The notes beneath the pieces are model-generated. The model was not told the origin of the DNA, made no database searches, and was given only the letters and a program-made list of their open reading frames with translations. Below are positions 1 to 64,000 of a DNA stretch of 64,000 nucleotides, one piece after another; the stretch's first letter is position 1, and each line of letters opens with the position of its first letter. The stretch is taken from the NCBI GenBank assembly GCA_963797115.1, contig CAWCOH010000002.1, positions 643,168 through 707,167 on the forward strand, in the 5' to 3' direction. The position numbers were made by a program, and so were the translations under genes. Source of the stretch: an uncultured Alphaproteobacteria bacterium (GTDB taxonomy: Bacteria; Pseudomonadota; Alphaproteobacteria; ATCC43930; CGMCC-115725).

Positions 1-356
1 CTATCATCTTCTCGCAAACGCTTGGCACCGCGCTGGGCGACTGGATGGCTGATACCGGCGGCTTGGGCTACGAGGGCGGTGCGCTTGTATTCGCCGCCGC
101 CCTCGCCACCATCGCTGCGCTTTACCTGTGGGCGAATGTGTCGCAGGTGCTGCTATTCTGGGCCGCCTTCATCCTCACCCGCCCACTCGGCGCGACCGTC
201 GGCGATTTTCTCGACAAGCCGATCAGCCACGGCGGTCTCGGGCTCAGCCGCCCGGTTGCTTCGATTGCCATTGCGGCATTTATTCTGCTCTGCCTGCTTG
301 TTCTGCCCCAACGGGCCGGGCGGCATCCCGGAGCGCCGCGATTGCAAAACTCTTGA
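1..356 (+). CDS. C-terminal part of an integral membrane protein (COG4705-like); 5' end lies outside the window
   Basis: Frame 3 is open from the window edge to the TGA at 354-356. The translation ...LLFWAAFILTRPLGATVGDFLDKPISHGGLGLSRP... is strongly hydrophobic with 2-3 TM segments. The family call rests on my memory of the FW.AFILTRPLGA motif. Confidence 0.55.
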   Translation, partial: IIFSQTLGTALGDWMADTGGLGYEGGALVFAAALATIAALYLWANVSQVLLFWAAFILTRPLGATVGDFLDKPISHGGLGLSRPVASIAIAAFILLCLLVLPQRAGRHPGAPRLQNS

Positions 357-851
357 TTTCTCCAAAGCGTTGGGCGGGCGTCACCGGATGGCGCTCTCTG
401 CGCTTAGCACGCGGCCCCGAAGGGATACACCGAAAGAGTCCGATAACATCGCTTCTGGAAAGTGGCTGAAAGCTCTCGTCAAATGCTTGTCGCGCCGCTG
501 AAACAGAGAGAGATCGGCCGGTCGCGTTCGACTCGCCTTTGGCATCCGCCTGGTGTTGGTAATACTTGACTGGCTGTGCTTTTATTTCGCGCGCTCGGCC
601 ACAAGATGTGAGTTAGCGTGACTTCGTCGGAACGGTTGATGCTCGCCGCGCTCATGCCGCCGGAGATAGGCGGGTCCCTAACTCGGCGCGACGCACTCGA
701 CCCTCTTCGCCCGAGGGGTCCGAGGGGGAGAGGGGGATAATCGTCGCCCCCGACTTGCGCGAAGCAAAACCACATCAGAAAATTGCCAGAATCATATTGC
801 ACACTGGCGGTAGCGGCGGTTCCCCAGGGAGCCGCAAACCAGACCAAGGAC

Positions 852-1388
852 ATGCCGATGACTGATGTGCTTTCGCTAACACCGCGCGGGTTGGTGCGCG
901 GGCGGCCGTTCGCCAAGGGGAACCGCCCCGCCGGGCGCCGGCCCGGTTCGCGCAACAACAAGACGCTCGCCGCGGCGGTATTGCTCGAGGGCGAGGCCGA
1001 GGCCTTGACGCGGCTGGCGGTCGATCGGGCCTTCGCCGGCGATCCGACAGCGATGCGGCTTTGTATCGAACGCATCCTGCCGCCATGCCGCGAGCGGATG
1101 GTCAAGTTCCCCCTGCCGTCGATCGAGAGTGCGGCCGACATCGCACCCACGATGAAGGCGGTCACCTCGGCACTTGCCGGTGGCGTCATCACGCCGGGCG
1201 AGGCGGGGACGATCGCGGCGGTGGTCAACACCTTCGTCCGGGCGATCGAGACGAGCGACTTCGAACGGCGCCTGAAGATCGTCGAGGCCGAGCATGCCGC
1301 GCGCCCCGCAGACGCGCCCGAAATGTTCGACGCCGAGAATGCGGGCAATTCAATTTATTGGCGAGATTTAGCTGCAGATTCACGATAG
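852..1388 (+). CDS. DUF5681-like small protein (phage/plasmid-associated family)
   Basis: ORF 783-1388, with the start moved to ATG 852 (MPMTDV). RGRPFAKGNRPAGRRPGSRNNKTL followed by LLEGEAEALTRLAVDRAFAGD..AMRLCIERILPP matches the DUF5681 pattern as I recall it. The 289-aa minus ORF 479-1348 is its antisense shadow. Confidence 0.6.
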   Translation: MPMTDVLSLTPRGLVRGRPFAKGNRPAGRRPGSRNNKTLAAAVLLEGEAEALTRLAVDRAFAGDPTAMRLCIERILPPCRERMVKFPLPSIESAADIAPTMKAVTSALAGGVITPGEAGTIAAVVNTFVRAIETSDFERRLKIVEAEHAARPADAPEMFDAENAGNSIYWRDLAADSR

Positions 1389-1440
1389 ACTTTGCTCGAG
1401 GGAGAATCCTCATGAAACCTGCGATTGCGGGTACGCAAAG

Positions 1441-1621
1441 ACCCCTCCCCGCCGTTCAGGGGGGAGAGGGAGGGGCCCGCAGATCCCCGGATCTAGTCCG
1501 CGGAGGAGGGTGAGGTGGGCAGAACGAAATCTCAGTCAATCGCCCCCCTCCCCCCGGACGGCCGGCCCTGCGGGCCGTTCCGGGGGCTGCCCTCTCCCCC
1601 CGGCCGGCGGGGGGAGAGGAT
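1441..1621. repeat. REP/RIME-like cluster of GC-rich hairpin units in an intergenic gap
   Basis: Three hairpin units: CCCCTCCCC-n8-GGGGGGAGAGGG (about 1442-1470), CGGACGGCC-n8-GGGCCGTTCCG (about 1555-1582) and CCCTCTCCCCCC-n7-GGGGGGAGAGG (about 1590-1619). No plausible coding frame. Confidence 0.7.
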
Positions 1622-1661
1622 TAATAAGTGTCGTTCGCGCGGGGGCGCGGGTGGCGGCGCC

Positions 1662-2513
1662 TCAGGCGCGACGTTGCGGGCGGCGCAGAAAATCGATGAA
1701 GATCGCCGCGAGCAGGCCTTCCTTGGCGGTCCAATCCTCCAACGCGACGTCGAGGTCGGGGCGATCCTCGGTCACTACCTCGTGATACTCGGCGTTGGGC
1801 ATCAAGCGATGGGCGGCCTGGCCTGCGGCGCGCGGGTGGGTCCGGTCACCGCCGGGGATGATGCAGGCCGGCATCGTCAGCGAGCGCAGCTCGGCCGGGC
1901 TGAGGCCGATGACCGGGTGGTCCGCCCCGTTGTTAAAGCTCTGCCGCCATTCCTCCATGACCACGATGAAGCGGTCCGCATCCATCGACAGCATCCGCCC
2001 CCGGTTGGCCGGGTTGCTCGCAATCACCTCGCCGAAATGCTCGGTGCGGCAGACCGCTTCCATGCCGCCGCGCTCTGCCGCTTCGATGAACTGCGTGTAA
2101 TAGTTCTGGGCCAGGCGCTGGGCAGCAAAAGCACCGCCGGTGACGCGCCACAGCAGCAGCCCGCGCACATCGGCAGGATGGCGCAGTGCAGCGAGCAAGG
2201 CCAGCCGGCAGCCCGACGAGCTGCCGCCGATGAAAGCGGGCGCCGCGTCGAGCTGCAACAGCAGCTCGTGGAGATCGTCGACCCAGACCTCGTTTTCGGA
2301 ATTCCCGCCGTCGAACGAGATGCCGGAGGCGCCGCAATTGCGCCGGTCGTAGACCAGCACCCGATGGCCGGCCTCGGCGATCTTTTCTCCGAGCGGCTTG
2401 ACCCCCTCGAGCCCGCGCCGCCCGCCGGGCTGAAGGGCTACCCACGAGCCCTGCCTGCCGAGCACCTCGTAGTTGATTTCGATACCCCGGACGGTCGCTT
2501 GCGGCATGGCCAT
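1662..2513 (-). CDS. alpha/beta-fold hydrolase
   Basis: 283-aa ORF with a nucleophile elbow GGSSSG and an N-terminal HRVLVYDRRNCGAS (HG-like oxyanion region). Typical abhydrolase length and layout. Confidence 0.85.
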   Translation of the reverse strand: MAMPQATVRGIEINYEVLGRQGSWVALQPGGRRGLEGVKPLGEKIAEAGHRVLVYDRRNCGASGISFDGGNSENEVWVDDLHELLLQLDAAPAFIGGSSSGCRLALLAALRHPADVRGLLLWRVTGGAFAAQRLAQNYYTQFIEAAERGGMEAVCRTEHFGEVIASNPANRGRMLSMDADRFIVVMEEWRQSFNNGADHPVIGLSPAELRSLTMPACIIPGGDRTHPRAAGQAAHRLMPNAEYHEVVTEDRPDLDVALEDWTAKEGLLAAIFIDFLRRPQRRA

Positions 2514-2752
2514 CCTCCACCCTCGGACACTGGCAATTGCGTCATCCTATTCGAGATTACCGAAAATAACATGCCTCAAGCGACAACCGACGATCCTGTC
2601 GATTTCCCCGAAGCCCGGGTTGACGGCTGCTGCGGGCGTCCCCACGCTAAAAAGCTCGCCGAGGACGAGTGCGAGTGGCGGCGCCGAAAACGAACCGCAT
2701 CTTCTCCATGCGCGGCAATCAGGGTGGGACGTAGGGTGAAGGAGAAGCGACG

Positions 2753-4159
2753 ATGAGCCCCACGCGCGTTGAGCACGACAGCCTCGGCCAGGTCGAGGTC
2801 CCCGCCGACAAGCTCTGGGGGGCGCAGACGCAGCGTTCGCTGGAGCATTTCAGCATTGGCAAGGATCTGATCCCGCGAGAGATGGTCACCGCTTACGCCG
2901 TTCTGAAGAGGGCCGCGGCCACTGCGAACCATGCGGAAGGCCGACTGCCGGACCCCGTGTACAAGCTGATCGTTCAAGTGTGCGACGAGATCCTCGCCGG
3001 CCAGCACCACGAAATGTTCCCACTGCATGTGTGGATGACCGGCAGCGGCACGCAGTTCAACATGAACGTCAACGAGGTGATTTCGAACCGCTGCTGCCAA
3101 CTCGCCGGAACCCCTCTCGGCAGCAAGTCGCCGGTTCATCCGAACGACCACGTCAACATGGCCCAGTCGTCCAACGACTCGTTTCCCTCGGCCATGTACA
3201 TCGCCACGGCGGTGAATGCCAAGCAGCGGCTGATCCCCGCGGTGAAGGCCCTCTACGACGCCATCGCGGCGAAGGCCGGAGAATGGAAGGACATCATCAA
3301 GATCGGCCGCACCCACATGCAGGACGCCACGCCGCTCACTCTCGGACAGGAGTGGTCGGGCTATGCAGGTGTGCTCGCCGACAATCTCGACCGGCTCGAG
3401 GGAGCGCTGTCAGGCGTCTATCACCTCGCGCTTGGCGGAACTGCCGTGGGAACCGGCATCAACTCGGCCCCGGGGTTCGCCGACGCCGCCGCCGCGGAGA
3501 TCGCCCGGCTCACCGGACTGCCTTTTGTCAGTGCTCCCAACAAGTTTGCCGTACAGGGCGCCCACGACGCGCTCGTTCAGTTCTCCGGCACGATGCGCAC
3601 GCTGGCCGCGTCGCTTTATAAAATCGGCAACGACATCCGCCTGATGGCGTGTGGCCCGCGGGCCGGATTTGCCGAACTGATCATTCCCGAAAACGAACCA
3701 GGGTCGTCGATCATGCCGGGCAAGGTAAACCCGACCCAGGCCGAGGCTCTGACGATGATCGCCGTACAGGTGATGGCTAACGATGTGGCAGTCGGCTTTG
3801 GCGGTGCCGGTGGTTACCTGGAGATGAACGTCTACAAGCCGCTTATCATCTTCAACATTACTCACTCGATCGCGATCCTGACCGACGGCTGCACGAACTT
3901 CCGTAAGTTCCTGGTCGAAGGAACGAAACCCAATCTGAAGAAGATTGCCGAGTACGTTGACCGCTCGCTGATGCTGGTGACGGCGCTATCCCCGGTCATC
4001 GGCTACGACAAGGCGTCGCAGATCGCGCACTACGCGATGGACAACGACCTGACCTTGAAGGAGGCGGCATTGAAACTCGGCTTCGTAACCGAAGCCGAGT
4101 TCGACCGCGTCGTCGATCCGGCGAAAATGGTCGAGCCCTACGTCGCAACCGATAAATAA
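2753..4159 (+). CDS. fumC: class II fumarate hydratase
   Basis: 468 aa. Carries the [13 protein letters not shown] signature loop, an N-terminal [21 protein letters not shown] and [14 protein letters not shown], all hallmarks of FumC. Confidence 0.97.
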
Positions 4160-4649
4160 GGCACTTCAATTCCAAACTCGAAGCAAACAGCTCAGAAACA
4201 GGAAGGCGGGGGTGGCCAGCGCCAGCGCGAGCAGACATGTTCTTCAACACGGGCAAGGCGGCGCGCGAGGTCAGCCACAGCGTAATGGCACTCGCGAGAT
4301 AAGCCGGAAGCGGTCGTGGCGCCAGCGACCGGTTCGGGCTCTGGAGTTTGCTCCCGCGCGAACTGATCACCTGGCCGGCGACCTCGCGTTGGTGCCGGAA
4401 CGGTCGGAGTCCCAGGCGGGCACAGGCCCAGGTTTGCCGCATCGGCAAGCCGAGCGGTGACGTAATCCTGCCACAAAGCCAAGTAGCGGCAGGCAAGATC
4501 CTCGGCGTACGTCATCTGACCCAGTATATCGCCTGGCACCAATCACGGAACCGGTCATCATCCTGCCGAAGCGACTTTGATGCGGCGCTGCCGCCGAATC
4601 GCTGTATGGTAATCAGAGGGAATTTCCCTTGAGGCTAGACACCGCGCAC

Positions 4650-5261
4650 ATGAGCACCCCGAGCAGCGACACGGCGAGCGACGCAAAACCGGTGGTCGTC
4701 AAAAAATATGCCAACCGCCGTCTCTATAATACGGCTACGAGCACTTATGTCACTCTCGACGATCTCGCAAAGATGATCAAGCAGGGCGGTAATTTCGTCG
4801 CGTATGATGCTAAATCCGGAGAAGACATAACGCGCTCGGTGCTAACTCAGATCATCGTTGAACAAGAGCATAAAGGTCAAAATCTGCTGCCAATTAGTTT
4901 CTTACGCCAGATTATCAGCCTGTATGGCGACAGTATTCAGTTTCTCGTGCCAGGTTATCTTGAGCAAGCGATGGTTGCGTTTGCTCAAAACCAAGAACAG
5001 ATGCGAAAGAACTTGCAAGCTACCTTCGGTATTTTCCGATTTGGCCAGTTCGAAGAGATGGGGAAGCAAAACATGGCCCTTTTCGAGGGCGCCTTGCGGA
5101 TGCTCGCACCCTATAGTCTGGAGGAAAAGCCGGCGCCCGTTGAGGCGGGGACGCCTAAGGCGAGCGGTGAGGATCCTCGCCTGAAGCGGCTCGAAGCGCA
5201 AATCGATGCGTTAACGCGGCAACTCGAAGCATTGGGTCGCGATCGGGGAGGGGTAGAGTAG
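4650..5261 (+). CDS. phaR: polyhydroxyalkanoate synthesis repressor PhaR
   Basis: VVKKYANRRLYNTATSTYVTLDDLAKMIKQGGNFVAYDAKSGEDITRSVLTQII is the canonical PhaR N-terminal DNA-binding region. The start is set at ATG 4650; the track ORF begins at TTG 4629. Confidence 0.93.
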   Translation: MSTPSSDTASDAKPVVVKKYANRRLYNTATSTYVTLDDLAKMIKQGGNFVAYDAKSGEDITRSVLTQIIVEQEHKGQNLLPISFLRQIISLYGDSIQFLVPGYLEQAMVAFAQNQEQMRKNLQATFGIFRFGQFEEMGKQNMALFEGALRMLAPYSLEEKPAPVEAGTPKASGEDPRLKRLEAQIDALTRQLEALGRDRGGVE

Positions 5262-5287
5262 CCATCTGCCTTCGACCCTCCCCGATC
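5241..5287. terminator. candidate bidirectional hairpin between convergent phaR and the EAL gene
   Basis: Perfect 12-bp inverted repeat GATCGGGGAGGG (5241-5252) / CCCTCCCCGATC (5276-5287) spanning the phaR stop codon. There is no U-tract, so it could equally be a REP-like hairpin. Confidence 0.35.
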
Positions 5288-5311
5288 CAACTGCTAGCGC
5301 CTTCTCGGATG

Positions 5312-6121
5312 TTACAGTGCAGTCGGCACGTCGAACCTATCAGCTCGGGCTGCTGTGAGCCAAGCTCGCTCGAGCGAAGGCTGACCGAAATGATAGCCCT
5401 GCAAATATCCTATACCTTCGGAACGCAATAAGGTTGCCTCGTCGGCGGTCTCGACGCATTCCGCTATCGTGCTCAGCCCAAAACCTTTGGCTAGTTGGAG
5501 CAAATGACGAAGGAAGACCCAGCATTGGGACCGCTTCGTCAAATTCCGAACAAGAGAGCCATCGATCTTTACAATGTCGACCGGCAAGATCTGAAGATGC
5601 CGCAGCGAGGTGTGTCCGGCGCCGAAATCATCGAGCGCGACGCGGCAGCCGAGCCCGCGCAGCGTGTCGACAAAGCGCGCCGACTCCTCTATGTCGCGGA
5701 GCGCGGCCGTTTCCGTGATCTCGACGATCAGGCGCCGCGCGAGCTCGGGACGGTGGCGTAACTGCGATATCAGCAACCGCAGCCATGATCGGTCGCAAGC
5801 GGTCAGCCCGGAAATGTTGAAGCCGAGCCTGACGTCGGGATCCGTCGTCAGCTCTTCGAGCGTTGACCCCAGAACGTAACGATCAATCCGGCCGATCAGA
5901 CCGAGTTCCTCGATGACGCCGATGAACTCGCCCGCGGGGAGCACTCTCCCTTGCTCATCGCGCATCCGCAACAGACATTCGAAATAATCGACGGTACCGG
6001 TTGCCGCGCACACCACAGGTTGAAACGCGAGCATCAGGCGGTCCTGGCGTAGCGCCGCCTCTATCGCTGCGACGGCAGACCTACGTCGCTCTTGCAGTGA
6101 TTGATGGTGAATAGGACCCAC
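5312..6121 (-). CDS. stand-alone EAL-domain protein (putative c-di-GMP phosphodiesterase)
   Basis: 269 aa with ECLLRM, EITETAAL, DDFGAGHTSLRHL and KIDGSLV motifs, which together cover the EAL catalytic set. Confidence 0.9.
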   Translation of the reverse strand: MGPIHHQSLQERRRSAVAAIEAALRQDRLMLAFQPVVCAATGTVDYFECLLRMRDEQGRVLPAGEFIGVIEELGLIGRIDRYVLGSTLEELTTDPDVRLGFNISGLTACDRSWLRLLISQLRHRPELARRLIVEITETAALRDIEESARFVDTLRGLGCRVALDDFGAGHTSLRHLQILPVDIVKIDGSLVRNLTKRSQCWVFLRHLLQLAKGFGLSTIAECVETADEATLLRSEGIGYLQGYHFGQPSLERAWLTAARADRFDVPTAL

Positions 6122-6291
6122 CTGCTGGCTGCACCTGTCGCCCTCGCCCTCCGTCCGTTTTCCAGGCGCGGCCGCGAAGGGCCGATGCCGGCGCTGGAGC
6201 TCGTTCGACGCGGGGCTTGCTCGCAGGATAGGAAGGGCTGCCTTAAGTGACTCTTAAGCGCACGCGCTTCTGCGCCCTCCTGCAGCGGCGA

Positions 6292-7092
6292 TCAGGCTGG
6301 CGTGTGCGAGACAAGAAAAGGCAGGACGGCGTTGTTAAACTCCCGCGACTGCACTTGGGCTAGGAAATGACCACCGCGCGGAAAGAGCTTGATCTCTGCC
6401 CCCGGGATCAGACGCGCGAGTTCCTCGGCGAAATAGGCCGGGGTGACGAGATCGTCTTCAGCACCGATGACGAGAGCCGGTGTCTTGATTCGCCGGAGCT
6501 CACTGGTACGGTCAAACGCCAGCATGGCGTCGATCCGGCTCGCAACGATCTCCACCGGCGCAAAGGCTGCGAGGTTCTGAGCCTCGGTTTGGCGCAGCCG
6601 TTCATTGTTGCGACTAATCCACCAACTCGGGTACAGGAACAGCGTCGATGATTGTACATAGGCATTTGCGCCGAGCCGTTGCAGCACCTCCTTGCGAAGC
6701 CCGAACATCCGGCGAAAATAGGCATCAGTCTTCGTCCATGTGGACGAGAGCACAACGCTGGCAAGCCGGGCCGGATGTTCGATCGCCAAGACTTGCGCGA
6801 TTGCCCCGCCTGTCGAATGCCCCACGATGTGCGCGCGCTCGATGTGCAGAGAGTCCATCAAACCGATCACGTCGGCTGCCAAACGCTCGACCAACCACCC
6901 CACCCGTGTTTGATCGCTCTGGCCGATTCCACGGTGATCGAAGGTGATGACTTCGAACCGCCTGGCAAAAGCGCCGACCTGATCCTGCCAAAAGGACGCA
7001 AATCCGGCGAGCCCGGAGACGAACAAGACGGGGAAACCCACGCCACGCCGCTCATAGTAGAGCGAGCAGTCACCGATCGAAATCAGAGGCAT
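6292..7092 (-). CDS. alpha/beta-fold hydrolase (RutD/PcaD-like)
   Basis: 266 aa with VLFVSGLAG, FDHRGIGQSD, a nucleophile elbow GHSTGG and a C-terminal GGHF. Confidence 0.85.
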   Translation of the reverse strand: MPLISIGDCSLYYERRGVGFPVLFVSGLAGFASFWQDQVGAFARRFEVITFDHRGIGQSDQTRVGWLVERLAADVIGLMDSLHIERAHIVGHSTGGAIAQVLAIEHPARLASVVLSSTWTKTDAYFRRMFGLRKEVLQRLGANAYVQSSTLFLYPSWWISRNNERLRQTEAQNLAAFAPVEIVASRIDAMLAFDRTSELRRIKTPALVIGAEDDLVTPAYFAEELARLIPGAEIKLFPRGGHFLAQVQSREFNNAVLPFLVSHTPA

Positions 7093-7318
7093 CGATATGC
7101 TGTTCAGAAGGTAGCGAGGTCGGTATCACCGGCGCGGGTAGCCTGTCAACGTACGCGCCATGCGCGGCACGCAGGTGTGAGCAGCGTCGGTCGCCCGAGG
7201 AGGTTCGATCCTGCCTAAGTTTTGACACATCGCAACCGTTCAATCGGATAACACTAATCGTTGAGCGGGGAGCCTCGATTTAGCGGGAACCGCTTGTCGA
7301 AGCGTGTAGTGTCACTCT

Positions 7319-7819
7319 GTGACGATCAGGAGACCGGAAAGCGAGCCGACCAGGATGAGAGAACAGGAGCGGATCACTATGGCACGTGGTAACGATGGAC
7401 GTCGATCGAGTTCCAGCAGCACCGAGACGGTGCTGCTGAGCGCAGCGCCACCGTCCCGTCGTTCGACCGGCCGAACCCAAGATATCGATCGGCACGTCGG
7501 CGCTCGCATTCGCGAGCGGCGGATCATGCTTGGTTTGACCCAGCAGCAGCTGGCCGATCTGATCGGAGTCACCTATCAACAGGCGCACAAATACGAGCGG
7601 GGCATCAACCGCGTTTCGGCCGGCCGTCTGTTCGAGGTCGCGCAGGTACTCAGCGTGCCAGTCAGCCACTTCTTCGACGGGCTTGAACAAGAAAGCGGGC
7701 GCGGGATCAGTCCTCGCGAGCGGATGTGTCTCGAACTCGCCCGCAATTTCGCTCAAATCCCGAACGAACGCCATCAGGAGGCGCTGAGTCAGCTTGCCCG
7801 AGCGTTGGCGTCAGAATGA
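7319..7819 (+). CDS. XRE-family helix-turn-helix transcriptional regulator
   Basis: HVGARIRERRIMLGLTQQQLADLIGVTYQQAHKYERGINRVSAGRLFEVAQVL is a classic Cro/C1 HTH. The true start may be ATG 7379 (MARGNDG). Confidence 0.85.
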   Translation: MTIRRPESEPTRMREQERITMARGNDGRRSSSSSTETVLLSAAPPSRRSTGRTQDIDRHVGARIRERRIMLGLTQQQLADLIGVTYQQAHKYERGINRVSAGRLFEVAQVLSVPVSHFFDGLEQESGRGISPRERMCLELARNFAQIPNERHQEALSQLARALASE

Positions 7820-7820
7820 A

Positions 7821-7857
7821 GAAGGGCCGAATCGGACCCGGCCCTTCTGTTTTTTTG
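7821..7857 (+). terminator. intrinsic terminator of the XRE gene
   Basis: 9-bp stem GAAGGGCCG (7821-7829) / CGGCCCTTC (7839-7847) with a 9-nt loop, then TGTTTTTTT. It starts 2 nt after the stop codon. Confidence 0.8.
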
Positions 7858-7875
7858 CCCTGAACGGCCAAACAT

Positions 7876-8052
7876 CTAGATTGGCGGGCTTCTCCTGCCC
7901 CTCAGCCCCGTCAACAGCATCACGACGAAAACGACCAGGAAGAGGAAGAACAAGATTTTTGCAATTCCCGCGGCAGCGAACGCCACCCCTCCGAAGCCTA
8001 AGAAGCCGGCGATAATCGCGATTGCTAGAAACACCAGCGCCCAATAAAGCAT
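7876..8052 (-). CDS. DUF1328 (UPF0391) small membrane protein
   Basis: Internal start [47 protein letters not shown]. This 58-aa two-TM protein matches the family consensus as I recall it. Confidence 0.8.
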
Positions 8053-8211
8053 ATTCTCCTCCGTCGGCGGACCGCTCGGGGATGATGCCCCTTGCGTTCG
8101 GTCTGCATTCGGAAACAAGAGTACGTTCGATCCGGTTCCCAAAGCTCTAGGAGAAGTTTTCTTCTGTTGGTTAGAATGATCAAGGTCGATCTCAGCGCTC
8201 GATTTGGGGGT

Positions 8212-10152
8212 TTACACCGCCGGGCGCGAAATCACCGCGTTCGCCGGCGCGTCGATCCACATGCGAAACCACAGCTCGAGCATCAAAAGAGCCCACAACT
8301 GGGTATGGTGATCGCGGGTAGCGCTGCAGTGTTCGTCGAGCAAAAGACGGACGTAGTCCGCGCGGAAGACGCCACGCTCGCGCGCGCTCTGCGAGAGCAA
8401 CGTATCGTAAGCAAGTTCCTTGAGCTCGCCGCGGAACCAGTGGTCGACCGGACAGCTAAATCCCATCTTGGGCCGGTAAAGCAGCCCAGCCGGCAAATAT
8501 GGCTGCATCGCTGATTTGAACAGGGATTTGGTGACGCCGCGGTACATCTTGGGGATGCGCGGTATACCCACTGCCCACTCCATCAGAACATGGTCGAGAA
8601 GCGGCGAGCGGGCTTCGAGCCCGTGCGCCATGCTGGCGACATCCACCTTGACCATCAGGTCATCGGGCAGATAGGTGTGAATGTCGGCTCGATTCGCAGC
8701 GGTCACAAGGTCGTCAGCTTCATCAAAGTAGGGATCGAGGAGATCCAGCGTGGAGCCCCTCGATCGCTCGCGCATCGCCTCGCAGTATCCCTCTTCCTTG
8801 TCCCGATCGGCGAATGAAACAAACGTCGATGCGTAGCGTTGCGCCGGAAACTCCTCTGGGACCTGCAAGACACCTCGGATCCGAGGGATCCTCAACCGAC
8901 GCTGCGCCGAGGCCGGTGCCAGAGCGAGAAATCGATCTATTCCGGCCCGGCTCCAGCGCGGCGTTCTGTCGAGCCGTGACAGATAATACAGCGCCTTATA
9001 CCGGTTATAGCCGAGAAAGCACTCATCCCCACCATCCCCATTCAGCGCGACGGTCACCTTGCGACGGGCCATTTCAGAGATGTAATAGGTCGGGATCGCG
9101 GACGGATCAGCGAAGGGCTCGCCATAATGCCAGACAAGACGTGGCAGTACGCTTACCGCGTCGGGGTGGACGACCAGCTCTTCGTGGTCTGTCCCATAGC
9201 GTTTCGCTACCATGCGAGCGTACCGAGTCTCGTCATATTCCTTTGCCGAAAACCCGATCGAGAAGGTCTTGACCTTGCCGCCGCCGGCGCGCGCCATCAT
9301 CGCAACAACGGCAGAAGAATCGACCCCGCCCGACAGAAAAGCGCCGAGCGGCACGTCCGATACGAGACGGAGGCGTACGGCCTCCTCGAGCCGATCGACC
9401 AGCTCGTGCCGTAGCTCGGCGACTGTTCGATGGCGGCGCGCGGAGCGCGGCTCGGGTAAACGCCAGTAACGGATGAGTTCGGGCTCGGTCAACTCTCCTC
9501 CCGGGCGTGCATCGATAACCACATAATGTGCCGCCGGAAGTTTGCAGACGCCGGCAAAGGCGGTGTGCGGTGCCGGCACGTAGCCCAAAGTCAGATAATG
9601 GTCTATGGCGGTTAGTTCCGGCGCGCGCGCCAGACTTGGCCAAGTGAGCAATGCTTTGATTTCCGACGCGAACAGGAAGCCCGCTGCAAACCGGGCGTAA
9701 TAGAGCGGCTTCTTGCCGATCCGATCACGCGCAAGAACCAGGCGATGCGATCGCCGGTCCCAGATCGCCAGCGCGAACATGCCGTGCAATCGGGGGATGA
9801 TCCTTGGCCCCCAGGCCTGCCAGCCGTTAACGATGACCTCGGTATCGCTGCGGCTGCGGAAGCTATAGCCTGCGGCTTCGAGCTCCCGTCTTATCTCTGC
9901 GAAATTGTAGATCTCGCCGTTATAGGTGATCCAAGCAGTCTCGTCCGCGCTTGCCATTGGCTGATGCCCGGCAGGCGACAAGTCGATGATCGACAACCGC
10001 GTATGAGCGAGACCAGCCTGGCGATCGGTCCAGACGCCTTCGTCATCCGGCCCGCGATGCCGCAGCATCGCGATCATCGCCCAGAGGCGGGCCTCGAGAT
10101 CACGATTGGACGCATCTGCCTGGGACAGGAGAAAACCGCTGATGCCGCACAT
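8212..10152 (-). CDS. AsnB-family glutamine-dependent amidotransferase (paralogue 1)
   Basis: 646 aa. N-terminal nucleophile MCGISG, the glutaminase block RLSIIDLS..GHQPM and the PP-loop motif FLSGGVDSS. Confidence 0.93.
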   Translation of the reverse strand: MCGISGFLLSQADASNRDLEARLWAMIAMLRHRGPDDEGVWTDRQAGLAHTRLSIIDLSPAGHQPMASADETAWITYNGEIYNFAEIRRELEAAGYSFRSRSDTEVIVNGWQAWGPRIIPRLHGMFALAIWDRRSHRLVLARDRIGKKPLYYARFAAGFLFASEIKALLTWPSLARAPELTAIDHYLTLGYVPAPHTAFAGVCKLPAAHYVVIDARPGGELTEPELIRYWRLPEPRSARRHRTVAELRHELVDRLEEAVRLRLVSDVPLGAFLSGGVDSSAVVAMMARAGGGKVKTFSIGFSAKEYDETRYARMVAKRYGTDHEELVVHPDAVSVLPRLVWHYGEPFADPSAIPTYYISEMARRKVTVALNGDGGDECFLGYNRYKALYYLSRLDRTPRWSRAGIDRFLALAPASAQRRLRIPRIRGVLQVPEEFPAQRYASTFVSFADRDKEEGYCEAMRERSRGSTLDLLDPYFDEADDLVTAANRADIHTYLPDDLMVKVDVASMAHGLEARSPLLDHVLMEWAVGIPRIPKMYRGVTKSLFKSAMQPYLPAGLLYRPKMGFSCPVDHWFRGELKELAYDTLLSQSARERGVFRADYVRLLLDEHCSATRDHHTQLWALLMLELWFRMWIDAPANAVISRPAV

Positions 10153-10235
10153 TCGTTATAGTCCGATATCGGACGATCGTTCGCCGCCCGGTTGCCGAGA
10201 CGTCCAGCGGGCGCGGAACTCTGAGTTGCGCGGGA

Positions 10236-11447
10236 TCACCTCACGGACACCATCTGATGAAGGGCTGCAAGCCGATGATGGTAGGCATGCCGTTCGCGGA
10301 TCAAATCGTAAGCTGCATCAGCTACCCGGCCGCGCTCCGCCGGATCGCGAAAACGCTCGATTACTTCCCTTATATTGCCGAGATCCGAGTCGAGTGCAAT
10401 GTAGTGCCGGTCAGCCTCTAAAATATCGTTATACCGTCCCCTTAATAAAATCTGGCAAGTTCCTGTCCCAGCTGCGTCGAAATGGCGCGACGAAATGCAC
10501 TTCGAGTAATTGGGACAACGCTCTCGGTTAATAAAGAACCGCGCCTCAATTTCCTCAAAACTCACTAAATTGTCGTGCATTGCCTCGTGCTGTATGGGCA
10601 ACGCCTTCAGCAGGGCCTTTAGCCACTCCTTCATAACATACGGAAGGCGCCGGCTCGCCGCATGGATCAGTCCATCGGCGCGAAGCGTCCCGGCGCCACC
10701 TTTGGATCTGATGTATTCACGGATCTCGAGCGCCGTCCGGTCGTCGCGCTCAAGATACCACGACCCGGCCTCGGTTCCGATCGTCCCCCGGCAATCGTTG
10801 AGAAACGCAGCCCAGCCCGTTCGATCCAATCGGCCACCGTTGTCGATATCTACGCACAATCTGGCTTGGAGCGGGATCTGCGCAAATGCATCATAGACGC
10901 GGTTGCGTTCGTCGTCACCGAGGAAGACTGGATACCGCGCGCTGCGTCCGCCGATATCGATCGACCGCAAAACATCCGCCTTGTCTTTGCGAAACACCTC
11001 GCTATTCAAGGCGTGCGGCAGCGAAAGAACGCAGGCGCCGCTACCCTCATAGAGCCAACGTCCTGTATCCAACGGCAGCTGGGTCCCGACCCATTCGGCG
11101 TTCACCTTTTGCAAAAAGGCGCGCTTTTCGGCGATCGGCGCCCAGGGCAGATTGTATTCGTTGGCAACGAACATCAGGAACCGGCCCCGCCGAGCTTCGA
11201 GAGCCGTGACGAGCGGCTTGATATAATCGAGCGTATCGGCCGAACATGCGTGCAGGGCAATTACCAGCTCCGCCCGTTCAACGGCCCGTCGGGCAGCTTG
11301 ACGCTGATTCCGACTGAAGAGGTTGAAACACGTCACCGCGAAGTGCGGCGAGCGTGCGAATGCGTCGGCCCAATCGAGATAATAGGATGACCGGGTGCTG
11401 TACTGGACGGTCAGCAGGACGGTTTGGATTCGACTTTCGTCGGGCAT
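10236..11447 (-). CDS. CgeB-like glycosyltransferase-fold protein (module 1)
   Basis: 403 aa. The C-terminal block ISSRHFDAAGTGTCQILLRGRYNDILEADRHYIALDSDLGNIREVIERF is shared with 27333-28535, with the N-terminus of the 988-aa protein and with the pseudogene. This pattern fits the Glyco_trans_1_2 / CgeB family. Confidence 0.75.
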   Translation of the reverse strand: MPDESRIQTVLLTVQYSTRSSYYLDWADAFARSPHFAVTCFNLFSRNQRQAARRAVERAELVIALHACSADTLDYIKPLVTALEARRGRFLMFVANEYNLPWAPIAEKRAFLQKVNAEWVGTQLPLDTGRWLYEGSGACVLSLPHALNSEVFRKDKADVLRSIDIGGRSARYPVFLGDDERNRVYDAFAQIPLQARLCVDIDNGGRLDRTGWAAFLNDCRGTIGTEAGSWYLERDDRTALEIREYIRSKGGAGTLRADGLIHAASRRLPYVMKEWLKALLKALPIQHEAMHDNLVSFEEIEARFFINRERCPNYSKCISSRHFDAAGTGTCQILLRGRYNDILEADRHYIALDSDLGNIREVIERFRDPAERGRVADAAYDLIRERHAYHHRLAALHQMVSVR

Positions 11448-12490
11448 CTCAAATAGTCGACAATGACCTGCACCGCTTTGTCCGCTGCATGTCCGTCTCC
11501 AAAAGCGTTGACGTCACGCCGCGGTGCGTAGCCCGGCCCCTTCCATAAGCGGTTCCACCCTGCCGACACCGTCTCCACCCACTCCGTCTCACTCCGCATG
11601 GTGACGCAAGGTATCCGATGGAAATAGGCTTCCTTCTGCAATCCGCCGGAATCGGTGAAGACGGTCTTCGCCGACTGCACCAGCCGATGCATGTCGAGAT
11701 AGCCGAGGGGATCGCAGACGATGATTTCGCCGAGATCGAGCCTCCATTCTGCAATCCGGTTGCGCGTTCGCGGATGCACCGGAAACACCACGACGTGCTC
11801 GCGCGTCAGCGCCTTAAGATAGGCGATTGCCTCGCTTAATGCCTGACGGTCGTCAGTGGTTTCGGCACGGTGCAGAGTGGCGACGACATAGGAACGCGCG
11901 CCGATACCGAACCGATCCAGCACGTCAGATCGATCAAAGTTGACGGCAGCAAACCGGACGGTGTCGTACATCACATCACCGACATGATGCACCCCGTTGA
12001 TAATTCCTTCCCGGCGCAGATTTTCCACCGCGGTTTCGGTGGGGCAGAGCAGGAGAGTGCTGACATGGTCAGCCAACACTCGGTTGATCTCTTCGGGCAT
12101 GCGGCGATTGAAAGACCGCAGCCCCGCTTCGAGGTGGGCGATTGGGAGATGCAGCTTCGCGGCGGCCAATGCGCCGGCGAGCGTCGATGTCGTATCGCCG
12201 GGCACGACCACGAGGTCGGGCGCCTCGGTTACCATGATTTTCTCGAGAGCCTCGATCATCCGACCGGTCATCTTGCCGTGGCTGCCACTGTGGATCCCGA
12301 GGTTCACATTCGGCTCGGAAATCTGCAGCTCGTCAAAAAAGATACGCGATAGGCTCGGATCGAAATGCTGGCCAGTATGGACGAGTATCTCGGTGATACC
12401 GCCATGGGCGGCTATCGCCCGCGACATGGCGGCGGCTTTGACGAATTGCGGCCGTGCACCGACGACCGTGAGGATACGCCACGTCGTCAC
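11411..12490 (-). CDS. wecB: UDP-N-acetylglucosamine (or UDP-GlcNAc3NAcA) 2-epimerase, non-hydrolysing
   Basis: 359 aa with ILTVVGARPQFVKAAAM, HTGQHFD and HLEAGLRSF motifs. Its 4-nt ATGA overlap with the upstream SDR gene suggests translational coupling. Confidence 0.92.
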   Translation of the reverse strand: MTTWRILTVVGARPQFVKAAAMSRAIAAHGGITEILVHTGQHFDPSLSRIFFDELQISEPNVNLGIHSGSHGKMTGRMIEALEKIMVTEAPDLVVVPGDTTSTLAGALAAAKLHLPIAHLEAGLRSFNRRMPEEINRVLADHVSTLLLCPTETAVENLRREGIINGVHHVGDVMYDTVRFAAVNFDRSDVLDRFGIGARSYVVATLHRAETTDDRQALSEAIAYLKALTREHVVVFPVHPRTRNRIAEWRLDLGEIIVCDPLGYLDMHRLVQSAKTVFTDSGGLQKEAYFHRIPCVTMRSETEWVETVSAGWNRLWKGPGYAPRRDVNAFGDGHAADKAVQVIVDYLRCPTKVESKPSC

Positions 12491-13575
12491 GGGTAGACTG
12501 CGCGCAGCTCGGGCAAAAAGCCGGAGTGCTGCAGCATGCAGCGCCGGATCGTCTCTCGATTATCGCGCGTCCAGTCGATAGTGCGCTGAAGGCCCTCGGC
12601 CAGGAGCGTGAGGACGGCAAATTGCAATCTGTCACGAGCCTTGTCCGTCGCGCCGAAGCGTCTGCCCGAGCGGTCCCAGTCGCGGGCCCCGGCAATCGCC
12701 AAGGGAGTGTGATTACTTGTCAAGCGATTGATTAGGCCTGCCAAGTCGAGAATCGACGTCTCCACCCCGGAGGCAAGATTGTAGACCTCGCCAGGCTCGC
12801 CGTTTGCCGCGCAAGCAAGAAGGCCACGCACGATGTCGCCGACAAAAATAAAATCGCGCGTAGCGACTCCGCCGTTTTCAATCGGCAGCGCCTCATCGTG
12901 CAGCGCCTTCCAGATGAAAGTCGGTATGACGTTTCGCCACACCGTATGTGGCGTGCCGCGCCACCGTCCGGCACCAAGGATCTCGCCCGGCCCATAGACG
13001 TTTTGGAACCGCGCCTTCACAACAGGCAGGCCATAGCGTACGAAGTAATAATTACCGTACATCTCGCCAACGAGCTTTGAAATGCTATAGGGGCTATCAT
13101 GGTACAGCGAGACCGGCATGTCTTCGGTCGTGGCACTCGCCTCGTCGAAGGTCTTGATTGCGGCCGCACAGCCGGCAGAAGCATAAACTACCTTCTGCAG
13201 CGAGCGGATACCTTTCAAGCGGTCGAACAGCTTCAGCGTCGTCAAGGTATTGTTGGCGTGATCGGCAAGGGGGTCGTGGATGGATGACTGGTTGCCGTGA
13301 TAGCAGGCAAGGTGAAAGACGAAATCGAGATCATTCGGCAGTGATTTGAGCACTGCGTCGTCAGCGATCGAGCCAAGGATAAATTCAACAGCGGAATGCT
13401 TCGGCACGTTCGCGATATCGGCCGACACCAGATTGTCGACGATAAAGAGGAGTTGCGGACCTTGCGAGAGCAACTGGCGCACAAGGTTTCCACCGACAAA
13501 CCCCGCGCCACCGACCACGAGGATTGCGCTACCCCTTATGCCCGAACCCATCACGACGGCGACTGCGCGGCCCAC
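12487..13575 (-). CDS. NAD-dependent sugar-nucleotide epimerase/dehydratase (extended SDR)
   Basis: Rossmann motif VVGGAGFVGGNL and catalytic YSISK. An alternative start at ATG 13551 would overlap the upstream stop by 1 nt. Confidence 0.85.
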   Translation of the reverse strand: MGRAVAVVMGSGIRGSAILVVGGAGFVGGNLVRQLLSQGPQLLFIVDNLVSADIANVPKHSAVEFILGSIADDAVLKSLPNDLDFVFHLACYHGNQSSIHDPLADHANNTLTTLKLFDRLKGIRSLQKVVYASAGCAAAIKTFDEASATTEDMPVSLYHDSPYSISKLVGEMYGNYYFVRYGLPVVKARFQNVYGPGEILGAGRWRGTPHTVWRNVIPTFIWKALHDEALPIENGGVATRDFIFVGDIVRGLLACAANGEPGEVYNLASGVETSILDLAGLINRLTSNHTPLAIAGARDWDRSGRRFGATDKARDRLQFAVLTLLAEGLQRTIDWTRDNRETIRRCMLQHSGFLPELRAVYP

Positions 13576-14495
13576 GGCTTCAGATGGCTAAAGGTCGCCG
13601 AAACGCCATGCGCGTCGTACCAACAAAGGACGCGTCTGATCGTCTCGGCGAAATCAACCTTGGCCTTCCAGCCAAGCAGCGCGAAGGTGTAGGCGGGATC
13701 GAGCACCACGGCAGCGATGTCATCGGCAGCCACTGGAACCACCTGAACCGGTGTAGCCGTATCGACACCGAGATGCGCCGCTACCTCCTCGAAAACCTCC
13801 TTGATCGAGTGCCCGAGCCCGGTCGACACGTTGAAGATGCCTGTCGGTGCGTCCTCGCGCAGGACTATATCCATCAGATCGATAAAATCGGCCATGTCGA
13901 GGAAGTCGCGCACCGCATCGCTGCAGAAGCATTTCTGGCCGGCCTTGAGCCGCTGATAGAAGGCCGGGATCGGTCCGATCGCAAGACGCGGCCCGCAAAT
14001 GTTGGCAAGACGCAGAGACACCCAGGAGAGCTCGCTCTGGGCGACGTAGGCTTCTCCGGCGGTCTTGCTAATGCCATAGCTAGTAATCGGCCGGGTCGGA
14101 TGATCGGCCGGGATCGGCACACGCTCCGGCCGGCCATAGCACAACGCCGTCTGGAAATTGACGAATCGCTTGACGCCAGCGCGCCTTGCCGCCTCTAGCA
14201 CGTTGATAGTGCCGACCACATTGGTACCCGCGTCCTCGCGCCAGTTCCCTGGATCCTTGTAGGCGGCGGCGCTGTGAATGACATGCGTGGGTGCAAAGCA
14301 GGCAAAGACTTCGTCGACGAAATCACGATCGGCAATCGTCCCGCAACCAGCCGAAAGGCCCGGAACATCGGGCAGAGCTTCGCGTCGACCGGTGGCAAAG
14401 TTGTCGATCGCGAGGATTTCGTGGCCGCGGGGCAGGTAAGTCTCGATCAGGTTCGAGCCGAGACAGCCCGCGCCGCCGGTGATCAGAACCCTCAC
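13551..14495 (-). CDS. NAD-dependent epimerase/dehydratase (extended SDR), tandem paralogue A
   Basis: MRVLITGGAGCLGSNL, IDNFATGRRE and catalytic YGISK. It is a paralogue of the next gene. Confidence 0.88.
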   Translation of the reverse strand: MRVLITGGAGCLGSNLIETYLPRGHEILAIDNFATGRREALPDVPGLSAGCGTIADRDFVDEVFACFAPTHVIHSAAAYKDPGNWREDAGTNVVGTINVLEAARRAGVKRFVNFQTALCYGRPERVPIPADHPTRPITSYGISKTAGEAYVAQSELSWVSLRLANICGPRLAIGPIPAFYQRLKAGQKCFCSDAVRDFLDMADFIDLMDIVLREDAPTGIFNVSTGLGHSIKEVFEEVAAHLGVDTATPVQVVPVAADDIAAVVLDPAYTFALLGWKAKVDFAETIRRVLCWYDAHGVSATFSHLKPWAAQSPS

Positions 14496-15430
14496 GAATT
14501 CCCCTCGAAGCGGAGATGCGTGTAGCCGCCCTGGACCCCTCGGTCCCGGTAATAGGCGACGGTCTCTTCGACAATATCGTCAAGCGGCGTAAAGGTCATC
14601 TCCCCGAAATCGCGTATGGTGCGCGCCGGGTCGAGCAGGATGGTGGGCGCATCGTCGGCTGCAAGCGGCCGGATTTCTGGAGCCGGGTATTCGTTGAGCT
14701 TCATCGCCCGGACCACCGCGTCGTAGAGATCTTTGATCGCAACATCCCGGCCGGAAGAGAAATGGTAGGTGCCGTTCCCGATGCCGTCGGCAGCGCTCAA
14801 TACAATGCGCGCGAGATCCTGCACAAAGACGAAATCGCGCCGCGCCTCGGTGACAAAACAGCGCTTTCCCTGCGACAGCCTCTCGAAAAAAATCGGCAAT
14901 GGGCCGCTGACGTTGCGCGGCCCAATCACATTAGCGAGACGAAAGGTGATCCAGTCGACCCCGCTCATTTCGATGTAGCGCTCGCCGGCTGTTTTGGAGA
15001 TCGCATAGCTGTTGCCCGCCGGATTGACCGGGTGATCCAGCGTGATCGGCTGTTCGAGCGGGTTGGTACCGTAGCACAAGGCGGTCTGAAAGTAGATCAG
15101 CCGGCCGACCTTGTGGCCCTTGCAGGCGCCCGCGACGTTGGCGCTGCCGACGCAGTTGGTCAGGGCATCCGATTCCCAGTCGTCCGGGTCCTTGTAGGAG
15201 GCGGCGGTGTGGACGACCACATCGGGACGAAAATCGCCGACCAGACCGTCGACGATCCGCGCGTCGGCGATGCTCTCCTCGACCAAGCGGAGGCGCGGGT
15301 GCGGCGACAGGTTGTCTCGCCGGCCAGTCGCAAAATTATCGATCGCGACCACCTCGTCGCCGCGGGCGAGCAGCAAGTCGCTGACCGTGGAGCCGACCAG
15401 CCCGGAGCCGCCGGTCACAAGCACCTTCAT
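14492..15430 (-). CDS. NAD-dependent epimerase/dehydratase (extended SDR), tandem paralogue B
   Basis: Start set at MKVLVTGGSGLVGS (ATG 15430). Carries IDNFATGRRD and catalytic YAISK. 4-nt overlap with the downstream gene. Confidence 0.88.
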   Translation of the reverse strand: MKVLVTGGSGLVGSTVSDLLLARGDEVVAIDNFATGRRDNLSPHPRLRLVEESIADARIVDGLVGDFRPDVVVHTAASYKDPDDWESDALTNCVGSANVAGACKGHKVGRLIYFQTALCYGTNPLEQPITLDHPVNPAGNSYAISKTAGERYIEMSGVDWITFRLANVIGPRNVSGPLPIFFERLSQGKRCFVTEARRDFVFVQDLARIVLSAADGIGNGTYHFSSGRDVAIKDLYDAVVRAMKLNEYPAPEIRPLAADDAPTILLDPARTIRDFGEMTFTPLDDIVEETVAYYRDRGVQGGYTHLRFEGNS

Positions 15431-15473
15431 CTCAGTCGCTCTTACCCTGGGTTTCGGACCGGGCACACATCGG

Positions 15474-17291
15474 CTAATCGACGCATCTGTGAGCACTCAT
15501 TTCGAGCAGCAGCAATTCAAAGAACGGAATATCCGAAGACATCCCCGATTGGACTTTGTACCGGTCGATAGCCGTCTTCCTCGCTTCTCGGCCGCACGAT
15601 TCTTCATGGCAGCGAACCAATTCGGCAAGGGCATCCTCACCCGCGCCGGTCCTGATCTCCGCGCGCACTTGGTCCGGCGGCAAGTTCAGTTCTTCTGCAA
15701 TCGCAGACAACGACAAGAAGCCGTCGGGTCCACGGCGAAGATCGAGCTTGTGCAATTGGACCAGAGCCTGGTCTTCGATCTCGTCATACGGAGTTAATCC
15801 CCTTCGGTGGTCGAGTCCGGTGGCCGTCGCGAGTGCGGGTCCTGGAAGATCGACCTTTGCGAAGCAGTTCGCTTGTCCTTGGGTGACATAGAGCGCGTAG
15901 GGCGCGCTCGGCGAGCTCAGCACTACGCCTCTCATTACGGTGTGTGCTTCAATAAAATACATCAGCGCGCCAAACAGCCGCAATGTATCATTTTTCAGCA
16001 ACAGAAGCCCATCGGTCTTCAGCGCCTGACCAAGTTTGACCTTCACCAGCGTGCCGTATGACGGCACTGCGAGAAAGCCATCAATCGACACCGGTACCGT
16101 CGCCAGATGGACATGGCCGTTCCACCCGATCCCGAGCGACAACGATCGATCACGATCGGGAAGCGGCTCGGCTTGATGCGCGTGTTGCACGATCAGCGCC
16201 TTAATCGATCGTTCGGCGCTCGACGGCGAGGGATCGATGATCACCACCTTGGGCGAAAATGTGGACAATATGGCTAGGTCGGTGCCGACGGGTATTGTCG
16301 AATACGGCATCTGGAGCCCTGCCGGACCCGGGGTTGTCCCCCCGACGACGTCGAGCAGTTTGCCAACCCGACCAGCGAAAGCGATACGGTAGATCCCTCC
16401 GGTATGGGCATCGGTAATCGTAAGGATATTGTTTTCGTCGACTGCTATCCCCGTCGGCCACAGAAACTCCAGGCAGCTCGCGTTCCACCCGGGCCGGCCA
16501 AAGGAGCCTATTTTTTGGCCGGTGCTCAGATCCAAGACGAAGATCTGTCTCAGTTCCAGGGACGAAACGAACACCAAATCACCGAGGATCGCGACGCCAT
16601 GGGCGAAGGTGATGTCCGTCTTCCATTTCTCTACATATTGGCCGCCGGCTCGTGCGAAGGCTGTTGCGCTGTTGCCGTCGAAATTCGCGGATACGACCCA
16701 CGACTCATTCGGCGTGATTGCAATATTTTCAGGAGAAATCAGCCCATCACCGGTAAGCGCTTGCTCAAAGACTATCCGGGCTCCAGCAATACTTCCAATC
16801 AGTATATTGTCGGCCTCATAGTTGGCCAGAAACACCTTGCCCGTCTCAGGACCGATCGCGATGCCGGTAGGTACGTATTTCTTGTTGTTGAGATTGCCGA
16901 GGTCGGCATCTAGCCTTGCAACCTCTCCGGTCCGAATATTCAGAGACCGAATATCGAGGTAGGTGGCGATCAATAAAGTTTGCCGATCGGCCGTCAAAGC
17001 ACCGGCAGCCAGCAGGCCGTCGAGCTGCGGCCGCACCATCGTTATAGCGTCAGCTGCGACATGCAGCGGTGCGGGAGCAAAACGGGGATCGCCGACGCGG
17101 TCGATAAAAGGATAAGTAGATTCCACGGCGCGGGTCTCGGCCCGGCATTCGGAGGGAACCTCGACCCGGATCGCATCGGCGGCCGCCGCGGAGCCGAGCG
17201 CAAAAACTGATACACCGGCGATCTGCAGGAGCCACGCTTCAGCTCGCCGAAGCACCGCGCCGGCAGCAGTCAAAAAGGTCGCGCCTGGCAT
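15474..17291 (-). CDS. exported beta-propeller-repeat protein of unknown function
   Basis: 605 aa. The N-terminus has RR plus a hydrophobic stretch AWLLQIAGVSVFALGSAAAA (signal peptide or anchor). Four or more repeats of the P.GIA(I/V) type (PTGIAIGPETGKVFLANY, PENIAITPNESWVVSANF, AHGVAILGDLVFVSS, PTGIAVDENNILTITD) fit NHL/YVTN-like blades. I do not recognise the C-terminal ~250 aa. Confidence 0.7.
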   Translation of the reverse strand: MPGATFLTAAGAVLRRAEAWLLQIAGVSVFALGSAAAADAIRVEVPSECRAETRAVESTYPFIDRVGDPRFAPAPLHVAADAITMVRPQLDGLLAAGALTADRQTLLIATYLDIRSLNIRTGEVARLDADLGNLNNKKYVPTGIAIGPETGKVFLANYEADNILIGSIAGARIVFEQALTGDGLISPENIAITPNESWVVSANFDGNSATAFARAGGQYVEKWKTDITFAHGVAILGDLVFVSSLELRQIFVLDLSTGQKIGSFGRPGWNASCLEFLWPTGIAVDENNILTITDAHTGGIYRIAFAGRVGKLLDVVGGTTPGPAGLQMPYSTIPVGTDLAILSTFSPKVVIIDPSPSSAERSIKALIVQHAHQAEPLPDRDRSLSLGIGWNGHVHLATVPVSIDGFLAVPSYGTLVKVKLGQALKTDGLLLLKNDTLRLFGALMYFIEAHTVMRGVVLSSPSAPYALYVTQGQANCFAKVDLPGPALATATGLDHRRGLTPYDEIEDQALVQLHKLDLRRGPDGFLSLSAIAEELNLPPDQVRAEIRTGAGEDALAELVRCHEESCGREARKTAIDRYKVQSGMSSDIPFFELLLLEMSAHRCVD

Positions 17292-17331
17292 ATAGTCGTC
17301 TGCGCGTAGCTCTTATAGCGGTGGGTATAGT

Positions 17332-19146
17332 TCAACAGGCAGAAGCTTCCACGTTATCCGGGCTGAGCCCCGCACGCGAAACCAGTTCGGCGGCCTTTTC
17401 CGGCGCGACGCAGTTTGTCGTCAGCCAATGGCGCAGTTTTCCAGCCACTTCGTCGTCGGACACTGTCGCGGGGTCCGCGCCACCCATCGCCTGCATGATA
17501 TCGGCGTCCTCATCGGCTCGCTCGCTCGCTATGAAAATCGGCATGGATATGGTGCCTTCGGTCTTCTGATTCTTCAGCTGTTGCTCAGCCGTCGTGTAAC
17601 GCCGCCACCGAATTGCCGTGGTGTAGAACTTGGGATCCTTCGTTATGCGCCATAGTTCTGTGACCAGCTTGGTGTGCCATTCGTGATAGAGTCCATTGAT
17701 CTGCGACCACTGGTTGATGGTGTTAGGCAGAGGGAAATGAGCGACACATTCCGTTTCGGTGCTACCATGATCGCTTGGGAATATCTCCATATAACCTTTG
17801 CTACTCGCCCGGTAATCATAGGTGGCGAGAGTAGGGACAGCACATTCGGGCGATCTATAGTGCACGTTGATATCCATTCCAGCAACGTTTACCGGATCAT
17901 GATCTATTGTCAGCCGTCCCGGCAGCAATCGCACCTTTCCCATGCCGTTCAGCTTACGCCCCCACGCGGAGACATCCTTCCAACCCTCTCCCCACGCTTG
18001 GTTGCCAGCATAGGTTGAGGTCTCCTTTTCCCCCAGCCGCAGCACGCTGGGCTCACTTACGGTCGAGGTTACCGACACCTCGCGAATTTCAGCACCGGGA
18101 ACTGTTGAGACTAAGGTCAGCATAACATCCAGAGCACGCGGTCGCGCCTGATATATCGACCAGTAGCCAGTATCAAAACGCAACAGCATGCGTTTGGCAC
18201 TCGCCACACCTTCTCTGAAGGCGTCGCCCACCCGCTCGTCACCGGTCAATTTGTACAGATGATAGAGCATCACCGTCGAATATAAGTGGCCATTCAAGAT
18301 CATAGGGGCGAAACCATACGGTACAGGAATTTCTTCGAACCAAGGAACACCACCGACCTCACATCGAATGCCCCCACGCTCGCAAGGAACTGTGAACGCG
18401 ACACCCGCGTGCAACGCCAAGTCTGAGTAAGAGCCATCGAGGCTCTTGCGATACGCAAGGATAAGAGACTTGATAACATCGGCCTGAGCGAATGCCGACG
18501 GCCACCCGCTCTTAATGACGATATTGTTAAACGTATGATCGAATGTATAATGCCAGACTGTCGCGTCTCCATCGATCTTGACTTGATTTTCTATTAGCCA
18601 ATCGATCGCTACCTTTTCCAACCGAGAAAGCGAAGGTTCACGTTTTAATGCCTCCTCCAAATCAAGGTCAACGAAATCGATACCGCTTGCTTGGGCTGAG
18701 ATGTTCGCTATGTGTCTTTTTACGCCGCCAGCTATGTGGACGGCCCTGACATCGTGTTCGTCCAAGAACGACGAAAATTGCGGTGTCCGCTCGGGCAGGT
18801 TCAGCTGACCATCGGGACCTGGCTCGATGACGTCGAACGACACAACAGGGGAGCTGCTGCTGACATGCACCGAAGCTGCGCTGTCGTCCGCCGAGCTGCT
18901 ATTCGTAAACGCCGCACCGAAGACACAGATCACAGCAGCACAGAGCTTGGTCTTGTCTGCAACTCGACAATTATGGGCAAGTAGGCAGGAGCCGCTCACG
19001 TTTCGGCTCCATAATCTACCGTGCAAGAAGAAAATCCCTCTTTCGGAGGCGCAGATGGAGCGATCAGCACCCGTCCCCGGCGGCCATCGCGGTCTCCTCG
19101 CCAGCCGCCTCGGCCAACATCCGGCGGTATTGGGCGGCGCGGTCAT
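17332..19146 (-). CDS. exported D-glucuronyl C5-epimerase-like protein (GLCE C-terminal domain homologue)
   Basis: GWPSAFAQADVIKSLILAY, WFEEIP...MILNGHLYSTVMLYHLYKLTGDE, RMLLRFDTGYWSIYQ and LYHEWHTKLVTELWRITKDPKFYTTAIRWRRY align motif for motif with the human GLCE C-terminal domain as I recall it. A signal-peptide-like DKTKLCAAVICVFGAAFTNSSSA is present. The true start may be GTG near 18999, because the ATG at 19146 overlaps the upstream gene by 83 nt. Confidence 0.75.
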   Translation of the reverse strand: MTAPPNTAGCWPRRLARRPRWPPGTGADRSICASERGIFFLHGRLWSRNVSGSCLLAHNCRVADKTKLCAAVICVFGAAFTNSSSADDSAASVHVSSSSPVVSFDVIEPGPDGQLNLPERTPQFSSFLDEHDVRAVHIAGGVKRHIANISAQASGIDFVDLDLEEALKREPSLSRLEKVAIDWLIENQVKIDGDATVWHYTFDHTFNNIVIKSGWPSAFAQADVIKSLILAYRKSLDGSYSDLALHAGVAFTVPCERGGIRCEVGGVPWFEEIPVPYGFAPMILNGHLYSTVMLYHLYKLTGDERVGDAFREGVASAKRMLLRFDTGYWSIYQARPRALDVMLTLVSTVPGAEIREVSVTSTVSEPSVLRLGEKETSTYAGNQAWGEGWKDVSAWGRKLNGMGKVRLLPGRLTIDHDPVNVAGMDINVHYRSPECAVPTLATYDYRASSKGYMEIFPSDHGSTETECVAHFPLPNTINQWSQINGLYHEWHTKLVTELWRITKDPKFYTTAIRWRRYTTAEQQLKNQKTEGTISMPIFIASERADEDADIMQAMGGADPATVSDDEVAGKLRHWLTTNCVAPEKAAELVSRAGLSPDNVEASAC

Positions 19147-21022
19147 GGAAGATCTGGTACCACAATTCGAGGCTCAACAGACCCCAGGTTTTGCGCGAAA
19201 AACGGCTGGCGCTCTCGAAATTGGCGAGAACCGCATTAGCGTTTAGATAGGGGCGCTGGCGCGCATTGCGGCTGCGGAAGGTGTCCTGCACGAGGTCGTG
19301 CAACTCGCCTGAAAACCACTCCTTCAGCGGAACCGGAAAGCCCATCTTGTCACGGCGTGCCGCGATTGGCTCCGGCAGCTCACCCTCGTAGGCGAGCTTC
19401 AGCAAATGCTTCATTTGGCCGCCTCGGAACTTGACGTCGGCCGGCACGGTGGCGGCAAATTCGATCAACGGGTGGTCGAGCAAGGGCACTCGGCTCTCCA
19501 GCCCATGCGCCATGCTCATCCGGTCCTCGACCTGGAGCAAGGCCGGCAGCAGGCATTTGAAATCAAAATGAGTCATCTTGTCGAAATAGGCCTCTTTATG
19601 GACGTTGCTCTGACTATTGAAGATTGCAAGGAAGCTTTCTAGTACCCGATCCCGATCGAGCGATGACCAGTCGACTTCCTGCTCCATATCGGTGGAGCGG
19701 TCGACGAGCCGGAAATAGCGCTGGTCGAGCCCGCCGAAGAGGCCTTCTCGCCAAAACTCGGTCATTAACGGTTTGTACTCGCGCAATAGCCCAAGGTTAG
19801 GTACAATCGATTCTATGGTGACGACAAAGTTGCCGTTCTTGTACGTGCCATCGAGTGCTGCTTTGATGCATTGCTCGAAGTAGGCAAGCAGGTAACGGGC
19901 ATAGCCGCCGAAGATCTCGTCGCCACCCTGACCTCCGAGGACCACCTTCAAATGGCGTGCGGCGAGTTGCGAGACCATGAACTGTGGGAACGAGCCGGGC
20001 CCGGCCACCGGAAAATCGAGGTGGTACAGCACATCTGCGATGTGGTCGCGAAAGTGCTGGGCAGTGATGTCTATGACGTGGAGACGGGCGCCAGCCTCTG
20101 CGACCGCAGTCGCCGCGTAATCGCTCTCGTCGTAGCCCTGGAATTGGGTAAAGCGGCCGTGGAAGCAGTTGGCGATGCCGCGATCGGTTTTGCCGGCGAG
20201 GATCGCGATCAGGCTCGAATCCACCCCCCCGGAGACATAGGCGCCGACTGGCACATCGCTGCGCAGGTGCATCCGTATCGAGTTGTCCAGCAGCTCGACC
20301 AGACGCTTCTCGAAAAATCGTGCGCTATGGTCGTAATCTATCTCGTAACGGACGTCCCAATAGCGCCAAACGCGGACCACGCCGTTCTCGACGGCCAGCG
20401 CATGACCCGGCAAAAGTTGTTTGACGCCTCGGAACAGGGTGGCCTCGCCGATCGTGTACTGGAAAGTCAGATATTCGGCGAGCGCGTCGGGATCGCTTTC
20501 GATCGAGGGCAGGAAAGGAAGTAGTGCTTTTGCCTCCGAGGCGAACACGAACTGATTTCCGACAACAGCATAATAGAACGGTTTGATGCCGAAGCGGTCA
20601 CGTGCGCAGAATAGGCGCTTGCGCCGGTCGTCCCAGATCGCAAAGGCGAACATGCCGCGCAGCCGGTCGAGACAGCCGGATTCGTAACGGTCATAGGCGG
20701 CGAGGAGGCATTCGGTGTCCGAAGTCGAGCGAAAATCCCAGCCGGGCGACAGCGCGTCACGAAGCTCCAGATAGTTGTAGACCTCACCATTGTAGGTGAT
20801 CGCCGTTGGTCCCGGCGCGACCATCGGCTGGCGCGCGGCATCGCTCAGATCGATGATCGCGAGCCGGCGGTGGACGAGCCCGGCGCAACGCGATCCGGCT
20901 ATCCAGGCGCCGTCGCCGTCCGGCCCGCGATGCGCAACCATGGTTCCGAGCAGATCGAGCGCGGCGCCGAGCCGGACAACCGGCGACCCGTCCGTCGAAA
21001 CGATACCCGCGATCCCGCACAT
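19064..21022 (-). CDS. AsnB-family glutamine-dependent amidotransferase (paralogue 2)
   Basis: Start set at MCGIAG (ATG 21022). Carries RLAIIDLS..ARQPM and the PP-loop YVSGGVDSS. Confidence 0.93.
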   Translation of the reverse strand: MCGIAGIVSTDGSPVVRLGAALDLLGTMVAHRGPDGDGAWIAGSRCAGLVHRRLAIIDLSDAARQPMVAPGPTAITYNGEVYNYLELRDALSPGWDFRSTSDTECLLAAYDRYESGCLDRLRGMFAFAIWDDRRKRLFCARDRFGIKPFYYAVVGNQFVFASEAKALLPFLPSIESDPDALAEYLTFQYTIGEATLFRGVKQLLPGHALAVENGVVRVWRYWDVRYEIDYDHSARFFEKRLVELLDNSIRMHLRSDVPVGAYVSGGVDSSLIAILAGKTDRGIANCFHGRFTQFQGYDESDYAATAVAEAGARLHVIDITAQHFRDHIADVLYHLDFPVAGPGSFPQFMVSQLAARHLKVVLGGQGGDEIFGGYARYLLAYFEQCIKAALDGTYKNGNFVVTIESIVPNLGLLREYKPLMTEFWREGLFGGLDQRYFRLVDRSTDMEQEVDWSSLDRDRVLESFLAIFNSQSNVHKEAYFDKMTHFDFKCLLPALLQVEDRMSMAHGLESRVPLLDHPLIEFAATVPADVKFRGGQMKHLLKLAYEGELPEPIAARRDKMGFPVPLKEWFSGELHDLVQDTFRSRNARQRPYLNANAVLANFESASRFSRKTWGLLSLELWYQIFHDRAAQYRRMLAEAAGEETAMAAGDGC

Positions 21023-21476
21023 AGCTGCTCGCCTAAAAACTAAGACCATTGTGGCCGGGTTGGGTCCAGCGACCCCACACGGCAGCTCGAGCTGCGAAAC
21101 CCCTGCGTGGCGGCCGGTTCACTCCCGGCTTAACGGGAAAAGTCGATATTTCGCCATCTCGCGGTATAAGACCGCACAGGGTGGTGATCTGGTCTGACCA
21201 GAACGGCCTAGGCGGGTTGCGACTCGGCATTCCTAAAATTGCCCAATTTGTGCGATATCTCTGCCAATGCTCAGGTGGCCCAGGCAAACCACCCGTTGAG
21301 CCGGCCCACGATCTCGGCGCACTCGAGCTCTACAACCTGAAGACGATCTCCCGCTGCAGACCCGCTGCAGGTGCAGCGGTCTGTCATATATGAGACAACC
21401 ACAAGTAGGAGGGTGTTCGAGCCGGCATCAGACCGTTACCGCTACCCTGCCGCCGACATATGGCGGCGCTCTCCGG

Positions 21477-22940
21477 TCACTCAGCAGCCCGCACAGCTGC
21501 CATTTCTACCACTCCCTCGTCGACATCGTCGGCCGTGCGATAGAGCGCGTAGAGGGTCTTGGCCTGGACTTGCCAATTGAAGCGTTCGCGAGCGAACCGC
21601 ATGGCATTCTCGCGACTGTGTTTGAGCAATTCAGGATCGCCGACCACACGGTGGACCGCCGCGGCAAGGGTGTCGAGGTCGGCAGAATCGTAGAAGACCC
21701 CAGCCTCCGCCTCGATCAGTACCGACTTTACGTAGGGAAGATCGTTGGCGATCACCGTCAGCCCCGCATGCAGATATTGCGACAGCTTGTTGGGGCAGGA
21801 GAGCCGATCGTTGATGATCAACGGCTTATAGGGAATGATGCCAATTTCGGCCTCGGCGGCCGCCGCAACCAATTGGTCTTCCTTAACTGCGTCCAGGAAG
21901 TAAACGCTGCGGTCGAGCAGTCCGAGGCGCGCGGCGAGCGCCATTGCAGCTTGGCGCCACATGTTGTCGGGTCCGCGCAAGAAGAGGGCGGCCCGGCCGC
22001 CGTCGATCCTTGCCCAACCTTCGATCAACTCGTCAATTCCCCGGCCGCGGGTAAATCGCCCCTGGAAGAGGCACCTGGTTCGGCCCGCTGCGAGCCGCTC
22101 CATCTCAGAACCCTTGGCCGGTTTCGGCCGGGTCTCGACCCACGGCTCGGCATTAGGCACGGCATAGACGCGTTCGAGCCCATAGGCGTCCCGCATCGCC
22201 GCGGCGAGAGCCGGGTTGACGGTAATGACAGCGTCAGCCTTGTGGATAAGGTATCGTTCCAGCATCGAGAAGAAGGTGACGTCGATCCACCGTCCGTCCG
22301 GATCGCTGTGCGGATAGAACTCGTGGGCATCGAATATTAGACGGCATCCATAATGCTGCTTCGCTAGCGCTCCGACCAAGAGGGTATCGAGATCGTTGCA
22401 GTGGACTACATCAGGTTTCTCCGGCAAATCGCGTACGTAGTTCCAGAAGAGCGATGTCGCGGTGGCGAACTGTACCCGGAGAACAGCCAAAATGAACTGC
22501 AGTCTGGCGATGGATCGGCTGCGGACGAGACCCAGAGGCGTCGAGAAGCGAATCGCCTTGAGGAACAGCGAAACGGTCACCAGCCGCAACACCAAACGCG
22601 CCATTCCACTCAACAGGCGGAGCAATATCTCCGCCAAGACCATGAACGGCAAGATCAGCACAACCAGGATCCCTAGGAGAACGCGAATCGGGCTCGGGAC
22701 AAGGTCCTTCAGCCGCCACAGATAATAGGCCGCGCTCACCTGGTTCGGCCGCAACCGCACCAGCCGGTAGCCGTCCACGCTCTCCACTCCGGGCAGTGAT
22801 CCGTCATCCCGGTTGAAGCCGAGCACCGACACAACAAAGCGGTGAGCCGCTCCTTCGGCTTCCCAGCGGATGCGGGGATCGAGAGTCGGCTCGTGCGCAC
22901 AGATCATCAGAACTCTGAGGGGTCTGGTCGCAGAGATCAC
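21477..22940 (-). CDS. GT4-type (GT-B) glycosyltransferase with an inserted hydrophobic segment
   Basis: 487 aa with LRVLMICAHEPTLDPR, the hydrophobic stretch VLLGILVVLILPFMVLAEILL, FDAHEFYP, and CPNKLSQYLHAGL in the C-terminal GT1 domain. Its architecture parallels the middle module of the 988-aa protein (GHEPTMDPR, YDAHEFWP, SPNKLSQYMAAGV). Confidence 0.85.
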   Translation of the reverse strand: MISATRPLRVLMICAHEPTLDPRIRWEAEGAAHRFVVSVLGFNRDDGSLPGVESVDGYRLVRLRPNQVSAAYYLWRLKDLVPSPIRVLLGILVVLILPFMVLAEILLRLLSGMARLVLRLVTVSLFLKAIRFSTPLGLVRSRSIARLQFILAVLRVQFATATSLFWNYVRDLPEKPDVVHCNDLDTLLVGALAKQHYGCRLIFDAHEFYPHSDPDGRWIDVTFFSMLERYLIHKADAVITVNPALAAAMRDAYGLERVYAVPNAEPWVETRPKPAKGSEMERLAAGRTRCLFQGRFTRGRGIDELIEGWARIDGGRAALFLRGPDNMWRQAAMALAARLGLLDRSVYFLDAVKEDQLVAAAAEAEIGIIPYKPLIINDRLSCPNKLSQYLHAGLTVIANDLPYVKSVLIEAEAGVFYDSADLDTLAAAVHRVVGDPELLKHSRENAMRFARERFNWQVQAKTLYALYRTADDVDEGVVEMAAVRAAE

Positions 22941-23044
22941 GGCTGGCCTCTTGCGAAGGATTCTCGTGAAATCGTGTAGCCGGCCTTAGCGGTCATTCCT
23001 GACAAATAGTCTTTGGAACAACAAGACGGAGCCATGGGCTCTAG

Positions 23045-24373
23045 CTAAGCCGAGGAGATTTCCCGGCCACTTTTGTTGGCTCCGATCCTTACGCCGCGAT
23101 AGGACCGCCATGCGGCGAGCAATCCCGAGGAGCGGACCAATTGAGGACGGATGGTCCCGGCCAGCTCTTGATAACGGCGCTCCACGCGACGCGCCTGCTC
23201 GTCGAGGTCGCCTTCGCGACGTACGATGTCGAGCGCGTTTCTGGCGAGCTTTGCCCGTAGGCAAGGGTCCTCCAGCAAGCACGTAATCCCATCGGCGATC
23301 GCTTCGGGGGTAGCTTCGACGAAATAGGCACTCTCTTTATGCCGCACGATCTCTTCGTATCGCGCCAGCTTGCTGAGCACGTTGGGGGTCTCGCACGCCA
23401 TGCTCTCGAGGAGGGTCTGGGGCAGCCCGTCCGAGGAGGGCACCGCAACGGCGATCTCCGCCAGACTATAATACCGTGGCATCTCGGCGTGATCGATACG
23501 CCCGCAGAGCAAGACATGCTGGCCAAGGCCCAACCCCTCGATAAGTCGGGTGATCTCGGACCTGTAGTTGGGATCGGGCGAATATTCGGTCACTAGGAGG
23601 ATCGCCTCGGGAAATATCCGGCTTACCGTTGCCATCGCCTTGACGACGAGGTGGACACGATAGAGCGGCCGCAAGATTTTAGGGCTGAGAATCACCCGCC
23701 GATGCGAAGCGAGCCGTAGGGATCGCCGCAACTCTGAAGCCTCAACGCGTCGAAATTTGGCGACCGGGACGCCCCAAATGATACGCTCGGCTTTGCCCCC
23801 GAACCCCCCCAGTTGGTCGAGCACGTCGCTCAAGTAGTTCGATTTCGAGGTGATGTAGTCGGCCTTTCGCAACAATTCGAGCGTCAACCATTTCCCCACC
23901 GGGGTTGGGCTCCCCTGCTCCTCGAACAACACGTCCCCGCCCATAACGGTCACAACCAGGGGACGGCAACTCAGCACACCGGCGAGCCAGCCATAGTAGC
24001 TGTAGGCGAAATGGACGTGCACGATATCGGGGCGGCACCGACGCAACAGCCGGATAAAGGTGATCACCCGCCACGCGTCGTCGACCTTCCTCCCGCCGAT
24101 CCTGCGGGAGCCCCACAAGATCAACCGAAACCAGAACCTTCGCGCGAACTCAGGGTCGAGGGCCGGCACCAATTGAGTGACGCCCTCAATCCCGGCGGAG
24201 CTTGCGGTCTCGGTAATGAGGTAGACCCGGTGACCCATTTCGGCGAAACAGCGTGCACGCGCCGCAACGTGGGTGCTCTCGGCGGCGCCGATCAGGCAGA
24301 GAGTGAGCTTCCTGCTCGTCGGAGGCGCAATTGGCCCGGGCTCGACCCGGGCCAAATCCGCAAGTGCGCTCAC
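23045..24373 (-). CDS. GT4-type glycosyltransferase
   Basis: 442 aa with an N-terminal Rossmann LTLCLIGAAESTHV, VHVHFAYSY and the E..E-type C-terminal block SDGLPQTLLESMACETP. 4-nt overlap with the upstream AsnB gene. Confidence 0.85.
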   Translation of the reverse strand: MSALADLARVEPGPIAPPTSRKLTLCLIGAAESTHVAARARCFAEMGHRVYLITETASSAGIEGVTQLVPALDPEFARRFWFRLILWGSRRIGGRKVDDAWRVITFIRLLRRCRPDIVHVHFAYSYYGWLAGVLSCRPLVVTVMGGDVLFEEQGSPTPVGKWLTLELLRKADYITSKSNYLSDVLDQLGGFGGKAERIIWGVPVAKFRRVEASELRRSLRLASHRRVILSPKILRPLYRVHLVVKAMATVSRIFPEAILLVTEYSPDPNYRSEITRLIEGLGLGQHVLLCGRIDHAEMPRYYSLAEIAVAVPSSDGLPQTLLESMACETPNVLSKLARYEEIVRHKESAYFVEATPEAIADGITCLLEDPCLRAKLARNALDIVRREGDLDEQARRVERRYQELAGTIRPQLVRSSGLLAAWRSYRGVRIGANKSGREISSA

Positions 24374-26298
24374 CCCGGCAACCCCGGCTCGACTGCCGGC
24401 GTCGGCATCGGAGCGAGGCAGTCGCGCCGATCGACGAATTTTTGGTACCAGAGCTCCAACATCAACAGCGCGAAGATCTTGTTCGAAGCATCCACCCGCC
24501 CCGAGAAGTGGTCATCGAGCAACGCTGTCACCCGCTGGGCGCGGTAGAGGCCACGCCCGCTGAATTGTGCACTCGCGAAACTGTCGCGCACGAAATCCTT
24601 CAATTGCGCCCGCATCCACAGCTTCATCGGGACGTTGAAGCCTTGTTTCGGCCGATAGAGAATCGGCTTAGGGAGGTGAGCCTCCATCGCCTTCTTGACG
24701 AGATACTTGCCTTCGACGCCCCGTAGCTTGTGCCGGGAAGGCACCCTGAACGCCCACTCAACCAGATGGTGGTCGAGGAAGGGCACGCGCGCCTCTAGCC
24801 CGTGCGCCATCGTCATCCGGTCCACCTTCGTCAACATCTCGCTGACAAGCGTCGTCTTGATGTCGGTATAGAGCTTGCGCTGAAGCTGATCCGTTCCGGG
24901 CGCGTCGTCGAGACAACGTTGCACGACGTTGTCGTCCAGCGCGTCCAGAATCGGTCTGGCGAAATCGGGCTCCAGGAGTTCGGCCAAATCCTCGCGGTGG
25001 AAGCATGCAAAAGACCGAAGATAGCGTCCGTCTCGAGGCGAAATAGACCGGCGCCGCCGCCGCAGGGTTGCGGGCACGAGGCCGGCCAGCGCCCCGATCG
25101 CGCGCAATGCGGGCGCGAAGCCATTCGCCACGGCCCCGGCCACGCCCGAGATCGGCGGGAAATCCGCGTGGCGCCAGACATAGCCTGCGAAGACCTCGTC
25201 GCCACCATCGCCACTGAGCGTCACCTTGACGTGCCGCCGTGCAAGTTGTGCCAAAAAGTATAGCGCGAAGGCTGAGGAGATGGCGAAGGGCTCATCGGAA
25301 TGCCAGACGACCCGAGAGAGACCATCGACCAGATCCGGGGTGAGGTTGAATTCGTGGTGACGGGTGTTGCAATGTCCAGCGACGGCGGCAGCATAGTGGC
25401 TCTCGTCAAATTCGGCCAAGCCTGAGAAAGTGATGCTGAAGGTTTCGATCGGCGTCCGTGCCATCTGCGCCCCGACGGACACAATCGCGCTCGAATCGAC
25501 ACCCCCGCTCAGGAACGCTCCGACCGGCACGTCGGCAACCATGTGCGATCGCACCGCCGTTGCGAAACGCGCCTCGAACTCTCCGCATGCCGCCTCTAGG
25601 GATAGGCAGGGGTCCGAATCGATCGTGAGATCCCAGTAACGACGCCGTTCGATGCCGCGGCGGGTGACCTTCAGGTAGTAGCCGGGCGGCAATTTTTTTA
25701 CCCCTTTGAGAATGCAGCGCGCGTCGGGAATGCTAAGGAGCTGTAAGTACTCGGCGAGTGCGGTGTCATCGATCTCGCTTGCCACTCGTGGGTCGGCCAA
25801 AAGCCCCTTCATCTCGGAGGCGAACAGAAAATGCCTTTCGTCAGCGAAATAATAGAGTGGTTTGATGCCTAGGCGGTCGCGCGCGAGGAGTAGGCGTCGC
25901 TGGCGCGCGTCCCAGATTGCAAGCGCAAACATGCCGTCGACTTCGTCGAGAAAGCTCTCGCCCCGCTCTTGGTAGAGCCGGAGGATAACTTCGGTATCCG
26001 ATGTCGAGCGAAACCGATGGCCGCGGTGCCGCAAGCCCTCGGCCAGCTCGCCATAATTGTAGCACTCGCCATTGTAGGTGATCCAGATCGCACCGTCGTC
26101 GCTACCCATCGGCTGGTGGCCGCCGGGCGAAAGGTCGATGATCGACAATCTCCGATGACCGAGGCCGATATTCCCCGAAAGCCAATGGCCGCTGTCGTCC
26201 GGGCCGCGATGCGCAATAAGATCCGTCATCCGTTGGAGCAAATGCGGGTCGACGCGCGCCGCCGGATCAAACTCGAAGATCCCGGCAATACCGCACAT
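24370..26298 (-). CDS. AsnB-family glutamine-dependent amidotransferase (paralogue 3)
   Basis: 642 aa with MCGIAG, RLSIIDLSPGGHQPM and the PP-loop FLSGGVDSS. Confidence 0.93.
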   Translation of the reverse strand: MCGIAGIFEFDPAARVDPHLLQRMTDLIAHRGPDDSGHWLSGNIGLGHRRLSIIDLSPGGHQPMGSDDGAIWITYNGECYNYGELAEGLRHRGHRFRSTSDTEVILRLYQERGESFLDEVDGMFALAIWDARQRRLLLARDRLGIKPLYYFADERHFLFASEMKGLLADPRVASEIDDTALAEYLQLLSIPDARCILKGVKKLPPGYYLKVTRRGIERRRYWDLTIDSDPCLSLEAACGEFEARFATAVRSHMVADVPVGAFLSGGVDSSAIVSVGAQMARTPIETFSITFSGLAEFDESHYAAAVAGHCNTRHHEFNLTPDLVDGLSRVVWHSDEPFAISSAFALYFLAQLARRHVKVTLSGDGGDEVFAGYVWRHADFPPISGVAGAVANGFAPALRAIGALAGLVPATLRRRRRSISPRDGRYLRSFACFHREDLAELLEPDFARPILDALDDNVVQRCLDDAPGTDQLQRKLYTDIKTTLVSEMLTKVDRMTMAHGLEARVPFLDHHLVEWAFRVPSRHKLRGVEGKYLVKKAMEAHLPKPILYRPKQGFNVPMKLWMRAQLKDFVRDSFASAQFSGRGLYRAQRVTALLDDHFSGRVDASNKIFALLMLELWYQKFVDRRDCLAPMPTPAVEPGLPG

Positions 26299-26307
26299 CA
26301 GAGAAGC

Positions 26308-27318
26308 TTATGGCCCCGCAGGCTTTATCGCCCGCGCCTCGACGCCGTTGCCGCCATAGCTCGCCTCTATATTCTGGAGGCCGAGGCGCTGAAGGAGGAC
26401 GGCGATTTGCTCCACAGTACGCTTGTGCTTGTAAAAGTCGGTCAGTGCGTCATGAGTATCGAGAGCGGCCCACGCGTATAGGAGGCGGGGCCCGAGCCGG
26501 CTGTAATAATCGTGATAGTCCAGTACGGGCGAGAGCTGAAGCCAGCGTCTACGCCCGGCAGCGATCCAGCGATAATCGGACAGGCGCCACAACAGCCGAT
26601 GCGTTGGCCACAGGATCGTCACGATGGCCCGAACGAGGGCCAGCGCAAATCGAGGACTCCTGCGAATCAGAAATGCCCGCAAAAGTTGACGAACCCGCGT
26701 CATGTCGCTCGCGTCGTATCGATAGTGGTCAATGATAAGCGAACCTCCCGGCTTGACGAAATCACAGAGAACCGTGATCGTTTCTTCGGGATCGGGTGTG
26801 TGTTAAATCACGCCGAGGCAAATCACGAAATCGAACGCTTCCCGGCGCGCCGGAAGCTCGCGCAGATCGGCTTGACAGACAAAATAACCCGCCGCTCCAC
26901 GGCAATTGTCATAATTGGCTTCGACCGCCGCGGACAGGTCGCTTGCAAACACCCGGGCTCCGTGTTTAAGCAACAACTCGGTGAAACGACCCGCGCCACA
27001 TCCCACCTCCAGCACATTCTTGTCGCGAACCACGGCCAACGACCCGCCGAGGCAGCGTGTCAGGCGATCTCGTGAAATCGCGGTACCGGTAGAAGAATCG
27101 AGCTGCGTGCGTCGGTATCTCTTCCATTGCTCGCCGAAGCCGGCAGCATAACCGTCCCAACCGACAAATCGCGGGACACTGCGTACGACAGGGATGCGGC
27201 ACCCGGATCGGCAGACGATTGTTCGGGTCAAGGGCGTTATATCTATGGCGCCCTCTTCGCTCAAGAGTGGAAAGCCGTGTGTGAGGCAACACAGTTCTTC
27301 GGGCAGGCGCATTGGCAA
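26308..27318 (-). pseudogene. class I SAM-dependent methyltransferase interrupted by one in-frame TAA
   Basis: ORFs 26803-27318 and 26308-26703 lie in the same frame. Read-through gives ...VLEVGCGAGRFTELL...FDFVICLGVI*HTPDPEETITVLCDFVKPGGSLIIDHY..., a complete methyltransferase fold. The stop (minus strand, 26803-26805) sits where Q or E is expected before the conserved H. Confidence 0.8.
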
Positions 27319-27332
27319 TCAGCAAACTCGAC

Positions 27333-28535
27333 CTACGTCCGCGCGGTGGCAGTTACGGTCTTGAGCAGATGCTCGACCCGGTGGGCATAAGTGTGCTGGG
27401 TCATCACGTAATCGTAAGTCTCCTCTACCATACGCCGTCTGTAATCATCGTCGCGGAACCGCTCTAATGCTTCATCTATATTTCCGAAATCTTTGCGAAG
27501 GGCGATGTAATGCCGGTCGGCTTCGATGATGCCGTTGTACTGCCCGGTGATTAAGATCTGGCAGGTCTTGGTACCGACGGGTTCGAAATGTCGAGACGAT
27601 ATGCTCTTGCCAAATATTTCGCGGGACTGGCACCGGTAGAACTTATCGAATACTTCGTCGAAACTTGCCTCACGATTTTCGGAGAGATTATAGGCCCGCG
27701 CCCGCTCTAGCAACTTGCCGCGCTCATTGAGATAATAACTGCCGGATTCGGCGCCGATGGTAGCCCTGCAGCCGTTCAGGAAGTGTCTCCATTCCTGACG
27801 GCCGAGCCGCTGTCTGCGAATATCACAATGCAGGCCGCGCTTGGCGCCGTGCCGCTCGAACCACTCGATCAAATCCGTTCTTTCGCGGTCGCCGACAAAA
27901 GGCCAATAAATTTCCCCGACAAAGCCGATATCGATGGCGCGCGGTATTGCGGATTCGGGGAAGTAGGCCCTTGGGTTGAGGGCATGTGGCATCTCGACAA
28001 TGCGGCTCCTTTCGCATTCTTGGTACAGATAGCCGGCGGTCGCCAACGGGAGCTGAGTGCAGATGAATTCGGCTTCGGTCTCGCGGAGAAAAGCGATCTT
28101 GTCGTCCAAAATATCGTACTCGTTGCCGATGAATACGACCAGCGGCGCCCGCCGCCGGTCGAACCACCGTGCCGCGCGCCGCAACACGGTCAAGTCATCA
28201 CCGGCGGCAACATGCGACACCACAATCAGATCGTATTTCTGCAGCCGCAATAGACAGCGCCCGAAATGGACCAGGTTGTTGATGTTGCACACCTCGACAC
28301 TCAGATCGGGGGCGTCCAGGAAGGCCTCGCGCCAATCAGCAGCGTAGGACAATTGGGCGTAGACATCGCGCAATTCGGAGAACAGGGTATTGATCCACCG
28401 ATAGCGCTGCAGCAGTACGGGCGGGCGGTCGCCATTCCGATAGCCGAGCATCTGGCGCAGCACCGTGTCGACAACGAGCATTTGCGATCCGACCCCATTC
28501 GCGTCGAGATATAGGGTGTGCAGGCGATCCGTCAT
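27333..28535 (-). CDS. CgeB-like glycosyltransferase-fold protein (module 2)
   Basis: Paralogue of 10236-11447 (ISSRHFEPVGTKTCQILITGQYNGIIEADRHYIALRKDFGNIDEALERF; FIGNEYDIL versus FVANEYNLP). The start is set at ATG 28535 (MTDRLHTLYLD) to match the paralogue length; the open frame continues to 28691. Confidence 0.75.
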   Translation of the reverse strand: MTDRLHTLYLDANGVGSQMLVVDTVLRQMLGYRNGDRPPVLLQRYRWINTLFSELRDVYAQLSYAADWREAFLDAPDLSVEVCNINNLVHFGRCLLRLQKYDLIVVSHVAAGDDLTVLRRAARWFDRRRAPLVVFIGNEYDILDDKIAFLRETEAEFICTQLPLATAGYLYQECERSRIVEMPHALNPRAYFPESAIPRAIDIGFVGEIYWPFVGDRERTDLIEWFERHGAKRGLHCDIRRQRLGRQEWRHFLNGCRATIGAESGSYYLNERGKLLERARAYNLSENREASFDEVFDKFYRCQSREIFGKSISSRHFEPVGTKTCQILITGQYNGIIEADRHYIALRKDFGNIDEALERFRDDDYRRRMVEETYDYVMTQHTYAHRVEHLLKTVTATART

Positions 28536-28703
28536 GTAGGGTCCAAGAGAGCCCGCTGTCGGGGCAGCGGTCACGCGGCTACTGGGCGCGACTATGGCAA
28601 TCGGGCGAACCCGATACCGCAAACAATCAATCGGCGTGTACTGGCGACAGCGGCCGCAATAGCAGGCATAATTTCGCGAGCGTGCGAGCAAATCACTCGT
28701 CGT

Positions 28704-31670
28704 TCACTGTGATTGCGCACCTCGGAAGCGGCGTCGAAAATTGGTCCTGATATATCTTAGCGGCAATAACATTGGCGTCGGCAAAGACTTAATGGCGATA
28801 ATGACGCGCGCTCTAATACAAAGCAAAAGCAACTGCCCGATGGACGCAGCCTGGAGCCGGTTGACCTCACGGGCAAGCCGCGCGGTCTCGCTGGCGAGTT
28901 CTGATCGCACGAACTCCACTTCGTTGATGAGGCGGCTCGTTTCGCTGGCGAACTCGGAGCGCAGATAGTCGACTTCCTGGGTCAGGCGTTTGATCTCGGC
29001 GCCAGCAAAAAGAGGCACGGCGTCGTCCAATTTTTCCGTTAGCTTTGGCCGCATCTCACGGCCATGCTTTATCCACGAAAAATCGAGATCGGTTCGCGCC
29101 GAAATCGCCCTAATCCGGACGGCGGCACCGAGCTTGGCATACATGTCGCGGCTGACCGTCTTCCAATTGAAATTTTCTTCGAAACACCGGTAAGATCGGC
29201 GCGACATTTCGAGTATCTGGTTCTTGGATGCAACTAGGTCGTTAAGGACTCTCGCAAGTGTATCATGGTCGTGAAAGTCGACTGCGAGGCCAATTTTATT
29301 TTCTACCACGACACTCTTCACGAACTCTAATTCACTGTTGCAGATGATGGGCACGCCAGCCGCCATGTATTGCGAGAGCTTATTGGGACTACAATACCGA
29401 TTGTTGAGCGAACTCGCGGCATAGGGGATGATGCCGATGTCGGCTTGCCGCGCCGCTCTCACGAGTTCGCTCGTCTCGACGGCGGGCGGGAAGAAGATGC
29501 GATCGCCGAGCAGCTCTCGGCTACGCGCCAGCTCGATCATCTCCGTCTTGAAGGGACCGTCTGGTCCCTGCAACAAGAGACGCGCTCTCTTATCGACATG
29601 GTGCCATGCGGTAATCAGATCCTCGAGGCCGCGCCCTGCAACAAATCCTCCAAGAAAGATAAAATCGACCTTATCCCGTGCCAGCAAGCGATCGATCGCC
29701 CGATCGATGTCGACGGGATGGACCGAATCGTCGATCGCGCAGTTTGGCACCGTCAGAAAATTGCAGCCATATTCTTTCGACATCAGAGCTGCTAGTTGCG
29801 GCGATACCGTAACCCGCAAGTCAGCGCGCGGCGCCAGATTTCGCTCGAACACCGACCAGAACTCGATTTCCCAATGCCGGTACTCCATAAATGCGTACGG
29901 CCAAAACTCGTGCGCATCATAAAGCACCGTCGCACCGTTCTCCTCGGCCAGGGCAAGAGCCGCGGGCAGTGTATTGAGGTCGGTGGCGACTATTGCATCG
30001 AATTCGCCGATCAACCGTCCGGCTTGAAGAAGTGCGCTGTTGGTGTGGAGAAAGTGGCGGGTGGCCCAGCGAAACCGGAAAAGATCCTCCTCGGTCGCAT
30101 CCAGGGCACCGACAGCGCGCCCGAGCGCTTTCGCAGGCAACTCCGCAAGGACATATAGGAGCATGAGATGTTGAAGAGCGATTGAATTTCCACTCGCCAA
30201 TCCCGCAATGTCGGGGATTAGGTCGCAGTCATGATGCTGGCGCCCGACCCGCAGTCGTGTCCTGCGCTCGGACAACCGCTCACAGCTCGGACTGGCGCCA
30301 TCGTCACCGTCGCAGGTCCCCAGTTCGCACACCTCGAAATCGTTCGACAGACCCTCGGCCATCCAATCAACGCGCGGGTCCATTGTCGGCTCATGACCCG
30401 CCAACAGCAATGCGCGCCGACCTCCTGGTGCCGGCACGGCGACATGACCGGCCGCGGCGCGCCGGCCCTTGCGGGCGAACACCCGGTCGACCGCGGCGTC
30501 GACTTGTTCGACGAAGGTCTCATAATGATATTTCCGGTTGAGGATAATTTCTTCGAAAGTGCGGTCCGCCATTTCGGACAATTGCTTTTGGTCGGCAACG
30601 AAATCGACGACCTCTTCAAAGTTCGTCAGATCCCGCTTTAGCGGAAAGTAGTGACGGTGAGAAAAAAATATTCCGGAATAATACCCCTCGTAAAGTATTT
30701 GTGCGGATCGCGTAGCAGCGGCTTCGAGGTGGCGTGGCGAGATCTGCGCATAATTGACGTTACCCTCAAATTTATGAAGATAGATCCGGTGCGCCTCGTT
30801 ATAAAACTCCTCCCCTAGTTGGTCTGTGCCCGAATGGCTGTTCTCGAACTCGCGACACCAACCCTCAACCTGGCCGTCGAAGTCAAAAAGGTTCGTGCCT
30901 GATTCGACGCCGAGAACGGCCTTGGAACTGCCGAGAAAGTCAAACCATGCCGTGCCGCCGATGCGATCCTCCCGATTGCTCGAAATGTTAACGTTGAGCG
31001 GATATCCGCGCGCCGCGTGGGCGACGTCGTAGCCGATTTTTCGCTTCTCGAAACCCAAGCGTCCGAAAGACAGCGGCTGGATCGAGCCGCGATAGGTGAT
31101 ATGGAACGGACGATCGACAATCCCGCCAAAAGCGAGCGACAGCATGAATGGCGATACGTATCCGGTGAACGCTTGGACAAATTCGACATTTCCCACGACA
31201 TCCGGCGGATAAACTTTGCCTCGCTCTTCAGGCGAGACACATGTAATGACGAGATCGAATTTCTTCTCACCGATAAATGTGGAAAAGCGGCTTGTGTGCC
31301 AGTGCTCGTCCTGCTTCATCAGGATCTTGACGCCGTCATATTGCTCGAACGGTCGGCCCAGCCCTCGATCCAGGGAATAGAGGTTGTCAGGATGGTAAGA
31401 AGTTGTGCAATGAACAATTAAGCCAGCGTAATCATCGAGATCTACTGTACTTGGTATTGTGAGAAAATCCGCACGAGTGGGCCAAAGGTTAAGAACCTCA
31501 ATTCCATATCGACTGAATTTCTGCCACAGTGCAATGTTCTCATAGATCGTCGCAATCCCCGTCGGATCGAAGAAGCACACCAACAATAATCGATCATCCG
31601 CCCTCCGATAGGGGCGACGACCGAGCTTTGGTCTCAGATCCAAGGAATTAATCACTCCGTCCAACATCAA
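28704..31670 (-). CDS. 988-aa multidomain glycosyltransferase: CgeB-like module + GT4 module + C-terminal coiled coil and basic/hydrophobic tail
   Basis: Residues ~1-400 carry the CgeB-like block ISPRHLEAAATRSAQILYEGYYSGIFFSHRHYFPLKRDLTNFEEV. Residues ~410-830 are GT4-like (GHEPTMDPR, YDAHEFWPY, SPNKLSQYMAAGVPIICN). The C-terminus has a heptad-like duplicated segment EVDYLRSEFASETSRLINEV / EFVRSELASETARLAREV, then IGQLLLLCIRARVIIAI and RTNFRRRFRGAQSQ. Confidence 0.85.
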   Translation of the reverse strand: MMLDGVINSLDLRPKLGRRPYRRADDRLLLVCFFDPTGIATIYENIALWQKFSRYGIEVLNLWPTRADFLTIPSTVDLDDYAGLIVHCTTSYHPDNLYSLDRGLGRPFEQYDGVKILMKQDEHWHTSRFSTFIGEKKFDLVITCVSPEERGKVYPPDVVGNVEFVQAFTGYVSPFMLSLAFGGIVDRPFHITYRGSIQPLSFGRLGFEKRKIGYDVAHAARGYPLNVNISSNREDRIGGTAWFDFLGSSKAVLGVESGTNLFDFDGQVEGWCREFENSHSGTDQLGEEFYNEAHRIYLHKFEGNVNYAQISPRHLEAAATRSAQILYEGYYSGIFFSHRHYFPLKRDLTNFEEVVDFVADQKQLSEMADRTFEEIILNRKYHYETFVEQVDAAVDRVFARKGRRAAAGHVAVPAPGGRRALLLAGHEPTMDPRVDWMAEGLSNDFEVCELGTCDGDDGASPSCERLSERRTRLRVGRQHHDCDLIPDIAGLASGNSIALQHLMLLYVLAELPAKALGRAVGALDATEEDLFRFRWATRHFLHTNSALLQAGRLIGEFDAIVATDLNTLPAALALAEENGATVLYDAHEFWPYAFMEYRHWEIEFWSVFERNLAPRADLRVTVSPQLAALMSKEYGCNFLTVPNCAIDDSVHPVDIDRAIDRLLARDKVDFIFLGGFVAGRGLEDLITAWHHVDKRARLLLQGPDGPFKTEMIELARSRELLGDRIFFPPAVETSELVRAARQADIGIIPYAASSLNNRYCSPNKLSQYMAAGVPIICNSELEFVKSVVVENKIGLAVDFHDHDTLARVLNDLVASKNQILEMSRRSYRCFEENFNWKTVSRDMYAKLGAAVRIRAISARTDLDFSWIKHGREMRPKLTEKLDDAVPLFAGAEIKRLTQEVDYLRSEFASETSRLINEVEFVRSELASETARLAREVNRLQAASIGQLLLLCIRARVIIAIKSLPTPMLLPLRYIRTNFRRRFRGAQSQ

Positions 31671-31730
31671 AAGCCGCGAAGCAGGATAGCCCGTGCCGCG
31701 ATGTCGCGGCGGTCGGCTGATATCGAGTGT

Positions 31731-33312
31731 TCACTGCGTTTGCACACCGCGGAAGTGGCGGCGAAAGCTTGTCCGCATCCGTCGGAGTGGCGATAATAGC
31801 CGAGACGGGAAAACCTGAGAGAGCCGTACCTGGATCCGAAACAGCGCGAATTTCACTATGGACCTTGACTGGGAGTGGTCCATCTCGCCGACAAGTGGAC
31901 TGGTCTCCCTGATAAATTCAGATTGCACATAACTAAGCTCGCGGGCGAGACGCCCTGTCTCATTGATAAATTCCGATCTTTCAGAGCAGAGTTCGCGGTT
32001 AAGTCGACAGGTTCGTCGGCAAATCTGGATCGCAGACAGTTGAGGTCATGCTTCAGCGCGTCGTTCTCGGCAGAAAGTTGCCGGTACTGATAAAAGATTA
32101 CATCCCGAGGAACTGGCGTCGGCTCCTCCATTACAGTCGGCGACGAGGCGAGAAGCGTCTGACACACTGGTAATGGTACCGCTTGAGGTACGCAGAGCGA
32201 CTGTGTTGCGGCCAACTCCTCACGCTTGCGCCCGATCGCGTCATCGATGGTCGCGACAAAACGATGATAATCGTAATCGGAGGCAACGAGATGGTCGTAG
32301 GCGCGATCCGCCAATGCGTTCAGCCCGTCGATATTGTCGATTTGATCGAGAACGTGATCGACGTTCGAGAAATCTTTTCTCAGTTCGATATAATGCTTGC
32401 CGGATTCCATTATTCCGGAGTAGCGCCCACTGATCAGCACCATCGGCGTTCCCGTTGCCAGCGCCTCGAACGCCCTCGGGGATATTTGGCCCATTTCGAT
32501 GTCATTTTCACGAGGGTCGGCATAATGCCGAAACTCCTCATAGGTTGGTGCGCTACCCTTTTTTAGTTCGAGTTCGTTGTACTTAGGCCGCAGGCTGCCG
32601 TCGAAGTCGAAGATATTCGAACCGCTCTCGGTTCCGAGAGCGGTTCGGCAGCGCCCCAGGAAATCGTACCAAGCCTTGCCATAAAAGCGGCTTATCTCGT
32701 CGGTTTTAATGTCACAATCGATACTTCGCGCCGCACTTATCTCACGCATGCGTCGGCCAATCTCGTATTTGTCGAAGCCTAAGCGCCCGTAATGACCGCG
32801 AATTTGACGTCCCCGATTAGCCGATCGCGATCGGCCTTTGGGCTAATGGTATCCGAGTCCGCCAGCTGACCTTCAGCACCGACGGCACGTAACCGGTCAA
32901 CACGGTGATGAATTCCGTTTCGGGAAACATTCGGCTCGGATAGACAAACTCGTGCGACTGCGACGGCACGCAGGTGAAGACTAGGTGGAAACCGATCTCC
33001 CGAATGGCCTCACGCAGAGCGTTGGTCCGATCGTACTCGTCCTGAACGGCGATTAGGCGAACGCCGCGAAAGCTTTTTGAGAGCGTCGATATATGATCGA
33101 CTTACGTGACCGAAAATACACAGTCTTGCACAATAGCTGTTAAGAACGGCATCGAATTGGTTTAGATCAAAATCGACTTCTACGCCCTGCGTTACATGCA
33201 CGTAGCTGACATCGTATGAGGAGTAACGCTTTATACTCGAAAGATACTGCATGGTCGTCGCCACATGCGTCGCCGCGTTCGAATAGGCGACGAGCAGCCT
33301 GCCGCCTGTCAT
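31731..33312 (-). pseudogene. decayed paralogue of the CgeB-like module and coiled-coil tail of the 988-aa glycosyltransferase
   Basis: Homology to the 988-aa protein continues across at least three frame breaks. (1) 33010-33312 (LLVAYSN...VEVDFDLNQFDAVL) shifts frame near 33080 into FRGVRLIAVQDEYDRTNALREAIREIGFHLVFTCV. (2) A 1-nt insertion gives RPIAIG-TAA at 32817-32819, where IGYRGRQIRGHYGRLGF is expected. (3) The coiled-coil tail RSEFINETGRLARELSYVQSEFIRETS...RTSFRRHFRGVQTQ lies in another frame (31731 to about 31990). Confidence 0.78.
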
Positions 33313-33352
33313 AACCCAAGCTCGTCACTGCGCCTTTGCGCGGCCGACAGCG

Positions 33353-35269
33353 TCAGGCGGCGGCCGCGCCGCCGGTTTCCGCCATCGGCGCCGCGATTTC
33401 AGCCGCGGCGCGATCACCGGGAGCATCAGTAAGACCGCGGATGACGACAGCCACCGGTAACTCTACTAATCCCAGTGCGATCGAGCCGCTGTAATCTTCA
33501 TTCACCTTAAAGTAGATACATCGATCCCAGTGACACAAGAAAGGAATTCGATGTGAGTGGGGCCAATGATAGTCGAACATCGGAAGCAGTTCGAAGCTTC
33601 CGACGTATTCTCCCTGGCGTATATTGGGCCGGTCGAGACGAAAGAGAACTTCGGTCTTTCCAAGTGCAAGGCCAGCCTCGAACTTGTGAACGCCGAGAAA
33701 CACACGATTGCCTTGGGCGTCGAAGATAATCCCAGCAAGCCAGCAAATCGGAAGCCGAACTCGAATTTCGATCGTAATCTTGAACGTGATCGCGTCCCCC
33801 AGCCCAAAGATATGCCGGTCTGCCGCGCCGGTGGCCTCGCAAGTGGAAATGCGCAGAAAGCGGGCTTCCTCAGTTTCCCACTTGTCCCGTGGGGCATCGA
33901 GTGGACCGCCATCTGATGGCGCGACATCATTACCCATCGTCGAGCACACATCTGCGACGCCAGTGTCGCCGACGAAAACATCCGGGGCGGTAGGGGCGAT
34001 CGCCACCTCATCAATTCGCCAAACCCGCGTCCTGTCGTTCTGGGTCAGAAGACCGAGGCGTCGAAAACCACCCGGTTCGTGGAGTTCGATTGCGATTTCT
34101 TCCCCCGGCGCGGCATCGTGCTCGATTTCGAACAACCTCGCTGAGCCAGCTAAGTCCGCAGGAACGCGAAAAAATATTGGGGCATGTGCATAAATGCCAC
34201 CAGTGTCTTCCAGACAACGCACGCGGCGCCCAGCGGTGAGGGTAGGCCGGCTCCAGATCATTAAACTGGGGTCAGTTTGGATATAACCCGGCTGCGTTAC
34301 GTCATTGTCCATTGGTTCGCCCAGCCACACCTCAAACCGTTTGCCACCGTCAAAAACAAGCGCCAAGCGATGCACTGCATGGCTGAGCGTGGGCAGACCC
34401 CCGTCCGCTACAACCAAACGAAACAACATTTCTTGCTCGTCGCTGCAACCTTCATCGGAGCCGTCGCGGCGCCGCATGCGTGAGACTGCCTGGCTGGTTT
34501 GGGCCCGCAGCCGCGCCTCCTCGCGTTCGATGACCGAGGCATAATAGGCTTTACTGATGTCGAGCGTCGGTCCTTCCGCCTTGATCCGGCCGCGGTCGAG
34601 CCAGATCGCCCGCTCGCACAACCTCTGCACACTTGAGATGTCGTGACTGACGAACAGGACCGTGGCGCCGGTTTCCTTAGTCAGGCGTCGCATCCGCTCG
34701 GTACACTTGCCCGCGAAATAAGCGTCGCCCGCCCCTAGTATCTCGTCGATGATGAGCACCTCGGGAACAATCGCAGTGGAGGTCGAAAATGCCAGCCGCG
34801 CATACATCCCGGTCGAATAAGTCTTGACTGGCTGGTCGATGAATTCGGCGAGTTCGGAAAAATCGACGATCTCCTCGAAGCGCTCGGCCGCATCGCGCCC
34901 GGTGATCCCTTGATAGGCGAGTGCGGAGTAGATGTTTTGCCGGCCGGTAAACTCAGGGTGGAAGCCGGTACCGAGATCCATCAGCGCCTGGATCGCGCCT
35001 CGGACCCGGACCGAGCCGGAGCTCGGCTGCAACCGTCCGCAGATGATGCTCAGAAGCGTTGATTTGCCGGCCCCGTTTTGACCGATAATGGCGAGGCTTT
35101 CGCCCCGCCGAATCTCAAGTGAAATCCCGCGCAACGCCCAGAACTCGTCGCAAGCATTTTTCGGCAGTGGTAAACCAAGGGCCTCGAACACCCGGTAACG
35201 CGGATGCCGGTAACGCTTGAACACCCGCGAAACGTCGTGCACCGCTATCGCGGTATTCTCCTCAGACAT
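33353..35269 (-). CDS. wzt: polysaccharide ABC-exporter ATP-binding protein Wzt with a long two-part C-terminal extension
   Basis: Walker A GQNGAGKSTLL, the signature region YSTGMYARLAFS and Walker B LIIDEILGAGD. About 390 extra residues follow. The last ~150 (FLRISTCEATG...ITFKITIEI...GIIFDAQGNRVFLGVHKF...LRLDRPNIRQGEYVGSFEL) look like a Wzt_C beta-sandwich carbohydrate-binding module. Confidence 0.9.
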   Translation of the reverse strand: MSEENTAIAVHDVSRVFKRYRHPRYRVFEALGLPLPKNACDEFWALRGISLEIRRGESLAIIGQNGAGKSTLLSIICGRLQPSSGSVRVRGAIQALMDLGTGFHPEFTGRQNIYSALAYQGITGRDAAERFEEIVDFSELAEFIDQPVKTYSTGMYARLAFSTSTAIVPEVLIIDEILGAGDAYFAGKCTERMRRLTKETGATVLFVSHDISSVQRLCERAIWLDRGRIKAEGPTLDISKAYYASVIEREEARLRAQTSQAVSRMRRRDGSDEGCSDEQEMLFRLVVADGGLPTLSHAVHRLALVFDGGKRFEVWLGEPMDNDVTQPGYIQTDPSLMIWSRPTLTAGRRVRCLEDTGGIYAHAPIFFRVPADLAGSARLFEIEHDAAPGEEIAIELHEPGGFRRLGLLTQNDRTRVWRIDEVAIAPTAPDVFVGDTGVADVCSTMGNDVAPSDGGPLDAPRDKWETEEARFLRISTCEATGAADRHIFGLGDAITFKITIEIRVRLPICWLAGIIFDAQGNRVFLGVHKFEAGLALGKTEVLFRLDRPNIRQGEYVGSFELLPMFDYHWPHSHRIPFLCHWDRCIYFKVNEDYSGSIALGLVELPVAVVIRGLTDAPGDRAAAEIAAPMAETGGAAAA

Positions 35270-36047
35270 ATTCGGCGAACACCGGTTTCAGGCGTCGAAA
35301 CAATTCGAAGCCGAGCCAAAATGTGCTGAAGGCAATGACCGTAAAGAACAGCCAGAACCGTGGTGAAAATACTCCGAAGATCAGCACCTGCCGATAAAGT
35401 TCGATTATATAAAATAATGGGTTGAGATAACCGATCGCCAGCAGCTGATGAGGAATCATCTCGCGCGTGTATCCGATTGGAGAGACGATCATCAAGAACA
35501 GCACGAATATGCCGATGGCCTGCGCTGTATCGCGCAAGAAGACGTTCATCGCAGATAAGATCCAACCGACCCCAATCGAAAATATTATCTGCAGCAACAG
35601 CAATGGGATGATCAGGACCTGGGTGAAATGAAACTCCCCGCGGCTCCACAGCGCAAAAAGCAAGCCGACGAGACCGATCGTCATTGATAAAGAGCTAGAC
35701 ATCACAGATTTAACTGGTACTAGCTCGATTGGAAACATCGTGTTCTTGATAAGATGTTTGTTGCTGACTACCGAGCTTACAGAGCTGCCCAACACTTCGG
35801 CGAATCCGATAAATGGTATCAGCCCCGCGAATATAATGAGGATGTATTCGATCGGGGAGTAACTTTGTAGCTGTACTCGTAAAATCAGTGCGTAAATGCT
35901 AGCATAAAGTCCGAGAAAAAGAAACGGATAGAGAATCGCCCAGCTCAAACCGAAGGCGGTCCCGACGTAGCGGGAGCGTATTTCCACGAGGGTTGTGGCA
36001 TACAGGATCCGCCGCGATCGAAACAACAGTCGCAGGGCACTGATCAA
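35262..36047 (-). CDS. wzm: ABC-2 type polysaccharide exporter permease Wzm
   Basis: 261 aa with six hydrophobic segments. It is AT-richer than its surroundings, overlaps wzt by 8 nt and has the typical N-terminal LF.SRR....T..EIR.RY..T.LG..W. Confidence 0.88.
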   Translation of the reverse strand: MISALRLLFRSRRILYATTLVEIRSRYVGTAFGLSWAILYPFLFLGLYASIYALILRVQLQSYSPIEYILIIFAGLIPFIGFAEVLGSSVSSVVSNKHLIKNTMFPIELVPVKSVMSSSLSMTIGLVGLLFALWSRGEFHFTQVLIIPLLLLQIIFSIGVGWILSAMNVFLRDTAQAIGIFVLFLMIVSPIGYTREMIPHQLLAIGYLNPLFYIIELYRQVLIFGVFSPRFWLFFTVIAFSTFWLGFELFRRLKPVFAEYV

Positions 36048-36085
36048 GGCTATAACTCGGGGGTCGACCTTGCGCGACCTGCGCC

Positions 36086-37252
36086 TCAGATAAGCGCCTC
36101 GCGCAGCGCGGAAGCGATGAGGTTCTGGATCGACGCGTCAAGATACGGGTGCATCGGTAGACTGAGCACCTCAGCCGCCAGGCGCTCCGATATCGGCAGG
36201 CCATTGCCTGCAGAGGGATAATGGCGATAGGCGGTCTGTTGGTGCAGCGGTTTCGCATAATAGACCGCCGTCGGTATGCCCTGCGCCTTTAGCTTGGCCG
36301 CTACCCCGTCTCGGTTCGCGCCGTCCGGTACACGCACCGTATATTGCGCCCACACGCTGGTGAGACCCGGCGGTGCAGTCGGTACTCGCACGACTTTTCC
36401 GAGCAATTCGCGGTAGATTACAGCCGCCCGGTCACGCGCCGCGATCTCGTCTGCGAAGATCCCCAGCTTCTCGCGGAGCACCGCCGCCTGGATTGTGTCG
36501 AGGCGGGCATTCATCCCGATGCGCACATTGTCGTATTTGTCAGTGCCCTGGCCGTGCACCCGCAGGCTCTTCAACACGGCAGCGGTATCGTCATCGTCGG
36601 TGAAGATTGCACCGCCATCACCGTAACAGCCAAGCGGCTTTGCTGGAAAGAAGCTTGTCGTCGCGATGTCGCCAATGGTTCCGACGTTGCGGCCCTTATA
36701 GACCGCACCCAAACTCTGCGCCGCGTCGCAAACGACCCACAGCCGGTGCGCCGTCGCGATAGCCATGATCTCGTCGTAGTAGGCCGGCAATCCGAAAAGG
36801 TCGACCGGGATGACACCGACCGGTTCGAGCCCGGCTCGCTTGGCCGTGGCGATGCCGGCTTCGAGGCTACCCGGGTCCATGTTGAACGTCTCTTCCTGCA
36901 CATCGACGAAGACCGGGACCGCATCGAACCAGGCCACCACCTCGGCGGTGGCGGCGAAAGTGAAGGAGGGCACCAGTACCGCCTGGCCGGGTTTGAGCCC
37001 TTTGGCAATCAGCGCGAGCCCCAGCGCGTCGGTGCCATTGGCGCAGCTCACCACGTGCTTGGTGCCGCAGAAAGCGCCGAGCTCTTTCTCAAAATCGGCA
37101 ACCTCGGGGCCCATGATGTATTTGCCGTGGTCGACGACGCGTAGGATGGCCTCGTCCATCCGCCTACCGATACGCCGGCGTTGAGCGGCAAGATCGATAA
37201 ACTCGATTGACAGTGCATCCGGTGCTGGAATGGCTGCAGTATCGGGCATCAA
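36086..37252 (-). CDS. DegT/DnrJ/EryC1/StrS-family PLP-dependent sugar aminotransferase (WbpE-like)
   Basis: 388 aa with [24 protein letters not shown] and the [19 protein letters not shown] block that carries the PLP lysine. Confidence 0.92.
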
Positions 37253-38865
37253 ACAATCTCCTCGATCCCATCGGGACCGATCTCGCGATAGCGGCGGCCG
37301 GAGCGTGGACAGACCAGATCGGGCCCGAGCCGCTCGCCTTCATGGCTCATCCAACCGATCCGCCGCGCCGGCACGCCGGCCACCAGGGCAAAGGCAGGTA
37401 CGTCCTTAGTCACCACCGCGCCCGCCGCGATAAAAGCGTACTCTCCGACCGTGTGACCGCAGATGATGGAGGCGTTTGCGCCGATGCTCGCGCCGCGCTT
37501 GACCAAAGTGGCGCGGAACTCGTCTTTACGCTCGATCTCCGCGCGCGGGTTGTTGACATTCGTAAAAACACAAGAGGGGCCGCAGAAAACTCCATCCTCG
37601 AGGGTGACGCCCTTGTAGATCGAGACGTTGTTCTGGATCTTGCAGCCATCGCCAATGATCACGTTGGGACCCACCATCACGTTCTGTCCGAGCGAGCAAT
37701 TACGCCCGATCCGAGTGTGCGGGAGGATATGGACGAAGTGCCAGACGCGGGTCCCCGCTCCGATTTCGCAGGGCTCGTCGATAAAGGCCAATTCATGGAT
37801 TTGCACATCGGAAGCTCGGCACGCCCTGTGCGCCGGCCGCATTGTCGAACGCCCCCGTAGTGCCTCACTCGCGCGCGACAGAACGCCCAGTACGCGCACT
37901 CCCTCGCGGCCGTCGGTGCGCGGTCTGCTGCCGGTTATCACACAATCCAAAAAATGCCGGCATTCGAGGTTCAACGGTTCACCTTCTTCGAGCGGAACCG
38001 GATCGGCCTCGGCCCGCTGCGGCACCGGCAGCGCTTCGCGCCACTCGATCTGGTGCGGATAGAGTAACAGCTTCCGGCTCCAAGGCTGCCCGTCATCGAA
38101 GACCGCCATCGCCCGGTCGCCGATCACAACGAGCTTCTGTTCTTTGAACGGATGCAGCCACGACACAAAGACATGGGCGTGCTCTCCTCCGGGGAACGCC
38201 ATGTGGGTCGTGGTGACGTCTGCAATGGTCTTATGCAAATAATAGCCGCCATGTGCGGTCACCTCGGCAGGCTCCTGTCCGATAAGCGACAGGATCATGG
38301 ATAGGTCGTGCGGCGCGAAGGACCACAGGATGTCCTCCTCGCGTCTTACCTTTCCGAGGTTCAGCCGATTCGAATAGATGTATTCCAGGCGACCGAGCGC
38401 GCCCCGACGCACCAGCGCGCGCAATTTGGTAAAGCCGGGATGGTATTGCATCAAATGGCCGACCATTAGGCGCCGATCCTGGCGCTCTGCGAGAGCACAG
38501 AGCTGTTCGGCCTCGGCAAGGGTCAATGCCAGCGGCTTCTCGACAAAAACATGCTTGCCCGCCTCGATAGCGCGACGCGCGAGCTCGGCATGCACAGGCG
38601 CAGGTGCTGCGATCGCCACGGCGGCGATCGTGGGATCGTGCAGCACTGCCGCGAATTCGACCACCGGGGTATGGTAACGATCGGCGAGCTCGTTTGCCTC
38701 GGCGCGGTTTGGATCGCAGATCGCAGCGAGCGCGCCAAGCTCGGCGAAATTCCGGACCAGGTTCTTGCCCCAATAGCCGCAGCCAATTGCGGCCACCCGC
38801 ACGGGGCGACGCGATTCGCGCCTCGGGATCAACGCCATGCGATTGTCCAAGAGAAATGTCCCCAT
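37249..38865 (-). CDS. fusion protein: Gfo/Idh/MocA sugar-nucleotide 3-dehydrogenase (WbpB-like) + left-handed beta-helix N-acetyltransferase (WbpD-like)
   Basis: The N-terminal ~330 aa carry [17 protein letters not shown] and VFVEKPLA. The C-terminal ~200 aa are hexapeptide repeats ([49 protein letters not shown]...[11 protein letters not shown]). 4-nt overlap with the aminotransferase gene. Confidence 0.88.
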
Positions 38866-38943
38866 GCTACCGCAGTCCGGGTGACGGCAGTGTCACCGGA
38901 GCAGACTGATCTACTAAGGCCGGTGCCGTGGTCGCCCCACGGC
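38863..38943 (-). promoter_or_regulatory. leader between the NusG paralogue and the first biosynthetic gene: two hairpins plus an ops-like motif
   Basis: On the minus strand: hairpin GCCGTGG-n5-CCACGGC (38925-38943) starts 8 nt after the NusG-paralogue stop; hairpin GGTGAC-n6-GTCACC lies within 38877-38899; TGCGGTAGCATG (38863-38874) matches the enterobacterial ops GGCGGTAGCGTG at 10 of 12 positions but includes the start codon of the next gene. Confidence 0.25.
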
Positions 38944-38950
38944 CCGGAGC

Positions 38951-39451
38951 TCAAGCTGCTTCCACCGCCTCCGCGTGGAGCTGAGCACGCACGACCCGTC
39001 CGAGCAATTCGAGCAGCACAACGACGCGATCCTGATCGCGCAACTCGACCAGCCTGCCGACCATGTCCTCAAGCGCCCCTGCGGTCACCCGAACGAGGTC
39101 ACCGAGCCGCAACGATTTGCTCGGATCGAGTTGGTCGAAACCGCCAGCCTTCTCCCGTTCCCGTATCGCGGTCACGATCTCAGATGGCACTGGGGCGGGC
39201 TCATCCCCGGCGCGGATAATATCGGCGACTCCAACCGTCGAAAGGATGGGGCGCCAGCGCATCGACGCCCGATCGATGCCGGCGAAGAGGTAGCGCGGAA
39301 ACAGTGGACGCAGCACCATCTGGTGACGTCGCGCGTGACTGATCCGCTTACGATAGCACGGAAGATAGGCTGAATAACCCTGCCGCAGCAGGTGCTGAAC
39401 CGCCTTGGTCTCGTCACGCGGCCGCGTGTGGACGGCGTACCAGCGCATCAC
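38951..39451 (-). CDS. specialised NusG paralogue (RfaH/LoaP-like transcription antiterminator)
   Basis: 166 aa. NGN domain WYAVHTRPRDETKAVQHLLRQGYSAYLP...LFPRYLF and a KOW-like GDLVRVTAGALEDMVGRLVEL. It lies at the head of the glycan locus and overlaps the MarR gene by 4 nt. Confidence 0.85.
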   Translation of the reverse strand: MMRWYAVHTRPRDETKAVQHLLRQGYSAYLPCYRKRISHARRHQMVLRPLFPRYLFAGIDRASMRWRPILSTVGVADIIRAGDEPAPVPSEIVTAIREREKAGGFDQLDPSKSLRLGDLVRVTAGALEDMVGRLVELRDQDRVVVLLELLGRVVRAQLHAEAVEAA

Positions 39452-40146
39452 CGCGCTGTTTCCTCGACGTGGTCCGTCGATTTCGGCGAAATGCGCAACA
39501 GGGTTGGCGCGACGACGCAGCCGCTTGGCAAGCCGCTCAGCTCAGCCGCTGATAACAAGCGCTCAAAATTGGCTTGTGGTGCTTGCGTATCGGTCACGAT
39601 GATCCCATCGAGCCTGCGGGGACCGGAAAGCGTTAGCGCCGTGTCAACGTCGGCGACCACCGGGAGGCCGCCGCAACGCCGTCCTGCCCGCTCCCGATCG
39701 ACGACGCAGAGTACTTCGATAGCGGTCTCGCCGGCGCTGAGAATTGCGATCTCTGCGAGGTCGCCTGCACCGTAAAGAGCGACCCTGCGCCAGCCGCGGG
39801 CCTCGCATTGCCGAAACAAGGCCGCACAGTCGGTGCGCGCACGGCGAAAGAAATCAAACGACACAGCGAGGTATTCGGTGGTCAGCCGGCTCTTCTCAGC
39901 GAGGCCCTGGGGCGTCAGATAATAAGAATAGCGGTTGATGGGTACCTGGCTCATCTTGATCAGGCCTTTGCGGACGCAGCGGCGCAAATACGCGTTTGCG
40001 AGTCCAACCGCAATGCCTAGGTCGTGCGCCAGCTTGCGCTGGGTGATCGCGCTGTTGCGCTCGATCGATGTGAGCACGCTCAGCACAATGCTCGGGTTGC
40101 CGCCCTCTTCGACTTGACTTTGCTCCCCCACCCCGACCGTCCTCAT
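39448..40146 (-). CDS. winged-helix (MarR-type, EPS-associated) transcriptional regulator with a C-terminal Rossmann-like domain
   Basis: ITQRKLAHDLGIAVGLANAYLRRCVRKGLIKMSQVPINRYSYYLTPQGLAEKSRL is a wHTH. The C-terminal RRVALYGAGDLAEIAIL resembles a nucleotide- or CoA-binding fold. It is the first gene of the co-directional block. Confidence 0.8.
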   Translation of the reverse strand: MRTVGVGEQSQVEEGGNPSIVLSVLTSIERNSAITQRKLAHDLGIAVGLANAYLRRCVRKGLIKMSQVPINRYSYYLTPQGLAEKSRLTTEYLAVSFDFFRRARTDCAALFRQCEARGWRRVALYGAGDLAEIAILSAGETAIEVLCVVDRERAGRRCGGLPVVADVDTALTLSGPRRLDGIIVTDTQAPQANFERLLSAAELSGLPSGCVVAPTLLRISPKSTDHVEETAR

Positions 40147-40276
40147 CGCATGATGGCGTAGTCTAGCGCGTTCACGGGGTGAACGTCAAGCTCCTCGGTC
40201 TGTCCCTAATCCCGGCTAGCGGGTCGGGATTCGGGCAATTCTGCAAGGAAGTGATGGAGTCTGCTTTTGTTCTGAC

Positions 40277-40726
40277 GTGATGGTAGGTTTCACCCGCTGG
40301 TTGCGGGGGAACGGGGATAGGGATCGACTGGATTTTGAGATCGATGTTGAGCTGGAAACGGGGCTGATCACGGGGCATGCGGGAGTGCCCGGGTTGATCG
40401 AAGCGTTTCGCCAGACCGGGACAGCGGCGGTGATCGATCGAGAGATCACACTGAAACGTCGCAAACGTGGCCTGAGCGCATCAGAGATGGTCGAGAGCCT
40501 ATCAGCGATGTGGGCGGCGGGCGGCGAGCGGGCTGAGGATCTCGATCAGTTCCGCCAAGACAAAGCGCTGGCGTTGTTGCTGGGGCACGACCTGCCGGCG
40601 GCGCAGACGGCGCGCGGTTTCCTGACGCAACTTCATGCCGAGGATCTGCCGCTGCTGCAGGAGGGCAAATCATTGTGCGTAGATTTGTGGGTCAATTGGA
40701 CGGACAATAGCGAGAACCAACGATAA
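40277..40726 (+). pseudogene. 5' fragment of an IS1380-family-like transposase gene
   Basis: LITGHAGVPGLIEAFRQTG...GLSASEMVESLSAMWAAGGERAEDLDQFRQDKALALLLG..LPAAQTARGFL resembles IS1380 transposase N-termini as I recall them. Only ~130 of the expected ~450 residues are present before unrelated sequence and a stop. Confidence 0.5.
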
Positions 40727-40766
40727 ACGATCTCTCTAAGGTCGTGGATGAGGCCGAGGAAAGATC

Positions 40767-41915
40767 ATGGCTCGTGCGTCAAGCAAGCTCTCCGCGGTCG
40801 GGGTCAAGGGCATCGACCAGAAAGGGATGTACCACGATGGCGGCGGGCTTTATCTCCAGGTGAGCGCCGGCGAGGCCAAATCGTGAATTTTTAGGTTCAC
40901 GCCCGACGGCCGTTCCCGCGAGATGGGCTTGGGACCCGTCCGTGCCATTCCCCTCGAGTGCCCCAGGGTGCGTGTCGACGGGATCGACCTGATCGAGGTG
41001 CAGAGGGCGGAGCGCGAGCAGAAGAGCCTCGATGCGGCCAAATCGATGACCTTCGGCGCATGCGCCGCGGTCTATATCGATGCGCATAAGGCCGGCTGGC
41101 GGAATGCAAAGCATATCGATCAATGGTCCAACACACTTTCCACCTATGCGAGCCCGGTCTTCGGTTCCTTGCCTATGCAGGCCGTCGATGTCGGGCTCGC
41201 GATGAAGGCCCTCGAGCCGATTTGGCAGACGAAGTCGGAGACAGCGAGCCGGCTGCGGGGACGGATCGAGGCGGCCCTCGCGACAAGCTCCTCCCAGCGC
41301 GCAACAAGGTTCGCAAAGTAGAGCACATCCTCGCCTGCCTCACGACGAGCTTGCCGATTTCATCGCAGTGCTGCGCAGCCAAGAAGGGATCGCGGCGCGG
41401 GCGTTGGAATTTCTGATCCTGACCGCAACTTGCACCGGCCAGGTGATCGGCGCTCGGTGGGACGAGGTCGATCTCGGTCAGAAGATTTGGGTCGCACCGG
41501 CGGCACGGATGAAAGCGGGCCGGGAGCACCGGGTCCGGCTCTCTCTGGGTCGGCCGGGGCCACCCTCGAAGAGATGAAGAAGATCCGCGAGAGCGACTTC
41601 ATCTTTCCCGGCGGCAAAAGGGGCAAGCCGCTTTCGAAAATGGCGATGCTGGCCGTTGTCAAGCGCATCGCTAGAAGCGACGTCACGAACTACGGGTTCC
41701 GATCGAGCTTTCGCGATTGGGCGGCGGAGCGAACGAACTTCCCGCGCGAGATCGCCTATGTGGCGCTGACGCACACGGTCGGCGACAAGGTCGAAGCCGC
41801 CTATCGCTGAGGAGACCTGTTTCAGAAACGGCAGCAGATGATGGATGCCTAGGCGAAATACTGCGGGACCACTGGGCCGCAGGCGGAGGTTGTTCGGATC
41901 AGCAGCCGTGCCTGA
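40767..41915 (+). pseudogene. P4-type tyrosine integrase (DUF4102 N-terminus), heavily decayed
   Basis: ATG 40767: MARASSKLSAVGVKGIDQKGMYHDGGGLYLQVSAGEAKS-TGA(40884-40886)-IFRFTPDGRSREMGLG, with the stop where W is expected. There is a deletion or frameshift after RGRIEAAL, then further shifts into LPHDELADFIAVLRSQEGIAARALEFLILTA...RMKAGREHRV and FIFPGGKRGKPLSKMAMLAV...YGFRSSFRDWAAE...HTVGDKVEAAYR-TGA-GDLFQKRQQMMDA-TAG-AKYC. Confidence 0.88.
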
Positions 41916-42564
41916 GCTTGATATTCGACCCGGAGGGGCGGGCGAGACGAGCCGGTAACGTTGGAGGGTTATCTCCGCCCTGATCCGCGCTCTAGCATTC
42001 CCATCGCTGTCTTGCGACGCTGCGGCCGACGTCACGCTGCCGGGAGGGTTCCTATCGGGATTGTCGCGTCAGCGGTGTGCGTAGCGCGGCGTGATTGCCG
42101 CGCCAAGGACATGAATTCATCCGGCCAGCGGCGCCCCAACCGGTAAGCCACGCACCTCCCGCCCCGGGAACGCCCCCGGAACTCGGCCTGCAACCTAATC
42201 GCGGTGAGCACAGCGTCCGTTCCGCCGAGCGGCCAGCACCCTATCCCGCGCAACGTTAGATAAGCCTGTTACCAAGTGTCTTGGGCGGAAGTGGCGTAAT
42301 TTGAAAGATTCACCACGCCAGACGCCGGGATACTCGCGGGTGTTGAGGCAGATTGGGATAGGTTGGGGCGCGGCAGCGAACTACCATTCATGGAAGCGGC
42401 GCAGCACGGCTGGTGTCGAGTAGGCGTGGTATTGCGCGCATTGCAGGAACCCGTCCACACCCCTTGGCCGCGCGCATGTTAGCGCCGCTGTAATTCTGAC
42501 CCAGGTCGCCGACTGAAAGCTGACCCACTGGCTAGGCTGGTTCCCTCGATGTGGAGGGGGCCGG

Positions 42565-44390
<1,826 letters not shown>

Positions 44391-45390
44391 CCTCCCGCGC
44401 TGCGCTACGTCGGACTCATGGCGGTCACTTCGCTACGCGCGGGTCCCTCCTGTGGACTACCGGGACAAGCCCTCGAGCAACGAGACTGGGTCAAGGTTCA
44501 ATCGGCGATATCGAGCAAAGTGGGTCAGGATTCAACCGGCGTTGACACGCATACATGCCCGGGAACTTGCCGAGCTGGGCCGGACTGATCTTGCTGAGCT
44601 CAGAGAGCTTGGCCCCGGCCGGGAGGATCGGCAGGATGCAATTCTGCAGGGCGGTGCCGATGTACTTCAGGAGATCTGAGAAGGTGACTTCCATATCCAT
44701 CACGCATCCTCCGAGTGCGGCACCGGGGCAGCCCCTGAGATCGCCGATTGACCTCGGAATCGGTCCAAGCTGTTGAGGGATTTTCCTCAGTCATGCGCCG
44801 CCCAAGCCAACTCGGCGGCGTTGATCGCGGCGAGCGTTGCTGACATCGAGTAACGTGAGACAAGATGCCGGATCGCGTAGGGTTGTGCCTCAAGCGGGTT
44901 CCCGCTATCCTGGTCTTCGTCGATAGCCCTATCGATATTTCCTTCGGGCGTCGTTTGGGTAGCAGCCTGACGGAGCACTCTGGGGTGTTCCATCGCGCTG
45001 CTGAGAATCGCCCGGGCCGGCTATGCCCGAACTCGTACATGGCCGTCTCCATTTGAGTTGCCTATCTCCCGGGCGGCATGCAGGGATCGAAGCCCCGTCG
45101 ACCTTTGCAAACCGCGCCGTCCTCCGCCAGGATGTCCGTATCGGCCATATCGATGGACCTCGTTCGGTGCGCCTGCGCATCACTACTGCTCCCCCTCAAA
45201 ACGTCGATATGGAAACAGCTTCGGCGTTCATTTCCTGTCTCCACGTTGATCCAGGCCGGGCTCGGGTCATCGGTCTGTGTTCGACATCGACACCCAGAGT
45301 GTGGTGATCGCGGCATGGTTCAGGAGCAAGGTGGATGCCGTTCTGGGTGTGTCGCCCGTGGTGCGCCGGCGAGACGCCAACGACACGCGC

Positions 45391-45850
45391 ATGGTGCAGT
45401 TCTTCAAGCACAAGGACCACAGCCCTTGGATCCAAGGGCTCCTTCAACCTCCTCGTCCAGCCCGAGCATCTTGCGGACCGGTTCAAGGACGCGATTCTGC
45501 CGGCCGGTGTTGGCCAGCCCCGTGATGATCATGATCATGGAAAACGCCGCCCTCAACGCCATTAGGGCGTATCTCGATCCCGGCGAGAGCGCAGTCGGCA
45601 CGACCGTCAACGTGCGCCATCCCGCGGCGACGCCGGTTGGACGCCTGGTTTCCGGGGAGGCGAGGTGACGAAGGTCGGCGGGCGGCAAATCGAGTTCACC
45701 GTCCGGGCAACCGAGGCCGCCAAGGAGATCGGGGCCGGCTCGCATTACCGGGTCGTCATCGACATGGATAGGTTCATGCGACGGCTCGAAGGAGCAACGG
45801 TTAGCCCGGTTTCGACCACAATCGGCGCGGCGGATAAAGTTCGGCCCTGA
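45391..45850 (+). pseudogene. decayed hotdog-fold thioesterase (COG5496/FlK-like)
   Basis: The pieces lie in three frames: MVQFFKHKDHSPWIQG / SFNLLVQPEHLADRFKDAILP / PVLASPVMIMIMENAALNAIRAYLDPGESAVGTTVNVRHPAATPVGRLVSGEAR / VTKVGGRQIEFTVRATEAAKEIGAGSHYRVVIDMDRF. Joined, they reproduce the family pattern (ATP.MI..ME.AA...L..GE..VGT.V.V.H.AATPVG) as I recall it. Confidence 0.5.
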
Positions 45851-45854
45851 ATTG

Positions 45855-46365
45855 ACGTTGACGGTCCTGGCTCCGCCTGGAGTCAGCCTCTCGATGTCGT
45901 CACGCCGCTCATCCTCCCGTGACGCACGGACGAACTGCCGTGAAATCAATACCTCGGAGCGGTGATCGGCTCCGTCCATGGTTCGCGCTCGATCGCGAAA
46001 CCTTTTACGACGAGACCCCGGTAGCGATCGCGCCGATGGGCTTTTGCTATCCCGGCCGCGACGGCAAAGGTGGAGATCTGCCGCCGCGCCGCTAATGTAC
46101 ACCGCGGTGGCATGCGCGATTGTTCGCCTTCTTCCCGGAGGTCGAGCTCACCCTGCTGGTCGGCAGCTATAGATCAACTACTCGTCCCAGGCGCCCGAGC
46201 AGGATCGATGACCGGAGCGATCTAGCGCTGGCGCGACTTCCCGCAGGAGCTCTCCGTTTTTCTCGCACACTTGGGCTGGCGCACCACGCGCCGGCTGCGC
46301 GACGACCCGTGGTTCGAGCGCGAGGCCTTGCTGGAGCCGCGAGCCTGCGCAGCGGTGGCGATCAA
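45855..46365 (+). pseudogene. decayed uracil-DNA glycosylase-superfamily gene
   Basis: SGDRLRPWFALDRETFYDETPVAIAPMGFCYPGRDGKGGDLPPRR-TAA-CTPRWH..FFPEVELTLLVGSY, followed by frame-shifted ...DDPWFEREALLEP. Stops and shifts interrupt an otherwise recognisable UDG-family order of motifs. Confidence 0.45.
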
Positions 46366-46754
46366 TCCGCCTTCTCGATCCGCGCCATGTCCTCGTCGCT
46401 GAACCCGAAATGGTGGCCGATTTCGTGGATCAGTACGTGGCGCACTAGGCAGGCAAGGTCCTCGCCAGTCTCGCACCAATAATCGAGGATCGGCCGCCGG
46501 TACAAAAACACCATGTCGAGATCCGGCCCCGAATCGCTGACGCTTTTATGCGGCAACGCTACGCCACGATAAAGACCGAGAATATCGAACGGGCTGTCGA
46601 GACCCATGGCCTCCTCGGTCTCTTCGTCGGGAAATTCCTCGACCCGGATCACGACCGGGTTCAAATGAACCTTCAGCCGTCGCGGAATGACGGCGAGAGC
46701 GCACCGTGCCAGTTCCTCGATATCAGCGGGCGATGGCGGCAGGTGTTCCGTCAT
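46362..46754 (-). CDS. zincin-like metallopeptidase-fold protein (DUF1025)
   Basis: 130 aa with [14 protein letters not shown] (HExxH) and an upstream FDILGLYRG. The size and motifs are typical of the family. Confidence 0.85.
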
Positions 46755-46783
46755 GGTATCAATGCCTCAACCTGGAGGGTTAC

Positions 46784-47101
46784 ATGGTCGAGAAGCTTGT
46801 CGGAGCCGCTCGGCACGCGGCATTGCAGGAAATCCACGGCTGGGCAGAGGTCGAAGATCGTGACGCTATCCGCAAAAGCTATCATTTCAGCGACTTCTCC
46901 GAGGCCTGGGGGTTCATGTCGCGAATGGCGCTCCTAGCCGAAAAAATGGACCACCACCCCGAGCTCTTCAACGTCTACAACCGCGTAGAGGTAGTTCTCT
47001 CGACTCACGACGCGGGCGGGCTGAGCGAACTCGACATTCGTCTCGCGCACGCGATCGACGAGATCGCACCCGAGCGTGATCGGCGGCCGCCTCTGCCGTA
47101 A
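46784..47101 (+). CDS. phhB: 4a-hydroxytetrahydrobiopterin dehydratase (pterin-4-alpha-carbinolamine dehydratase)
   Basis: Starts at ATG 46784 behind GGAGGG. Carries [54 protein letters not shown]. Confidence 0.9.
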
Positions 47102-47113
47102 TCGCAGCAAGCC

Positions 47114-47896
47114 TCACCGCGAGGCCATGCGCAATGCCCCGTCGAGGCGGACCACTTCGCCGTTGATCATCGTGTTCCGGCACAAGTGCAGCACGAGTGC
47201 GGCATATTCCTCGGGACGGCCCAGCCGGCGCGGAAACGGAACGCTCGCGGCAAGGCTGTCCTGGACGTTCTGCGCTAGACCCTCCAACATCGGCGTCGCA
47301 AAGATGCCGGGAGCGATCGCCACGACCCTCACCCCGTAGCGCGCCAGTTCGCGTGCCGCCGGTAAGGTGAGAGCGACGACGCCGCCCTTCGAGGCGCTAT
47401 AGGCGGCTTGGCCGATCTGTCCCTCATACGCAGCAACCGAGGCAGTGGAAATGATGATGCCGCGTTCGCCGTCCGCCAGTGGGTCGAGCGTGCTCATCTC
47501 CACTGCCGCGAGCCGCATGACGTTGAAGCTGCCGACCAGGTTCACTTCGATCACTCGCCGGAACGCATCGAGCGGCAGCGGGCCCTCGCGCCCAACGATG
47601 CGCCCGGCGGTCCCGATCCCAGCACAGTTGACGGCAATGCGCGCGGGGCCGTGCTGCTCGCGTGCCGTGACAAAGGCTTCCTCCAACGACTTAGCGTCAG
47701 CGACATCGGAGCCGATCGCCAATCCGCCCGTCTCTTGCGCCGCCGCATCTGCAGCCGCCTTGTTGATGTCGAGGATAGTGACCTTGACCCCGGACGCCGC
47801 GAGCACCCGAGCTGTCGCTCGGCCCAACCCGGACCCGCCCCCGCTGACGATTGCCGCCTGACCCTCTATCTGCATAGCCTCTCTCCTCTCGGTCAC
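47114..47896 (-). CDS. classical SDR oxidoreductase (3-hydroxyacyl-CoA dehydrogenase type 2-like)
   Basis: 260 aa with AIVSGGGSGLGRATA (TGxxxGxG), NCAG and catalytic YSASKGGV. Confidence 0.9.
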   Translation of the reverse strand: MTERREAMQIEGQAAIVSGGGSGLGRATARVLAASGVKVTILDINKAAADAAAQETGGLAIGSDVADAKSLEEAFVTAREQHGPARIAVNCAGIGTAGRIVGREGPLPLDAFRRVIEVNLVGSFNVMRLAAVEMSTLDPLADGERGIIISTASVAAYEGQIGQAAYSASKGGVVALTLPAARELARYGVRVVAIAPGIFATPMLEGLAQNVQDSLAASVPFPRRLGRPEEYAALVLHLCRNTMINGEVVRLDGALRMASR

Positions 47897-48843
47897 TTAT
47901 GTCGCCGGGGACGAGCCGGTTCACCCGAGCAGCTGCGGTCCTTCGGGGATCCCGACGCATCGGCGTCCTCGGGGTGCGGGGCGGTCGGGACCGCCGTCAA
48001 GGCGGCACGGTTTAAGCGCGACAGCTGCGCCTCGCGATGAGCGACATAGATTGACGAGCCGGCGATGATCGCTGCACCCACCCAGGTCCACGCATCGGTC
48101 ACTTCGCCAAACCATAGGAAGCCGATCAGTGCCGCGAACGGCAGGCGGGCAAACTCGAACGGGGCGCAGGCGCTGGCGTCGGCCGCGGCGTAGGCCCGGG
48201 CAACCGAGATGTGGGCGATCGTCCCGAGGCAACCAAGGCCGACAAGGGCCCCGAAAGTGGACAGATCCGGCATGCGCCAGACAAACAAGGCCGGAACAAG
48301 AGACAACGGTGTCAGATAAATCATGAAGAAGGCGACGATCGTGCTCGGCCGTTCGGTGCGCGCCAGAAATTTGACGGTGATGTTGTTCATCGCCCCGGTC
48401 GCGGCCGACAGCAACAGGATCAGCAGGTTCGCATCAAGCCGCTCGTTGCCCGGCCGCATGATTACGAGGACCCCGACAAAGCCGAGCACGACTGCGCTCC
48501 AACGGCGGAAGCGGACGACTTCGTGGAGGACGAGGACGGCCGCCAGGGTCGCAAAGAGCGGCCCGGTAAAGGCGACGGCAGTCGCCGTCGCCAGCGGCAC
48601 CACGGTGATCCCGTAGAACCAAGTCACCATCGATACCAGGCCGATCGCCGCCCGTAGCAGGTAGAAGCCCATTCTGCGGGGACGCAACTGGGCCGCGCGG
48701 CCCTTGACGACCCACGGGAGCACGAAGAGCAGCCCGAACAGGCAGCGAAAAAACGCCACCTCGAAGGGGTGCATCTGCTGCGCCGCGATGCGGATCAGCA
48801 CGTTCATCATCACCGCGCAGGCCCCGCTGAGCAGAATCCACAA
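47893..48843 (-). CDS. DMT-superfamily (EamA) transporter
   Basis: 316 aa with about 10 hydrophobic segments in two EamA-like halves. 4-nt overlap with the downstream SDR gene. Confidence 0.85.
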   Translation of the reverse strand: MWILLSGACAVMMNVLIRIAAQQMHPFEVAFFRCLFGLLFVLPWVVKGRAAQLRPRRMGFYLLRAAIGLVSMVTWFYGITVVPLATATAVAFTGPLFATLAAVLVLHEVVRFRRWSAVVLGFVGVLVIMRPGNERLDANLLILLLSAATGAMNNITVKFLARTERPSTIVAFFMIYLTPLSLVPALFVWRMPDLSTFGALVGLGCLGTIAHISVARAYAAADASACAPFEFARLPFAALIGFLWFGEVTDAWTWVGAAIIAGSSIYVAHREAQLSRLNRAALTAVPTAPHPEDADASGSPKDRSCSGEPARPRRHK

Positions 48844-48965
48844 GCCGGCGCGGGTGATCGGCGAGAGCGGTGTCGCAGTTAGAGCGAGGAGCGGTATCCG
48901 GTTGGCCAGCGGCGAGCATCCCCCTGGATCGGCCCGCCGGCGGAGCCAAGTCGTCGGGGTCTCGG

Positions 48966-49502
48966 TCAGTGAAACGGAACCGTCAGGACAAAGGTCGCAA
49001 ATTCTGCGCCGGGGTCGTGCTTGCCGATGCCGGCATTCGATATGTGATAGAGGCCGACCCCGACACGGTTCATGTTCTCAAACCGGTAGGCAAATTCCGC
49101 ACCGCTGCGAAACTCGCAATTCGCATCGAGATTAATCCCGCTGCCGCGACTGAAATACCCGACCGCGGTGCTCGGCGTCACGACAAATCCTTGGCCGATA
49201 TTGATGTCGAAACCGATGCCGCCATAGCCGTAGAAGGCGCCTTGACCGGTCCCCAAAACGCCAAGGAACGGGGCCACGATCCACACCGCGTCACCAAAGC
49301 GGAACTCGCTCAGCGCCAAACCCGTCGGCCTGCTGCCCGATTGGCCGCTGTTGGGAATCACGTCGAACGCGCCGCCGCCGATTGCGATCCGTGGGGGATC
49401 GGCCGGCGAGCCAAAGGTGACTTGCGCGGCAGCAGAATGAGCCATCGCAGAAGCTAACGCGATCAGGATGCCGATCCCGGCGCGATTGGGGGATCGTTCC
49501 AT
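48966..49502 (-). CDS. outer-membrane acyloxyacyl hydrolase (PagL-like lipid A deacylase family)
   Basis: 178 aa with a signal peptide IGILIALASAMAHSAAA, beta-barrel-like alternating pattern, LYHISNAG (the HxSN catalytic motif) and a C-terminal aromatic residue. Confidence 0.72.
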   Translation of the reverse strand: MERSPNRAGIGILIALASAMAHSAAAQVTFGSPADPPRIAIGGGAFDVIPNSGQSGSRPTGLALSEFRFGDAVWIVAPFLGVLGTGQGAFYGYGGIGFDINIGQGFVVTPSTAVGYFSRGSGINLDANCEFRSGAEFAYRFENMNRVGVGLYHISNAGIGKHDPGAEFATFVLTVPFH

Positions 49503-49603
49503 GCTCCACGTTCCTTTCCTCTTTGGCGCACATCCATCGGCCCCGGTCGCGTATCATCCTAAAGTCGTATAACCTCGTGCAAGTAAAACTGCTCGTGCCA
49601 ACA

Positions 49604-50569
49604 TCAGGCGATCTTCATGCGCTCGGTCGCCAGCACCAGTTGCTCGCGGATGCCGGGCTCCATCGCCGAGTGGCCGGCATTCGGAACAACTACATACTGC
49701 GCCTCCGGCCAAGCGCGGGCGAGCTCGTCGGCGCTGCGAATGGGGCAGACCATGTCGTAGCGCCCTTGCACAATGACCGCAGGGAGCTGGCGAAGATGCC
49801 TGGCCCGAGCGATCAGATCGTGCTCGCCGGAAAGCAGATGATGGCTGAAGAAGTGCGCCTCGATTCGCGCCAAGCCTAACGCCAGCCTGTCCTCACCGAA
49901 GGCGGCCACCGTTTCCGGGTTTGGCAGCAACGTCGAGCAGGCTCCTTCATAGGTGCTCCAGGCGCGCGCTGCCGGCATGTGGATGTGGGGGTCGGGGTCG
50001 AGCAGTCGACGATAGTAGGCGGCGAGGATGTCGCCGCGTTCGCCCTCGGGAAGAAATTCCGAGAAAGTGCGCCAAGCCTCCGGAAAAACCCTTTGCACGC
50101 CATAGAGGAACCATTCGATCTCCTCGCTGCGGCAGAGAAAAATTCCACGCAGGATGAGCCCGGTGCAGCGGGAGGGATAGGAGGCGGCATAGTCGAGCGC
50201 CAAGGTCGAACCCCACGAGCCGCCAAACACGAGCCAAGTCTCGATTTCGAGCGCGGTGCGCAGCCGCTCGATGTCGGCGACGAGGTGCGCCGGGCTGTTG
50301 TCGGTGATCTCGCCGAGCGGGGTCGACCGGCCAGCGCCGCGCTGATCGAAGATCACGATCCGCCAGTAGACGGGATCGAAAAACCGGCGGTGCACCGCTG
50401 TGGCCCCGGCGCCGGGACCGCCATGCAGGAATAGCACCGGGGCGCCGCGCGGGTTACCCGACTGCTCCCAGTACATCACATGCCGGGCGTCGAGCCGCAG
50501 GCTGCCCGTCCGGTAAGGATCGATCGGCGGAAAGAGGTCGCGGCGGTTCGTCATCATGAGGCAGTCCAA
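49604..50569 (-). CDS. pip: prolyl aminopeptidase (proline iminopeptidase)
   Basis: PYRTGSLRLD..HVMYWEQSGNPRGAPVLFLHGGPGAG and the nucleophile elbow GGSWGSTLAL are the canonical Pip pattern. Confidence 0.92.
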   Translation of the reverse strand: MDCLMMTNRRDLFPPIDPYRTGSLRLDARHVMYWEQSGNPRGAPVLFLHGGPGAGATAVHRRFFDPVYWRIVIFDQRGAGRSTPLGEITDNSPAHLVADIERLRTALEIETWLVFGGSWGSTLALDYAASYPSRCTGLILRGIFLCRSEEIEWFLYGVQRVFPEAWRTFSEFLPEGERGDILAAYYRRLLDPDPHIHMPAARAWSTYEGACSTLLPNPETVAAFGEDRLALGLARIEAHFFSHHLLSGEHDLIARARHLRQLPAVIVQGRYDMVCPIRSADELARAWPEAQYVVVPNAGHSAMEPGIREQLVLATERMKIA

Positions 50570-50732
50570 AAGGCCGGGACCGATTATGTCCTGCGGCTCG
50601 CCGCGGGTCGACCGCTACCGCGCCGGCACAGAACCGCGGGGGCTGCCTTCTGGAGGCGGCGTACTCGCTGTTTTGCTGTTATTTACAGGAAATTATCAGC
50701 GATCAATCACACCCACCATGGCCGTGCGCTGG

Positions 50733-50972
50733 CTACGGGACATCGTCTCCAAGCCACAGCGGGAAGCATCCGCTTTTGCCGCGCACCCAATCAGCCCGAT
50801 TGCTGATAGCGTTATTCTGCTTCGCACGGATCGCGTTCCGTCCCCGCTCGGCATATTCCGCCCATTTCATGTTGCGGCGACCTCGGCTCAACAGCCGCCG
50901 CTTGACGACCTCCAGCGGGATCGGCGTCATGGCAATGCGATGCCGAGCCTGAGCGTACGTTTCGCTCATCAC
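50733..50972 (-). CDS. hypothetical small protein
   Basis: 79-aa ORF with coding-like third-position GC. No recognisable motif, and a plus-strand ORF overlaps it. Confidence 0.3.
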   Translation of the reverse strand: MMSETYAQARHRIAMTPIPLEVVKRRLLSRGRRNMKWAEYAERGRNAIRAKQNNAISNRADWVRGKSGCFPLWLGDDVP

Positions 50973-51328
50973 GCGGCTACCCCTCGCGCCACCTGAAAAT
51001 ACAGGTGGGATTCAGGCTCGACCCAACCCAGAGTTCACTGGTCTGCATCATAATCCAGACCCGGAAGCGCCAAACCATCCGCAATCGCGTGCATCACGTC
51101 TCACGTCATCCCATTGAGTAAAAATCGGCAGAAATACCGAGCAGCCCTCCCAGCTGTGGAGCGGAATTCGCAACGTAGCATATCATTATGGTATTGTCAA
51201 CAAGGTGACCCTGACCTACGGCGAGTTGGCCATCGCAGCAGGAACTTGCGCACAGCCCTTGCGCGCCTCCGGACGTCTGCTATATTCTATCGTTCGATGG
51301 ATTGATCAAATCACTTGGTTCGGCATCA

Positions 51329-51700
51329 ATGCACGGCGGGCATCAGTCGCGTCCTCCGGTTCGCCTTCCGCCGCGGGCACAGATCGAGGCCGCCGCCGAG
51401 ATGTTCCGCGCGCTCGGCGATCCCGAACGGCTCCAGCTTCTGGTGCGGCTCGGCGCGGGCGAAGCTTGCGTGTCGGAGCTGGCCGAGGACGAGGGCGAGA
51501 AGATCACAACCGTATCCGCCCGCCTGAAGACGTTGTTCACGGCGCGGCTGGTCATACGGCGGCGTGAGGCGAAGCACGTCTTCTACGCCCTCGCCGACGA
51601 GCATTTGCCGCCAATGCTGAGCAACGCCATCGACCACGCGGCTGAGGGCCGCACCGCAGTGTCCGCGGGTCCCGGACATAGAAAGGATATTACCCCATGA
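51329..51700 (+). CDS. ArsR/SmtB-family metalloregulator
   Basis: AAAEMFRALGDPERLQLLVRLGAGEACVSELAEDEGEKITTVSARLKTLFTARLVIRRREAKHVFYAL is the ArsR wHTH with a CVSEL metal or HTH element. The start is set at ATG 51329. Its stop overlaps the next start (ATGA). Confidence 0.9.
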   Translation: MHGGHQSRPPVRLPPRAQIEAAAEMFRALGDPERLQLLVRLGAGEACVSELAEDEGEKITTVSARLKTLFTARLVIRRREAKHVFYALADEHLPPMLSNAIDHAAEGRTAVSAGPGHRKDITP

Positions 51701-52050
51701 CGACCTGCTCCGAGCCGACCCATCCCGACCATGCCCACCAGCACGGACCGAGTTGTGGCCACCCTGCCGTCCGCCACAGCGGCCACGTTGATTATTTGCA
51801 TGACGGTCACCTCCACCATCCGCACGAAGGCCATGTCGATGAGCACGTGATCGAGGTCTCCGGCGAGAACCCCGACATGTGCACGTCCGACCATCGTTGC
51901 GGCGGGCACGATGCGGGCCATGTCCACGGGCCCGGCTGCGGACATGAAGCGGTGCCGCACGGTGATCACACCGACTACCATGTCAGCGGCCACCTTCATC
52001 ATCCGCATGGCGGCCACTGCGACGACCATGGCCCATTGACGGCCGCCTGA
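51697..52050 (+). CDS. His/Cys-rich putative metal-binding protein with an internal duplication
   Basis: 117 aa, roughly a quarter His. Two copies of HGP(S/G)CGH.AV.H..H.DY...GHLHHPH.GH.D(E/D)H. Translationally coupled to the ArsR gene. Confidence 0.75.
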   Translation: MTTCSEPTHPDHAHQHGPSCGHPAVRHSGHVDYLHDGHLHHPHEGHVDEHVIEVSGENPDMCTSDHRCGGHDAGHVHGPGCGHEAVPHGDHTDYHVSGHLHHPHGGHCDDHGPLTAA

Positions 52051-52179
52051 GGTCGGGGAGCGCTCACGGGGGGCGCCGCCGCGCGAGGCCATTGTCATCC
52101 CCCATGTCCAGGATGGCGGACAGGCGTGCTGTAGCCCTGATCCCGGCTATTCGAGGCTGTAAGGACATCCGAAATACTT

Positions 52180-52219
52180 GTCATTCCGGGCTTGGTCCTG
52201 CGGACCATTCCGGAATGAC
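52180..52219. repeat. REP-like palindromic element
   Basis: GTCATTCCGG (52180-52189) and CCGGAATGAC (52210-52219) form 10-bp perfect arms with a 20-nt spacer, in an intergenic position. Confidence 0.7.
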
Positions 52220-52382
52220 CAAGAAGTCAGGCGTTCACCCAGGGCATTTCCTGATTTCGTCTGGTGGACGCTCCTAGCGGTACAAACCTAACATTTGGAA
52301 CCGGAGGCCCCTCCCCAGCTCTCGTCATCCCGGCGCAGGAGGATGTAACCGAATTCCGAAATCTGGCGCTCTCCCTTCATGC

Positions 52383-52459
52383 TCGTCATTCCCGCGAAAG
52401 CGGTAACCCAGGGATTTCAGCCGCTTGCTCCTGGGTCCCCGCTTTCGCGGGGACGACGA
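52383..52459. repeat. REP-like long imperfect palindrome
   Basis: TCGTCATTCCCGCGAAAGCGG...ACCCAGG (left arm) pairs with CCTGGGT...CCGCTTTCGCGGGGACGACGA (right arm). The GTCATTCCCGCGAAAGCGG unit is a widespread proteobacterial REP motif. Confidence 0.7.
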
Positions 52460-52539
52460 ATTTGGCTGTCCGCAGGATTTCCTGACAGCCTCCTTCGCCG
52501 GTGTGACGGATCTGGGTATCATCCGTCAGAATTGCTCCA

Positions 52540-52824
52540 CTAGCGACCCACTATGACCGGGCAACCGCAAACCGGACACGTGGCCGTCAGTGAGTTCGCG
52601 GAGGGGTCTCTCGCGAGCTGCGCCTGCAATTGAGCAACCAAGGCCGCGTGGTCCGAAGGACCGGCACAACGGTTGGCATAGGCCAAACCAAGCGGGCTCT
52701 TGGGGTCCATCTCCTCGACCTGCCATGCACCGGCGGGTCGTGTAGCTGCCAAGGCGACCACGCCCTCGAGCCATGCCGCGGCATAGCGAAACAGGTCGCG
52801 GCGTCCTCGCAGGAATTCATTCAA
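52540..52824 (-). CDS. small Tat-signal protein with a C-terminal Cys cluster
   Basis: 94 aa. RGRRDLFRYAAAWLEGVVALAAT resembles a twin-arginine signal. There are four Cys (NRCAGP and TATCPVCGCP). The start overlaps the DUF1194 gene stop by 8 nt. Confidence 0.55.
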   Translation of the reverse strand: MNEFLRGRRDLFRYAAAWLEGVVALAATRPAGAWQVEEMDPKSPLGLAYANRCAGPSDHAALVAQLQAQLARDPSANSLTATCPVCGCPVIVGR

Positions 52825-53611
52825 TTTCCGATCCCCTTGGCTCCAGTGTTGTTAAGGTAATTGACCGAGATGTAGCCAGGACATTCGGCCTCCTGGCGGC
52901 GCCGCCGGCGACGTCAATTTCCTTGGCGAGCTTGTTGGCCATCGCGTCGGCAAAGGAATTGAAATCCTTGACGACGATGAGGAAGGCGTTGGGTCCGCCG
53001 ATCACGTTCTGTTTGTAATACAAGGGCAAGCCGCCGGGCGGCTGGGTGTGGGCGGAATAGCCCAGGTTGGGGCGGTCGTTGACGATCGCCAGCCCGTTAA
53101 TCGTAATGCCGCTTGCAACTGCCTGATCGCGCGCATCGGTGACGGGGCGTCCTGAATTGTTCGTCCCGTCGCCGGAGACGTCGATGATGCGCCGGGCGGC
53201 CTGCCACTTGGCTGCGGCGAAGCGCGTCATCGAGAAGTCGATCGCGGCGCCGATCGAAGTTCGCCCCATGAACGAGCGCGGGGCAGCGAGGATGGCCGCG
53301 GCGACGGTGGCCGCACCCTCCTCGTCGCGGATCTCGGTCCAGTCGACCACAACCTGCTGCTCCTCCTCGCCCGACCATTCGACGAAGCACACCCCGAGCA
53401 CTCCCTTCGCCCGGCCTTGGATCGCCGTCAAGACCCGCGGATCGGTCAGCGCCGCGGCGTAGCCTTTGCGCTGCAGATCGAATTCCGGGTCATCGATGCT
53501 GCGCGAAACATCGGCAGCGAGAACGATCTGAAGATCTGCATCGGCGGCCAGCGGCTTGCCGGAATAGGCGAAGCACGCCAGCAGCGCGGCAGCGGCGAGG
53601 GCGGATTTCAT
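52817..53611 (-). CDS. DUF1194 (vWA-fold) exported protein
   Basis: 264 aa with a signal peptide MKSALAAAALLACFAYS. DLQIVLAADVSRSID (MIDAS DxSxS), IDVSGDGTNN, ITINGLAI and NFADAMANKL fit DUF1194. Confidence 0.88.
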   Translation of the reverse strand: MKSALAAAALLACFAYSGKPLAADADLQIVLAADVSRSIDDPEFDLQRKGYAAALTDPRVLTAIQGRAKGVLGVCFVEWSGEEEQQVVVDWTEIRDEEGAATVAAAILAAPRSFMGRTSIGAAIDFSMTRFAAAKWQAARRIIDVSGDGTNNSGRPVTDARDQAVASGITINGLAIVNDRPNLGYSAHTQPPGGLPLYYKQNVIGGPNAFLIVVKDFNSFADAMANKLAKEIDVAGGAARRPNVLATSRSITLTTLEPRGSEIE

Positions 53612-53743
53612 CGGAGTTCCTCCCGTTCAATGATCTCAGAATAGGACAGGGACCGGAAGCGCGAAAGGGGCGAACATCCCAAGGGCTTCCACTTGGTCGG
53701 ATGAGTGCGTAGGAAGACAACCACCAAACACCGGTGGGTATCG

Positions 53744-54379
53744 ATGGCGCATTACCAAAAATCCCTGGCGGCCGCGGTCGTGCTCAACACGGCGATTTCT
53801 GCTGTGGAAGCCGTGAGCGGGTTCGAGTCCGGCAGCGTGAGCCTGATGATGGACGCCGCCCACAACTTGTCCGACGAGATGGCGCTGATTTTCTTGTACC
53901 TCGCTTTCATCCTAGCCCAGGGAGTGTCGCGGAACCTGCTGCGCACCGCCAACCTGTTCAACTCGCTTGGGCTGATCACGATCAGCGGTGTTCTGGTGTG
54001 GCAGGCCGTTGAGCGATTTCTGTATCCCGCTCCCGTCCAGGGGGCGATCCCGATCGTGGTGGGATCTGCCGCAGCCGTAGCGAATTGGGGGGTAGCGCGG
54101 TTGCTGTGGCAGCCGGGGCGGAACAACGCGGCAATCCGCCTGGCCTATATCCACAATATCGGTGACGTGTACGTCTCGCTCGCTCCTGTGCTAGCCGGGT
54201 TCCTGGTGATCTTTACCGAGCGACCGGTCTTCGATCCAATCATCGCAAGCGCTATAGCCCTCTGGATCATCGTCTCAACTGTGCGCGAGGTGTTGGGATC
54301 TCGCGAAGAGCTGATATGGCCCGAGAAAATAGTGTGCGGCCACCCCGGTCACGATCGACCTGGACTTGCCGCGGGGTAG
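53744..54379 (+). CDS. cation diffusion facilitator-family transporter, membrane domain only
   Basis: Starts MAHYQKSL (ATG 53744). TM2 HNLSD and TM5 HNIGD metal-site motifs and six hydrophobic segments are present. The protein ends ~25 aa after TM6, so there is no cytoplasmic C-terminal domain. Confidence 0.82.
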   Translation: MAHYQKSLAAAVVLNTAISAVEAVSGFESGSVSLMMDAAHNLSDEMALIFLYLAFILAQGVSRNLLRTANLFNSLGLITISGVLVWQAVERFLYPAPVQGAIPIVVGSAAAVANWGVARLLWQPGRNNAAIRLAYIHNIGDVYVSLAPVLAGFLVIFTERPVFDPIIASAIALWIIVSTVREVLGSREELIWPEKIVCGHPGHDRPGLAAG

Positions 54380-54561
54380 AGTTGGAAAATGATGCTCGCC
54401 GCAGCGAGCTCTCCTAACTCGATATAACCCACTACCGGAAAGGGCTTTGCTCCGCGGGAAATAGTGTTACACTGTATCGTTGGCCCGACGATGTGACCGG
54501 GGGGGGTTGGACTGACGTGCGTTTGCGTTTTGCGGCGGGGCTTCGAACAGACCAGCTGAAG

Positions 54562-54897
54562 ATGCCGACCCGGCGATGCGGGGCCGCGCTGCTCGGTATT
54601 TTTGCCATCCTCCTCCAGGCGATGCTGTTCGGCGGGCACCACCACTCGCCGCTGGTCTCTTTGCCAGGCGTGCCCGCCAACCTGGCGACCCCGGCAACCG
54701 GCCATGACGCTCCCGCACTGGCCGACAACGATTGCCAGATCTGCTTCGCGCTCGGCCATCACAGCGCCGCCCCTGTCGGCTTTGTTGCGGCGCCCCTCCC
54801 CGCTCATGTGACGTTGCGCACATCAGCGTTCGGCGCGGTCGTCTATCCCGGCGCGCCCTATCTTCTCTTCCGTTCCCGCGCACCTCCTCGCGCTTGA
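54562..54897 (+). CDS. DUF2946-like small membrane/periplasmic protein
   Basis: Start set at MPTRRCGAALLGIFAILLQAMLF (N-terminal TM). Carries HHH and CQIC motifs and sits immediately upstream of a TonB-dependent receptor, the usual DUF2946 context. Confidence 0.6.
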   Translation: MPTRRCGAALLGIFAILLQAMLFGGHHHSPLVSLPGVPANLATPATGHDAPALADNDCQICFALGHHSAAPVGFVAAPLPAHVTLRTSAFGAVVYPGAPYLLFRSRAPPRA

Positions 54898-54965
54898 GGT
54901 CGGCTTTATCCACCTGACCGAGCGCCGCGGCATCGCTACGGCGCATCTTCGACGCGAGGAGCCCG

Positions 54966-57113
54966 ATGACGAACCCGATAAGAGCGGGGGCGCGATGCGT
55001 CTCCGTGATGCCTTCTATTGCTGCTGCCCTTCTGGCTGCCGCCGCGGCCACGGCACAGGAAACTTCGCCCGCCCCCGGCAGCGTCTCGTTCGACCTCGAC
55101 GTCGTCGCCAAGCAGCTCGACATCGCGCGCACCGAGATCCAACCGAGCCTCGGCGCGACGGTCTATCAATTTGGCCGGCAGGCGATCGAAACCCAGCCGC
55201 AGGGCGACAACCAACCCTTCAATCAACTGCTGCTGCAGGCGCCGGGGGTCGCTCAGGATTCGTTCGGTCAGCTGCATATCCGCGGCGACCATGCCAATAT
55301 CCAATTCCGCGTCAATGGCGTTCAGCTGCCGGAGGGGATCAATGTCTTTGGACAGTCGCTGCAGACCCGGCTCGCCAATTCGGTGGCGCTGATCACCGGC
55401 GCGCTGCCGGCGCAATATGGGCTGCGCACCGCGGGCGTCATCGACATCCAGACCAAGACAGGAACGCTCAATCCGGGCGGTTCGCTGACGATGTATGGCG
55501 GGTCGCAGTCGACGATCTACCCGAGTGCGGAATGGGGCGGCCGGGTCGGCCAGATCGATTACTACGCAACCGCCGAATATTTGCAAAATGCGCTAGGAAT
55601 CGAGAACCCAGCACCGACCTTCAACGCGATCCACGACAACTCCCAGCAGCCCAAAGGGTTCGCCTACGTTTCCGGCATCATCGATCCGACCTCGCGACTG
55701 ACCGCCATTCTCGGCGCCTCGCGCGGCCAGTTCCAGGTCCCGCAGGTCGGCGGCCAGACCCCGGCCCTGGGGCTGACCGTCAACGGCATTAGCGACTTTC
55801 CCTCGGGGCTGATCAACGAGAACCAGCGCCAGATCAATAATTTCGGGATTCTCGCCTGGCAGAAGCGGGTCGGCGATTTCGATTTCCAGGTCGCCGGATA
55901 CTCCCGCTACAGCGACGTCTATTTCTCTCCGGGCAACCCGGTCGGCGACCTACTGTTCAACGGCATCGCCCAGACCGCCTACCGCCAGAGCTGGGCGAGC
56001 GGCGTACAGGGCGACGGCGCCTGGCGCGTCAATCCCGAGCACACGGTACGCAGCGGCTTTCTGGTGCAGCGCGAGCGCTCACCGTTCAGCACCACGTCAA
56101 GTGTCCTGCCGGTCGACCAAGACGGCACGCAAACCAGCGACGAGCCGCTCTCGCTCTTCGATTCGGGCAGCAAGACCGGATGGCTCTACAGCTACTACCT
56201 GCAGGACGAATGGAAGATCTTGCCCGGGGTCACTCTCAACTACGGCGCCCGCTACGACCAGTACGCCCAATTCGACAGCGAGCGCCAATTGAGCCCGCGG
56301 GTCAACGTGGTATGGCAACCGACGGATACGACGACATTGACGGCGGGCTATTCGCGTTACTTCGTGCCGCCCCCTTTCGAGCTCATCGCAAATACGACGG
56401 TCGATCGCTTCGCCAACACCACCGGCGCACCGCCCGGCACTCTGAACAGCGTCGCCAAGGCCGAGCGCAGCCACTACTTCGATGTCGGCGTCTCGCAGAT
56501 CATCCTGCCGGGGCTCAAGGCCGGGATCGACGCCTACTACAAGATCGCCAGCAACCTGCTCGATGAAGGGCAGTTCGGTGCCCCGATCGTGTTGACGCCG
56601 TTCAACTACCAGAAGGGGCTGGTCCGCGGTGTCGAGCTGACGCTCAGCTACGACATCGAGAACTGGTCGTTCTACGGCAACTTCGCGGCATCGAAAGCGC
56701 AGGGAAAAAACATCACGTCGGCGCAATTCAACTTTTCGCAGGACGACCTGGATTATATCGCCGGTCACTATATCCATCTGGATCACGACCAGACCTACAC
56801 CTCCTCGGCCGGCATCAAATACACGTGGCCCGTCTGGAGCACCCGGTTTGCGGTCGATTTGATCGCCGGCAGCGGCCTCAGAACCGACAGCACGGTTCCG
56901 AACGGCGCCAGCCTGCCCGGCTATCAGCAGGTCAATCTCAGCATCGTCCAGCAGATCCCCACCGGCTTTATGAAAGGCATGGAGTTTCGCTTCGACATCG
57001 TCAACCTGTTCGACCAGATCTATCAGATCCGTACCGGCGAGGGGCTCGGCGTCTTTGCGTCGCAATTCGGCCCGCGCCGGACTTTTCTCGCCGGACTGAC
57101 GCAGCGCTTCTGA
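54966..57113 (+). CDS. TonB-dependent outer-membrane receptor
   Basis: 715 aa with a signal peptide IAAALLAAAAATAQE and plug motifs (LLLQAPGV, FGQLHIRG, NGVQL). The long beta-barrel ends in the C-terminal GLTQRF. Confidence 0.93.
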   Translation: MTNPIRAGARCVSVMPSIAAALLAAAAATAQETSPAPGSVSFDLDVVAKQLDIARTEIQPSLGATVYQFGRQAIETQPQGDNQPFNQLLLQAPGVAQDSFGQLHIRGDHANIQFRVNGVQLPEGINVFGQSLQTRLANSVALITGALPAQYGLRTAGVIDIQTKTGTLNPGGSLTMYGGSQSTIYPSAEWGGRVGQIDYYATAEYLQNALGIENPAPTFNAIHDNSQQPKGFAYVSGIIDPTSRLTAILGASRGQFQVPQVGGQTPALGLTVNGISDFPSGLINENQRQINNFGILAWQKRVGDFDFQVAGYSRYSDVYFSPGNPVGDLLFNGIAQTAYRQSWASGVQGDGAWRVNPEHTVRSGFLVQRERSPFSTTSSVLPVDQDGTQTSDEPLSLFDSGSKTGWLYSYYLQDEWKILPGVTLNYGARYDQYAQFDSERQLSPRVNVVWQPTDTTTLTAGYSRYFVPPPFELIANTTVDRFANTTGAPPGTLNSVAKAERSHYFDVGVSQIILPGLKAGIDAYYKIASNLLDEGQFGAPIVLTPFNYQKGLVRGVELTLSYDIENWSFYGNFAASKAQGKNITSAQFNFSQDDLDYIAGHYIHLDHDQTYTSSAGIKYTWPVWSTRFAVDLIAGSGLRTDSTVPNGASLPGYQQVNLSIVQQIPTGFMKGMEFRFDIVNLFDQIYQIRTGEGLGVFASQFGPRRTFLAGLTQRF

Positions 57114-57211
57114 GGCGACGACATTCTCCACGAAATCGCCACGATCGCTCTCTCGTGTTCCAGGCTGCCGGTGCGCATTATTCTGCGCGTCATGGGCTTT
57201 CGATATGAAAT

Positions 57212-57904
57212 TTGCAGAGGCTTTTCGTGAACGATCCGGCGGCGTCTCTCTCGATTGTCACCCTGTTTCTCAACGCCGACCCGGTCGTCAAGGGAGTGCT
57301 GGCGTTGCTGCTCGCGGCCTCGGTGTGGAGCTGGGCGGTGATCATCGACAAGCTGTGGCGTCTCCGGGCTGCCAGCCGCTCGGCCCGCGGCCACGAGGCG
57401 CGGGCGGCGGCGGCGCAGTCGGCGCAGGAGCTGCCGCCGCCCGAACCCCGTGCCGGCGATGCGGCGGGCTTGATGCTGTCGGCCGGATGGGCCGAGAGTG
57501 CCGCTGAGCTGGCACCCAGGGCCGAGACTTTTGCCGAACGGCGAGACCGCATCGAACGCGCGATGCGGCTCGCGCTGAACGCCGAACTGCGGCGGCTCGA
57601 ATTGCGTTTGCCGTTTCTGGCGACGCTTGGTTCGGCGGCGCCGTTCATCGGTCTCTTCGGGACAGTTTGGGGAATTATGCGCAGCTTCGAAGGGATCGCC
57701 GCGGCGCACAATACCAGCCTCGCCGTCGTCGCACCCGGAATAGCCGAGGCCCTGTTCGCCACCGCGATGGGTCTCGCAGCGGCGATCCCGGCGGTGGTGG
57801 CCTATAACAAGATCACGGTTGATCTCGGCCGTTTTGCCGGGCGCATGCAGGGCCTGATCGGAAAATCGGCCGGGCTGTTGTCGAGAACCTCCTTGGAGAC
57901 TTGA
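57212..57904 (+). CDS. exbB: MotA/TolQ/ExbB proton-channel protein
   Basis: 230 aa with LATLGSAAPFIGLFGTVWGIM and PGIAEALFATAMGLAAAIPAVVAYN, the ExbB/TolQ signature helices. Confidence 0.9.
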   Translation: MQRLFVNDPAASLSIVTLFLNADPVVKGVLALLLAASVWSWAVIIDKLWRLRAASRSARGHEARAAAAQSAQELPPPEPRAGDAAGLMLSAGWAESAAELAPRAETFAERRDRIERAMRLALNAELRRLELRLPFLATLGSAAPFIGLFGTVWGIMRSFEGIAAAHNTSLAVVAPGIAEALFATAMGLAAAIPAVVAYNKITVDLGRFAGRMQGLIGKSAGLLSRTSLET

Positions 57905-57906
57905 GC

Positions 57907-58341
57907 ATGGCCGTCTCTTTGCCGCCTTCGGGCGAGGTGGGCGAAGACCGCTATCAGCCGCTTGCCGAGATCAACGTGACGCCGATGGTCGATGTCATGC
58001 TGGTGCTGCTGGTGATCTTTATGGTCACCGCCCCCCTGCTCACGGTCGGCGTGCCGCTCGATCTGCCGAAGACCCAGGCGGCGGCCCTGACCGAGCCGAA
58101 ACCCCCGGTTGTCCTGAGCTTGAACCGCAATGGCGAGCTCTTCATCGGCGACGAGCAGGTCGAACCCGGCGACCTCGAAGGCCGGCTTGCCGGGCTGGTT
58201 GCCGAAGATCCGAGCCGCATCGTTTATGTGCGGGGCGATCAGACGATCAGCTACGCGCAGCTGATGGACCTGCTCAGCATCGTCAACCGCGCCGGTTTCG
58301 CCAAAGTCTCGCTGGTCGCCGAGGCCGCCGGTACGAAGTGA
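57907..58341 (+). CDS. exbD: ExbD/TolR biopolymer transport protein
   Basis: INVTPMVDVMLVLLVIFMVTAP plus a periplasmic domain (VVLSLNRNGELFIG...VYVRGD). The ATG lies 2 nt after the exbB stop. Confidence 0.9.
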   Translation: MAVSLPPSGEVGEDRYQPLAEINVTPMVDVMLVLLVIFMVTAPLLTVGVPLDLPKTQAAALTEPKPPVVLSLNRNGELFIGDEQVEPGDLEGRLAGLVAEDPSRIVYVRGDQTISYAQLMDLLSIVNRAGFAKVSLVAEAAGTK

Positions 58342-59165
58342 GAGAGATAAGCTTTCCACTCGCTTTGTCGGTCGCTGGGCACGCCGCTTGCCTGGCGCTC
58401 CTGATCCTGCTGCTGCCGGCGACGACCCCGCCGCTGTCGGAGCCGCTCGCCCCGCGCGGGATCGCGGTGGCCTTCGAGCCCTCGTTGCCGAAGCCCGAGC
58501 AGCCGGTGGCTCCTGCGGCAGTGCCGACACCGGCCGCGCCGCCGGCCGAGGCCGAACCGCCGCCGCCCGAGCCGGAGCCCGCACCGACCCCGCCGCCCGA
58601 GCCTGAACCTGTACCGCCGCCACAGACCGAGCCGGTCGTTGCAACCGAGCCCCCGCCTCCGGCACCCGAGACCCCGATGCCGGCAGCCGAACCGCCACCG
58701 CCTCCCCCGCCCAAGCCCGCGGTCGAGCCGCCGCCAAAACCTGTTCGCCGCCGTCTGGCGAAGCCGCGACCCGGCCCGTCCAGCGAGCCCCGTGAACCAT
58801 CACCGTCCGCGATCGCGGCACAGCCGCCGCAGACCGCATACGTCCCCGCCCCGGCCCCGGCGCCGGCGCCGGCCGAGGTCAGCCCGGGCTACCGCAAGCT
58901 GCTGAGCGCCTGGCTCGAGAACCACAAACGCTATCCGGACGCGTCCCGCCAGCGCGGCGAGGAGGGGCGCGCCGTCCTGCGCTTTGCCCTCGACCGCAGC
59001 GGTCGCGTGCTCGACTTCGCTCTTGCCCAAAGCACGGGCTATCCCGACCTCGATGCCTCGCTCGAGCAAATGATGCGGGGTGCGGTGCTGCCGCCCTTTC
59101 CGGCTACCATGACCCAGCCCCGCATCGACGTGGCGGTGACGATCCGCTTCAGTCTCGCGCGGTGA
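58338..59165 (+). CDS. tonB: energy transducer TonB
   Basis: N-terminal TM, a long Pro-rich spacer (PPPEPEPAPTPPPEPEPVPPP) and a C-terminal YP..SRQRGEEGRAVLRFALDRSGRV...S.GYPDLD domain. Confidence 0.88.
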   Translation: MREISFPLALSVAGHAACLALLILLLPATTPPLSEPLAPRGIAVAFEPSLPKPEQPVAPAAVPTPAAPPAEAEPPPPEPEPAPTPPPEPEPVPPPQTEPVVATEPPPPAPETPMPAAEPPPPPPPKPAVEPPPKPVRRRLAKPRPGPSSEPREPSPSAIAAQPPQTAYVPAPAPAPAPAEVSPGYRKLLSAWLENHKRYPDASRQRGEEGRAVLRFALDRSGRVLDFALAQSTGYPDLDASLEQMMRGAVLPPFPATMTQPRIDVAVTIRFSLAR

Positions 59166-59180
59166 GAGGCAAAATGGGCG

Positions 59181-59519
59181 CTACAGCGTCAAATCCAGGA
59201 TCCTCCCCGGCACCAGAAAACCTCTGTCCCATCTCGACCATCGTCCGGGCACCGGCCGACCGGGATTGCGATCGCGACGCCAGCAGACATCGGCACCGGG
59301 CGGCACATCGATGAACTTGGTCGCATTGTTAGGCATCGTGAATGCGAGGGTCGAGACGTAGCCGCCATCGCGCGCCTCGCAGTCCGGGTTCGCCGTGATC
59401 ACCGCCTCGACGTTGACCAGCGGAAAGTCGGGGTTGCTGAGCAATAGCCATCCCGGCCCCGGGGCCTCCTGGGCGCAGGAGGCGCAGAGCAGCACGATGG
59501 GCAAAAATCTCGGTCGCAA
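59181..59519 (-). CDS. hypothetical exported/lipoprotein-like small protein
   Basis: 112 aa with an N-terminal MRPRFLPIVLLCASCAQ (signal or lipobox-like). No recognisable domain. Confidence 0.5.
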   Translation of the reverse strand: MRPRFLPIVLLCASCAQEAPGPGWLLLSNPDFPLVNVEAVITANPDCEARDGGYVSTLAFTMPNNATKFIDVPPGADVCWRRDRNPGRPVPGRWSRWDRGFLVPGRILDLTL

Positions 59520-59650
59520 GGCGTGGCTCTCTTGGTCGAGTGCGTGTCAGCCGACAATCTATACGCGGGTTTCCGACCACAGCGATTGCCGGCTGCGCTA
59601 TATAGCGGCTGCCGCGTCCGGATCAAATACCCCTCGGCTCCGCTCCTACG

Positions 59651-60838
59651 TCAATCGAACAGTGCGAGGTCGATCGCGTCGCCCATCTTGTAGTAGCCGG
59701 CGTCGCTCGGGTGCAGACCGTCGCCGCAATCGTCGCTCGGCCGCATCTGCGTCGGATGTTCGGGGTCGCGCAACGCCTGATCGAAATCGGCGACCCCGTC
59801 GAACGCCCCGCCGTCGCGGATCCAGCCATTGACCGCCACGCGGACCTCCTCGCGCTGCGGGTTCCAGGCATTGGCCATGTAGGTCTCGTTGCCGAACGGG
59901 GTCAGCGTGGCGCCGATGATCTTGATGCCGCGGCTGTGGGCGCGCAGCGCCATCTGCTTGAGACCGGCGATCATCTGCGCCGCGGTGGGCTCCTCCTCGG
60001 GCTTCTTCCAGCGGTTGCGCAGATCGTTGGTGCCGAGCATCACGGCGACGTGGGTGACCCCGGGCTGGGATAGAACATCGCGGTCGAAGCGGCGCAGCCC
60101 GCTGTCGCCGCGGATATCGAAGAGAATGCGGTTGCCGCCGAGCCCCTGGTTCATCACCGCCATCGGCCGGCCGCGAGGGCGCGCCATCAGGCGGCGCGCG
60201 AGCTGGTCGGGCCAGCGGCAGAAGGCGTCCATCGTCGAGATGTTGCCGTCGGTCAGCGAGTCGCCGAGTGTCACGATGCCGCCGGTCTCGGCGCCGGCGA
60301 GCACATCGACGCCGCAGACGAAGAACCAGTCGCTGGTCAGGCTGGCGATCGGCATCACATTGGCTGCGGTGAAATCGCCCGGCGGCGAGATGTAGTTGGT
60401 CTGCCGCGCATAACGGCCGGTGATCTGAAAATCGTTCAGGACCTCGCCGGGCAGATAGAGGCTGACCGCGAGATCGGCGAGCGGCGCCAGACCGAGTGCG
60501 ACCGGATCGCTGAAGAGGACCGCACCCGCGGCGATCGTCGCCGTGTTCTCACCGCCGAAGGCTAGCTTGCGGTCGGACCCCGGGACGATGCCGGGACCCT
60601 CATCGCGCAGTGCGATATGCGCGCCGCCGATGTCGAGCGGACGCCGGCCATAGGCGTTCGAGATCCGCACCCGCACGGTATCGCCGCCGAGGCTGGCGCG
60701 CATCGTCATGCGCAGGGTCTGGTTGGTGAAAGCGCCGGTTTCGGCGGGTGCCGGAGCCGTCGTCCAGGTGCCGACCCAATGCTGGTTGTCAGGCATAGCG
60801 TCTCTCCCGATCTCGCGAGGTTGTGATGGGCTCGGCAA
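59651..60838 (-). CDS. SGNH/GDSL-family hydrolase with an N-terminal beta-sandwich extension
   Basis: Block I TLGDSLTDG, block III MLGTNDL and block V DGLHP. The start is uncertain; MPDNQHWVGTW is an alternative. Confidence 0.88.
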   Translation of the reverse strand: MPSPSQPREIGRDAMPDNQHWVGTWTTAPAPAETGAFTNQTLRMTMRASLGGDTVRVRISNAYGRRPLDIGGAHIALRDEGPGIVPGSDRKLAFGGENTATIAAGAVLFSDPVALGLAPLADLAVSLYLPGEVLNDFQITGRYARQTNYISPPGDFTAANVMPIASLTSDWFFVCGVDVLAGAETGGIVTLGDSLTDGNISTMDAFCRWPDQLARRLMARPRGRPMAVMNQGLGGNRILFDIRGDSGLRRFDRDVLSQPGVTHVAVMLGTNDLRNRWKKPEEEPTAAQMIAGLKQMALRAHSRGIKIIGATLTPFGNETYMANAWNPQREEVRVAVNGWIRDGGAFDGVADFDQALRDPEHPTQMRPSDDCGDGLHPSDAGYYKMGDAIDLALFD

Positions 60839-61113
60839 ATCTTATGCCCGAGGCCATCCCTTCGCCATCGCAAAGCGCAGGCGGTCCCACACTCCTGTTC
60901 CCCCTGTTTTATCAGGTCGAGATCAGGCATCGCCAACTCCTGCAACGACAATCCCACACCCGCTCAGGGTGCCGATGCCGAGTAGATATAGTGCGTTTAT
61001 GGCAACTCGATGGTTGTCGCTATCGAAGCTCGCGGGCATCGGACTTCGGCGTTGCGGAGTTTCCTCATTCTGAGAGCTTGTGAAAGTGTTGAACTGTCGG
61101 CTGCGCGGCGATC

Positions 61114-61230
61114 GTGCGTCCTTCGAGACGGCCGCCTTGCGGCCTCCTCAGGATGAGGCAGGTCTTTGATGACATTAAGAAAATTCCTCATCCTGAGGAA
61201 GCTGCGAAGCAGCTGTCTCGAAGGACGCAG
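61114..61230. repeat. inverted pair of ~45-bp REP units
   Basis: GTGCGTCCTTCGAGACGGCCGCCTTGCGGCCTCCTCAGGATGAGG (61114-61158) faces CCTCATCCTGAGGAAGCTGCGAAGCAGCTGTCTCGAAGGACGCAG (61186-61230). Partial copies lie near 61065-61080 and 61300-61340. These units generate the PHPEEAA..SRRT pseudo-peptides seen in ORFs on both strands. Confidence 0.8.
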
Positions 61231-61617
61231 TACGCCGATCAGCAGACCTTCGATTCTTTCATACGCTCTGACGAAGCCGCCGCGGGTCCGCGCGTCGCGT
61301 GGCTCGAGGACAGGCTCCGCGGCTGTCTCGAAGAACGCACAGCGCTGACCCAGCCGGGGATCGCATGGTCGCGGGCTGCGCCCACACCGGCAGTTTCCCG
61401 AAATCCCATCCGCCCTCCATTCCGGAGACCAGTTTGGATCCGATTATCCCCCGCAAAGTTGGCAATTCAGCGGAGGATCGAAGCCTTTGGATCTCCCGCC
61501 GGGCGTCGCCACTACCGCAGCCCGGTCAATAGCTTGTGTCGCCATGCACTCAGTAAAGACGCAACCGTCCAAGTGTTTGTGACCCCGATAGGATCCAAGA
61601 TAGGAGAGTGTATATCC

Positions 61618-62316
61618 GTGAGGACGCTGTTGGCGGAATTTGGGCCAGGCATTTGGCTCGGCGAGGGGCCTATCGTGCCATTCTACGGGTTCGCTTATCC
61701 AACCCGGATGGCCGTGATCCGCTTGCAGGATGGCAGCTTATTCGTGTGGTCGCCGATTGCCCTCTCTTCTGACCTGATGCAGGAGGTTGATGCGTTAGGA
61801 ACCGTTCGCCATCTCGTCTCGCCCAATTTGTTGCACCACCTCTTTCTGGGCGAATGGAAATCCGCTTACCCGCATGCTCGGCTCTACGCCTCGCCCGGCC
61901 TGCATAGGCGAAGGAAGCAGCTGCCCTTTGACGCGGACTTAAGTGACAAACCCGATCTCGCATGGGCCATGGACATTGACCAAGTCCTCATGCGCGGCAC
62001 CTTCCTCTTGACGGAAGCTGTGTTCTTTCACCGCCCCAGCCACACGGCGATCTTCGCAGACCTGATCGAAAATTTCCCACGCGACTGGTTCAAGGGCTGG
62101 CGTGGCCTTGTCGCGCGGCTTGATGGGATCGTTGCACCCAATCCCGGCGCACCGCGCGAACTGCGGGCGTCCTTCCTGAACCGCCGTGCGGCATGTGCCT
62201 CGCTCCAGCGCATTCTGGCTTGGCCGATCGAGCAGGTGCTGATGGCTCACGGCGAACCGGTCACCTCGGGCGGAGCGGCCTTCGTGCGCGCTGCCTTCAA
62301 GTGGTTGCACGTATAA
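61618..62316 (+). CDS. DUF4336-family protein (metallo-beta-lactamase-like fold)
   Basis: GTG 61618 lies behind TAGGAGAG. The sequence is VRTLLAEFGPGIWLGEGPIV...LFVWSPIALSSDL..EVDALGTVRHLVSPNLLHHLFLGEWKSAYPHARLYASPGL. The 168 upstream codons of track ORF 61114-62316 are REP-derived. Confidence 0.78.
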   Translation: MRTLLAEFGPGIWLGEGPIVPFYGFAYPTRMAVIRLQDGSLFVWSPIALSSDLMQEVDALGTVRHLVSPNLLHHLFLGEWKSAYPHARLYASPGLHRRRKQLPFDADLSDKPDLAWAMDIDQVLMRGTFLLTEAVFFHRPSHTAIFADLIENFPRDWFKGWRGLVARLDGIVAPNPGAPRELRASFLNRRAACASLQRILAWPIEQVLMAHGEPVTSGGAAFVRAAFKWLHV

Positions 62317-62454
62317 CGGCGCCGATGCCGGCCTTGCACTGGTAGCAAATATCAAGACTTATGGTGCGCCTGCACACCAGCTATTGAATGCAGGGTGAGC
62401 CTCGTCGCACTGCAAGGCGAATATCGGGACTGGCGGACTGGCTCGATGTGACCG

Positions 62455-63246
62455 CTAGGCCGTTGCGCTCGGGCGTTTGGAGACGGCCTCGTACCACCGA
62501 TGGGTGTTCAGGTGCTGTGGGGGCACCTTCTCCTCGACCCATCCCGCGAAGTCGACCACGGACAGCGCGGTGATGTCGGCGATGCTGAACTGGTCACCGG
62601 CGACGAACTGGTGTTGACCGAGATACGAATTCAGCCGCTCGAAGAATCGAGCGATCCCGGCGCGTCCTCGATCGACAAGCTGGGGGATGGCGGGAACCGC
62701 ACTGATGCCGGGAAGGCCGCGGTCGCTGAAGGCCGGGTGCGAGTTCCGGAAGATCTCGGCAACAGACATCAAGCCATCGATTTCCATGTGACGGTTACGC
62801 GACTCGATGAACGCTTTATTGCGGGCGTTCGTCCCCATCAGCGGCGGATCGGGATAGGTCTCTTCGATCCATCGAGAGATCGCCACGACTTCGTCGAGTG
62901 CCGTGCCGTCGTCGAGAATAAGCGTCGGGACAAGGCCACGAGGGTTGATCGCGAGGAAATCGGGCTTGAGGTTGTCCCCCTCTACCAGGTTCAACTCGAC
63001 CCGCTCAATCTCGACGCCCTTCTCGGCGAGGAAGATGCGGAGCCGACGAGGTTCGGTGCCATCTGGCAATCGTATAATTTCATGGCTTCTCCTCCCTTTT
63101 GCCGCGAACAGGCTTGTACCGTTGGTGAGAGTGTGACTTGAGACCGGAGCGGCTTCTTTGGCAAGGCCTCGGATACCTACGTTCCTTCCGACCAGAAATG
63201 GAGTGGGGGACCCTCGTCGATGGCATGTGAGTCCGGCAGTGCGCAA
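62455..63246 (-). CDS. glutathione S-transferase (start region anomalous, possible frameshift)
   Basis: GST N- and C-domain pattern RLRIFLAEKGVEIERVELNLVEGDNLKPDFLAINPRGLVPTLILDDGTALDEVVAISRWIEE. Homology begins only near 63075, and the upstream 56 codons do not resemble GST. A strong SD (GGGAGGAG) with ATG at 63083 is one base out of frame. Confidence 0.75.
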   Translation of the reverse strand: MRTAGLTCHRRGSPTPFLVGRNVGIRGLAKEAAPVSSHTLTNGTSLFAAKGRRSHEIIRLPDGTEPRRLRIFLAEKGVEIERVELNLVEGDNLKPDFLAINPRGLVPTLILDDGTALDEVVAISRWIEETYPDPPLMGTNARNKAFIESRNRHMEIDGLMSVAEIFRNSHPAFSDRGLPGISAVPAIPQLVDRGRAGIARFFERLNSYLGQHQFVAGDQFSIADITALSVVDFAGWVEEKVPPQHLNTHRWYEAVSKRPSATA

Positions 63247-63308
63247 TTCAAGAAGTTCGGGAAATTTGCTTGGACCCGCCTGATCAGGGGTTACACTTCC
63301 CGTAACTT

Positions 63309-63875
63309 ATGACCAAAACTCACCCGCAAAACCACCCTCTCGGCTATGCCCGCGTCAGCACCTACGGGCAGACGCTCGACAGCCAGCTTGAACAGCTACG
63401 CGCCGCTGGATGCACCGCCAAGATTTACCGCGAGAAGGTGACCGGCGCGGACAACGACCGGCGCGAACTTCTCAAAATGTTGAAGGCCCTCGCCCCCGGT
63501 GACGTGGTGACAGTGACGCGCATCGACCGGCTGGCGCGCAGCACGTTCGACCTGTTCGCCATCGTCAAGCAGATCGTGGACGCCAAGGCGCAGTTCCGTT
63601 CGCTTGCCGAGCCGTGGGCCGACACCGGCACCAGCACCGGGCGCTTGATGATTGCTGTATTGGGCGGCTTGGCGGACGTGGAGCGCGACCTTATCCGCAC
63701 CCGCACCGCCGAGGGCCGCAGCCGGGCGCAGAAGCGCGGGCAGCACATGGGCCGACCGCCGAAATTGACCCCGGCGCAACAGGCCGAGGCCCGGCGACGA
63801 CGGGCGCAGGGCGCGACCCTTGCCGAACTCGCGCGCAGCTACGGCGTGGGAAAGAGTACGATTTCGCGACTGTGA
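63309..63875 (+). CDS. serine recombinase (resolvase/invertase family)
   Basis: 188 aa with YARVSTYGQTLDSQ (catalytic Ser), VTRIDRLARS, a GRLMIAVLGGLADVERDLIRTRT core and a C-terminal HTH ATLAELARSYGVGKSTISRL. Confidence 0.93.
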   Translation: MTKTHPQNHPLGYARVSTYGQTLDSQLEQLRAAGCTAKIYREKVTGADNDRRELLKMLKALAPGDVVTVTRIDRLARSTFDLFAIVKQIVDAKAQFRSLAEPWADTGTSTGRLMIAVLGGLADVERDLIRTRTAEGRSRAQKRGQHMGRPPKLTPAQQAEARRRRAQGATLAELARSYGVGKSTISRL

Positions 63876-63910
63876 CCCAGCGCCATCTAGGGCCATCTAG
63901 GAGGGGCTTC

Positions 63911-64000
63911 GTGAAAGGAAACGACGTATTCGACGCACTGAAAAGCATGGGAGCGACCTCACTGTACCATGCTAATTCGGTCGCCACGTGCGCCACGTTT
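63911..64000 (+). CDS. 5' end of an unidentified gene running off the window
   Basis: GTG 63911 lies behind TAGGAGGGG. The frame is open to the window edge (VKGNDVFDALKSMGATSLYHANSVATCATF). That is too short to classify. Confidence 0.35.
   Translation, partial: MKGNDVFDALKSMGATSLYHANSVATCATF

Follow-up and report, generated by a model that had tools for sequence, protein, structure and literature searches.

A wbm-type gene cluster with ABC-transporter-dependent export, probably directing O-polysaccharide synthesis in a Gram-negative bacterium

[quoted passage not shown] Besides wzm/wzt, this locus carries genes for three glutamine-dependent amidotransferases, wbmC, wbmI, and wbmZ (PMC2615507), and WbmFGH were proposed to convert UDP-ManNAc3NAcA into UDP-L-GalNAc3NAcA (PMC2279256). 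Its variable regions are low in GC and subject to horizontal exchange (PMC3849452).

In the window, i.e., the whole 64,000-nt stretch of DNA analyzed here, 24 ORFs were called at 8212-40146, all on the minus strand. After merging of two split genes they make up 22 co-directional genes, given below with adjoining features.

40277-44390, no strand assigned: mobile-element debris (Pfam), with a DDE transposase fragment, the central domain only of an integrase, and IS21 istA/istB
39448-40146, minus: winged-helix regulator (wHTH), MarR family EPS-associated type, first gene of the cluster (Pfam HTH_24, 1.3e-8)
38951-39451, minus: RfaH-like NusG paralogue, candidate specialized antiterminator (Pfam NusG, 2.7e-20)
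38863-38874, minus: candidate ops-like sequence TGCGGTAGCATG in the 85-nt interval that follows the RfaH-like gene, reaching into the ATG of the following gene
37249-38865, minus: fusion (WbpBD) of a GFO/IDH/MocA sugar 3-dehydrogenase (WbpB/WlbA-like role) and a WlbB/WbpD-type N-acetyltransferase (Pfam GFO_IDH_MocA and Hexapep)
36086-37252, minus: WbpE/WlbC-type aminotransferase (Pfam DegT, 1.3e-101; PDB WbpE 3nyu, 7e-101; best 4qgr, 3e-132)
35262-36047, minus: Wzm ABC-2 permease (Pfam ABC2_membrane)
33353-35269, minus: Wzt ATPase with a C-terminal extension of roughly 380 aa (ABC_tran; Wzt_C weak, 21.8 bits vs. 30.4)
31734-33312, minus: decayed WbmK-like gene (CgeB-like module and coiled-coil tail), pseudogene (tblastn, split frames)
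28704-31670, minus: WbmJ-like large glycosyltransferase (GT988, 988 aa), candidate chain polymerase (42% identity over 830 aa to the Bordetella 878-aa protein)
27333-28691, minus: stand-alone CgeB-like (Glyco_trans_1_2) protein 2 (PF13524, 28 bits)
26308-27318, minus: class I SAM methyltransferase with an in-frame TAA at 26803-26805 (Pfam Methyltransf_11/25 on the N-terminal part)
24370-26298, minus: AsnB-type glutamine amidotransferase 3, AsnB3 (Asn_synthase, 5.9e-103, and GATase)
23045-24373, minus: GT4 glycosyltransferase b, GT4b (Glycos_transf_1, 2.4e-24, and Glyco_transf_4)
21477-22940, minus: GT4 glycosyltransferase a, GT4a (Glyco_transf_4/Glyco_trans_1_4)
19064-21022, minus: AsnB-type amidotransferase 2, AsnB2, Bordetella WbmI orthologue (53% identity over 633 aa)
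17332-18999, minus: exported heparan-sulfate C5-epimerase homologue (PF06662, 3.2e-33)
15474-17291, minus: exported six-bladed NHL/YVTN beta-propeller protein (AF2 pLDDT 84; Foldseek, generic NHL propellers)
14492-15430, minus: WbmH orthologue, SDR oxidoreductase (PDB 2q1w, 7.8e-144; 66% identity)
13551-14495, minus: WbmG orthologue, SDR oxidoreductase (PDB 2pzk, 8.8e-136; 66-67% identity)
12487-13575, minus: WbmF orthologue, SDR, proposed 3,5-epimerase (PDB 2pzj, 7.2e-136; 58-60% identity)
11411-12490, minus: non-hydrolyzing UDP-HexNAc 2-epimerase, WecB/WbpI/WlbD type (Epimerase_2, 3.4e-96)
10236-11447, minus: stand-alone CgeB-like (Glyco_trans_1_2) protein 1 (PF13524, 39.5 bits)
8212-10152, minus: AsnB-type glutamine amidotransferase 1, AsnB1, last gene of the cluster (Asn_synthase, 2e-105)

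This layout agrees with the sequence-only reading, which had described 22 consecutive minus-strand genes with 4- or 8-nt overlaps, running from a regulator pair to a terminal AsnB gene. ORF calls and translations place 4-nt overlaps at WecB/SDR1, SDR2/SDR3, GT4b/AsnB3, WbpE/WbpBD, and NusG/wHTH and an 8-nt overlap at Wzt/Wzm, and the cluster starts with the MarR_EPS-like and NusG/RfaH-like genes and ends with AsnB1. Cluster proteins were searched against Pfam and NCBIfam profiles, and flank ORFs were also scanned. The searches recovered the WbpB-WbpD fusion, WbpE-like, and WecB/WbpI-like set (GFO_IDH_MocA plus hexapeptide, DegT, Epimerase_2), the three extended SDRs, Wzm and Wzt for ABC export, three complete AsnB-type amidotransferases, each with an N-terminal MCG, and the exported heparan-sulfate C5-epimerase homologue (C5-epim_C domain, E 3e-33). 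Some items needed adjustment: GT4a and GT4b are the two GT4 enzymes claimed, but GT4 domains total three because the 988-aa protein also has one; four CgeB-like modules are present, but the fourth (31734-33312) is a frameshifted remnant without its 5′ part; and the methyltransferase is there but interrupted by a stop codon. The absences reported earlier were reproduced, as no Pfam/NCBIfam match to a phosphoglycosyltransferase, WbpA, Wzx/Wzy/Wzz, a ligase, or OPX/KpsCSED was obtained among the cluster proteins and scanned flank ORFs. Flank ORFs of at least 400 aa encode a fumarase, a TonB-dependent receptor, a DUF4336 protein, and a 413-aa protein (1515-2756) with no Pfam family; PagL, the TonB-dependent receptor, and ExbB in the flanks suggest a diderm host.

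Direct comparison with Bordetella was performed on B. bronchiseptica CP024175 and covered the proximal half of the locus, ahead of wbmM-wbmZ. The SDR triplet consists of one-to-one orthologues of WbmH, WbmG, and WbmF (58-67% identity; PDB E 1e-136 to 1e-144, codes assigned to proteins after Table 2 of PMC2279256). Both loci share the order wzm, 866-aa protein (WbmK-like), 878-aa protein (WbmJ-like), WbmI, H, G, F, in which the Bordetella 878-aa protein adjoins wbmI and is named WbmJ by position. Orthology and synteny with Bordetella wbm were thus observed directly. The WbmF orthologue misses the Ser/Thr of the catalytic triad and keeps the atypical active site of WbmF (His90, Ala131, Gly132, Cys133, Asn213, Tyr161, Lys165). 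For AsnB2, whose start was set at the MCGIAG methionine, identity to the AsnB proteins of Firmicute, Desulfocapsa, and Planctomycete loci is 44-50%, while AsnB3 is ~34% identical to WbmC and WbmI. GT988 combines a CgeB-like N-module, a GT4 domain (Pfam GT4/GT1, residues 533-841), and a C-terminal coiled coil, and GT4a shows 38% identity to the GT4 domain of the Bordetella 878-aa protein.

The 2-epimerase exceeds the cutoff of TIGR00236 (wecB; 280 vs. 210 bits), and the C-terminal half of the fusion has WlbB 3mqg as best PDB match (5e-66). Its N-terminal half matches best only generic oxidoreductases in the PDB, with no chain named WbpB/WlbA at E ≤ 1e-15, and the fusion scores 150 bits, below 450, against the NCBIfam archaeal UDP-GlcNAc 3-dehydrogenase. 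The distance of this dehydrogenase half from characterized WbpB/WlbA counts against the reading that follows.

We consider the cluster to be, probably, a wbm-type locus for an O-polysaccharide exported by an ABC transporter, in a Gram-negative host that is probably an alphaproteobacterium; all enzymatic steps, the polymer structure, and LPS attachment are what we infer from the comparison. The earlier proposal of amidated 2,3-diacetamido uronic sugars would fit the WlbB (3mqg) and WbpE (3nyu) matches, the wecB model, the AsnB set, and the WbmFGH orthology. UDP-GlcNAcA, made by a WbpA-type dehydrogenase encoded elsewhere, would undergo C3 oxidation and N-acetylation by the fusion; the WbpE-type aminotransferase would act between these two steps, and WecB/WbpI-type 2-epimerization would then yield UDP-D-ManNAc3NAcA. 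Conversion into UDP-L-GalNAc3NAcA would proceed via WbmH/WbmG (C4 oxidation/reduction) and WbmF (3,5-epimerization), and the AsnB-type enzymes would turn carboxylates into uronamides. GT4a and GT4b probably build the adaptor on an undecaprenyl-linked primer laid down by an initiating transferase encoded elsewhere, the WbmJ-like 988-aa enzyme would extend the chain, Wzm/Wzt would export it when completed, and a ligase encoded elsewhere would join it to lipid A-core. Precursor supply and LPS attachment are assumed here, because WbpA, the initiating transferase, and the O-antigen ligase are not in the window.

The two exported proteins, both predicted to be periplasmic, probably bind or modify the exported polymer. 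The C5-epimerase homologue probably starts at 18999 (555 aa), not 19146, and its N-terminus, assessed by eye, is signal-peptide-like. GLCE 4pw2 and 6hzz (about 1e-15) are its sole PDB sequence matches, and GLCE gave the best Foldseek matches to its AF2 model (pLDDT 85). The catalytic residues listed for GLCE are E499, Tyr500, N510, Y560, and Y578 (PMC13308652), of which four are kept here; E223, N236, Y283, and Y438 are invariant in 26 homologues, whereas at position 224 Tyr is replaced by I/V/L/F. This replacement in 26/26 family members, an insertion of ~135 aa missing from GLCE, and an (alpha/alpha)-toroid fold common to hydrolases and 2-epimerases (lower Foldseek matches include GH76, GH8, and cellobiose 2-epimerases) would suit a lyase, a hydrolase, or a non-catalytic binder, e.g., one trimming or holding the exported chain. 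Yet, with the counterparts of E499, N510, Y560, and Y578 invariant and GLCE as both best structural match and only sequence-level PDB relative, we regard such a role as rather unlikely. The beta-propeller protein, with an additional beta region and a helical bundle at its C-terminus, matched no Pfam or NCBIfam family over threshold, and its family comprises 40 homologues, all metagenomic, without any characterized member.

Whether the product is an O-polysaccharide or a capsule had been left undecided in the sequence-only reading; the question is still not settled, but the balance now tilts. With like chemistry, the polymer could be a capsule or secreted exopolysaccharide passing through Wzm/Wzt and then outer-membrane components encoded elsewhere. 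The window has no ligase, the same gene kit is found in monoderm Firmicutes, in which an LPS product is impossible, and the best models for the first regulator and for two AsnB paralogues are 'MarR family EPS-associated' (TIGR04176) and 'XrtA/PEP-CTERM system amidotransferase' (TIGR03108), respectively. This lean of both models to 'EPS' families speaks against an O-polysaccharide, but both scored under their curated cutoffs (61 vs. 88 bits; 619 for AsnB1 and 615 for AsnB3 vs. 817). A long Wzt C-terminal extension, as present here, occurs in O-antigen transporters recognizing a capped chain, although the Wzt_C match is weak. Moreover, the window yielded no genes for KpsC/S/E/D, Wza/Wzc, or PEP-CTERM/XrtA, and the sole characterized orthologous locus yields an O-antigen (PMC2615507). 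We therefore judge a capsule or exopolysaccharide improbable and lean to an O-antigen, because the orthologous locus specifies one and Kps-type genes are missing here. The operon would be headed by the MarR_EPS-type regulator and the RfaH-like antiterminator, the latter below the cutoffs for TIGR01955 RfaH (111.7 vs. 144.5 bits) and UpxY (87 vs. 100). The ops of E. coli is GGCGGTAGCGTG; only the position of the ops-like sequence is suggestive, because matches to the 8-mer with one mismatch allowed are no commoner in the window than expected (61 observed vs. 60 expected).

Two genes appear to be inactivated, which may change the glycan or abolish it. The methyltransferase otherwise keeps one reading frame, with the stop at ...GVI*HTPDPE.... 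The WbmK-like remnant, searched by tblastn with the Bordetella 866-aa protein and the 701-aa protein of metagenomic locus L088, matched in three different frames (33297-33067, 33077-32811, 32821-32105), and a fourth piece (32066-31734) is similar to the GT988 C-terminus; it has at least three frameshifts, and its 5′ part is gone, with the N-terminal 200-370 aa of the queries unmatched. These lesions and the adjoining integrase and IS21 debris would be compatible with a decaying, horizontally acquired island whose glycan is defective or no longer produced, for which ovine B. parapertussis Bpp5, which makes no O-antigen owing to wbmO and wbmI frameshifts, is a precedent (PMC12243275). This seems quite improbable to us, since the remaining 20 genes, which include every one for the sugar-nucleotide enzymes, the glycosyltransferases, and the transporter, are full-length, undamaged ORFs and show coding-type GC3. 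Genes such as the two broken ones also vary among Bordetella strains, some of which carry a methyltransferase in place of wbmK, and assembly errors could account for the single stop and the frameshifts.

The AT-richer segments and horizontal origin proposed earlier are in line with base composition, in that GC falls to 48.6% in wzm (locus minimum), 51-53% in the remnant, and 55% in both GT988 and the C5-epimerase homologue vs. 63% outside the locus. GC and GC3 are 61% and 73% in core genes, 56% and 63% in variable genes, and 63% and 78% in flank genes. The neighboring decayed integrase/IS region was likewise found, with a 74% match of its IS21 part to plasmid IS21 copies and a weak, sub-threshold Pfam match for the DDE fragment; no tRNA genes occur in the window. 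Wzm is 54% identical to that of Desulfocapsa locus L004, whereas identity drops to 35-36% for those of metagenomic loci L088-L090, the closest whole-locus relatives, and to 31% for that of Bordetella. Wzt aligns over its full length, including the C-terminal domain, to Wzt of L004, L009, L011, L018, L013, and L023, all of which carry a C5-epimerase homologue, whereas alignment to L088-L090 is restricted to the ATPase domain. By these sequence criteria the locus is mosaic, with a conserved core and an exchangeable portion of lower GC, to which wzm, wzt, the WbmJ-like gene, the WbmK remnant, and the C5-epimerase homologue belong.

That the enzymes fit no described pathway, as claimed initially, is very improbable: although five kinds of element were not matched in the compared portion of the Bordetella locus (the C5-epimerase homologue, the NHL propeller, GT4a/GT4b, the stand-alone CgeB-like proteins, and the regulators) and each of the locus proteins looked up forms a singleton in a collection of 15 billion proteins at 90% identity, the sugar-nucleotide enzymes, amidotransferases, main glycosyltransferase, and export proteins are all orthologous and in kept order to a locus with a solved product, C5-epimerase homologues were catalogued for O-antigen/capsule loci in 2011 (PMC3068255), and the wbm comparison largely supplies the syntenic, structurally solved locus named beforehand as a refutation, though not for all genes.

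Counterparts of Bordetella WbmA, WbmB, WbmD, and WbmE were not found in the cluster, which counts against the wbm-type reading. The large wbm glycosyltransferase also has a CgeB-like N-terminal module, and the Bordetella 866-aa protein is 34-40% identical to the CgeB-like modules and the remnant; CgeB-like protein 2, without NCBIfam match, is a homologue of its C-half (29%). CgeB-like protein 1, with no relative in NCBIfam or PDB, is 68% identical to the post-WecB gene product of L090, and an identical 37-nt overlap occurs in both loci. With L088-L090 the whole layout is common, including the regulators, the NHL protein, and CgeB-like protein 1: core genes share 70-86% identity (AsnB2 82-86%; the 2-epimerase 70-71% to L088 and L090), GT988 49-51%, and the winged-helix and RfaH-like regulators 74% and 76%, respectively, with their L089 counterparts.

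ORF calling recovered an unbroken run of minus-strand reading frames from 40146 to 8212, as the sequence-only reading had described. The 24 ORFs correspond to the 22 genes counted there once two split genes are merged, and short overlaps of 4 and 8 nt were seen at six junctions. All 24 ORFs were scanned against Pfam and NCBIfam, and the gene inventory was likewise upheld. At the transcription start of the cluster lie genes for a winged-helix regulator, a NusG paralogue, a GFO/IDH/MocA-hexapeptide fusion, a DegT aminotransferase, Wzm and Wzt. These are joined by a 988-aa glycosyltransferase, CgeB-like (PF13524) proteins, a methyltransferase, three AsnB-type amidotransferases and two GT4 enzymes, and also by a protein with the D-glucuronyl C5-epimerase (GLCE) domain PF06662 (E 3e-33), a protein with a sub-threshold NHL match, three extended SDRs and a WecB-type 2-epimerase.

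Main features of the cluster, with amino acid identities to proteins of the Bordetella wbm locus
8212-10152, minus strand: AsnB1, amidotransferase
10236-11447, minus strand: CgeB1, stand-alone CgeB-like protein
11411-12490, minus strand: WecB-type 2-epimerase
12487-13575, minus strand: SDR1; Bordetella WbmF, 58% identity
13551-14495, minus strand: SDR2; Bordetella WbmG, 67% identity
14492-15430, minus strand: SDR3; Bordetella WbmH, 66% identity
15474-17291, minus strand: NHL protein, exported beta-propeller
17332-18999, minus strand: GLCE-like protein, exported PF06662 protein
19064-21022, minus strand: AsnB2, amidotransferase; Bordetella WbmI, 53% identity
21477-22940, minus strand: GT4a
23045-24373, minus strand: GT4b
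24370-26298, minus strand: AsnB3, amidotransferase
27333-28691, minus strand: CgeB2, stand-alone CgeB-like protein
28704-31670, minus strand: WbmJ-like 988-aa glycosyltransferase; Bordetella 878-aa glycosyltransferase (beside wbmI; WbmJ by position), 42% identity over 830 residues, bit score 598
31734-33312, minus strand: WbmK-like remnant
CgeB-like modules and remnant together: Bordetella 866-aa protein (WbmK-type), 34-40% identity

Two of the genes proved to be damaged. Three of the four CgeB-like modules read from the sequence were confirmed, but the fourth (31734-33312) is a decayed remnant to which homologues align in three frames; it has no counterpart of the N-terminal 200-370 residues of these homologues, and an extra piece in it is similar to the coiled coil at the C-terminus of the 988-aa protein. 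The methyltransferase is present as claimed but not intact, its single reading frame being cut by an in-frame TAA at 26803-26805 (GVI, stop, HTPDPE).

The claim that this combination of enzymes maps to no described polysaccharide pathway could not be maintained, as the genes can be assigned one by one to the characterised wbm O-antigen pathway of Bordetella. SDR1, SDR2 and SDR3 each have a different top PDB match, 2pzj, 2pzk and 2q1w (E 1e-136 to 1e-144), which are WbmF, WbmG and WbmH of B. bronchiseptica (Table 2, PMC2279256). The Bordetella locus was retrieved via WbmF (P0035, 100% identical to 2pzj) and its proteins were compared directly by blastp; this comparison covers a 10-kb flank, beyond which lies the wbmO-wbmZ half (terminal-residue modification), and the names wbmJ and wbmK are assigned here by position only. 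The adjacent WbmH-WbmG-WbmF triplet occurs in the same order in both loci at 58-67% identity and with its active-site features kept; Ala131 (in a triad without Ser/Thr), Cys133, His90 and Asn213 of WbmF are all retained in SDR1. The order wzm, 866-aa gene, 878-aa gene, WbmI, WbmH, WbmG, WbmF is colinear as well, interrupted in the window by two insertions, one of CgeB2, the methyltransferase, AsnB3, GT4b and GT4a, and the other of the two exported proteins.

Both loci also combine a WbmI-type with two further AsnB amidotransferases, Wzm/Wzt export, and a WbmJ-type glycosyltransferase in which a CgeB-like N-module is followed by a GT4 domain in the 878-aa and 988-aa proteins alike. All three window AsnB genes are full-length, with AsnB1 and AsnB3 about 34% identical to WbmC. 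Wzm and Wzt, encoded inside the locus, carry ABC2_membrane and ABC_tran domains, and Wzm shares only 31% identity with its Bordetella counterpart. The wbm locus is documented to carry wzm/wzt together with three glutamine-dependent amidotransferase genes, wbmC, wbmI and wbmZ, and its product is an O-chain of 2,3-diacetamido-2,3-dideoxy-L-galacturonic acid, partly as uronamide (PMC2615507). Unlike the intact Bordetella 866-aa gene, the WbmK-like gene of the window is a frameshifted, 5′-truncated pseudogene; wbmK is likewise replaced in some Bordetella strains. The deamidase WbmE had no blastp match to any locus protein and no Transglut_core match was found in the cluster, wbmE itself being not universal in Bordetella, and in direct protein comparison WbmD, WbmA and WbmB had no counterpart in the window locus. 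By homology this is most probably an O-antigen locus of the wbm type, to which exported accessory proteins and regulators of its own are added and in which two genes are inactivated. In the database, more than 7,900 proteins match WbmF at E <= 1e-60, with identities of 69-100% among the 120 best.

In PDB sequence searches, the acetyltransferase half of the fusion matched Bordetella WlbB (3mqg, 5e-66) and the aminotransferase matched WbpE (3nyu, E 7e-101), while the 2-epimerase passed the NCBIfam wecB model; given these matches, the precursor genes of the window fit the wbm route. The GFO/IDH/MocA dehydrogenase half of the fusion was not close to characterised WbpB/WlbA, so the 3-dehydrogenase step is assigned by context only. 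Whereas the WbpB/D/E/I-type precursor genes lie inside the operon here, Bordetella obtains UDP-ManNAc3NAcA through the Wlb enzymes of the neighbouring wlb locus. WlbD acts in this Bordetella route, and WbmFGH were proposed to convert UDP-D-ManNAc3NAcA to UDP-L-GalNAc3NAcA (PMC2279256).

As the sequence-only reading had noted, no initiating transferase, WbpA, Wzx/Wzy/Wzz, ligase or OPX/Kps protein was found by Pfam and NCBIfam in the cluster or the scanned flank ORFs. A capsule or EPS as the product instead of an O-antigen is a live alternative, set against a gene-by-gene correspondence to a pathway that makes an O-chain. Partial decay of the locus, with its two broken genes, is a live alternative too. 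A group 2 Kps-type capsule is disfavoured, since the KpsM model scored far under its cutoff (30 bits vs 300) and KpsC/S/E/D-type domains were not found in the cluster and scanned flanks.

On the preferred assignment to a wbm-type O-antigen, UDP-GlcNAcA would be supplied by a WbpA encoded elsewhere and would undergo 3-oxidation, transamination, N-acetylation and then 2-epimerisation to UDP-ManNAc3NAcA, which the WbmH/G/F-like enzymes would convert to UDP-L-GalNAc3NAcA. The AsnB paralogues would amidate carboxylates, GT4a and GT4b may lay a primer or adaptor, and the WbmJ-like enzyme would polymerise the chain. Export by Wzm/Wzt, possible modification by the two periplasmic proteins and ligation to lipid A-core would follow.

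The flanks carry a minus-strand gene for a PagL-type lipid A 3-O-deacylase (48966-49502), 9 kb from the locus, and, farther along, genes for a TonB-dependent receptor and ExbB; these three indicate a diderm host with LPS. DUF1194 and PhaR in the flanks we take as a hint of an alphaproteobacterium.

The operon is headed by the RfaH-like NusG paralogue, which scored 111.7 bits with TIGR01955, below the cutoff of 144.5. A candidate ops-like site, TGCGGTAGCATG (38863-38874, minus strand), directly follows its gene and overlaps the next start codon; it matches 10 of 12 bases, and with one mismatch allowed the 8-mer shows no enrichment across the window. In scans for promoters and terminators nothing exceeded the shuffled controls, save for slightly more terminator-like hairpins in one half (27 vs 17.4 +/- 4.7 in shuffles), and none of these sites serves as evidence here. 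No tRNA and no Rfam family was found in the window, and a search of plasmid sequences with the locus returned no match. The locus proteins looked up are singletons at 90% identity in a collection of 15 billion proteins. The otherwise tightly packed operon is interrupted between GT4a and the WbmI-like gene by a 430-nt non-coding gap (21023-21476) with no recognisable gene, in which short direct repeats were observed (ctgcagcggg twice); it could contain an internal promoter or a gene remnant.

Homologues of the NHL protein led to three metagenomic contigs (L088-L090) that repeat the layout of the window, namely wHTH, NusG, dehydrogenase-acetyltransferase fusion, WbpE, Wzm, Wzt, methyltransferases and NHL protein, and that also share the WbmJ-like gene, AsnB, GT4, AsnB2, WbmH-G-F, WecB and CgeB1. 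With core genes 70-86% identical at the amino acid level and the whole layout in common, the window belongs to a family of environmental wbm-like operons. The 37-nt overlap of the WecB-type and CgeB-like genes (10236-11447 / 11411-12490) is kept in L090 (19925-21016 / 20980-21773), which suggests translational coupling. The relatives differ from the window in the gene order of the middle section, in their intact methyltransferases, in a WbmK-like protein that is intact in two of the three (L088 and L090), and in a shorter Wzt (476-488 aa) of a different type. No C5-epimerase homologue was found in L088-L090 within the 20 kb covered. A second wbm-like contig with a GLCE-like gene (53% identical), ENA contig_49048 (4682-16400), was also noted; it has an IS1595 transposase, a WbmI-like AsnB (62-66%) and a WbmH-like gene (84%), and fragmentation affects many of its genes, probably reflecting errors of assembly.

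The transporter of the window has other affinities. Its Wzm is 35% identical to those of L088-L090 and its Wzt aligns with theirs over the ATPase domain only, but Wzm and the full-length Wzt, including a C-terminal domain of ~380 aa, resemble transporters of distant loci with a GLCE-like gene, in Desulfocapsa (Wzm 54%), Firmicutes and Planctomycetes. The low-GC segments seen by eye are real: wzm has 48.6% GC, and the 28.7-33.3 kb segment and the C5-epimerase gene ~51-55%, vs 63% outside the locus. As a set, wzm, wzt, the WbmJ-like gene, the remnant and the GLCE-like gene have a GC of 56% and a GC3 of 63%, vs 61% and 73% for core genes. Lower-GC variable segments are shared with Bordetella wbm, whose ‘variable regions’ are low in GC and horizontally exchanged, and by analogy the low-GC set appears to mirror them (PMC3849452). 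The mobile debris reported beside the locus was recovered at 40.3-44.4 kb as a weak transposase fragment, the central domain only of an integrase, and an IS21 that resembles assorted plasmid IS21 elements at 74%. Toward the ends of the window we observed a serine resolvase gene (63309-63875, right end) and a DUF5681 ORF (783-1388, left), just under the Pfam threshold and of a family also found in a prophage of another locus (L001); both may mark further mobile DNA.

The reported homologue of the animal heparan-sulfate C5-epimerase is indeed present. The GLCE-like protein (555 aa, start at 18999) scored 115 bits with PF06662 vs a cutoff of 23, and by sequence its PDB relatives are limited to GLCE of zebrafish and human (4pw2, 7e-16). 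By eye the N-terminus is signal-peptide-like, which implies a probable periplasmic location. Its AlphaFold model (pLDDT 85, pTM 0.84) has GLCE as top Foldseek matches (28-30% identity, rmsd 2.5 A over 158-172 columns), followed by AGE-family epimerases and by glycoside hydrolases that share the toroid fold. The catalytic residues of GLCE, taken second-hand from PMC13308652, are E499, Y500, N510, Y560 and Y578 in human numbering. Four of these five appear to be kept as E223, N236, Y283 and Y438, which are invariant in 26 homologues, the match of Y578 to Y438 being read by eye from a YHxxH motif across an insertion; the Y500 position is always I, V, L or F. The family is of modest size, with 1,642 of 1.84 billion cluster representatives matching at E <= 1e-3 and 59 at E <= 1e-30.

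An alignment-based scan retrieved 80 genome loci with a GLCE-like gene. An AsnB-type amidotransferase lies within 10 kb of that gene in 38 of the 80, a raw count with no background rate, and many of these pairs are in Acidobacteriaceae. Wzt is found in 14 of the loci, WecB in 16 and a related GT4 in 15, and among the loci compared the presence of the GLCE-like gene goes along with the kind of C-terminal domain in Wzt. In the Firmicute Candidatus Allofournierella merdipullorum (L011, 9911-15402), a 927-aa lipoprotein bears two C5-epim_C domains in tandem (185 bits), and after it come a transglutaminase-core ORF (31 bits, above the cutoff) and a sub-threshold one (16.9 bits, cutoff 23), both recalling the Bordetella deamidase WbmE. 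The rest of that locus includes Wzm/Wzt, a methyltransferase, GT4, WbpD/E, WecB and AsnB. The closest homologue in GTDB representative genomes (32% identity, nearly full length) is gene 9914-11518 of the Burkholderia multivorans locus L007 (OZ244258.1:1541172-1562674), which adjoins prophage baseplate genes (Baseplate_J, baseplate hub gp41 domain, phage N-terminal domain) and may encode a prophage-borne surface-glycan modifier. Such a neighbourhood is a typical site of serotype-converting genes.

The AsnB and Wzt counts, the co-variation of the Wzt C-domain, the GLCE-like/transglutaminase pairing and the prophage setting all point toward a reading that we hold to be possible, if rather unlikely, in which the GLCE-like protein is a polymer-level C5-epimerase that acts on acetamido-uronic/uronamide chains after Wzm/Wzt export, as part of a cross-phylum kit. 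Its substrate would be L-GalNAc3NAcA(N) here and ManNAc(3NAc)A, converted to L-gulo, in loci without WbmFGH. The kit would ‘amidate, export, epimerise (and sometimes deamidate)’, with AsnB amidation functionally coupled to epimerisation. The association hints, without proving it, that the GLCE-like activity and amidation target the same polymer class after export.

The NHL protein consists of a TM/signal helix, a six-bladed NHL/YVTN propeller, a further beta region and a helical bundle (model pLDDT 84). Its structural matches are generic propellers, from which no chemistry can be inferred, and the 40 members of its family are all metagenomic and unnamed. Bordetella WbmD gave a weak blastp match to it (E 8e-4) and was ruled out as a relative by profile comparison (probability 4%). 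CgeB1 has no PDB relative even at E <= 1 and no NCBIfam family, so no function can be assigned to the CgeB-like modules.

The main value of these results is corrective, in that a locus considered unmappable is matched, one gene at a time, to an O-antigen pathway already characterised, with a testable sugar prediction, L-GalNAc3NAcA and its amide. The wbm chemistry is not peculiar to Bordetella, and complete wbm-like operons with their own regulators are present in environmental bacteria. The residual interest lies in the accessory exported GLCE-like and NHL proteins. The genomic association of the GLCE-like family with AsnB amidotransferases and Wzm/Wzt across phyla is striking; if its members are epimerases, they could explain the origin of C5-epimeric acetamido-uronic acids in bacterial glycans, and in the present case, if true, an O-antigen would for the first time be seen to undergo epimerisation after export.

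Compared with Bordetella wbm, the extras of the window are the GLCE-like and NHL proteins, two stand-alone CgeB-like proteins, two GT4s, a broken methyltransferase, and RfaH-like and MarR_EPS regulators. With the Wbp (Pseudomonas aeruginosa) and Wlb (Bordetella) pathways it shares WbpE-type, WlbB/WbpD-type and WecB/WbpI-type enzymes, but here the dehydrogenase is fused to the acetyltransferase. AlgG, the Sec-exported periplasmic epimerase of alginate, is a beta-helix and WbmE a transglutaminase-like deamidase; neither is encoded in the window, and their folds differ from that of the GLCE-like protein. The likeness to WbmE (PMC2615507) and AlgG is a functional analogy, sharing only the concept of a Sec-exported enzyme that acts on a uronic-acid polymer after export. 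Putative C5-epimerases were noted in bacterial O-antigen/capsule loci already in 2011 (PMC3068255), and the present protein shares this type of locus with those earlier candidates. With GLCE itself it has in common the homologous catalytic alpha-helical domain (PF06662), yet it differs in the aliphatic residue or Phe at the Tyr500 position, in a beta-sandwich insertion of about 135 residues, in its putative signal peptide and periplasmic location, and in its likely substrate, a diacetamido-uronic/uronamide polymer instead of heparosan.

Follow-up and report, generated by a model that had tools for sequence, protein, structure and literature searches.

Three AsnB-type proteins predicted to amidate distinct uronic acids in an O-polysaccharide locus of an environmental alphaproteobacterium

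The three AsnB-type enzymes encoded in one glycan locus are probably (about 0.7) specialised uronate C-6 amidotransferases, each of which would serve a different sugar or position of a diacetamido-uronate locus. The locus occupies ~31 kb (8.2 to 38.9 kb) of the 64-kb window, the whole stretch of DNA that was analysed, and its gene content identifies it as a single minus-strand, ABC-transporter-dependent O-polysaccharide locus of a soil-type or environmental alphaproteobacterium. As the initial annotation had claimed, three full-length AsnB-type genes are present, at 8212..10152 (copy 1, 646 aa), 19064..21022 (copy 2, 652 aa) and 24370..26298 (copy 3, 642 aa), all on the minus strand, as are the other genes of the locus described below. 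The reading frame of copy 2 is open as far as 21049; the start at 21022 chosen earlier is right, because its orthologues begin at MCG. Three AsnB copies within 18 kb is an uncommon arrangement. When 121 alphaproteobacterial genomes were sampled evenly, this genome and one other had at least three copies within 40 kb among the matches listed. The six related genomes examined all have 3 to 4 AsnB copies per locus.

A locus for diacetamido-hexuronic acids

The locus appears to be built almost entirely around 2,3-diacetamido-2,3-dideoxy-hexuronic acids, and Pfam and NCBIfam revealed no pathway genes for other sugars in it. A 538-aa fusion of a WbpB-like oxidoreductase with a WbpD-like hexapeptide acetyltransferase (37249..38865; Pfam GFO_IDH_MocA and Hexapep) and a WbpE-like DegT-family aminotransferase (36086..37252; Pfam DegT_DnrJ_EryC1, E 1e-101) would lead to UDP-GlcNAc3NAcA (UDP-2,3-diacetamido-glucuronate). 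The fusion matches the NCBIfam models for UDP-GlcNAc 3-dehydrogenase and NeuD/PglB/VioB acetyltransferases, both below cut-off. The 64-kb window contains no gene for the UDP-GlcNAc 6-dehydrogenase WbpA, for which candidates lie elsewhere in the genome. UDP-GlcNAc3NAcA would be converted to UDP-ManNAc3NAcA by a non-hydrolysing UDP-sugar 2-epimerase in the WbmD/WbpI position (11411..12490; Pfam Epimerase_2, E 3e-96), which scores 280 bits with TIGR00236, above cut-off, and is 55% identical to the epimerase of a Bordetella-type locus (L079). The further conversion to UDP-L-GalNAc3NAcA would be carried out by three SDR proteins, the orthologues of WbmF, a proposed 3,5-epimerase (12487..13575; PDB 2pzj, E 7e-136), WbmG (13551..14495; PDB 2pzk, E 9e-136) and WbmH (14492..15430; PDB 2q1w, E 8e-144), with 62%, 65% and 66% identity, respectively, to their L079 counterparts. 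These PDB entries are WbmF, WbmG and WbmH themselves (PMC2279256). The WbmH reading frame is open up to 15496, and the start giving 312 aa fits the relatives, which are themselves 312 aa long. For export, the locus encodes an ABC transporter ATPase that is Wzt-like and extended at its C-terminus (33353..35269; Pfam ABC_tran, Wzt_C below cut-off) and a Wzm-like ABC-2 permease (35262..36047; Pfam ABC2_membrane).

A glycosyltransferase (GT) gene adjoins each AsnB copy. A 4-nt overlap joins the stop codon of copy 3 to the start of a 442-aa GT4 gene (23045..24373; Pfam), and this gene directly follows the copy 3 orthologue in six other loci (L009, L010, L012, L013, L014 and L064). A 452-aa CgeB-like GT (27333..28691; Pfam) is kept alongside copy 3 and the 442-aa GT, its orthologues of 54 to 71% identity lying near those of copy 3. 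Upstream of copy 2 is a 487-aa GT4 gene (21477..22940; Pfam), whose position between the orthologues of copies 3 and 2 is conserved in L009, L010, L012 and L064. Directly upstream of copy 1, across a gap of 83 nt, is the gene for a 403-aa CgeB-like GT (10236..11447; Pfam Glyco_trans_1_2), a paralogue of the 452-aa GT (33% identity) that occupies the same position in the related genome G002. Two further genes encode a 988-aa multi-module GT (28704..31670; Pfam GT4 and GT1, residues 533-841), 31% identical to an 856-aa GT of the Bordetella-type locus, and a 297-aa CgeB-like GT module with a weak Pfam match (31856..32749), 36% identical to the 988-aa GT and 40% to the 856-aa GT. The block GT452-AsnB3-GT442-GT487-WbmI-WbmH-WbmG-WbmF-WbmD is conserved in L010, L012 and L064; L009 has the part from AsnB3 through WbmD, with no GT452 or WbmG among the matches listed.

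A SAM-dependent methyltransferase gene (26308..27318) carries one in-frame TAA (read-through CLGVI*HTPDPE) at a site that is Q in the orthologues of L009, L010 and L012; the intact L010 orthologue matches Methyltransf_11 (E 4.5e-20). In this genome only, two genes are inserted between WbmI and WbmH, and neither product has a match at that position in L009, L010, L012 or L064. One encodes a 605-aa protein with a hydrophobic N-terminus (15474..17291) and no Pfam or NCBIfam family beyond a faint NHL repeat, and the other a 604-aa protein with a D-glucuronyl C5-epimerase C-terminal domain (17332..19146; Pfam C5-epim_C, E 3e-33) and a probable signal peptide.

Active sites and relationships of the three copies

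GATase_7/GATase_6 and Asn_synthase domains cover the full length of all three proteins (Pfam, E 1e-88 to 1e-105). The motifs named in the initial annotation were found in the translations of copies 1, 2 and 3: the Ntn motif (MCGISG, MCGIAG and MCGIAG, respectively), the glutaminase block (RLSIIDLSPAGHQPM, RLAIIDLSDAARQPM and RLSIIDLSPGGHQPM) and the PP-loop SGGVDSS. The proteins share the class II Ntn glutaminase and PP-loop synthetase fold of E. coli AsnB (PDB 1ct9), and alignment with it showed that Cys1, Arg49, Asn74, Gly75, Glu76, Asp98, the PP-loop (SGGxDS), Gly347, Asp351, Tyr357 and Lys449 are kept in every copy. However, identity to E. coli AsnB is low and the branch long, the three proteins exceed its length by ~90 residues and have a large insertion ahead of K449, and the synthetase-site Glu348 is replaced by Asp in copies 1 and 3 and by Gln in copy 2. 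Mutagenesis of E. coli AsnB has shown that Glu348 is required for acyl-adenylate formation. The description of the copies as catalytically intact holds for the glutamine-site residues and the PP-loop and needs qualifying at position 348. This position is variable in glycan-locus AsnBs, where D, Q, E, L, T, V, A and H occur. The dN/dS values against orthologues (0.11 to 0.22, with dS near saturation) indicate that all three copies are under purifying selection. Together with the conserved motifs and the existence of orthologues for each copy, this supports the earlier prediction that all three are functional.

In a phylogeny, the copies, 36 to 42% identical to one another, fell into three separate old clades (100/100 support each), every one of which has orthologues in other genomes. 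The tree indicates that they are not recent duplicates. Copy 1 forms its own clade with orthologues in G001 and G002, which share the left-hand locus boundary (EAL, hydrolase, orf164, AsnB1). Copy 2 is the WbmI orthologue by identity, clade and neighbours: over its full length it is 52.6% identical to the L079 AsnB gene that lies immediately upstream of wbmH, and WbmI-clade genes adjoin WbmH in 6 of 8 genomes and share a locus with WbmH and WbmF genes in all 8. The clade of copy 3 has seven members, Chloroflexota among them. Each clade keeps different conserved neighbours, across phyla.

In the proposed mechanism, the N-terminal Cys1 glutaminase domain would free ammonia from glutamine, the C-terminal PP-loop domain would adenylate the sugar carboxylate with ATP, and attack of ammonia on the acyl-adenylate would yield a primary uronamide. 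Each copy would supply the glycosyltransferase encoded alongside it. Copy 2 is tentatively assigned to the L-GalNAc3NAcA cassette, copy 3 would pair with the 442-aa GT4 and the 452-aa CgeB-like GT, and copy 1 with the 403-aa CgeB-like GT. Copies 1 and 3 are 32 to 35% identical to any Bordetella-type AsnB, and thus their substrates are not transferable by orthology. We infer the substrate of every step, the assignment of copies to sugars and the stage of amidation (sugar nucleotide or lipid-linked sugar). The initial annotation had suggested several distinct amidations per repeat unit. Distinct amidations are the most plausible reading, as the copies form three old clades and each has its own conserved neighbours; their confinement to the repeat unit does not follow, since the different uronamides of Bordetella are located in polymer, linker and cap (PMC2615507).

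Alternative roles

At least one copy might act with its neighbouring GT on the lipid-linked or growing chain at the membrane rather than on a sugar nucleotide. The GT gene beside each copy, with the 4-nt overlap at copy 3, the 83-nt gap at copy 1 and GT487 preceding copy 2, would fit such coupling, and a polymer substrate was left possible by the Bordetella authors (PMC2615507). However, the supply of a donor substrate explains this adjacency equally well, and Pfam detects no membrane domain or additional domain in the three AsnB proteins. Furthermore, in the H. pullorum wbpS mutant un-amidated HexNAcA was transferred and chain extension then stopped, a phenotype that the authors of that study attribute to loss of UDP-HexNAcAN synthesis (PMC6025236). 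We consider chain-coupled amidation unlikely.

It is a little harder still to see the copies as three redundant isozymes that amidate one uronic acid and are kept for dosage or differential regulation. They do have one architecture and one glutaminase site in common, and ~17% of the Bordetella polymer residues are amidated in a random pattern (PMC2615507), so that tuning could concern how much amidation takes place. However, the low identity among the copies and the separate clades with their different neighbours argue against redundancy, and redundant copies would not be expected to last as separate orthologous groups at dN/dS 0.1-0.2.

The chance that one copy is also, or mainly, the asparagine synthetase of the cell appears small. 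All three pass the cut-off of TIGR01536, "asparagine synthase (glutamine-hydrolyzing)" (479 to 501 bits; cut-off 267). The genome encodes AsnRS, and no canonical E. coli-type AsnB was found in the assembly (96% complete), so one copy could supply asparagine; a single-copy, Glu348-keeping clade of ~590 aa that is present in the relatives G001, G002 and G004 is likewise absent. However, the copies score 266 to 351 bits with the AsnB model NF006949 (cut-off 499), and in addition to the loss of Glu348, the residues aligned with the putative aspartate-site K376, D384 and R387 differ, in a region of weak alignment. All three lie within the glycan operon among conserved glycan-gene neighbours, and at 96% completeness a housekeeping asparagine synthetase gene may simply be missing from the assembly.

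The amidino, lactam or amino-acid-amide linkages raised in the initial annotation, or other amine amides or hydroxamates, found no support and are highly improbable for any copy: the complete glutaminase sites imply that ammonia is the nucleophile and that a primary amide is formed, and the scores with lasso-peptide and macrolactam cyclase models (NCBIfam) are far below cut-offs. Family members that do not use glutamine-derived ammonia, such as beta-lactam synthetase, have lost the catalytic Cys, and acetamidino sugars in known systems are made by WbpG/WbuX-type enzymes and are not known to be made by AsnB. The variability at position 348 does suggest a rebuilt acceptor site, and among solved structures copy 3 is matched best by a hydroxyamidotransferase that acts in a natural-product pathway (PDB 7ylz; E 2e-80, residues 1-378), with E. 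coli AsnB ranking below it. However, 7ylz has Glu at position 348 (SGEAADE in the alignment), and its similarity to copy 3 is probably a sign of overall relatedness among TIGR01536-type proteins. Every glycan-locus homologue that has been tested by experiment yields primary uronamides (PMC7468200, PMC6025236).

Comparison with known amidotransferase loci

The XrtA/PEP-CTERM amidotransferase (TIGR03108) has the same architecture, with Asp at 348, and forms a loose group in the tree with the copy 1 and copy 3 clades (support 83/84). None of the three window copies reaches its cut-off of 816.9 bits (copy 1, 618.7; copy 3, 615.1), and the true member of the genome is encoded elsewhere (contig 1, 586953-588632; 1015 bits) and falls into a separate clade (100/100). 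WbpS (P. aeruginosa O6), WbqG (E. coli O121), PGN_1234 (P. gingivalis) and H. pullorum WbpS are likewise AsnB-type proteins encoded in glycan loci. On genetic evidence this group is needed to make HexNAcA(N) or GlcNAc3NAcAN amides: uronamide formation depends on a WbpS-type homologue in P. gingivalis (PMC7468200) and on WbpS in H. pullorum (PMC6025236). WbpS was placed in the eps_aminotran_1 model (TIGR03108) in a published paper, and copies 1 and 3 also have this as their best NCBIfam model; their likeness to WbpS is through this model assignment. However, the two copies score ~615 bits against a cut-off of 816.9, and each of the known loci has a single copy.

The closest counterpart is the wbm O-antigen locus of Bordetella, which contains three glutamine amidotransferase genes, wbmC, wbmI and wbmZ, as candidates only (PMC2615507). 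The earlier treatment of single AsnB homologues as the norm was therefore overstated. Some differences exist: the other two AsnB genes of L079 are not orthologues of copies 1 and 3 (32 to 35% identity), which belong to the Asp348 branch and not to the Gln branch; a WbmE-like periplasmic deamidase was not found in the present genome; the genes for the C5-epimerase-like protein and the 605-aa protein, which is probably exported, split WbmI from WbmH; and the Wbp genes lie inside the locus of an environmental alphaproteobacterium. Constituents of the Bordetella O antigen include L-GalNAc3NAcAN, ManNAc3NAcAN and a triamino-galacturonamide cap (PMC2615507), and 2,3-diacetamido-hexuronic acids and their amides, as in B. 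bronchiseptica and B. parapertussis, are predicted here. Both loci combine ABC-transporter export with three AsnB-type genes, and they share WbmF/G/H (62-66% identity to L079), the WbmD-type 2-epimerase (55%) and the WbmI-position amidotransferase (52.6%). Because the related wbm locus already has three such genes, the present locus is best regarded as another example of the known conversion of sugar acids to sugar amides.

The three AsnB-type genes and their active sites

The three AsnB-type open reading frames lie exactly where the initial annotation had placed them, all on the minus strand: copy 1 at 8212-10152 (646 amino acids), copy 2 at 19064-21022 (652 amino acids) and copy 3 at 24370-26298 (642 amino acids). 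The frame of copy 2 is open as far as 21049. The cysteine of an Ntn amidotransferase must come immediately after the initiator methionine, and the first methionine of the orthologues is that of the MCG motif; the start of copy 2 was therefore set at 21022. The N-termini of copies 1 to 3 read MCGISG, MCGIAG and MCGIAG, respectively, with the nucleophile cysteine following the initiator methionine in each, and the motifs RL(S/A)IIDLS...QPM and SGGVDSS were read in all three translations. In an alignment with E. coli AsnB, the glutaminase-site residues Cys1, Arg49, Asn74, Gly75, Glu76 and Asp98 were unchanged in all three copies, and the PP-loop (SGGVDS), Gly347, Asp351, Tyr357 and Lys449 were also conserved. 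Pfam recognised the glutamine amidotransferase domain in each copy as well as a full-length Asn_synthase domain (PF00733), with E values of 1e-88 to 1e-105, and all three passed the cut-off of NCBIfam TIGR01536.

Phylogeny and the residue at position 348

The copies fell into three distinct clades, each with 100/100 support, in a maximum-likelihood tree built from 48 sequences; WbpS, WbqG and PGN_1234 are not among the 48, so that the tree is without an experimentally characterised uronamide-enzyme landmark. The WbmI clade (n = 8) holds copy 2, a Bordetella-type gene and a Caldilineaceae gene, and the clades of copies 3 and 1 have seven and three members, respectively. A recent tandem duplication is ruled out by the pairwise identities of 36-42% and the age of the three clades.

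All three copies missed the cut-off of 499 bits for NF006949, the asparagine synthetase B model (282.6, 266.5 and 351.4 bits), as well as that of 816.9 bits for TIGR03108, the XrtA/PEP-CTERM amidotransferase model (618.7, 415.0 and 615.1 bits). The latter, also named eps_aminotran_1, was the NCBIfam model that fitted copies 1 and 3 best, with scores below its cut-off, and is the family in which WbpS and WbqG have been placed (PMC7468200). The fourth intact AsnB-type gene of the genome, on contig 1, scored 1015 bits against the same cut-off and formed its own clade; it is a true XrtA/PEP-CTERM amidotransferase. The sub-cut-off scores and this true member elsewhere in the genome rule out an assignment of the three copies to that family. 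Lasso-peptide or macrolactam cyclase and beta-lactam-synthetase-like chemistries are ruled out by the scores and the retained glutaminase site. A fifth AsnB-type gene, adjoining a GT2-like gene on contig 2 (176711-178391; L005/L006), was read in two frames of 308 and then 435 amino acids, and two UDP-sugar dehydrogenase matches on the same contig, near 878174/878544 and 124411/124739, were likewise split. These split frames may be assembly indel errors rather than real pseudogenes.

The copies had been described as catalytically intact, which holds for the Ntn nucleophile, the glutaminase block and the PP-loop but has to be qualified in the synthetase site, where copies 1 and 3 have Asp, and copy 2 has Gln, at the position of E. 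coli AsnB Glu348. We take this glutamate, from the mutagenesis literature, to be required for acyl-adenylate formation in the E. coli enzyme. The residue tracked the clades: Asp was found in the copy-1, copy-3 and XrtA clades, and both the WbmI clade and the one with the remaining Bordetella-type AsnB genes had Gln. Among the clades compared, Glu was confined to E. coli AsnB and to a single-copy clade of ~590-amino-acid proteins from the related genomes, which is probably their housekeeping enzyme. The supposedly essential glutamate was frequently substituted in family members from glycan loci; the AsnB-type open reading frames of 70 such loci (L009-L078) had D in 28 cases, Q in 11, E in 11, L in 8, T in 3, V in 2, A in 1 and H in 1. 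A substitution fixed clade-wide, at a position variable among glycan-locus homologues, points to a separate subfamily and not to decay. Decayed or regulatory copies are ruled out by the complete motifs, by dN/dS values of 0.11-0.22 for each copy against its orthologues (with dS near saturation) and by the clade-wide, not genome-specific, change at position 348.

Locus content, conservation and proposed function

The three copies belong to one polysaccharide locus of 8.2-38.9 kb, entirely on the minus strand, which also contains genes for a Wzm/Wzt ABC transporter, a WbpE-like aminotransferase and a non-hydrolysing 2-epimerase, three consecutive SDR genes, six glycosyltransferase genes, one methyltransferase gene and a gene for a fusion of a WbpB-like oxidoreductase with a WbpD-like hexapeptide acetyltransferase (37249-38865, minus strand, 538 amino acids). 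The three SDRs matched PDB entries 2pzj, 2pzk and 2q1w with E values of 1e-136 to 1e-144. These entries are WbmF, WbmG and WbmH of Bordetella bronchiseptica (PMC2279256), and the route proposed for the three enzymes leads from UDP-D-ManNAc3NAcA to UDP-L-GalNAc3NAcA. Pfam and NCBIfam searches found no pathway genes for other sugars in the locus, so the polymer should consist essentially of 2,3-diacetamido-hexuronic acids. A wbpA-type dehydrogenase was not found in the window; candidates lie on other contigs. From its gene content, the locus would be able to make the gluco, manno and L-galacto diacetamido-uronic acids.

Several further features of the locus were observed. The WbmI-type gene (copy 2) and wbmH are split by two minus-strand genes (15474-19146), an insertion seen in this genome only: one encodes a C5-epimerase-like protein of 604 amino acids (17332-19146) that probably has a signal peptide and whose C-terminal domain is of the D-glucuronyl C5-epimerase type, and the other a 605-amino-acid protein (15474-17291) whose N-terminus is hydrophobic and which matched no Pfam or NCBIfam family apart from a faint NHL repeat. 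Both may act in the periplasm as modifiers of the already assembled polymer, in concept much like WbmE of Bordetella, a transglutaminase-like periplasmic deamidase. Immediately upstream of copy 3, the methyltransferase gene (26308-27318) contains a single in-frame TAA (CLGVI*HTPDPE), at whose position the intact orthologues of the related loci L009, L010 and L012 have Gln, the L010 orthologue being a clear Methyltransf_11 protein; the TAA stems from a nonsense mutation or else from an error in sequencing. Between a GT4 glycosyltransferase gene and copy 2, ~450 nt without a convincing open reading frame (21023-21476) interrupt an otherwise tight operon and may be an internal promoter or regulatory region. 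The G+C content is ~55% in the middle of the locus (28000-36000, the transporter and glycosyltransferase part) versus 62-69% in the flanks, and an IS21-type element (rve integrase and IstB) lies just to the right of the locus at 42565-44390; both would fit a horizontal acquisition of the locus.

When species genomes were scanned with copy 3, close loci turned up in Bosea, Stellaceae and uncultured alphaproteobacteria, and also in Chloroflexota. Four related loci (L009, L010, L012 and L064) share, completely or nearly so, a block of GT452, methyltransferase, copy 3, GT442, GT487, copy 2, WbmH, WbmG, WbmF and 2-epimerase genes, where the glycosyltransferases are numbered by length, GT452 being CgeB-like and GT442 and GT487 belonging to GT4. 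The exceptions are L009, with no GT452 or WbmG among the matches listed, and the methyltransferase gene, which is located elsewhere in L009 and L012. Copy 1 shares its left-hand boundary (EAL protein, hydrolase and orf164) with two close relatives. Three to four AsnB genes were found within 30 kb or less in each of the six related genomes searched; among the matches listed for 121 evenly sampled alphaproteobacterial genomes, at least three within 40 kb were found in the window genome and one other, and two in about ten. The WbmI-type gene and wbmF/wbmG/wbmH travel as one cassette across phyla, and the other copies fall into separate clades, each with its own glycosyltransferases. An unrelated alphaproteobacterial family was observed to have three AsnB-type genes in one locus as well, alongside WbpB/D-like and DegT-like genes (genome G126, contig 21, 412858-447131; L124/L125). 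These AsnB genes belong to other clades, and the locus thus seems to repeat the theme independently.

The best-supported function for all three copies is that of uronate C-6 amidotransferases. Glutamine would be hydrolysed at Cys1 of each copy, the sugar carboxylate would be adenylated at the PP-loop site, and AMP would then be displaced by ammonia to give the primary amide. This role has been shown genetically for single-copy homologues in P. gingivalis (PMC7468200) and H. pullorum (PMC6025236), has been proposed for P. aeruginosa WbpS, and has been reported as requiring WbqG in E. coli O121 (PMC7468200). Each of the eight genomes examined has the WbmI-type gene together with wbmH and wbmF, so that copy 2 most probably serves as amidotransferase in the L-GalNAc3NAcA branch. 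The end of copy 3 and the start of GT442 overlap by 4 nt, copy 3 is conserved jointly with GT442 and GT452, and copy 1 comes after GT403, a paralogue of GT452. Judging by these links between copies and transferases, each enzyme may supply a particular transferase with its amidated donor. A one-to-one match of the three sugar configurations with the three amidotransferases is an attractive hypothesis. We give a probability of about one in four to the complete set, in which one enzyme would act on each UDP-2,3-diacetamido-2,3-dideoxy-hexuronate stereoisomer and feed the adjoining glycosyltransferase, yielding a largely charge-neutral poly-uronamide chain. In a bolder variant of this proposal, amidation would be physically coupled to the partner glycosyltransferase on the lipid-linked chain.

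It is less probable, and rather doubtful, that one or more copies act jointly with the partner transferases on lipid-linked chains. A role of one copy in housekeeping asparagine synthesis is very improbable. The genome does have an AsnRS but no canonical AsnB, which would favour such a role; however, no copy reaches the AsnB model, keeps Glu348 or sits outside the glycan operon. Beside the intact asnS on contig 1, at least six partial AsnRS-like matches were observed within 9 kb (1330354-1338943), with more near 2684556-2688370. These may be repeats or else AsnRS-core paralogues, perhaps AsnA-like synthetases, and they bear on asparagine supply. Redundancy of the three copies is unlikely, the clades being deep and separately conserved, and for the same reason the several distinct amidations suggested initially are reasonable. 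The amidino, lactam or amino-acid-amide linkages suggested alongside them are without support, as is any non-ammonia chemistry by at least one copy.

Comparison with the Bordetella wbm locus

The O antigen of B. bronchiseptica is an L-GalNAc3NAcA homopolymer, partly in the uronamide form; its linker holds ManNAc3NAcAN and GalNAc3NAcAN, and its cap is a triamino-galacturonamide (PMC2615507). The wbm locus contains three genes that have counted as candidate amidotransferases since 2009: wbmC, wbmI and wbmZ (PMC2615507). A single O-antigen locus with three AsnB-type genes was thus already known.

For a direct comparison, the WbmH sequence was read off the PDB alignment and followed, through a 96%-identical cluster representative, to its contigs L079 and L080. 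These contigs come from Logan assemblies, not from strain RB50 itself, and their WbmH shares 96% identity with 2q1w. The Bordetella-type locus has three AsnB genes, two directly upstream of wbmH-wbmG-wbmF and one adjoining the 2-epimerase gene. Over its full length, copy 2 has 52.6% identity with the AsnB adjacent to wbmH, at the wbmI position, and the two fall into one 100/100 clade. Window and L079 proteins are 62% (WbmF), 65% (WbmG), 66% (WbmH) and 55% (2-epimerase) identical. Copies 1 and 3 show only 32-35% identity to any of the three AsnB genes of L079 and belong to other clades.

Uronamide formation alters the charge of surface polymers and thereby antigenicity, interactions with phages and complement, and cation binding, and the enzymes responsible have so far been defined by genetics alone, in single-copy cases. 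If there is indeed one enzyme per stereoisomer, the clades marked by the change of Glu348 to Asp or Gln would provide a readable substrate code for glycan-locus AsnB enzymes, and functions could be assigned to Bordetella wbmC, wbmI and wbmZ. The value of the locus is that of a tractable system, in a non-pathogenic background, for assigning substrates to amidotransferase clades, not of a new kind of system.

Unlike the Bordetella wbm locus, the window has two inserted genes between its WbmI-type gene and wbmH, and its genome lacks a WbmE homologue, none being found in the whole genome by tblastn with the L080 protein (E <= 1e-8). Like the Bordetella locus, it has wbmF, wbmG and wbmH together, three AsnB genes, Wzm/Wzt ABC export and a WbmI-type gene linked to wbmH. 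A protein search with its WbmH-like protein returned thousands of relatives, from soil metagenomes only, at 79-100% identity. The Bordetella wbm design is widespread among soil bacteria, and this locus adds one more case of it.

What the first reader, a model, noticed from the sequence alone, without database searches (positions are those of the whole stretch)
17332..19146. Signal-peptide-bearing bacterial homologue of animal D-glucuronyl C5-epimerase inside the glycan locus
The C-terminal ~330 residues align motif by motif with the human GLCE C-terminal domain as I remember it:
- GWPSAFAQADVIKSLILAY versus WYSAMAQGQAISTLVRAY
- WFEEIP....MILNGHLYSTVMLYHLYKLTGDE versus WYEEYP....[22 protein letters not shown]
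- FDTGYWSIYQ versus YDTGSGTIYDLRH
- HEWHTKLVTEL...KFYTTAIRWRRY versus DYHTTHINQL...IFKEFVKRWKSY

The N-terminus (DKTKLCAAVICVFGAAFTNSSSA) looks like a Sec signal. The enzyme would then act outside the cytoplasm, at polymer level, as AlgG does in alginate or GLCE in the Golgi. A periplasmic polymer-level uronate epimerase in an ABC-transporter-dependent pathway is unusual, because such glycans are normally finished in the cytoplasm. The start codon is ambiguous: ATG 19146 overlaps the upstream AsnB gene by 83 nt, and GTG near 18999 precedes the signal peptide.
Basis: partly seen in the sequence, partly recalled or inferred. Interest (0 to 1): 0.78.

Follow-up and report, generated by a model that had tools for sequence, protein, structure and literature searches.

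The report
Exported GLCE-like epimerase in O-antigen locus
This gene encodes a secreted bacterial relative of the animal heparan-sulfate C5-epimerase; it sits in a Bordetella-like O-antigen gene cluster and probably flips uronic-acid sugars of the surface polysaccharide after export, a predicted but still untested kind of enzyme.

Summary
The ORF is real and belongs to Pfam PF06662 (E 3e-33). Animal GLCE structures are its best sequence and fold matches in the PDB. Four of five GLCE catalytic residues are invariant (E499, N510, Y560, Y578 equivalents); Y500 is replaced by I/V/L/F. The best start is GTG 18999 (555 aa, identical to an NCBI model), not ATG 19146. Export is supported by a Sec-type leader in 20 of 20 close homologues and by three conserved or co-varying Cys pairs; SignalP could not be run.

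The locus is wbm-like: WbmF/G/H orthologues, three AsnB-type amidotransferases, WbpB/D/E/I-type genes and Wzm/Wzt. In relatives the gene travels with the same diacetamido-uronic acid, amidotransferase and ABC-transporter genes. It is present in some such loci and absent from otherwise near-identical ones.

New findings:
- A rare 144-aa beta-sandwich insert splits the catalytic domain.
- A natural fusion joins this enzyme to a homologue of the downstream beta-propeller gene.
- Exported relatives occur in Pseudomonas and Burkholderia prophages.

Prokaryotic GLCE homologues with signal peptides in O-antigen clusters were catalogued in 2011, and Bordetella WbmE already shows post-export O-antigen modification. 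I rate it a new variant of a known kind. Activity and substrate are inferred only.

The parts
17332..18999 (-). Coding sequence of the GLCE-like protein (555 aa plus stop at 17332-17334), starting at GTG 18999
   Evidence: ORF listing. GGAG lies 7 nt upstream of GTG 18999. The product is identical to NCBI-sourced protein P0001. PF06662 E 3e-33.
19000..19146 (-). In-frame upstream extension to ATG 19146, probably not translated; contains the alternative start TTG 19026
   Evidence: It overlaps the AsnB-like gene (stop at 19064) by 83 nt. It is not part of the deposited protein model. Sequence read.
18889..18999 (-). Predicted Sec signal peptide, residues 1-37: basic n-region (R12, K16, K18), h-region LCAAVICVFGAAF (residues 19-31, nt 18907-18945), c-region TNSSSA, predicted cleavage SSA|DD
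   Evidence: Kyte-Doolittle 12-mer mean of 2.61. An equivalent leader is present in 20 of 20 close homologues although the sequence itself is not conserved. Coordinates checked. SignalP was not available.
18718..18870 (-). Small N-terminal beta-strand region (residues 44-94), beginning with the conserved VSFDV motif
   Evidence: AlphaFold2 secondary structure; family alignment.
18136..18711 (-). First part of the helical catalytic domain (residues 97-288). Contains WPSAFAQAD, WFEE(I)P (E223 = GLCE E499, I224 = Y500), ILNGH (N236 = N510), DTGYWSIY (Y283 = Y560) and the Cys pair C206/C213.
   Evidence: Pfam stretch; PDB alignments; Foldseek GLCE hits over about 165 columns, rmsd about 2.7 A; column conservation.
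17704..18135 (-). Subfamily-specific all-beta insert (residues 289-432), a beta-sandwich with the Cys pair C386/C418, inserted between the Y560-equivalent and the Y578-equivalent
   Evidence: Models (pLDDT 89 when modelled alone). No significant PDB fold match, best E 0.11. Found in only 13 of 1.84 billion representative proteins, all or nearly all of the same subfamily.
17572..17703 (-). Second part of the catalytic domain (residues 433-476): YHEWH motif (Y438 = GLCE Y578, H439 = H579, H442 = H582) and RWRRY
   Evidence: The insert-excised alignment reaches the C-terminus of GLCE. The register was fixed by the multiple alignment with insert-free homologues. Invariance shown.
17335..17532 (-). 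C-terminal helical extension (residues 490-555) absent from GLCE; Cys pair C530/C555 present or absent together
   Evidence: Model helices 496-505, 515-528 and 533-542. The two Cys are present in the same 8 sequences. No Pfam match.
15474..17291 (-). Downstream gene: exported beta-propeller-like protein (605 aa) of unknown activity, functionally linked to the epimerase-like gene
   Evidence: It starts 40 nt after the stop of the finding's gene. Only weak NHL, PQQ_2 and Lactonase hits. It is homologous (27% identity, E 1e-31) to the C-terminal half of the natural fusion protein P0151, whose N-terminal half is this epimerase subfamily. Signal-peptide-like N-termini across its family.
19064..21049 (-). 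Upstream AsnB-type glutamine amidotransferase, the candidate uronamide-forming enzyme and the conserved neighbour of the epimerase-like gene
   Evidence: Pfam and NCBIfam. 65% identical counterparts lie in L081, L082 and L084, next to the homologue.
12487..15496 (-). Three SDR genes, one-to-one orthologues of the Bordetella WbmF, WbmG and WbmH structures (UDP-ManNAc3NAcA to UDP-L-GalNAc3NAcA pathway)
   Evidence: phmmer against PDB: 2pzj 7e-136, 2pzk 9e-136, 2q1w 8e-144. Pathway statement in PMC3849452.
11411..12490 (-). WbpI-type UDP-GlcNAc(3NAcA) 2-epimerase homologue
   Evidence: PF02350 E 3e-96. 57-58% identical neighbours of the homologues in L081 and L083.
33353..38865 (-). Wzt (ABC ATPase with Wzt_C), Wzm, WbpE-type aminotransferase and a WbpB/WbpD-type fusion: export and diacetamido-uronic acid precursor genes
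   Evidence: Pfam.

Best explanation
The gene encodes a Sec-exported member of the D-glucuronyl C5-epimerase (PF06662, GLCE) family. It is most likely soluble in the periplasm, or possibly anchored to the membrane.

Its locus makes a Bordetella wbm-like polysaccharide built from 2,3-diacetamido-2,3-dideoxy-hexuronic acids, partly amidated, and exports it through a Wzm/Wzt ABC transporter.

The most likely function is tailoring after export. The enzyme would bind the finished chain in the cleft of its helical barrel. It would abstract the C5 proton of a uronic acid or uronamide residue and re-protonate from the opposite face, using the conserved Glu/Tyr/Tyr/Asn (plus His) set. D-manno residues would become L-gulo residues (D-ManNAc3NAcA(N) to L-GulNAc3NAcA(N)), or the equivalent inversion would occur on another uronate in the chain. 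This would be the GLCE-fold counterpart of what AlgG does to alginate.

The beta-sandwich insert and the adjacent exported beta-propeller protein (fused to it in one relative) probably help bind or further process the same polymer.

Shown: homology, fold, conservation of four of five catalytic positions, leader-like N-termini, gene context, and the fusion.
Inferred: export, epimerase rather than another C5-proton chemistry, the substrate, and the timing after export.
For: Family and fold:
- PF06662 E 3e-33.
- Only GLCE is hit among PDB sequences.
- GLCE chains are the 8 best Foldseek matches.

Active site:
- The GlcE residues named as catalytic are E499, Y500, N510, Y560 and Y578 (PMC13308652 citing Debarnot 2019).
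- Their equivalents E223, N236, Y283 and Y438 are invariant in 21 of 21 aligned sequences, as is H442. H439 is conserved in 20 of 21.

Export:
- Short hydrophobic leaders with basic n-regions and small residues at -3/-1 occur in 20 of 20 close homologues.
- Only 2 of 53 typical short bacterial homologues have any hydrophobic N-terminal segment.
- Cys pairs are fully conserved (C206/C213, C386/C418) or co-vary (C530/C555), as expected for disulfides.

Substrate context:
- WbmF/G/H orthologues, three AsnB-like genes, WbpB/D/E/I-type genes and Wzm/Wzt.
- The same gene set surrounds homologues only 42-53% identical: L081/L082, L083, L084, the P0029 locus, L086 and L087.

Accessory (tailoring) behaviour:
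- Near-identical wbm-like loci L088 and L089 lack the gene.
- L086 has two tandem copies.

Precedent: Bordetella WbmE is a periplasmic enzyme that modifies the completed O-chain of the homologous ABC-exported polymer (PMC2615507).

Link to the neighbour: natural fusion P0151.
Against: - No activity data exist for this subfamily.
- Y500, one of the five GlcE catalytic residues, is Ile here, so the mechanism cannot be identical to GlcE.
- Proton abstraction at C5 is shared by epimerases and beta-eliminating lyases, and sequence cannot separate them.
- SignalP or another trained predictor could not be run. The leader has an unusually long n-region (18 residues from GTG 18999).
- I could not superpose coordinates to confirm that Y438 reaches the active site across the 144-aa insert.
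- The glycan of this organism (a Chthoniobacterales-like verrucomicrobium by FumC similarity) is unknown.
- The locus has at least six glycosyltransferase genes, so other uronic acids may be present.
- One homologue (P0020, L085) lies outside any visible glycan locus.
Confidence: 0.5

Rival explanations
1. It is an exported GLCE-fold enzyme, but it acts as a polysaccharide lyase (beta-eliminase) rather than an epimerase. It would trim the chains or clear polymer that accumulates in the periplasm, as AlgL does in the alginate operon.
For: C5 proton abstraction is the shared first step of uronate epimerases and lyases (established enzymology). The acid/base candidate Y500 is replaced, so the re-protonation geometry may differ. 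Phage-borne relatives sit next to tailspike genes, where depolymerases are common. The fused or adjacent beta-propeller has a fold class used by some uronate lyases (from memory).
Against: The characterised members of PF06662 are epimerases (GLCE; Bermanella enzyme, cited in PMC13308652). No polysaccharide lyase appears among the 50 best Foldseek matches. The gene is co-transcribed in orientation with biosynthetic genes and is optional, which fits tailoring.
Confidence: 0.12
2. It is an exported C5-epimerase, but its substrate is not a diacetamido-uronic acid or uronamide residue. It acts on another uronic acid in the repeat or linker, on a different surface glycan of the cell, or on an undecaprenyl-linked intermediate at the outer face of the inner membrane.
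For: The locus has at least six glycosyltransferase genes and unassigned ORFs, so the repeat is probably not a homopolymer. Characterised relatives act on GlcA. One homologue is not in a visible glycan locus (L085).
Against: Across six independent loci the constant companions are WbpA/B/D/E/I-type genes and AsnB-type amidotransferases. No UDP-glucose dehydrogenase or other uronic-acid pathway turned up among the locus ORFs of 200 aa or more that I scanned with Pfam.
Confidence: 0.2
3. The N-terminal hydrophobic segment is not an export signal, or it anchors the protein with the catalytic domain in the cytoplasm. The enzyme would then act before ABC export, as glycans in this pathway are normally finished.
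For: SignalP was not run. The n-region is long. The textbook model of ABC-dependent O-antigen synthesis finishes the chain in the cytoplasm (stated in PMC2615507). Most short bacterial PF06662 proteins have no leader.
Against: Positive charges precede the h-region (positive-inside rule, so the C-terminus is outside). The h-regions are 12-15 residues, too short for a stable membrane span, and small residues follow them. Paired and co-varying cysteines are present. In the fusion P0151 one leader serves both domains, while the free-standing propeller family has its own leaders.
Confidence: 0.07
4. The protein has lost catalysis and serves as a polysaccharide-binding or scaffolding subunit, for example for the beta-propeller partner.
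For: Y500 is lost. There are large non-catalytic additions: the beta-sandwich insert and the C-terminal helices.
Against: E223, N236, Y283, Y438 and H442 are invariant, and H439 is conserved in 20 of 21, across homologues down to 26-38% identity. That is hard to explain without catalysis. Other insert-bearing lineages and the phage proteins also lack Y500 yet keep the rest of the site.
Confidence: 0.05

Closest known systems
Animal heparan-sulfate D-glucuronyl C5-epimerase (GLCE; PDB 4PW2/4PXQ zebrafish, 6HZZ/6I01/6I02 human)
   Same: Same Pfam family and the same helical catalytic fold; about 30% identity over the core. Equivalents of E499, N510, Y560, Y578, H579 and H582 are conserved. Both are polymer-level enzymes that enter the secretory or export pathway.
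   Different: Y500 is Ile here. The catalytic domain is split by a 144-aa beta-sandwich. The N-terminal beta-hairpin and beta-sandwich domains of GLCE are replaced by a roughly 50-residue beta region. There is an extra C-terminal helical domain. It has a cleavable-looking Sec leader instead of a Golgi type-II anchor (the anchor is from memory). The substrate context is diacetamido-uronic acids or uronamides, not N-sulfated heparosan.
Bermanella marisrubri RED65 glucuronyl C5-epimerase and the prokaryotic pfam06662 candidates catalogued by Raedts et al. 2011 (PMC3068255), including E. coli O112ab, Shigella boydii 15 and Vibrio cholerae
   Same: Bacterial PF06662 proteins located in O-antigen or capsule clusters. 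Many have predicted signal peptides. They were proposed to have substrate-specific paralogues.
   Different: Those proteins are mostly 300-450 aa without the insert. The typical short forms I sampled keep the E-E-Y motif and lack leaders. None was linked to Wbp/Wbm-type diacetamido-uronic acid loci, amidotransferases or ABC transporters. I could not obtain the Bermanella sequence to compare it directly.
AlgG, the periplasmic mannuronan C5-epimerase of alginate biosynthesis
   Same: The proposed role is the same: periplasmic, polymer-level D-manno to L-gulo inversion of a uronan, encoded inside the biosynthetic cluster.
   Different: Unrelated fold: AlgG is a right-handed beta-helix (established knowledge; not hit by Pfam or Foldseek here). 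It serves a synthase-dependent rather than an ABC-transporter-dependent pathway.
Bordetella bronchiseptica WbmE and the wbm O-antigen locus (PMC2615507)
   Same: Same locus type: WbmF/G/H orthologues, three AsnB-type amidotransferases and Wzm/Wzt. WbmE is an accessory gene encoding a signal-peptide-bearing periplasmic enzyme that edits the finished uronic/uronamide polymer after export.
   Different: WbmE is a papain-like transglutaminase-fold deamidase with a Cys-His-Asp triad. It is not homologous and performs a different reaction.

Membership tests
D-glucuronyl C5-epimerase family (Pfam PF06662, GLCE-like) | Significant match to the C5-epim_C profile above the gathering score | tested here: met
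   E 3.2e-33, 115.3 bits against a 23.3-bit cut-off. Two stretches, because of the insert.
D-glucuronyl C5-epimerase family (Pfam PF06662, GLCE-like) | Helical barrel catalytic fold most similar to the GLCE structures | tested here: met
   AlphaFold2 model pLDDT 84.8. The Foldseek top 8 hits are all GLCE (E 2e-6 to 7e-5, rmsd 2.5-2.9 A, 28-32% identity over about 165 columns). Generic (alpha/alpha)6 enzymes follow.
D-glucuronyl C5-epimerase family (Pfam PF06662, GLCE-like) | Catalytic residues E499, N510, Y560 and Y578 (human numbering; list from PMC13308652 citing Debarnot 2019) | tested here: met
   E223, N236, Y283 and Y438 are invariant in 21 of 21 aligned sequences. The spatial position of Y438 was not checked because no coordinates were available.
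D-glucuronyl C5-epimerase family (Pfam PF06662, GLCE-like) | Catalytic residue Y500 | tested here: not met
   Ile224 here; I/V/L/F across the subfamily. Most short bacterial homologues keep E-E-Y.
D-glucuronyl C5-epimerase family (Pfam PF06662, GLCE-like) | GlcA to IdoA epimerase activity on heparosan-type chains | not testable with these tools
   Needs an enzyme assay. The gene context argues for a different uronic acid substrate.
Exported (Sec-dependent) periplasmic protein | N-terminal signal peptide with n-, h- and c-regions and a signal peptidase I site | tested here: inconclusive
   A heuristic analysis is positive: h-region Kyte-Doolittle mean 2.61, basic n-region, SSA|DD site, 20 of 20 homologues with a similar leader, and conserved Cys pairs. 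No trained predictor or experiment was available.
AlgG-type mannuronan C5-epimerases | Right-handed beta-helix (CASH) fold | tested here: not met
   The model is helical plus beta-sandwich. There are no beta-helix Pfam or Foldseek matches. It is a functional analogue only.
WbmE-type periplasmic O-chain deamidases | Transglutaminase-core fold with a Cys-His-Asp triad | tested here: not met
   Only PF06662 is detected. WbmE is described as a papain-like transglutaminase in PMC2615507.
Bordetella wbm-type O-antigen locus (context) | WbmF/G/H SDR trio, multiple AsnB-type amidotransferases, Wzm/Wzt | tested here: met
   2pzj, 2pzk and 2q1w are matched one-to-one at E 1e-136 to 1e-144. Three Asn_synthase genes and an ABC-2/ABC_tran+Wzt_C pair are present. 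That these PDB entries are WbmF/G/H is from memory; it is consistent with PMC3849452.

The most novel reading that the evidence does not exclude
This subfamily may be the missing enzyme class that makes L-gulo-configured 2,3-diacetamido-uronic acids or uronamides by inverting C5 on the finished polymer outside the cytoplasm. That would be the first post-export epimerisation of an ABC-transporter-exported O-antigen, and a GLCE-fold analogue of AlgG. It would work together with a new exported beta-propeller partner. The leader-bearing relatives carried next to tailspike genes by Pseudomonas aeruginosa and Burkholderia prophages would then be seroconverting epimerases. From memory, D-ManNAc3NAcA and L-GulNAc3NAcA distinguish serotypes within P. 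aeruginosa serogroup O2, and the responsible epimerase is unassigned.
Probability: 0.3. Interest if true: 0.72.

Novelty: new variant of a known kind. Interest (0 to 1): 0.5.

Why it matters
O-antigens made by the ABC-transporter route are textbook examples of glycans finished in the cytoplasm. Bordetella WbmE is so far the one proven exception. A second, chemically different post-export editing step would show that periplasmic tailoring of such polymers is a wider strategy for varying surface charge and antigenicity.

It would also assign a biosynthetic origin to L-gulo diacetamido-uronic sugars. It would extend the substrate range of the GLCE fold beyond glycosaminoglycans, which is of interest for chemo-enzymatic glycan engineering. 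And it would give a testable candidate for phage-driven serotype conversion in Pseudomonas and Burkholderia.

If the enzyme turns out to be an ordinary paralogue with GlcA specificity, the finding is a routine annotation.

Tried and rejected
1. I first recalled that Bordetella WbmE might be the same protein family. Reading PMC2615507 showed it is a transglutaminase-fold deamidase: a contextual precedent, not a homologue.
2. Pairwise phmmer paired GLCE Y578-H579 with W441-H442. I rejected this after the multiple alignment with insert-free homologues fixed the Y-H-x-x-H register.
3. I tried to identify the insert's function. The Foldseek search of the isolated domain gave nothing significant. 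The exhaustive HMMER search found it only within this subfamily.
4. I tried to identify the beta-propeller partner's activity. Pfam and NCBIfam hits were weak. A family profile against PDB sequences gave only generic propellers at E 0.003 or worse.
5. An early tblastn suggested the propeller was unique to this genome (0 of 84 loci). This was overturned by the fusion P0151 and about 40 homologues.
6. The source genome could not be retrieved. Exact look-ups of P0001 and FumC found no record. The species-representative genome collection lacks it. Taxonomy rests on 88-90% FumC identity to Chthoniobacterales/Verrucomicrobiota MAG proteins.
7. Papers not held: Debarnot 2019, Raedts 2013, Preston 1999 and the Lam 2011 review. 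The catalytic residue list is therefore taken second-hand from PMC13308652.
8. Literature searches linking PF06662 to diacetamido-uronic acids or to P. aeruginosa phages found nothing relevant.
9. There were no plasmid-borne relatives.
10. The promoter and terminator scan around the gene was not informative.
Full report
1. OBSERVATION

The ORF 17332..19146 (minus strand, 604 aa from the first ATG) exists as described. It overlaps the stop (19064) of the upstream asparagine-synthase-like gene by 83 nt.

The DNA shows GGAG 7 nt before GTG 18999 and GAGGG 9 nt before TTG 19026. A protein deposited in NCBI/ENA (P0001, 555 aa, on an 878,720-bp contig) is 100% identical and corresponds to the GTG 18999 start. 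I therefore treat 17332-18999 as the gene.

- Pfam PF06662 (C5-epim_C) scores E 3.2e-33.
- Zebrafish and human GLCE are the only PDB sequences matched (E about 1e-15).
- GLCE chains are the eight best Foldseek matches of an AlphaFold2 model with pLDDT 84.8 and pTM 0.84.

2. ANATOMY

The model and the family alignment give these parts, in P0001 residue numbering:
- A low-confidence N-terminus containing a hydrophobic helix (residues 1-37).
- A small beta region opening with the conserved VSFDV motif (44-94).
- A helical domain (97-288).
- An all-beta domain (289-432).
- Two long helices that complete the catalytic domain (433-476).
- A three-helix C-terminal extension (490-555).

The Pfam match comes in two stretches because the beta domain interrupts the catalytic domain. 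When I deleted residues 289-428 in silico, the alignment to GLCE ran to the last residues of the animal enzyme and the E-value improved to 1e-18.

The insert folds confidently on its own (pLDDT 89) but has no significant structural neighbour in the PDB (best E 0.11). In an exhaustive HMMER scan of 1.84 billion representative proteins it recurs in only 13 proteins. Ten of these are at E<1e-10, and essentially all are the same subfamily. So this is a rare, elaborated branch of the family.

3. ACTIVE SITE

PMC13308652, citing Debarnot et al. 2019, names E499, Y500, N510, Y560 and Y578 as the key catalytic residues of GlcE.

Using human and zebrafish segments plus about 60 bacterial homologues extracted from fetched loci, MAFFT places E223=E499, I224=Y500, N236=N510, Y283=Y560 and Y438=Y578. 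It also places H439=H579 and H442=H582, in a Y-H-x-x-H motif shared by all branches. Pairwise phmmer had shifted this last motif by three residues.

E223, N236, Y283, Y438 and H442 are invariant in 21 of 21 aligned sequences, and H439 is conserved in 20 of 21. Position 224 is I/V/L/F. Most short bacterial homologues keep E-E-Y. The lineages that carry an insert (this subfamily, Bosea, Desulfocapsa, Burkholderia multivorans, several Planctomycetes, Proteocatella) all lack the Tyr. The site therefore looks functional but is not identical to GlcE. I could not check the 3D geometry because model coordinates are not exposed.

4. EXPORT

SignalP was not available, so the evidence is indirect.
- The protein has a basic n-region (R12, K16, K18), a 13-residue h-region (LCAAVICVFGAAF, Kyte-Doolittle mean 2.61) and TNSSSA|DD.
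- All 20 close homologues have an equivalent leader although the sequences are unrelated. Several are textbook cases, such as MKAYFATIIFISLVFASLSSA|ND and MLKPFATILAFTLPALANA|QE.
- Only 2 of 53 typical short PF06662 proteins have any hydrophobic segment N-terminal of the core.
- Cysteines come in pairs. C206/C213 are 100% conserved. C386 is 100% conserved, and its likely partner C418 is 85% conserved (17 of 20), with a Cys one column earlier in the other three. C530 and C555 occur in the same 8 sequences and are both absent from the other 12.

Together these make an extracytoplasmic location likely. My estimate is about 0.85.

5. CONTEXT

The locus on the minus strand reads as follows:
- HTH regulator.
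- WbpB/WbpD-type fusion (37249-38865).
- WbpE-type aminotransferase.
- Wzm.
- Wzt with a Wzt_C domain.
- Several GT4 glycosyltransferases.
- AsnB-like (24370-26298).
- Glycosyltransferases.
- AsnB-like (19064-21049).
- The finding's gene.
- A beta-propeller-like gene (15474-17291).
- Three SDR genes.
- WbpI-type 2-epimerase.
- A glycosyltransferase.
- AsnB-like (8212-10152).

The three SDRs match three Bordetella bronchiseptica structures one-to-one: 2pzj 7e-136, 2pzk 9e-136 and 2q1w 8e-144. From memory these are WbmF, WbmG and WbmH. PMC3849452 states that wbmF/G/H convert UDP-ManNAc3NAcA to UDP-GalNAc3NAcA. PMC2615507 states that the wbm locus has three glutamine amidotransferases (wbmC, wbmI, wbmZ) and wzm/wzt.

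The window therefore carries a wbm-like locus for a diacetamido-uronic acid/uronamide polymer exported by an ABC transporter. The host is not Bordetella. FumC in the window is 88-90% identical to Chthoniobacterales/Verrucomicrobiota MAG proteins. The locus has lower GC than its flanks, and an IS21 transposase lies at 42565-43584. Together these suggest horizontal acquisition.

6. COMPARATIVE EVIDENCE

Close homologues number 29 clusters at 90% identity, almost all from metagenomes. They sit in the same kind of locus:
- L081/L082: two AsnB, Wzm, Wzt+Wzt_C, WbpI-like, and WbpA/B/D/E-type genes.
- L083: Wzm, Wzt, methyltransferase-GT, AsnB, WbpI-like.
- L084: AsnB fragments immediately upstream.
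- The P0029 locus: SDR trio, two AsnB, WbpA/B/D/E-type genes.
- L086: two tandem paralogues plus AsnB.
- L087: see the fusion described below.

Two loci almost collinear with the window (L088, L089) have the propeller gene but no epimerase-like gene. L081, L083 and L086 have the epimerase-like gene but no propeller. Both genes thus behave as optional accessories, which is what one expects of tailoring enzymes rather than core synthesis.

The constant companions are the WbpI-type 2-epimerase (which makes the D-manno sugar) and AsnB-type amidotransferases. The SDR trio is not constant. This is why I favour D-ManNAc3NAcA(N) to L-GulNAc3NAcA(N) as the reaction. That assignment is an inference.

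7. THE PARTNER

P0151 (1112 aa, L087) is a natural fusion. Residues 1 to about 560 are this subfamily, including the leader, the insert and the YHDWH motif. Residues 590-951 are homologous to the window's downstream gene (27% identity, E 1e-31).

The fused propeller part has no leader of its own, whereas most free-standing propeller homologues do. This argues for a real fusion and for a shared compartment.

The propeller family has about 40 members and no Pfam domain. Only generic beta-propellers are weakly matched in the PDB, so it has no assignable activity.

8. MECHANISM AND RIVALS

Best reading (confidence about 0.5): an exported GLCE-fold enzyme binds the exported chain and inverts C5 of uronic or uronamide residues by deprotonation and re-protonation. 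This is the same job AlgG does on alginate, with an unrelated fold.

Rivals:
- A lyase using the same first step (0.12). No lyase appears among the Foldseek hits, but the phage and tailspike contexts keep this alive.
- A different uronic substrate (0.2).
- Cytoplasmic action before export (0.07).
- A non-catalytic binder (0.05).

9. COMPARISON WITH WHAT IS KNOWN

Raedts et al. 2011 (PMC3068255) already listed prokaryotic pfam06662 candidates. They noted predicted signal peptides 'for many sequences', showed the candidates in O-antigen-like clusters, and proposed paralogues with different substrate specificities. The Bermanella enzyme is the only bacterial one with measured activity (PMC13308652). 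WbmE shows that ABC-exported wbm-type O-chains can be edited in the periplasm (PMC2615507).

The general idea is therefore not new. What is new here is the particular branch:
- Leader-bearing.
- Split by a rare beta-sandwich.
- Y500-less.
- Tied to Wbp/Wbm diacetamido-uronamide loci and to a new propeller partner.

I found no paper in the held library connecting PF06662 with such sugars, but the library is incomplete.

10. VERDICT

I rate it a new variant of a known kind, with interest 0.5. The most novel reading not excluded is post-export C5 epimerisation creating L-gulo diacetamido-uronic sugars, with prophage-borne relatives acting as seroconversion epimerases. I give that reading a probability of about 0.3.

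Noticed in passing
window 15474-17291 (-); L087:5097-8435: The gene just downstream encodes an exported beta-propeller-like protein with no Pfam family. It is fused to the epimerase-like protein in one metagenomic relative (P0151, 1112 aa). It also occurs alone in near-identical wbm-like loci (L088, L089). Its activity is unknown.
   Followed up: yes
L090:5689-7371 (+) = Pseudomonas phage vB_Pae_CF57a MK511002.1 30693-32375 (QBI80035.1), and 14 sister phages: P. aeruginosa temperate phages from cystic fibrosis lungs encode a 560-aa PF06662 protein (E 4e-35, uninterrupted domain). It has a lipoprotein-type leader (VIAA|C), E-E-M at the Y500 position and a weak discoidin-like C-terminus. It lies directly downstream of the tailspike gene, a typical seroconversion position. 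It is a candidate surface-glycan C5-epimerase, or possibly a depolymerase.
   Followed up: partly
L006:9914-11518 (+), Burkholderia multivorans ABIP2226 chromosome 1: This is the only full-length, insert-bearing relative in a cultured species (32% identity). It lies beside phage baseplate genes (Baseplate_J, gp41 hub) and an Acyl_transf_3 gene, not in an O-antigen locus. It looks like a prophage moron.
   Followed up: partly
84 PF06662 loci (L001-L084): An AsnB-type amidotransferase lies within 10 kb of the PF06662 gene in 42 of 84 loci from many phyla, mostly Acidobacteriota. No control was run for how common AsnB genes are in glycan loci generally, so the significance is unknown.
   Followed up: no
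L086:2182-5623: Two tandem paralogues of the subfamily (P0026 and P0024) sit side by side next to an AsnB gene and a methyltransferase-glycosyltransferase fusion. This hints at two specificities.
   Followed up: no
window 1-64000; 2753-4159; 42565-43584: The host appears to be a Chthoniobacterales-like verrucomicrobium: FumC is 88-90% identical to such MAG proteins. Yet the locus carries very close orthologues of Bordetella WbmF/G/H (E about 1e-140). Locus GC is 55-60% against 62-69% in the flanks, and an IS21 transposase is adjacent. All this suggests horizontal transfer of a wbm-type island.
   Followed up: partly
window 37249-38865 (-): WbpB-type oxidoreductase (GFO_IDH_MocA) and WbpD-type hexapeptide acetyltransferase are fused into one 538-aa protein. 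In L081 and the P0029 locus they are separate genes; in L088 they are fused, as in the window.
   Followed up: no
window 28704-31670 (-), 31856-32749 (-), 27333-28691 (-): A 988-aa protein has a GT4 domain only in its C-terminal half and about 500 unassigned N-terminal residues. A 297-aa ORF has no family match. A 452-aa protein has only a weak Glyco_trans_1_2 hit. These may be chain-terminating or modifying functions.
   Followed up: no
short PF06662 homologues in L009-L079: The typical bacterial form is about 325 aa, mostly from Acidobacteriota/Terriglobales. It keeps the full E-E-Y, N, Y and YHxxH set but shows no hydrophobic N-terminus (2 of 53 do), so it is probably cytoplasmic. That contrasts with the statement in Raedts 2011 that many candidates have signal peptides.
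   Followed up: partly
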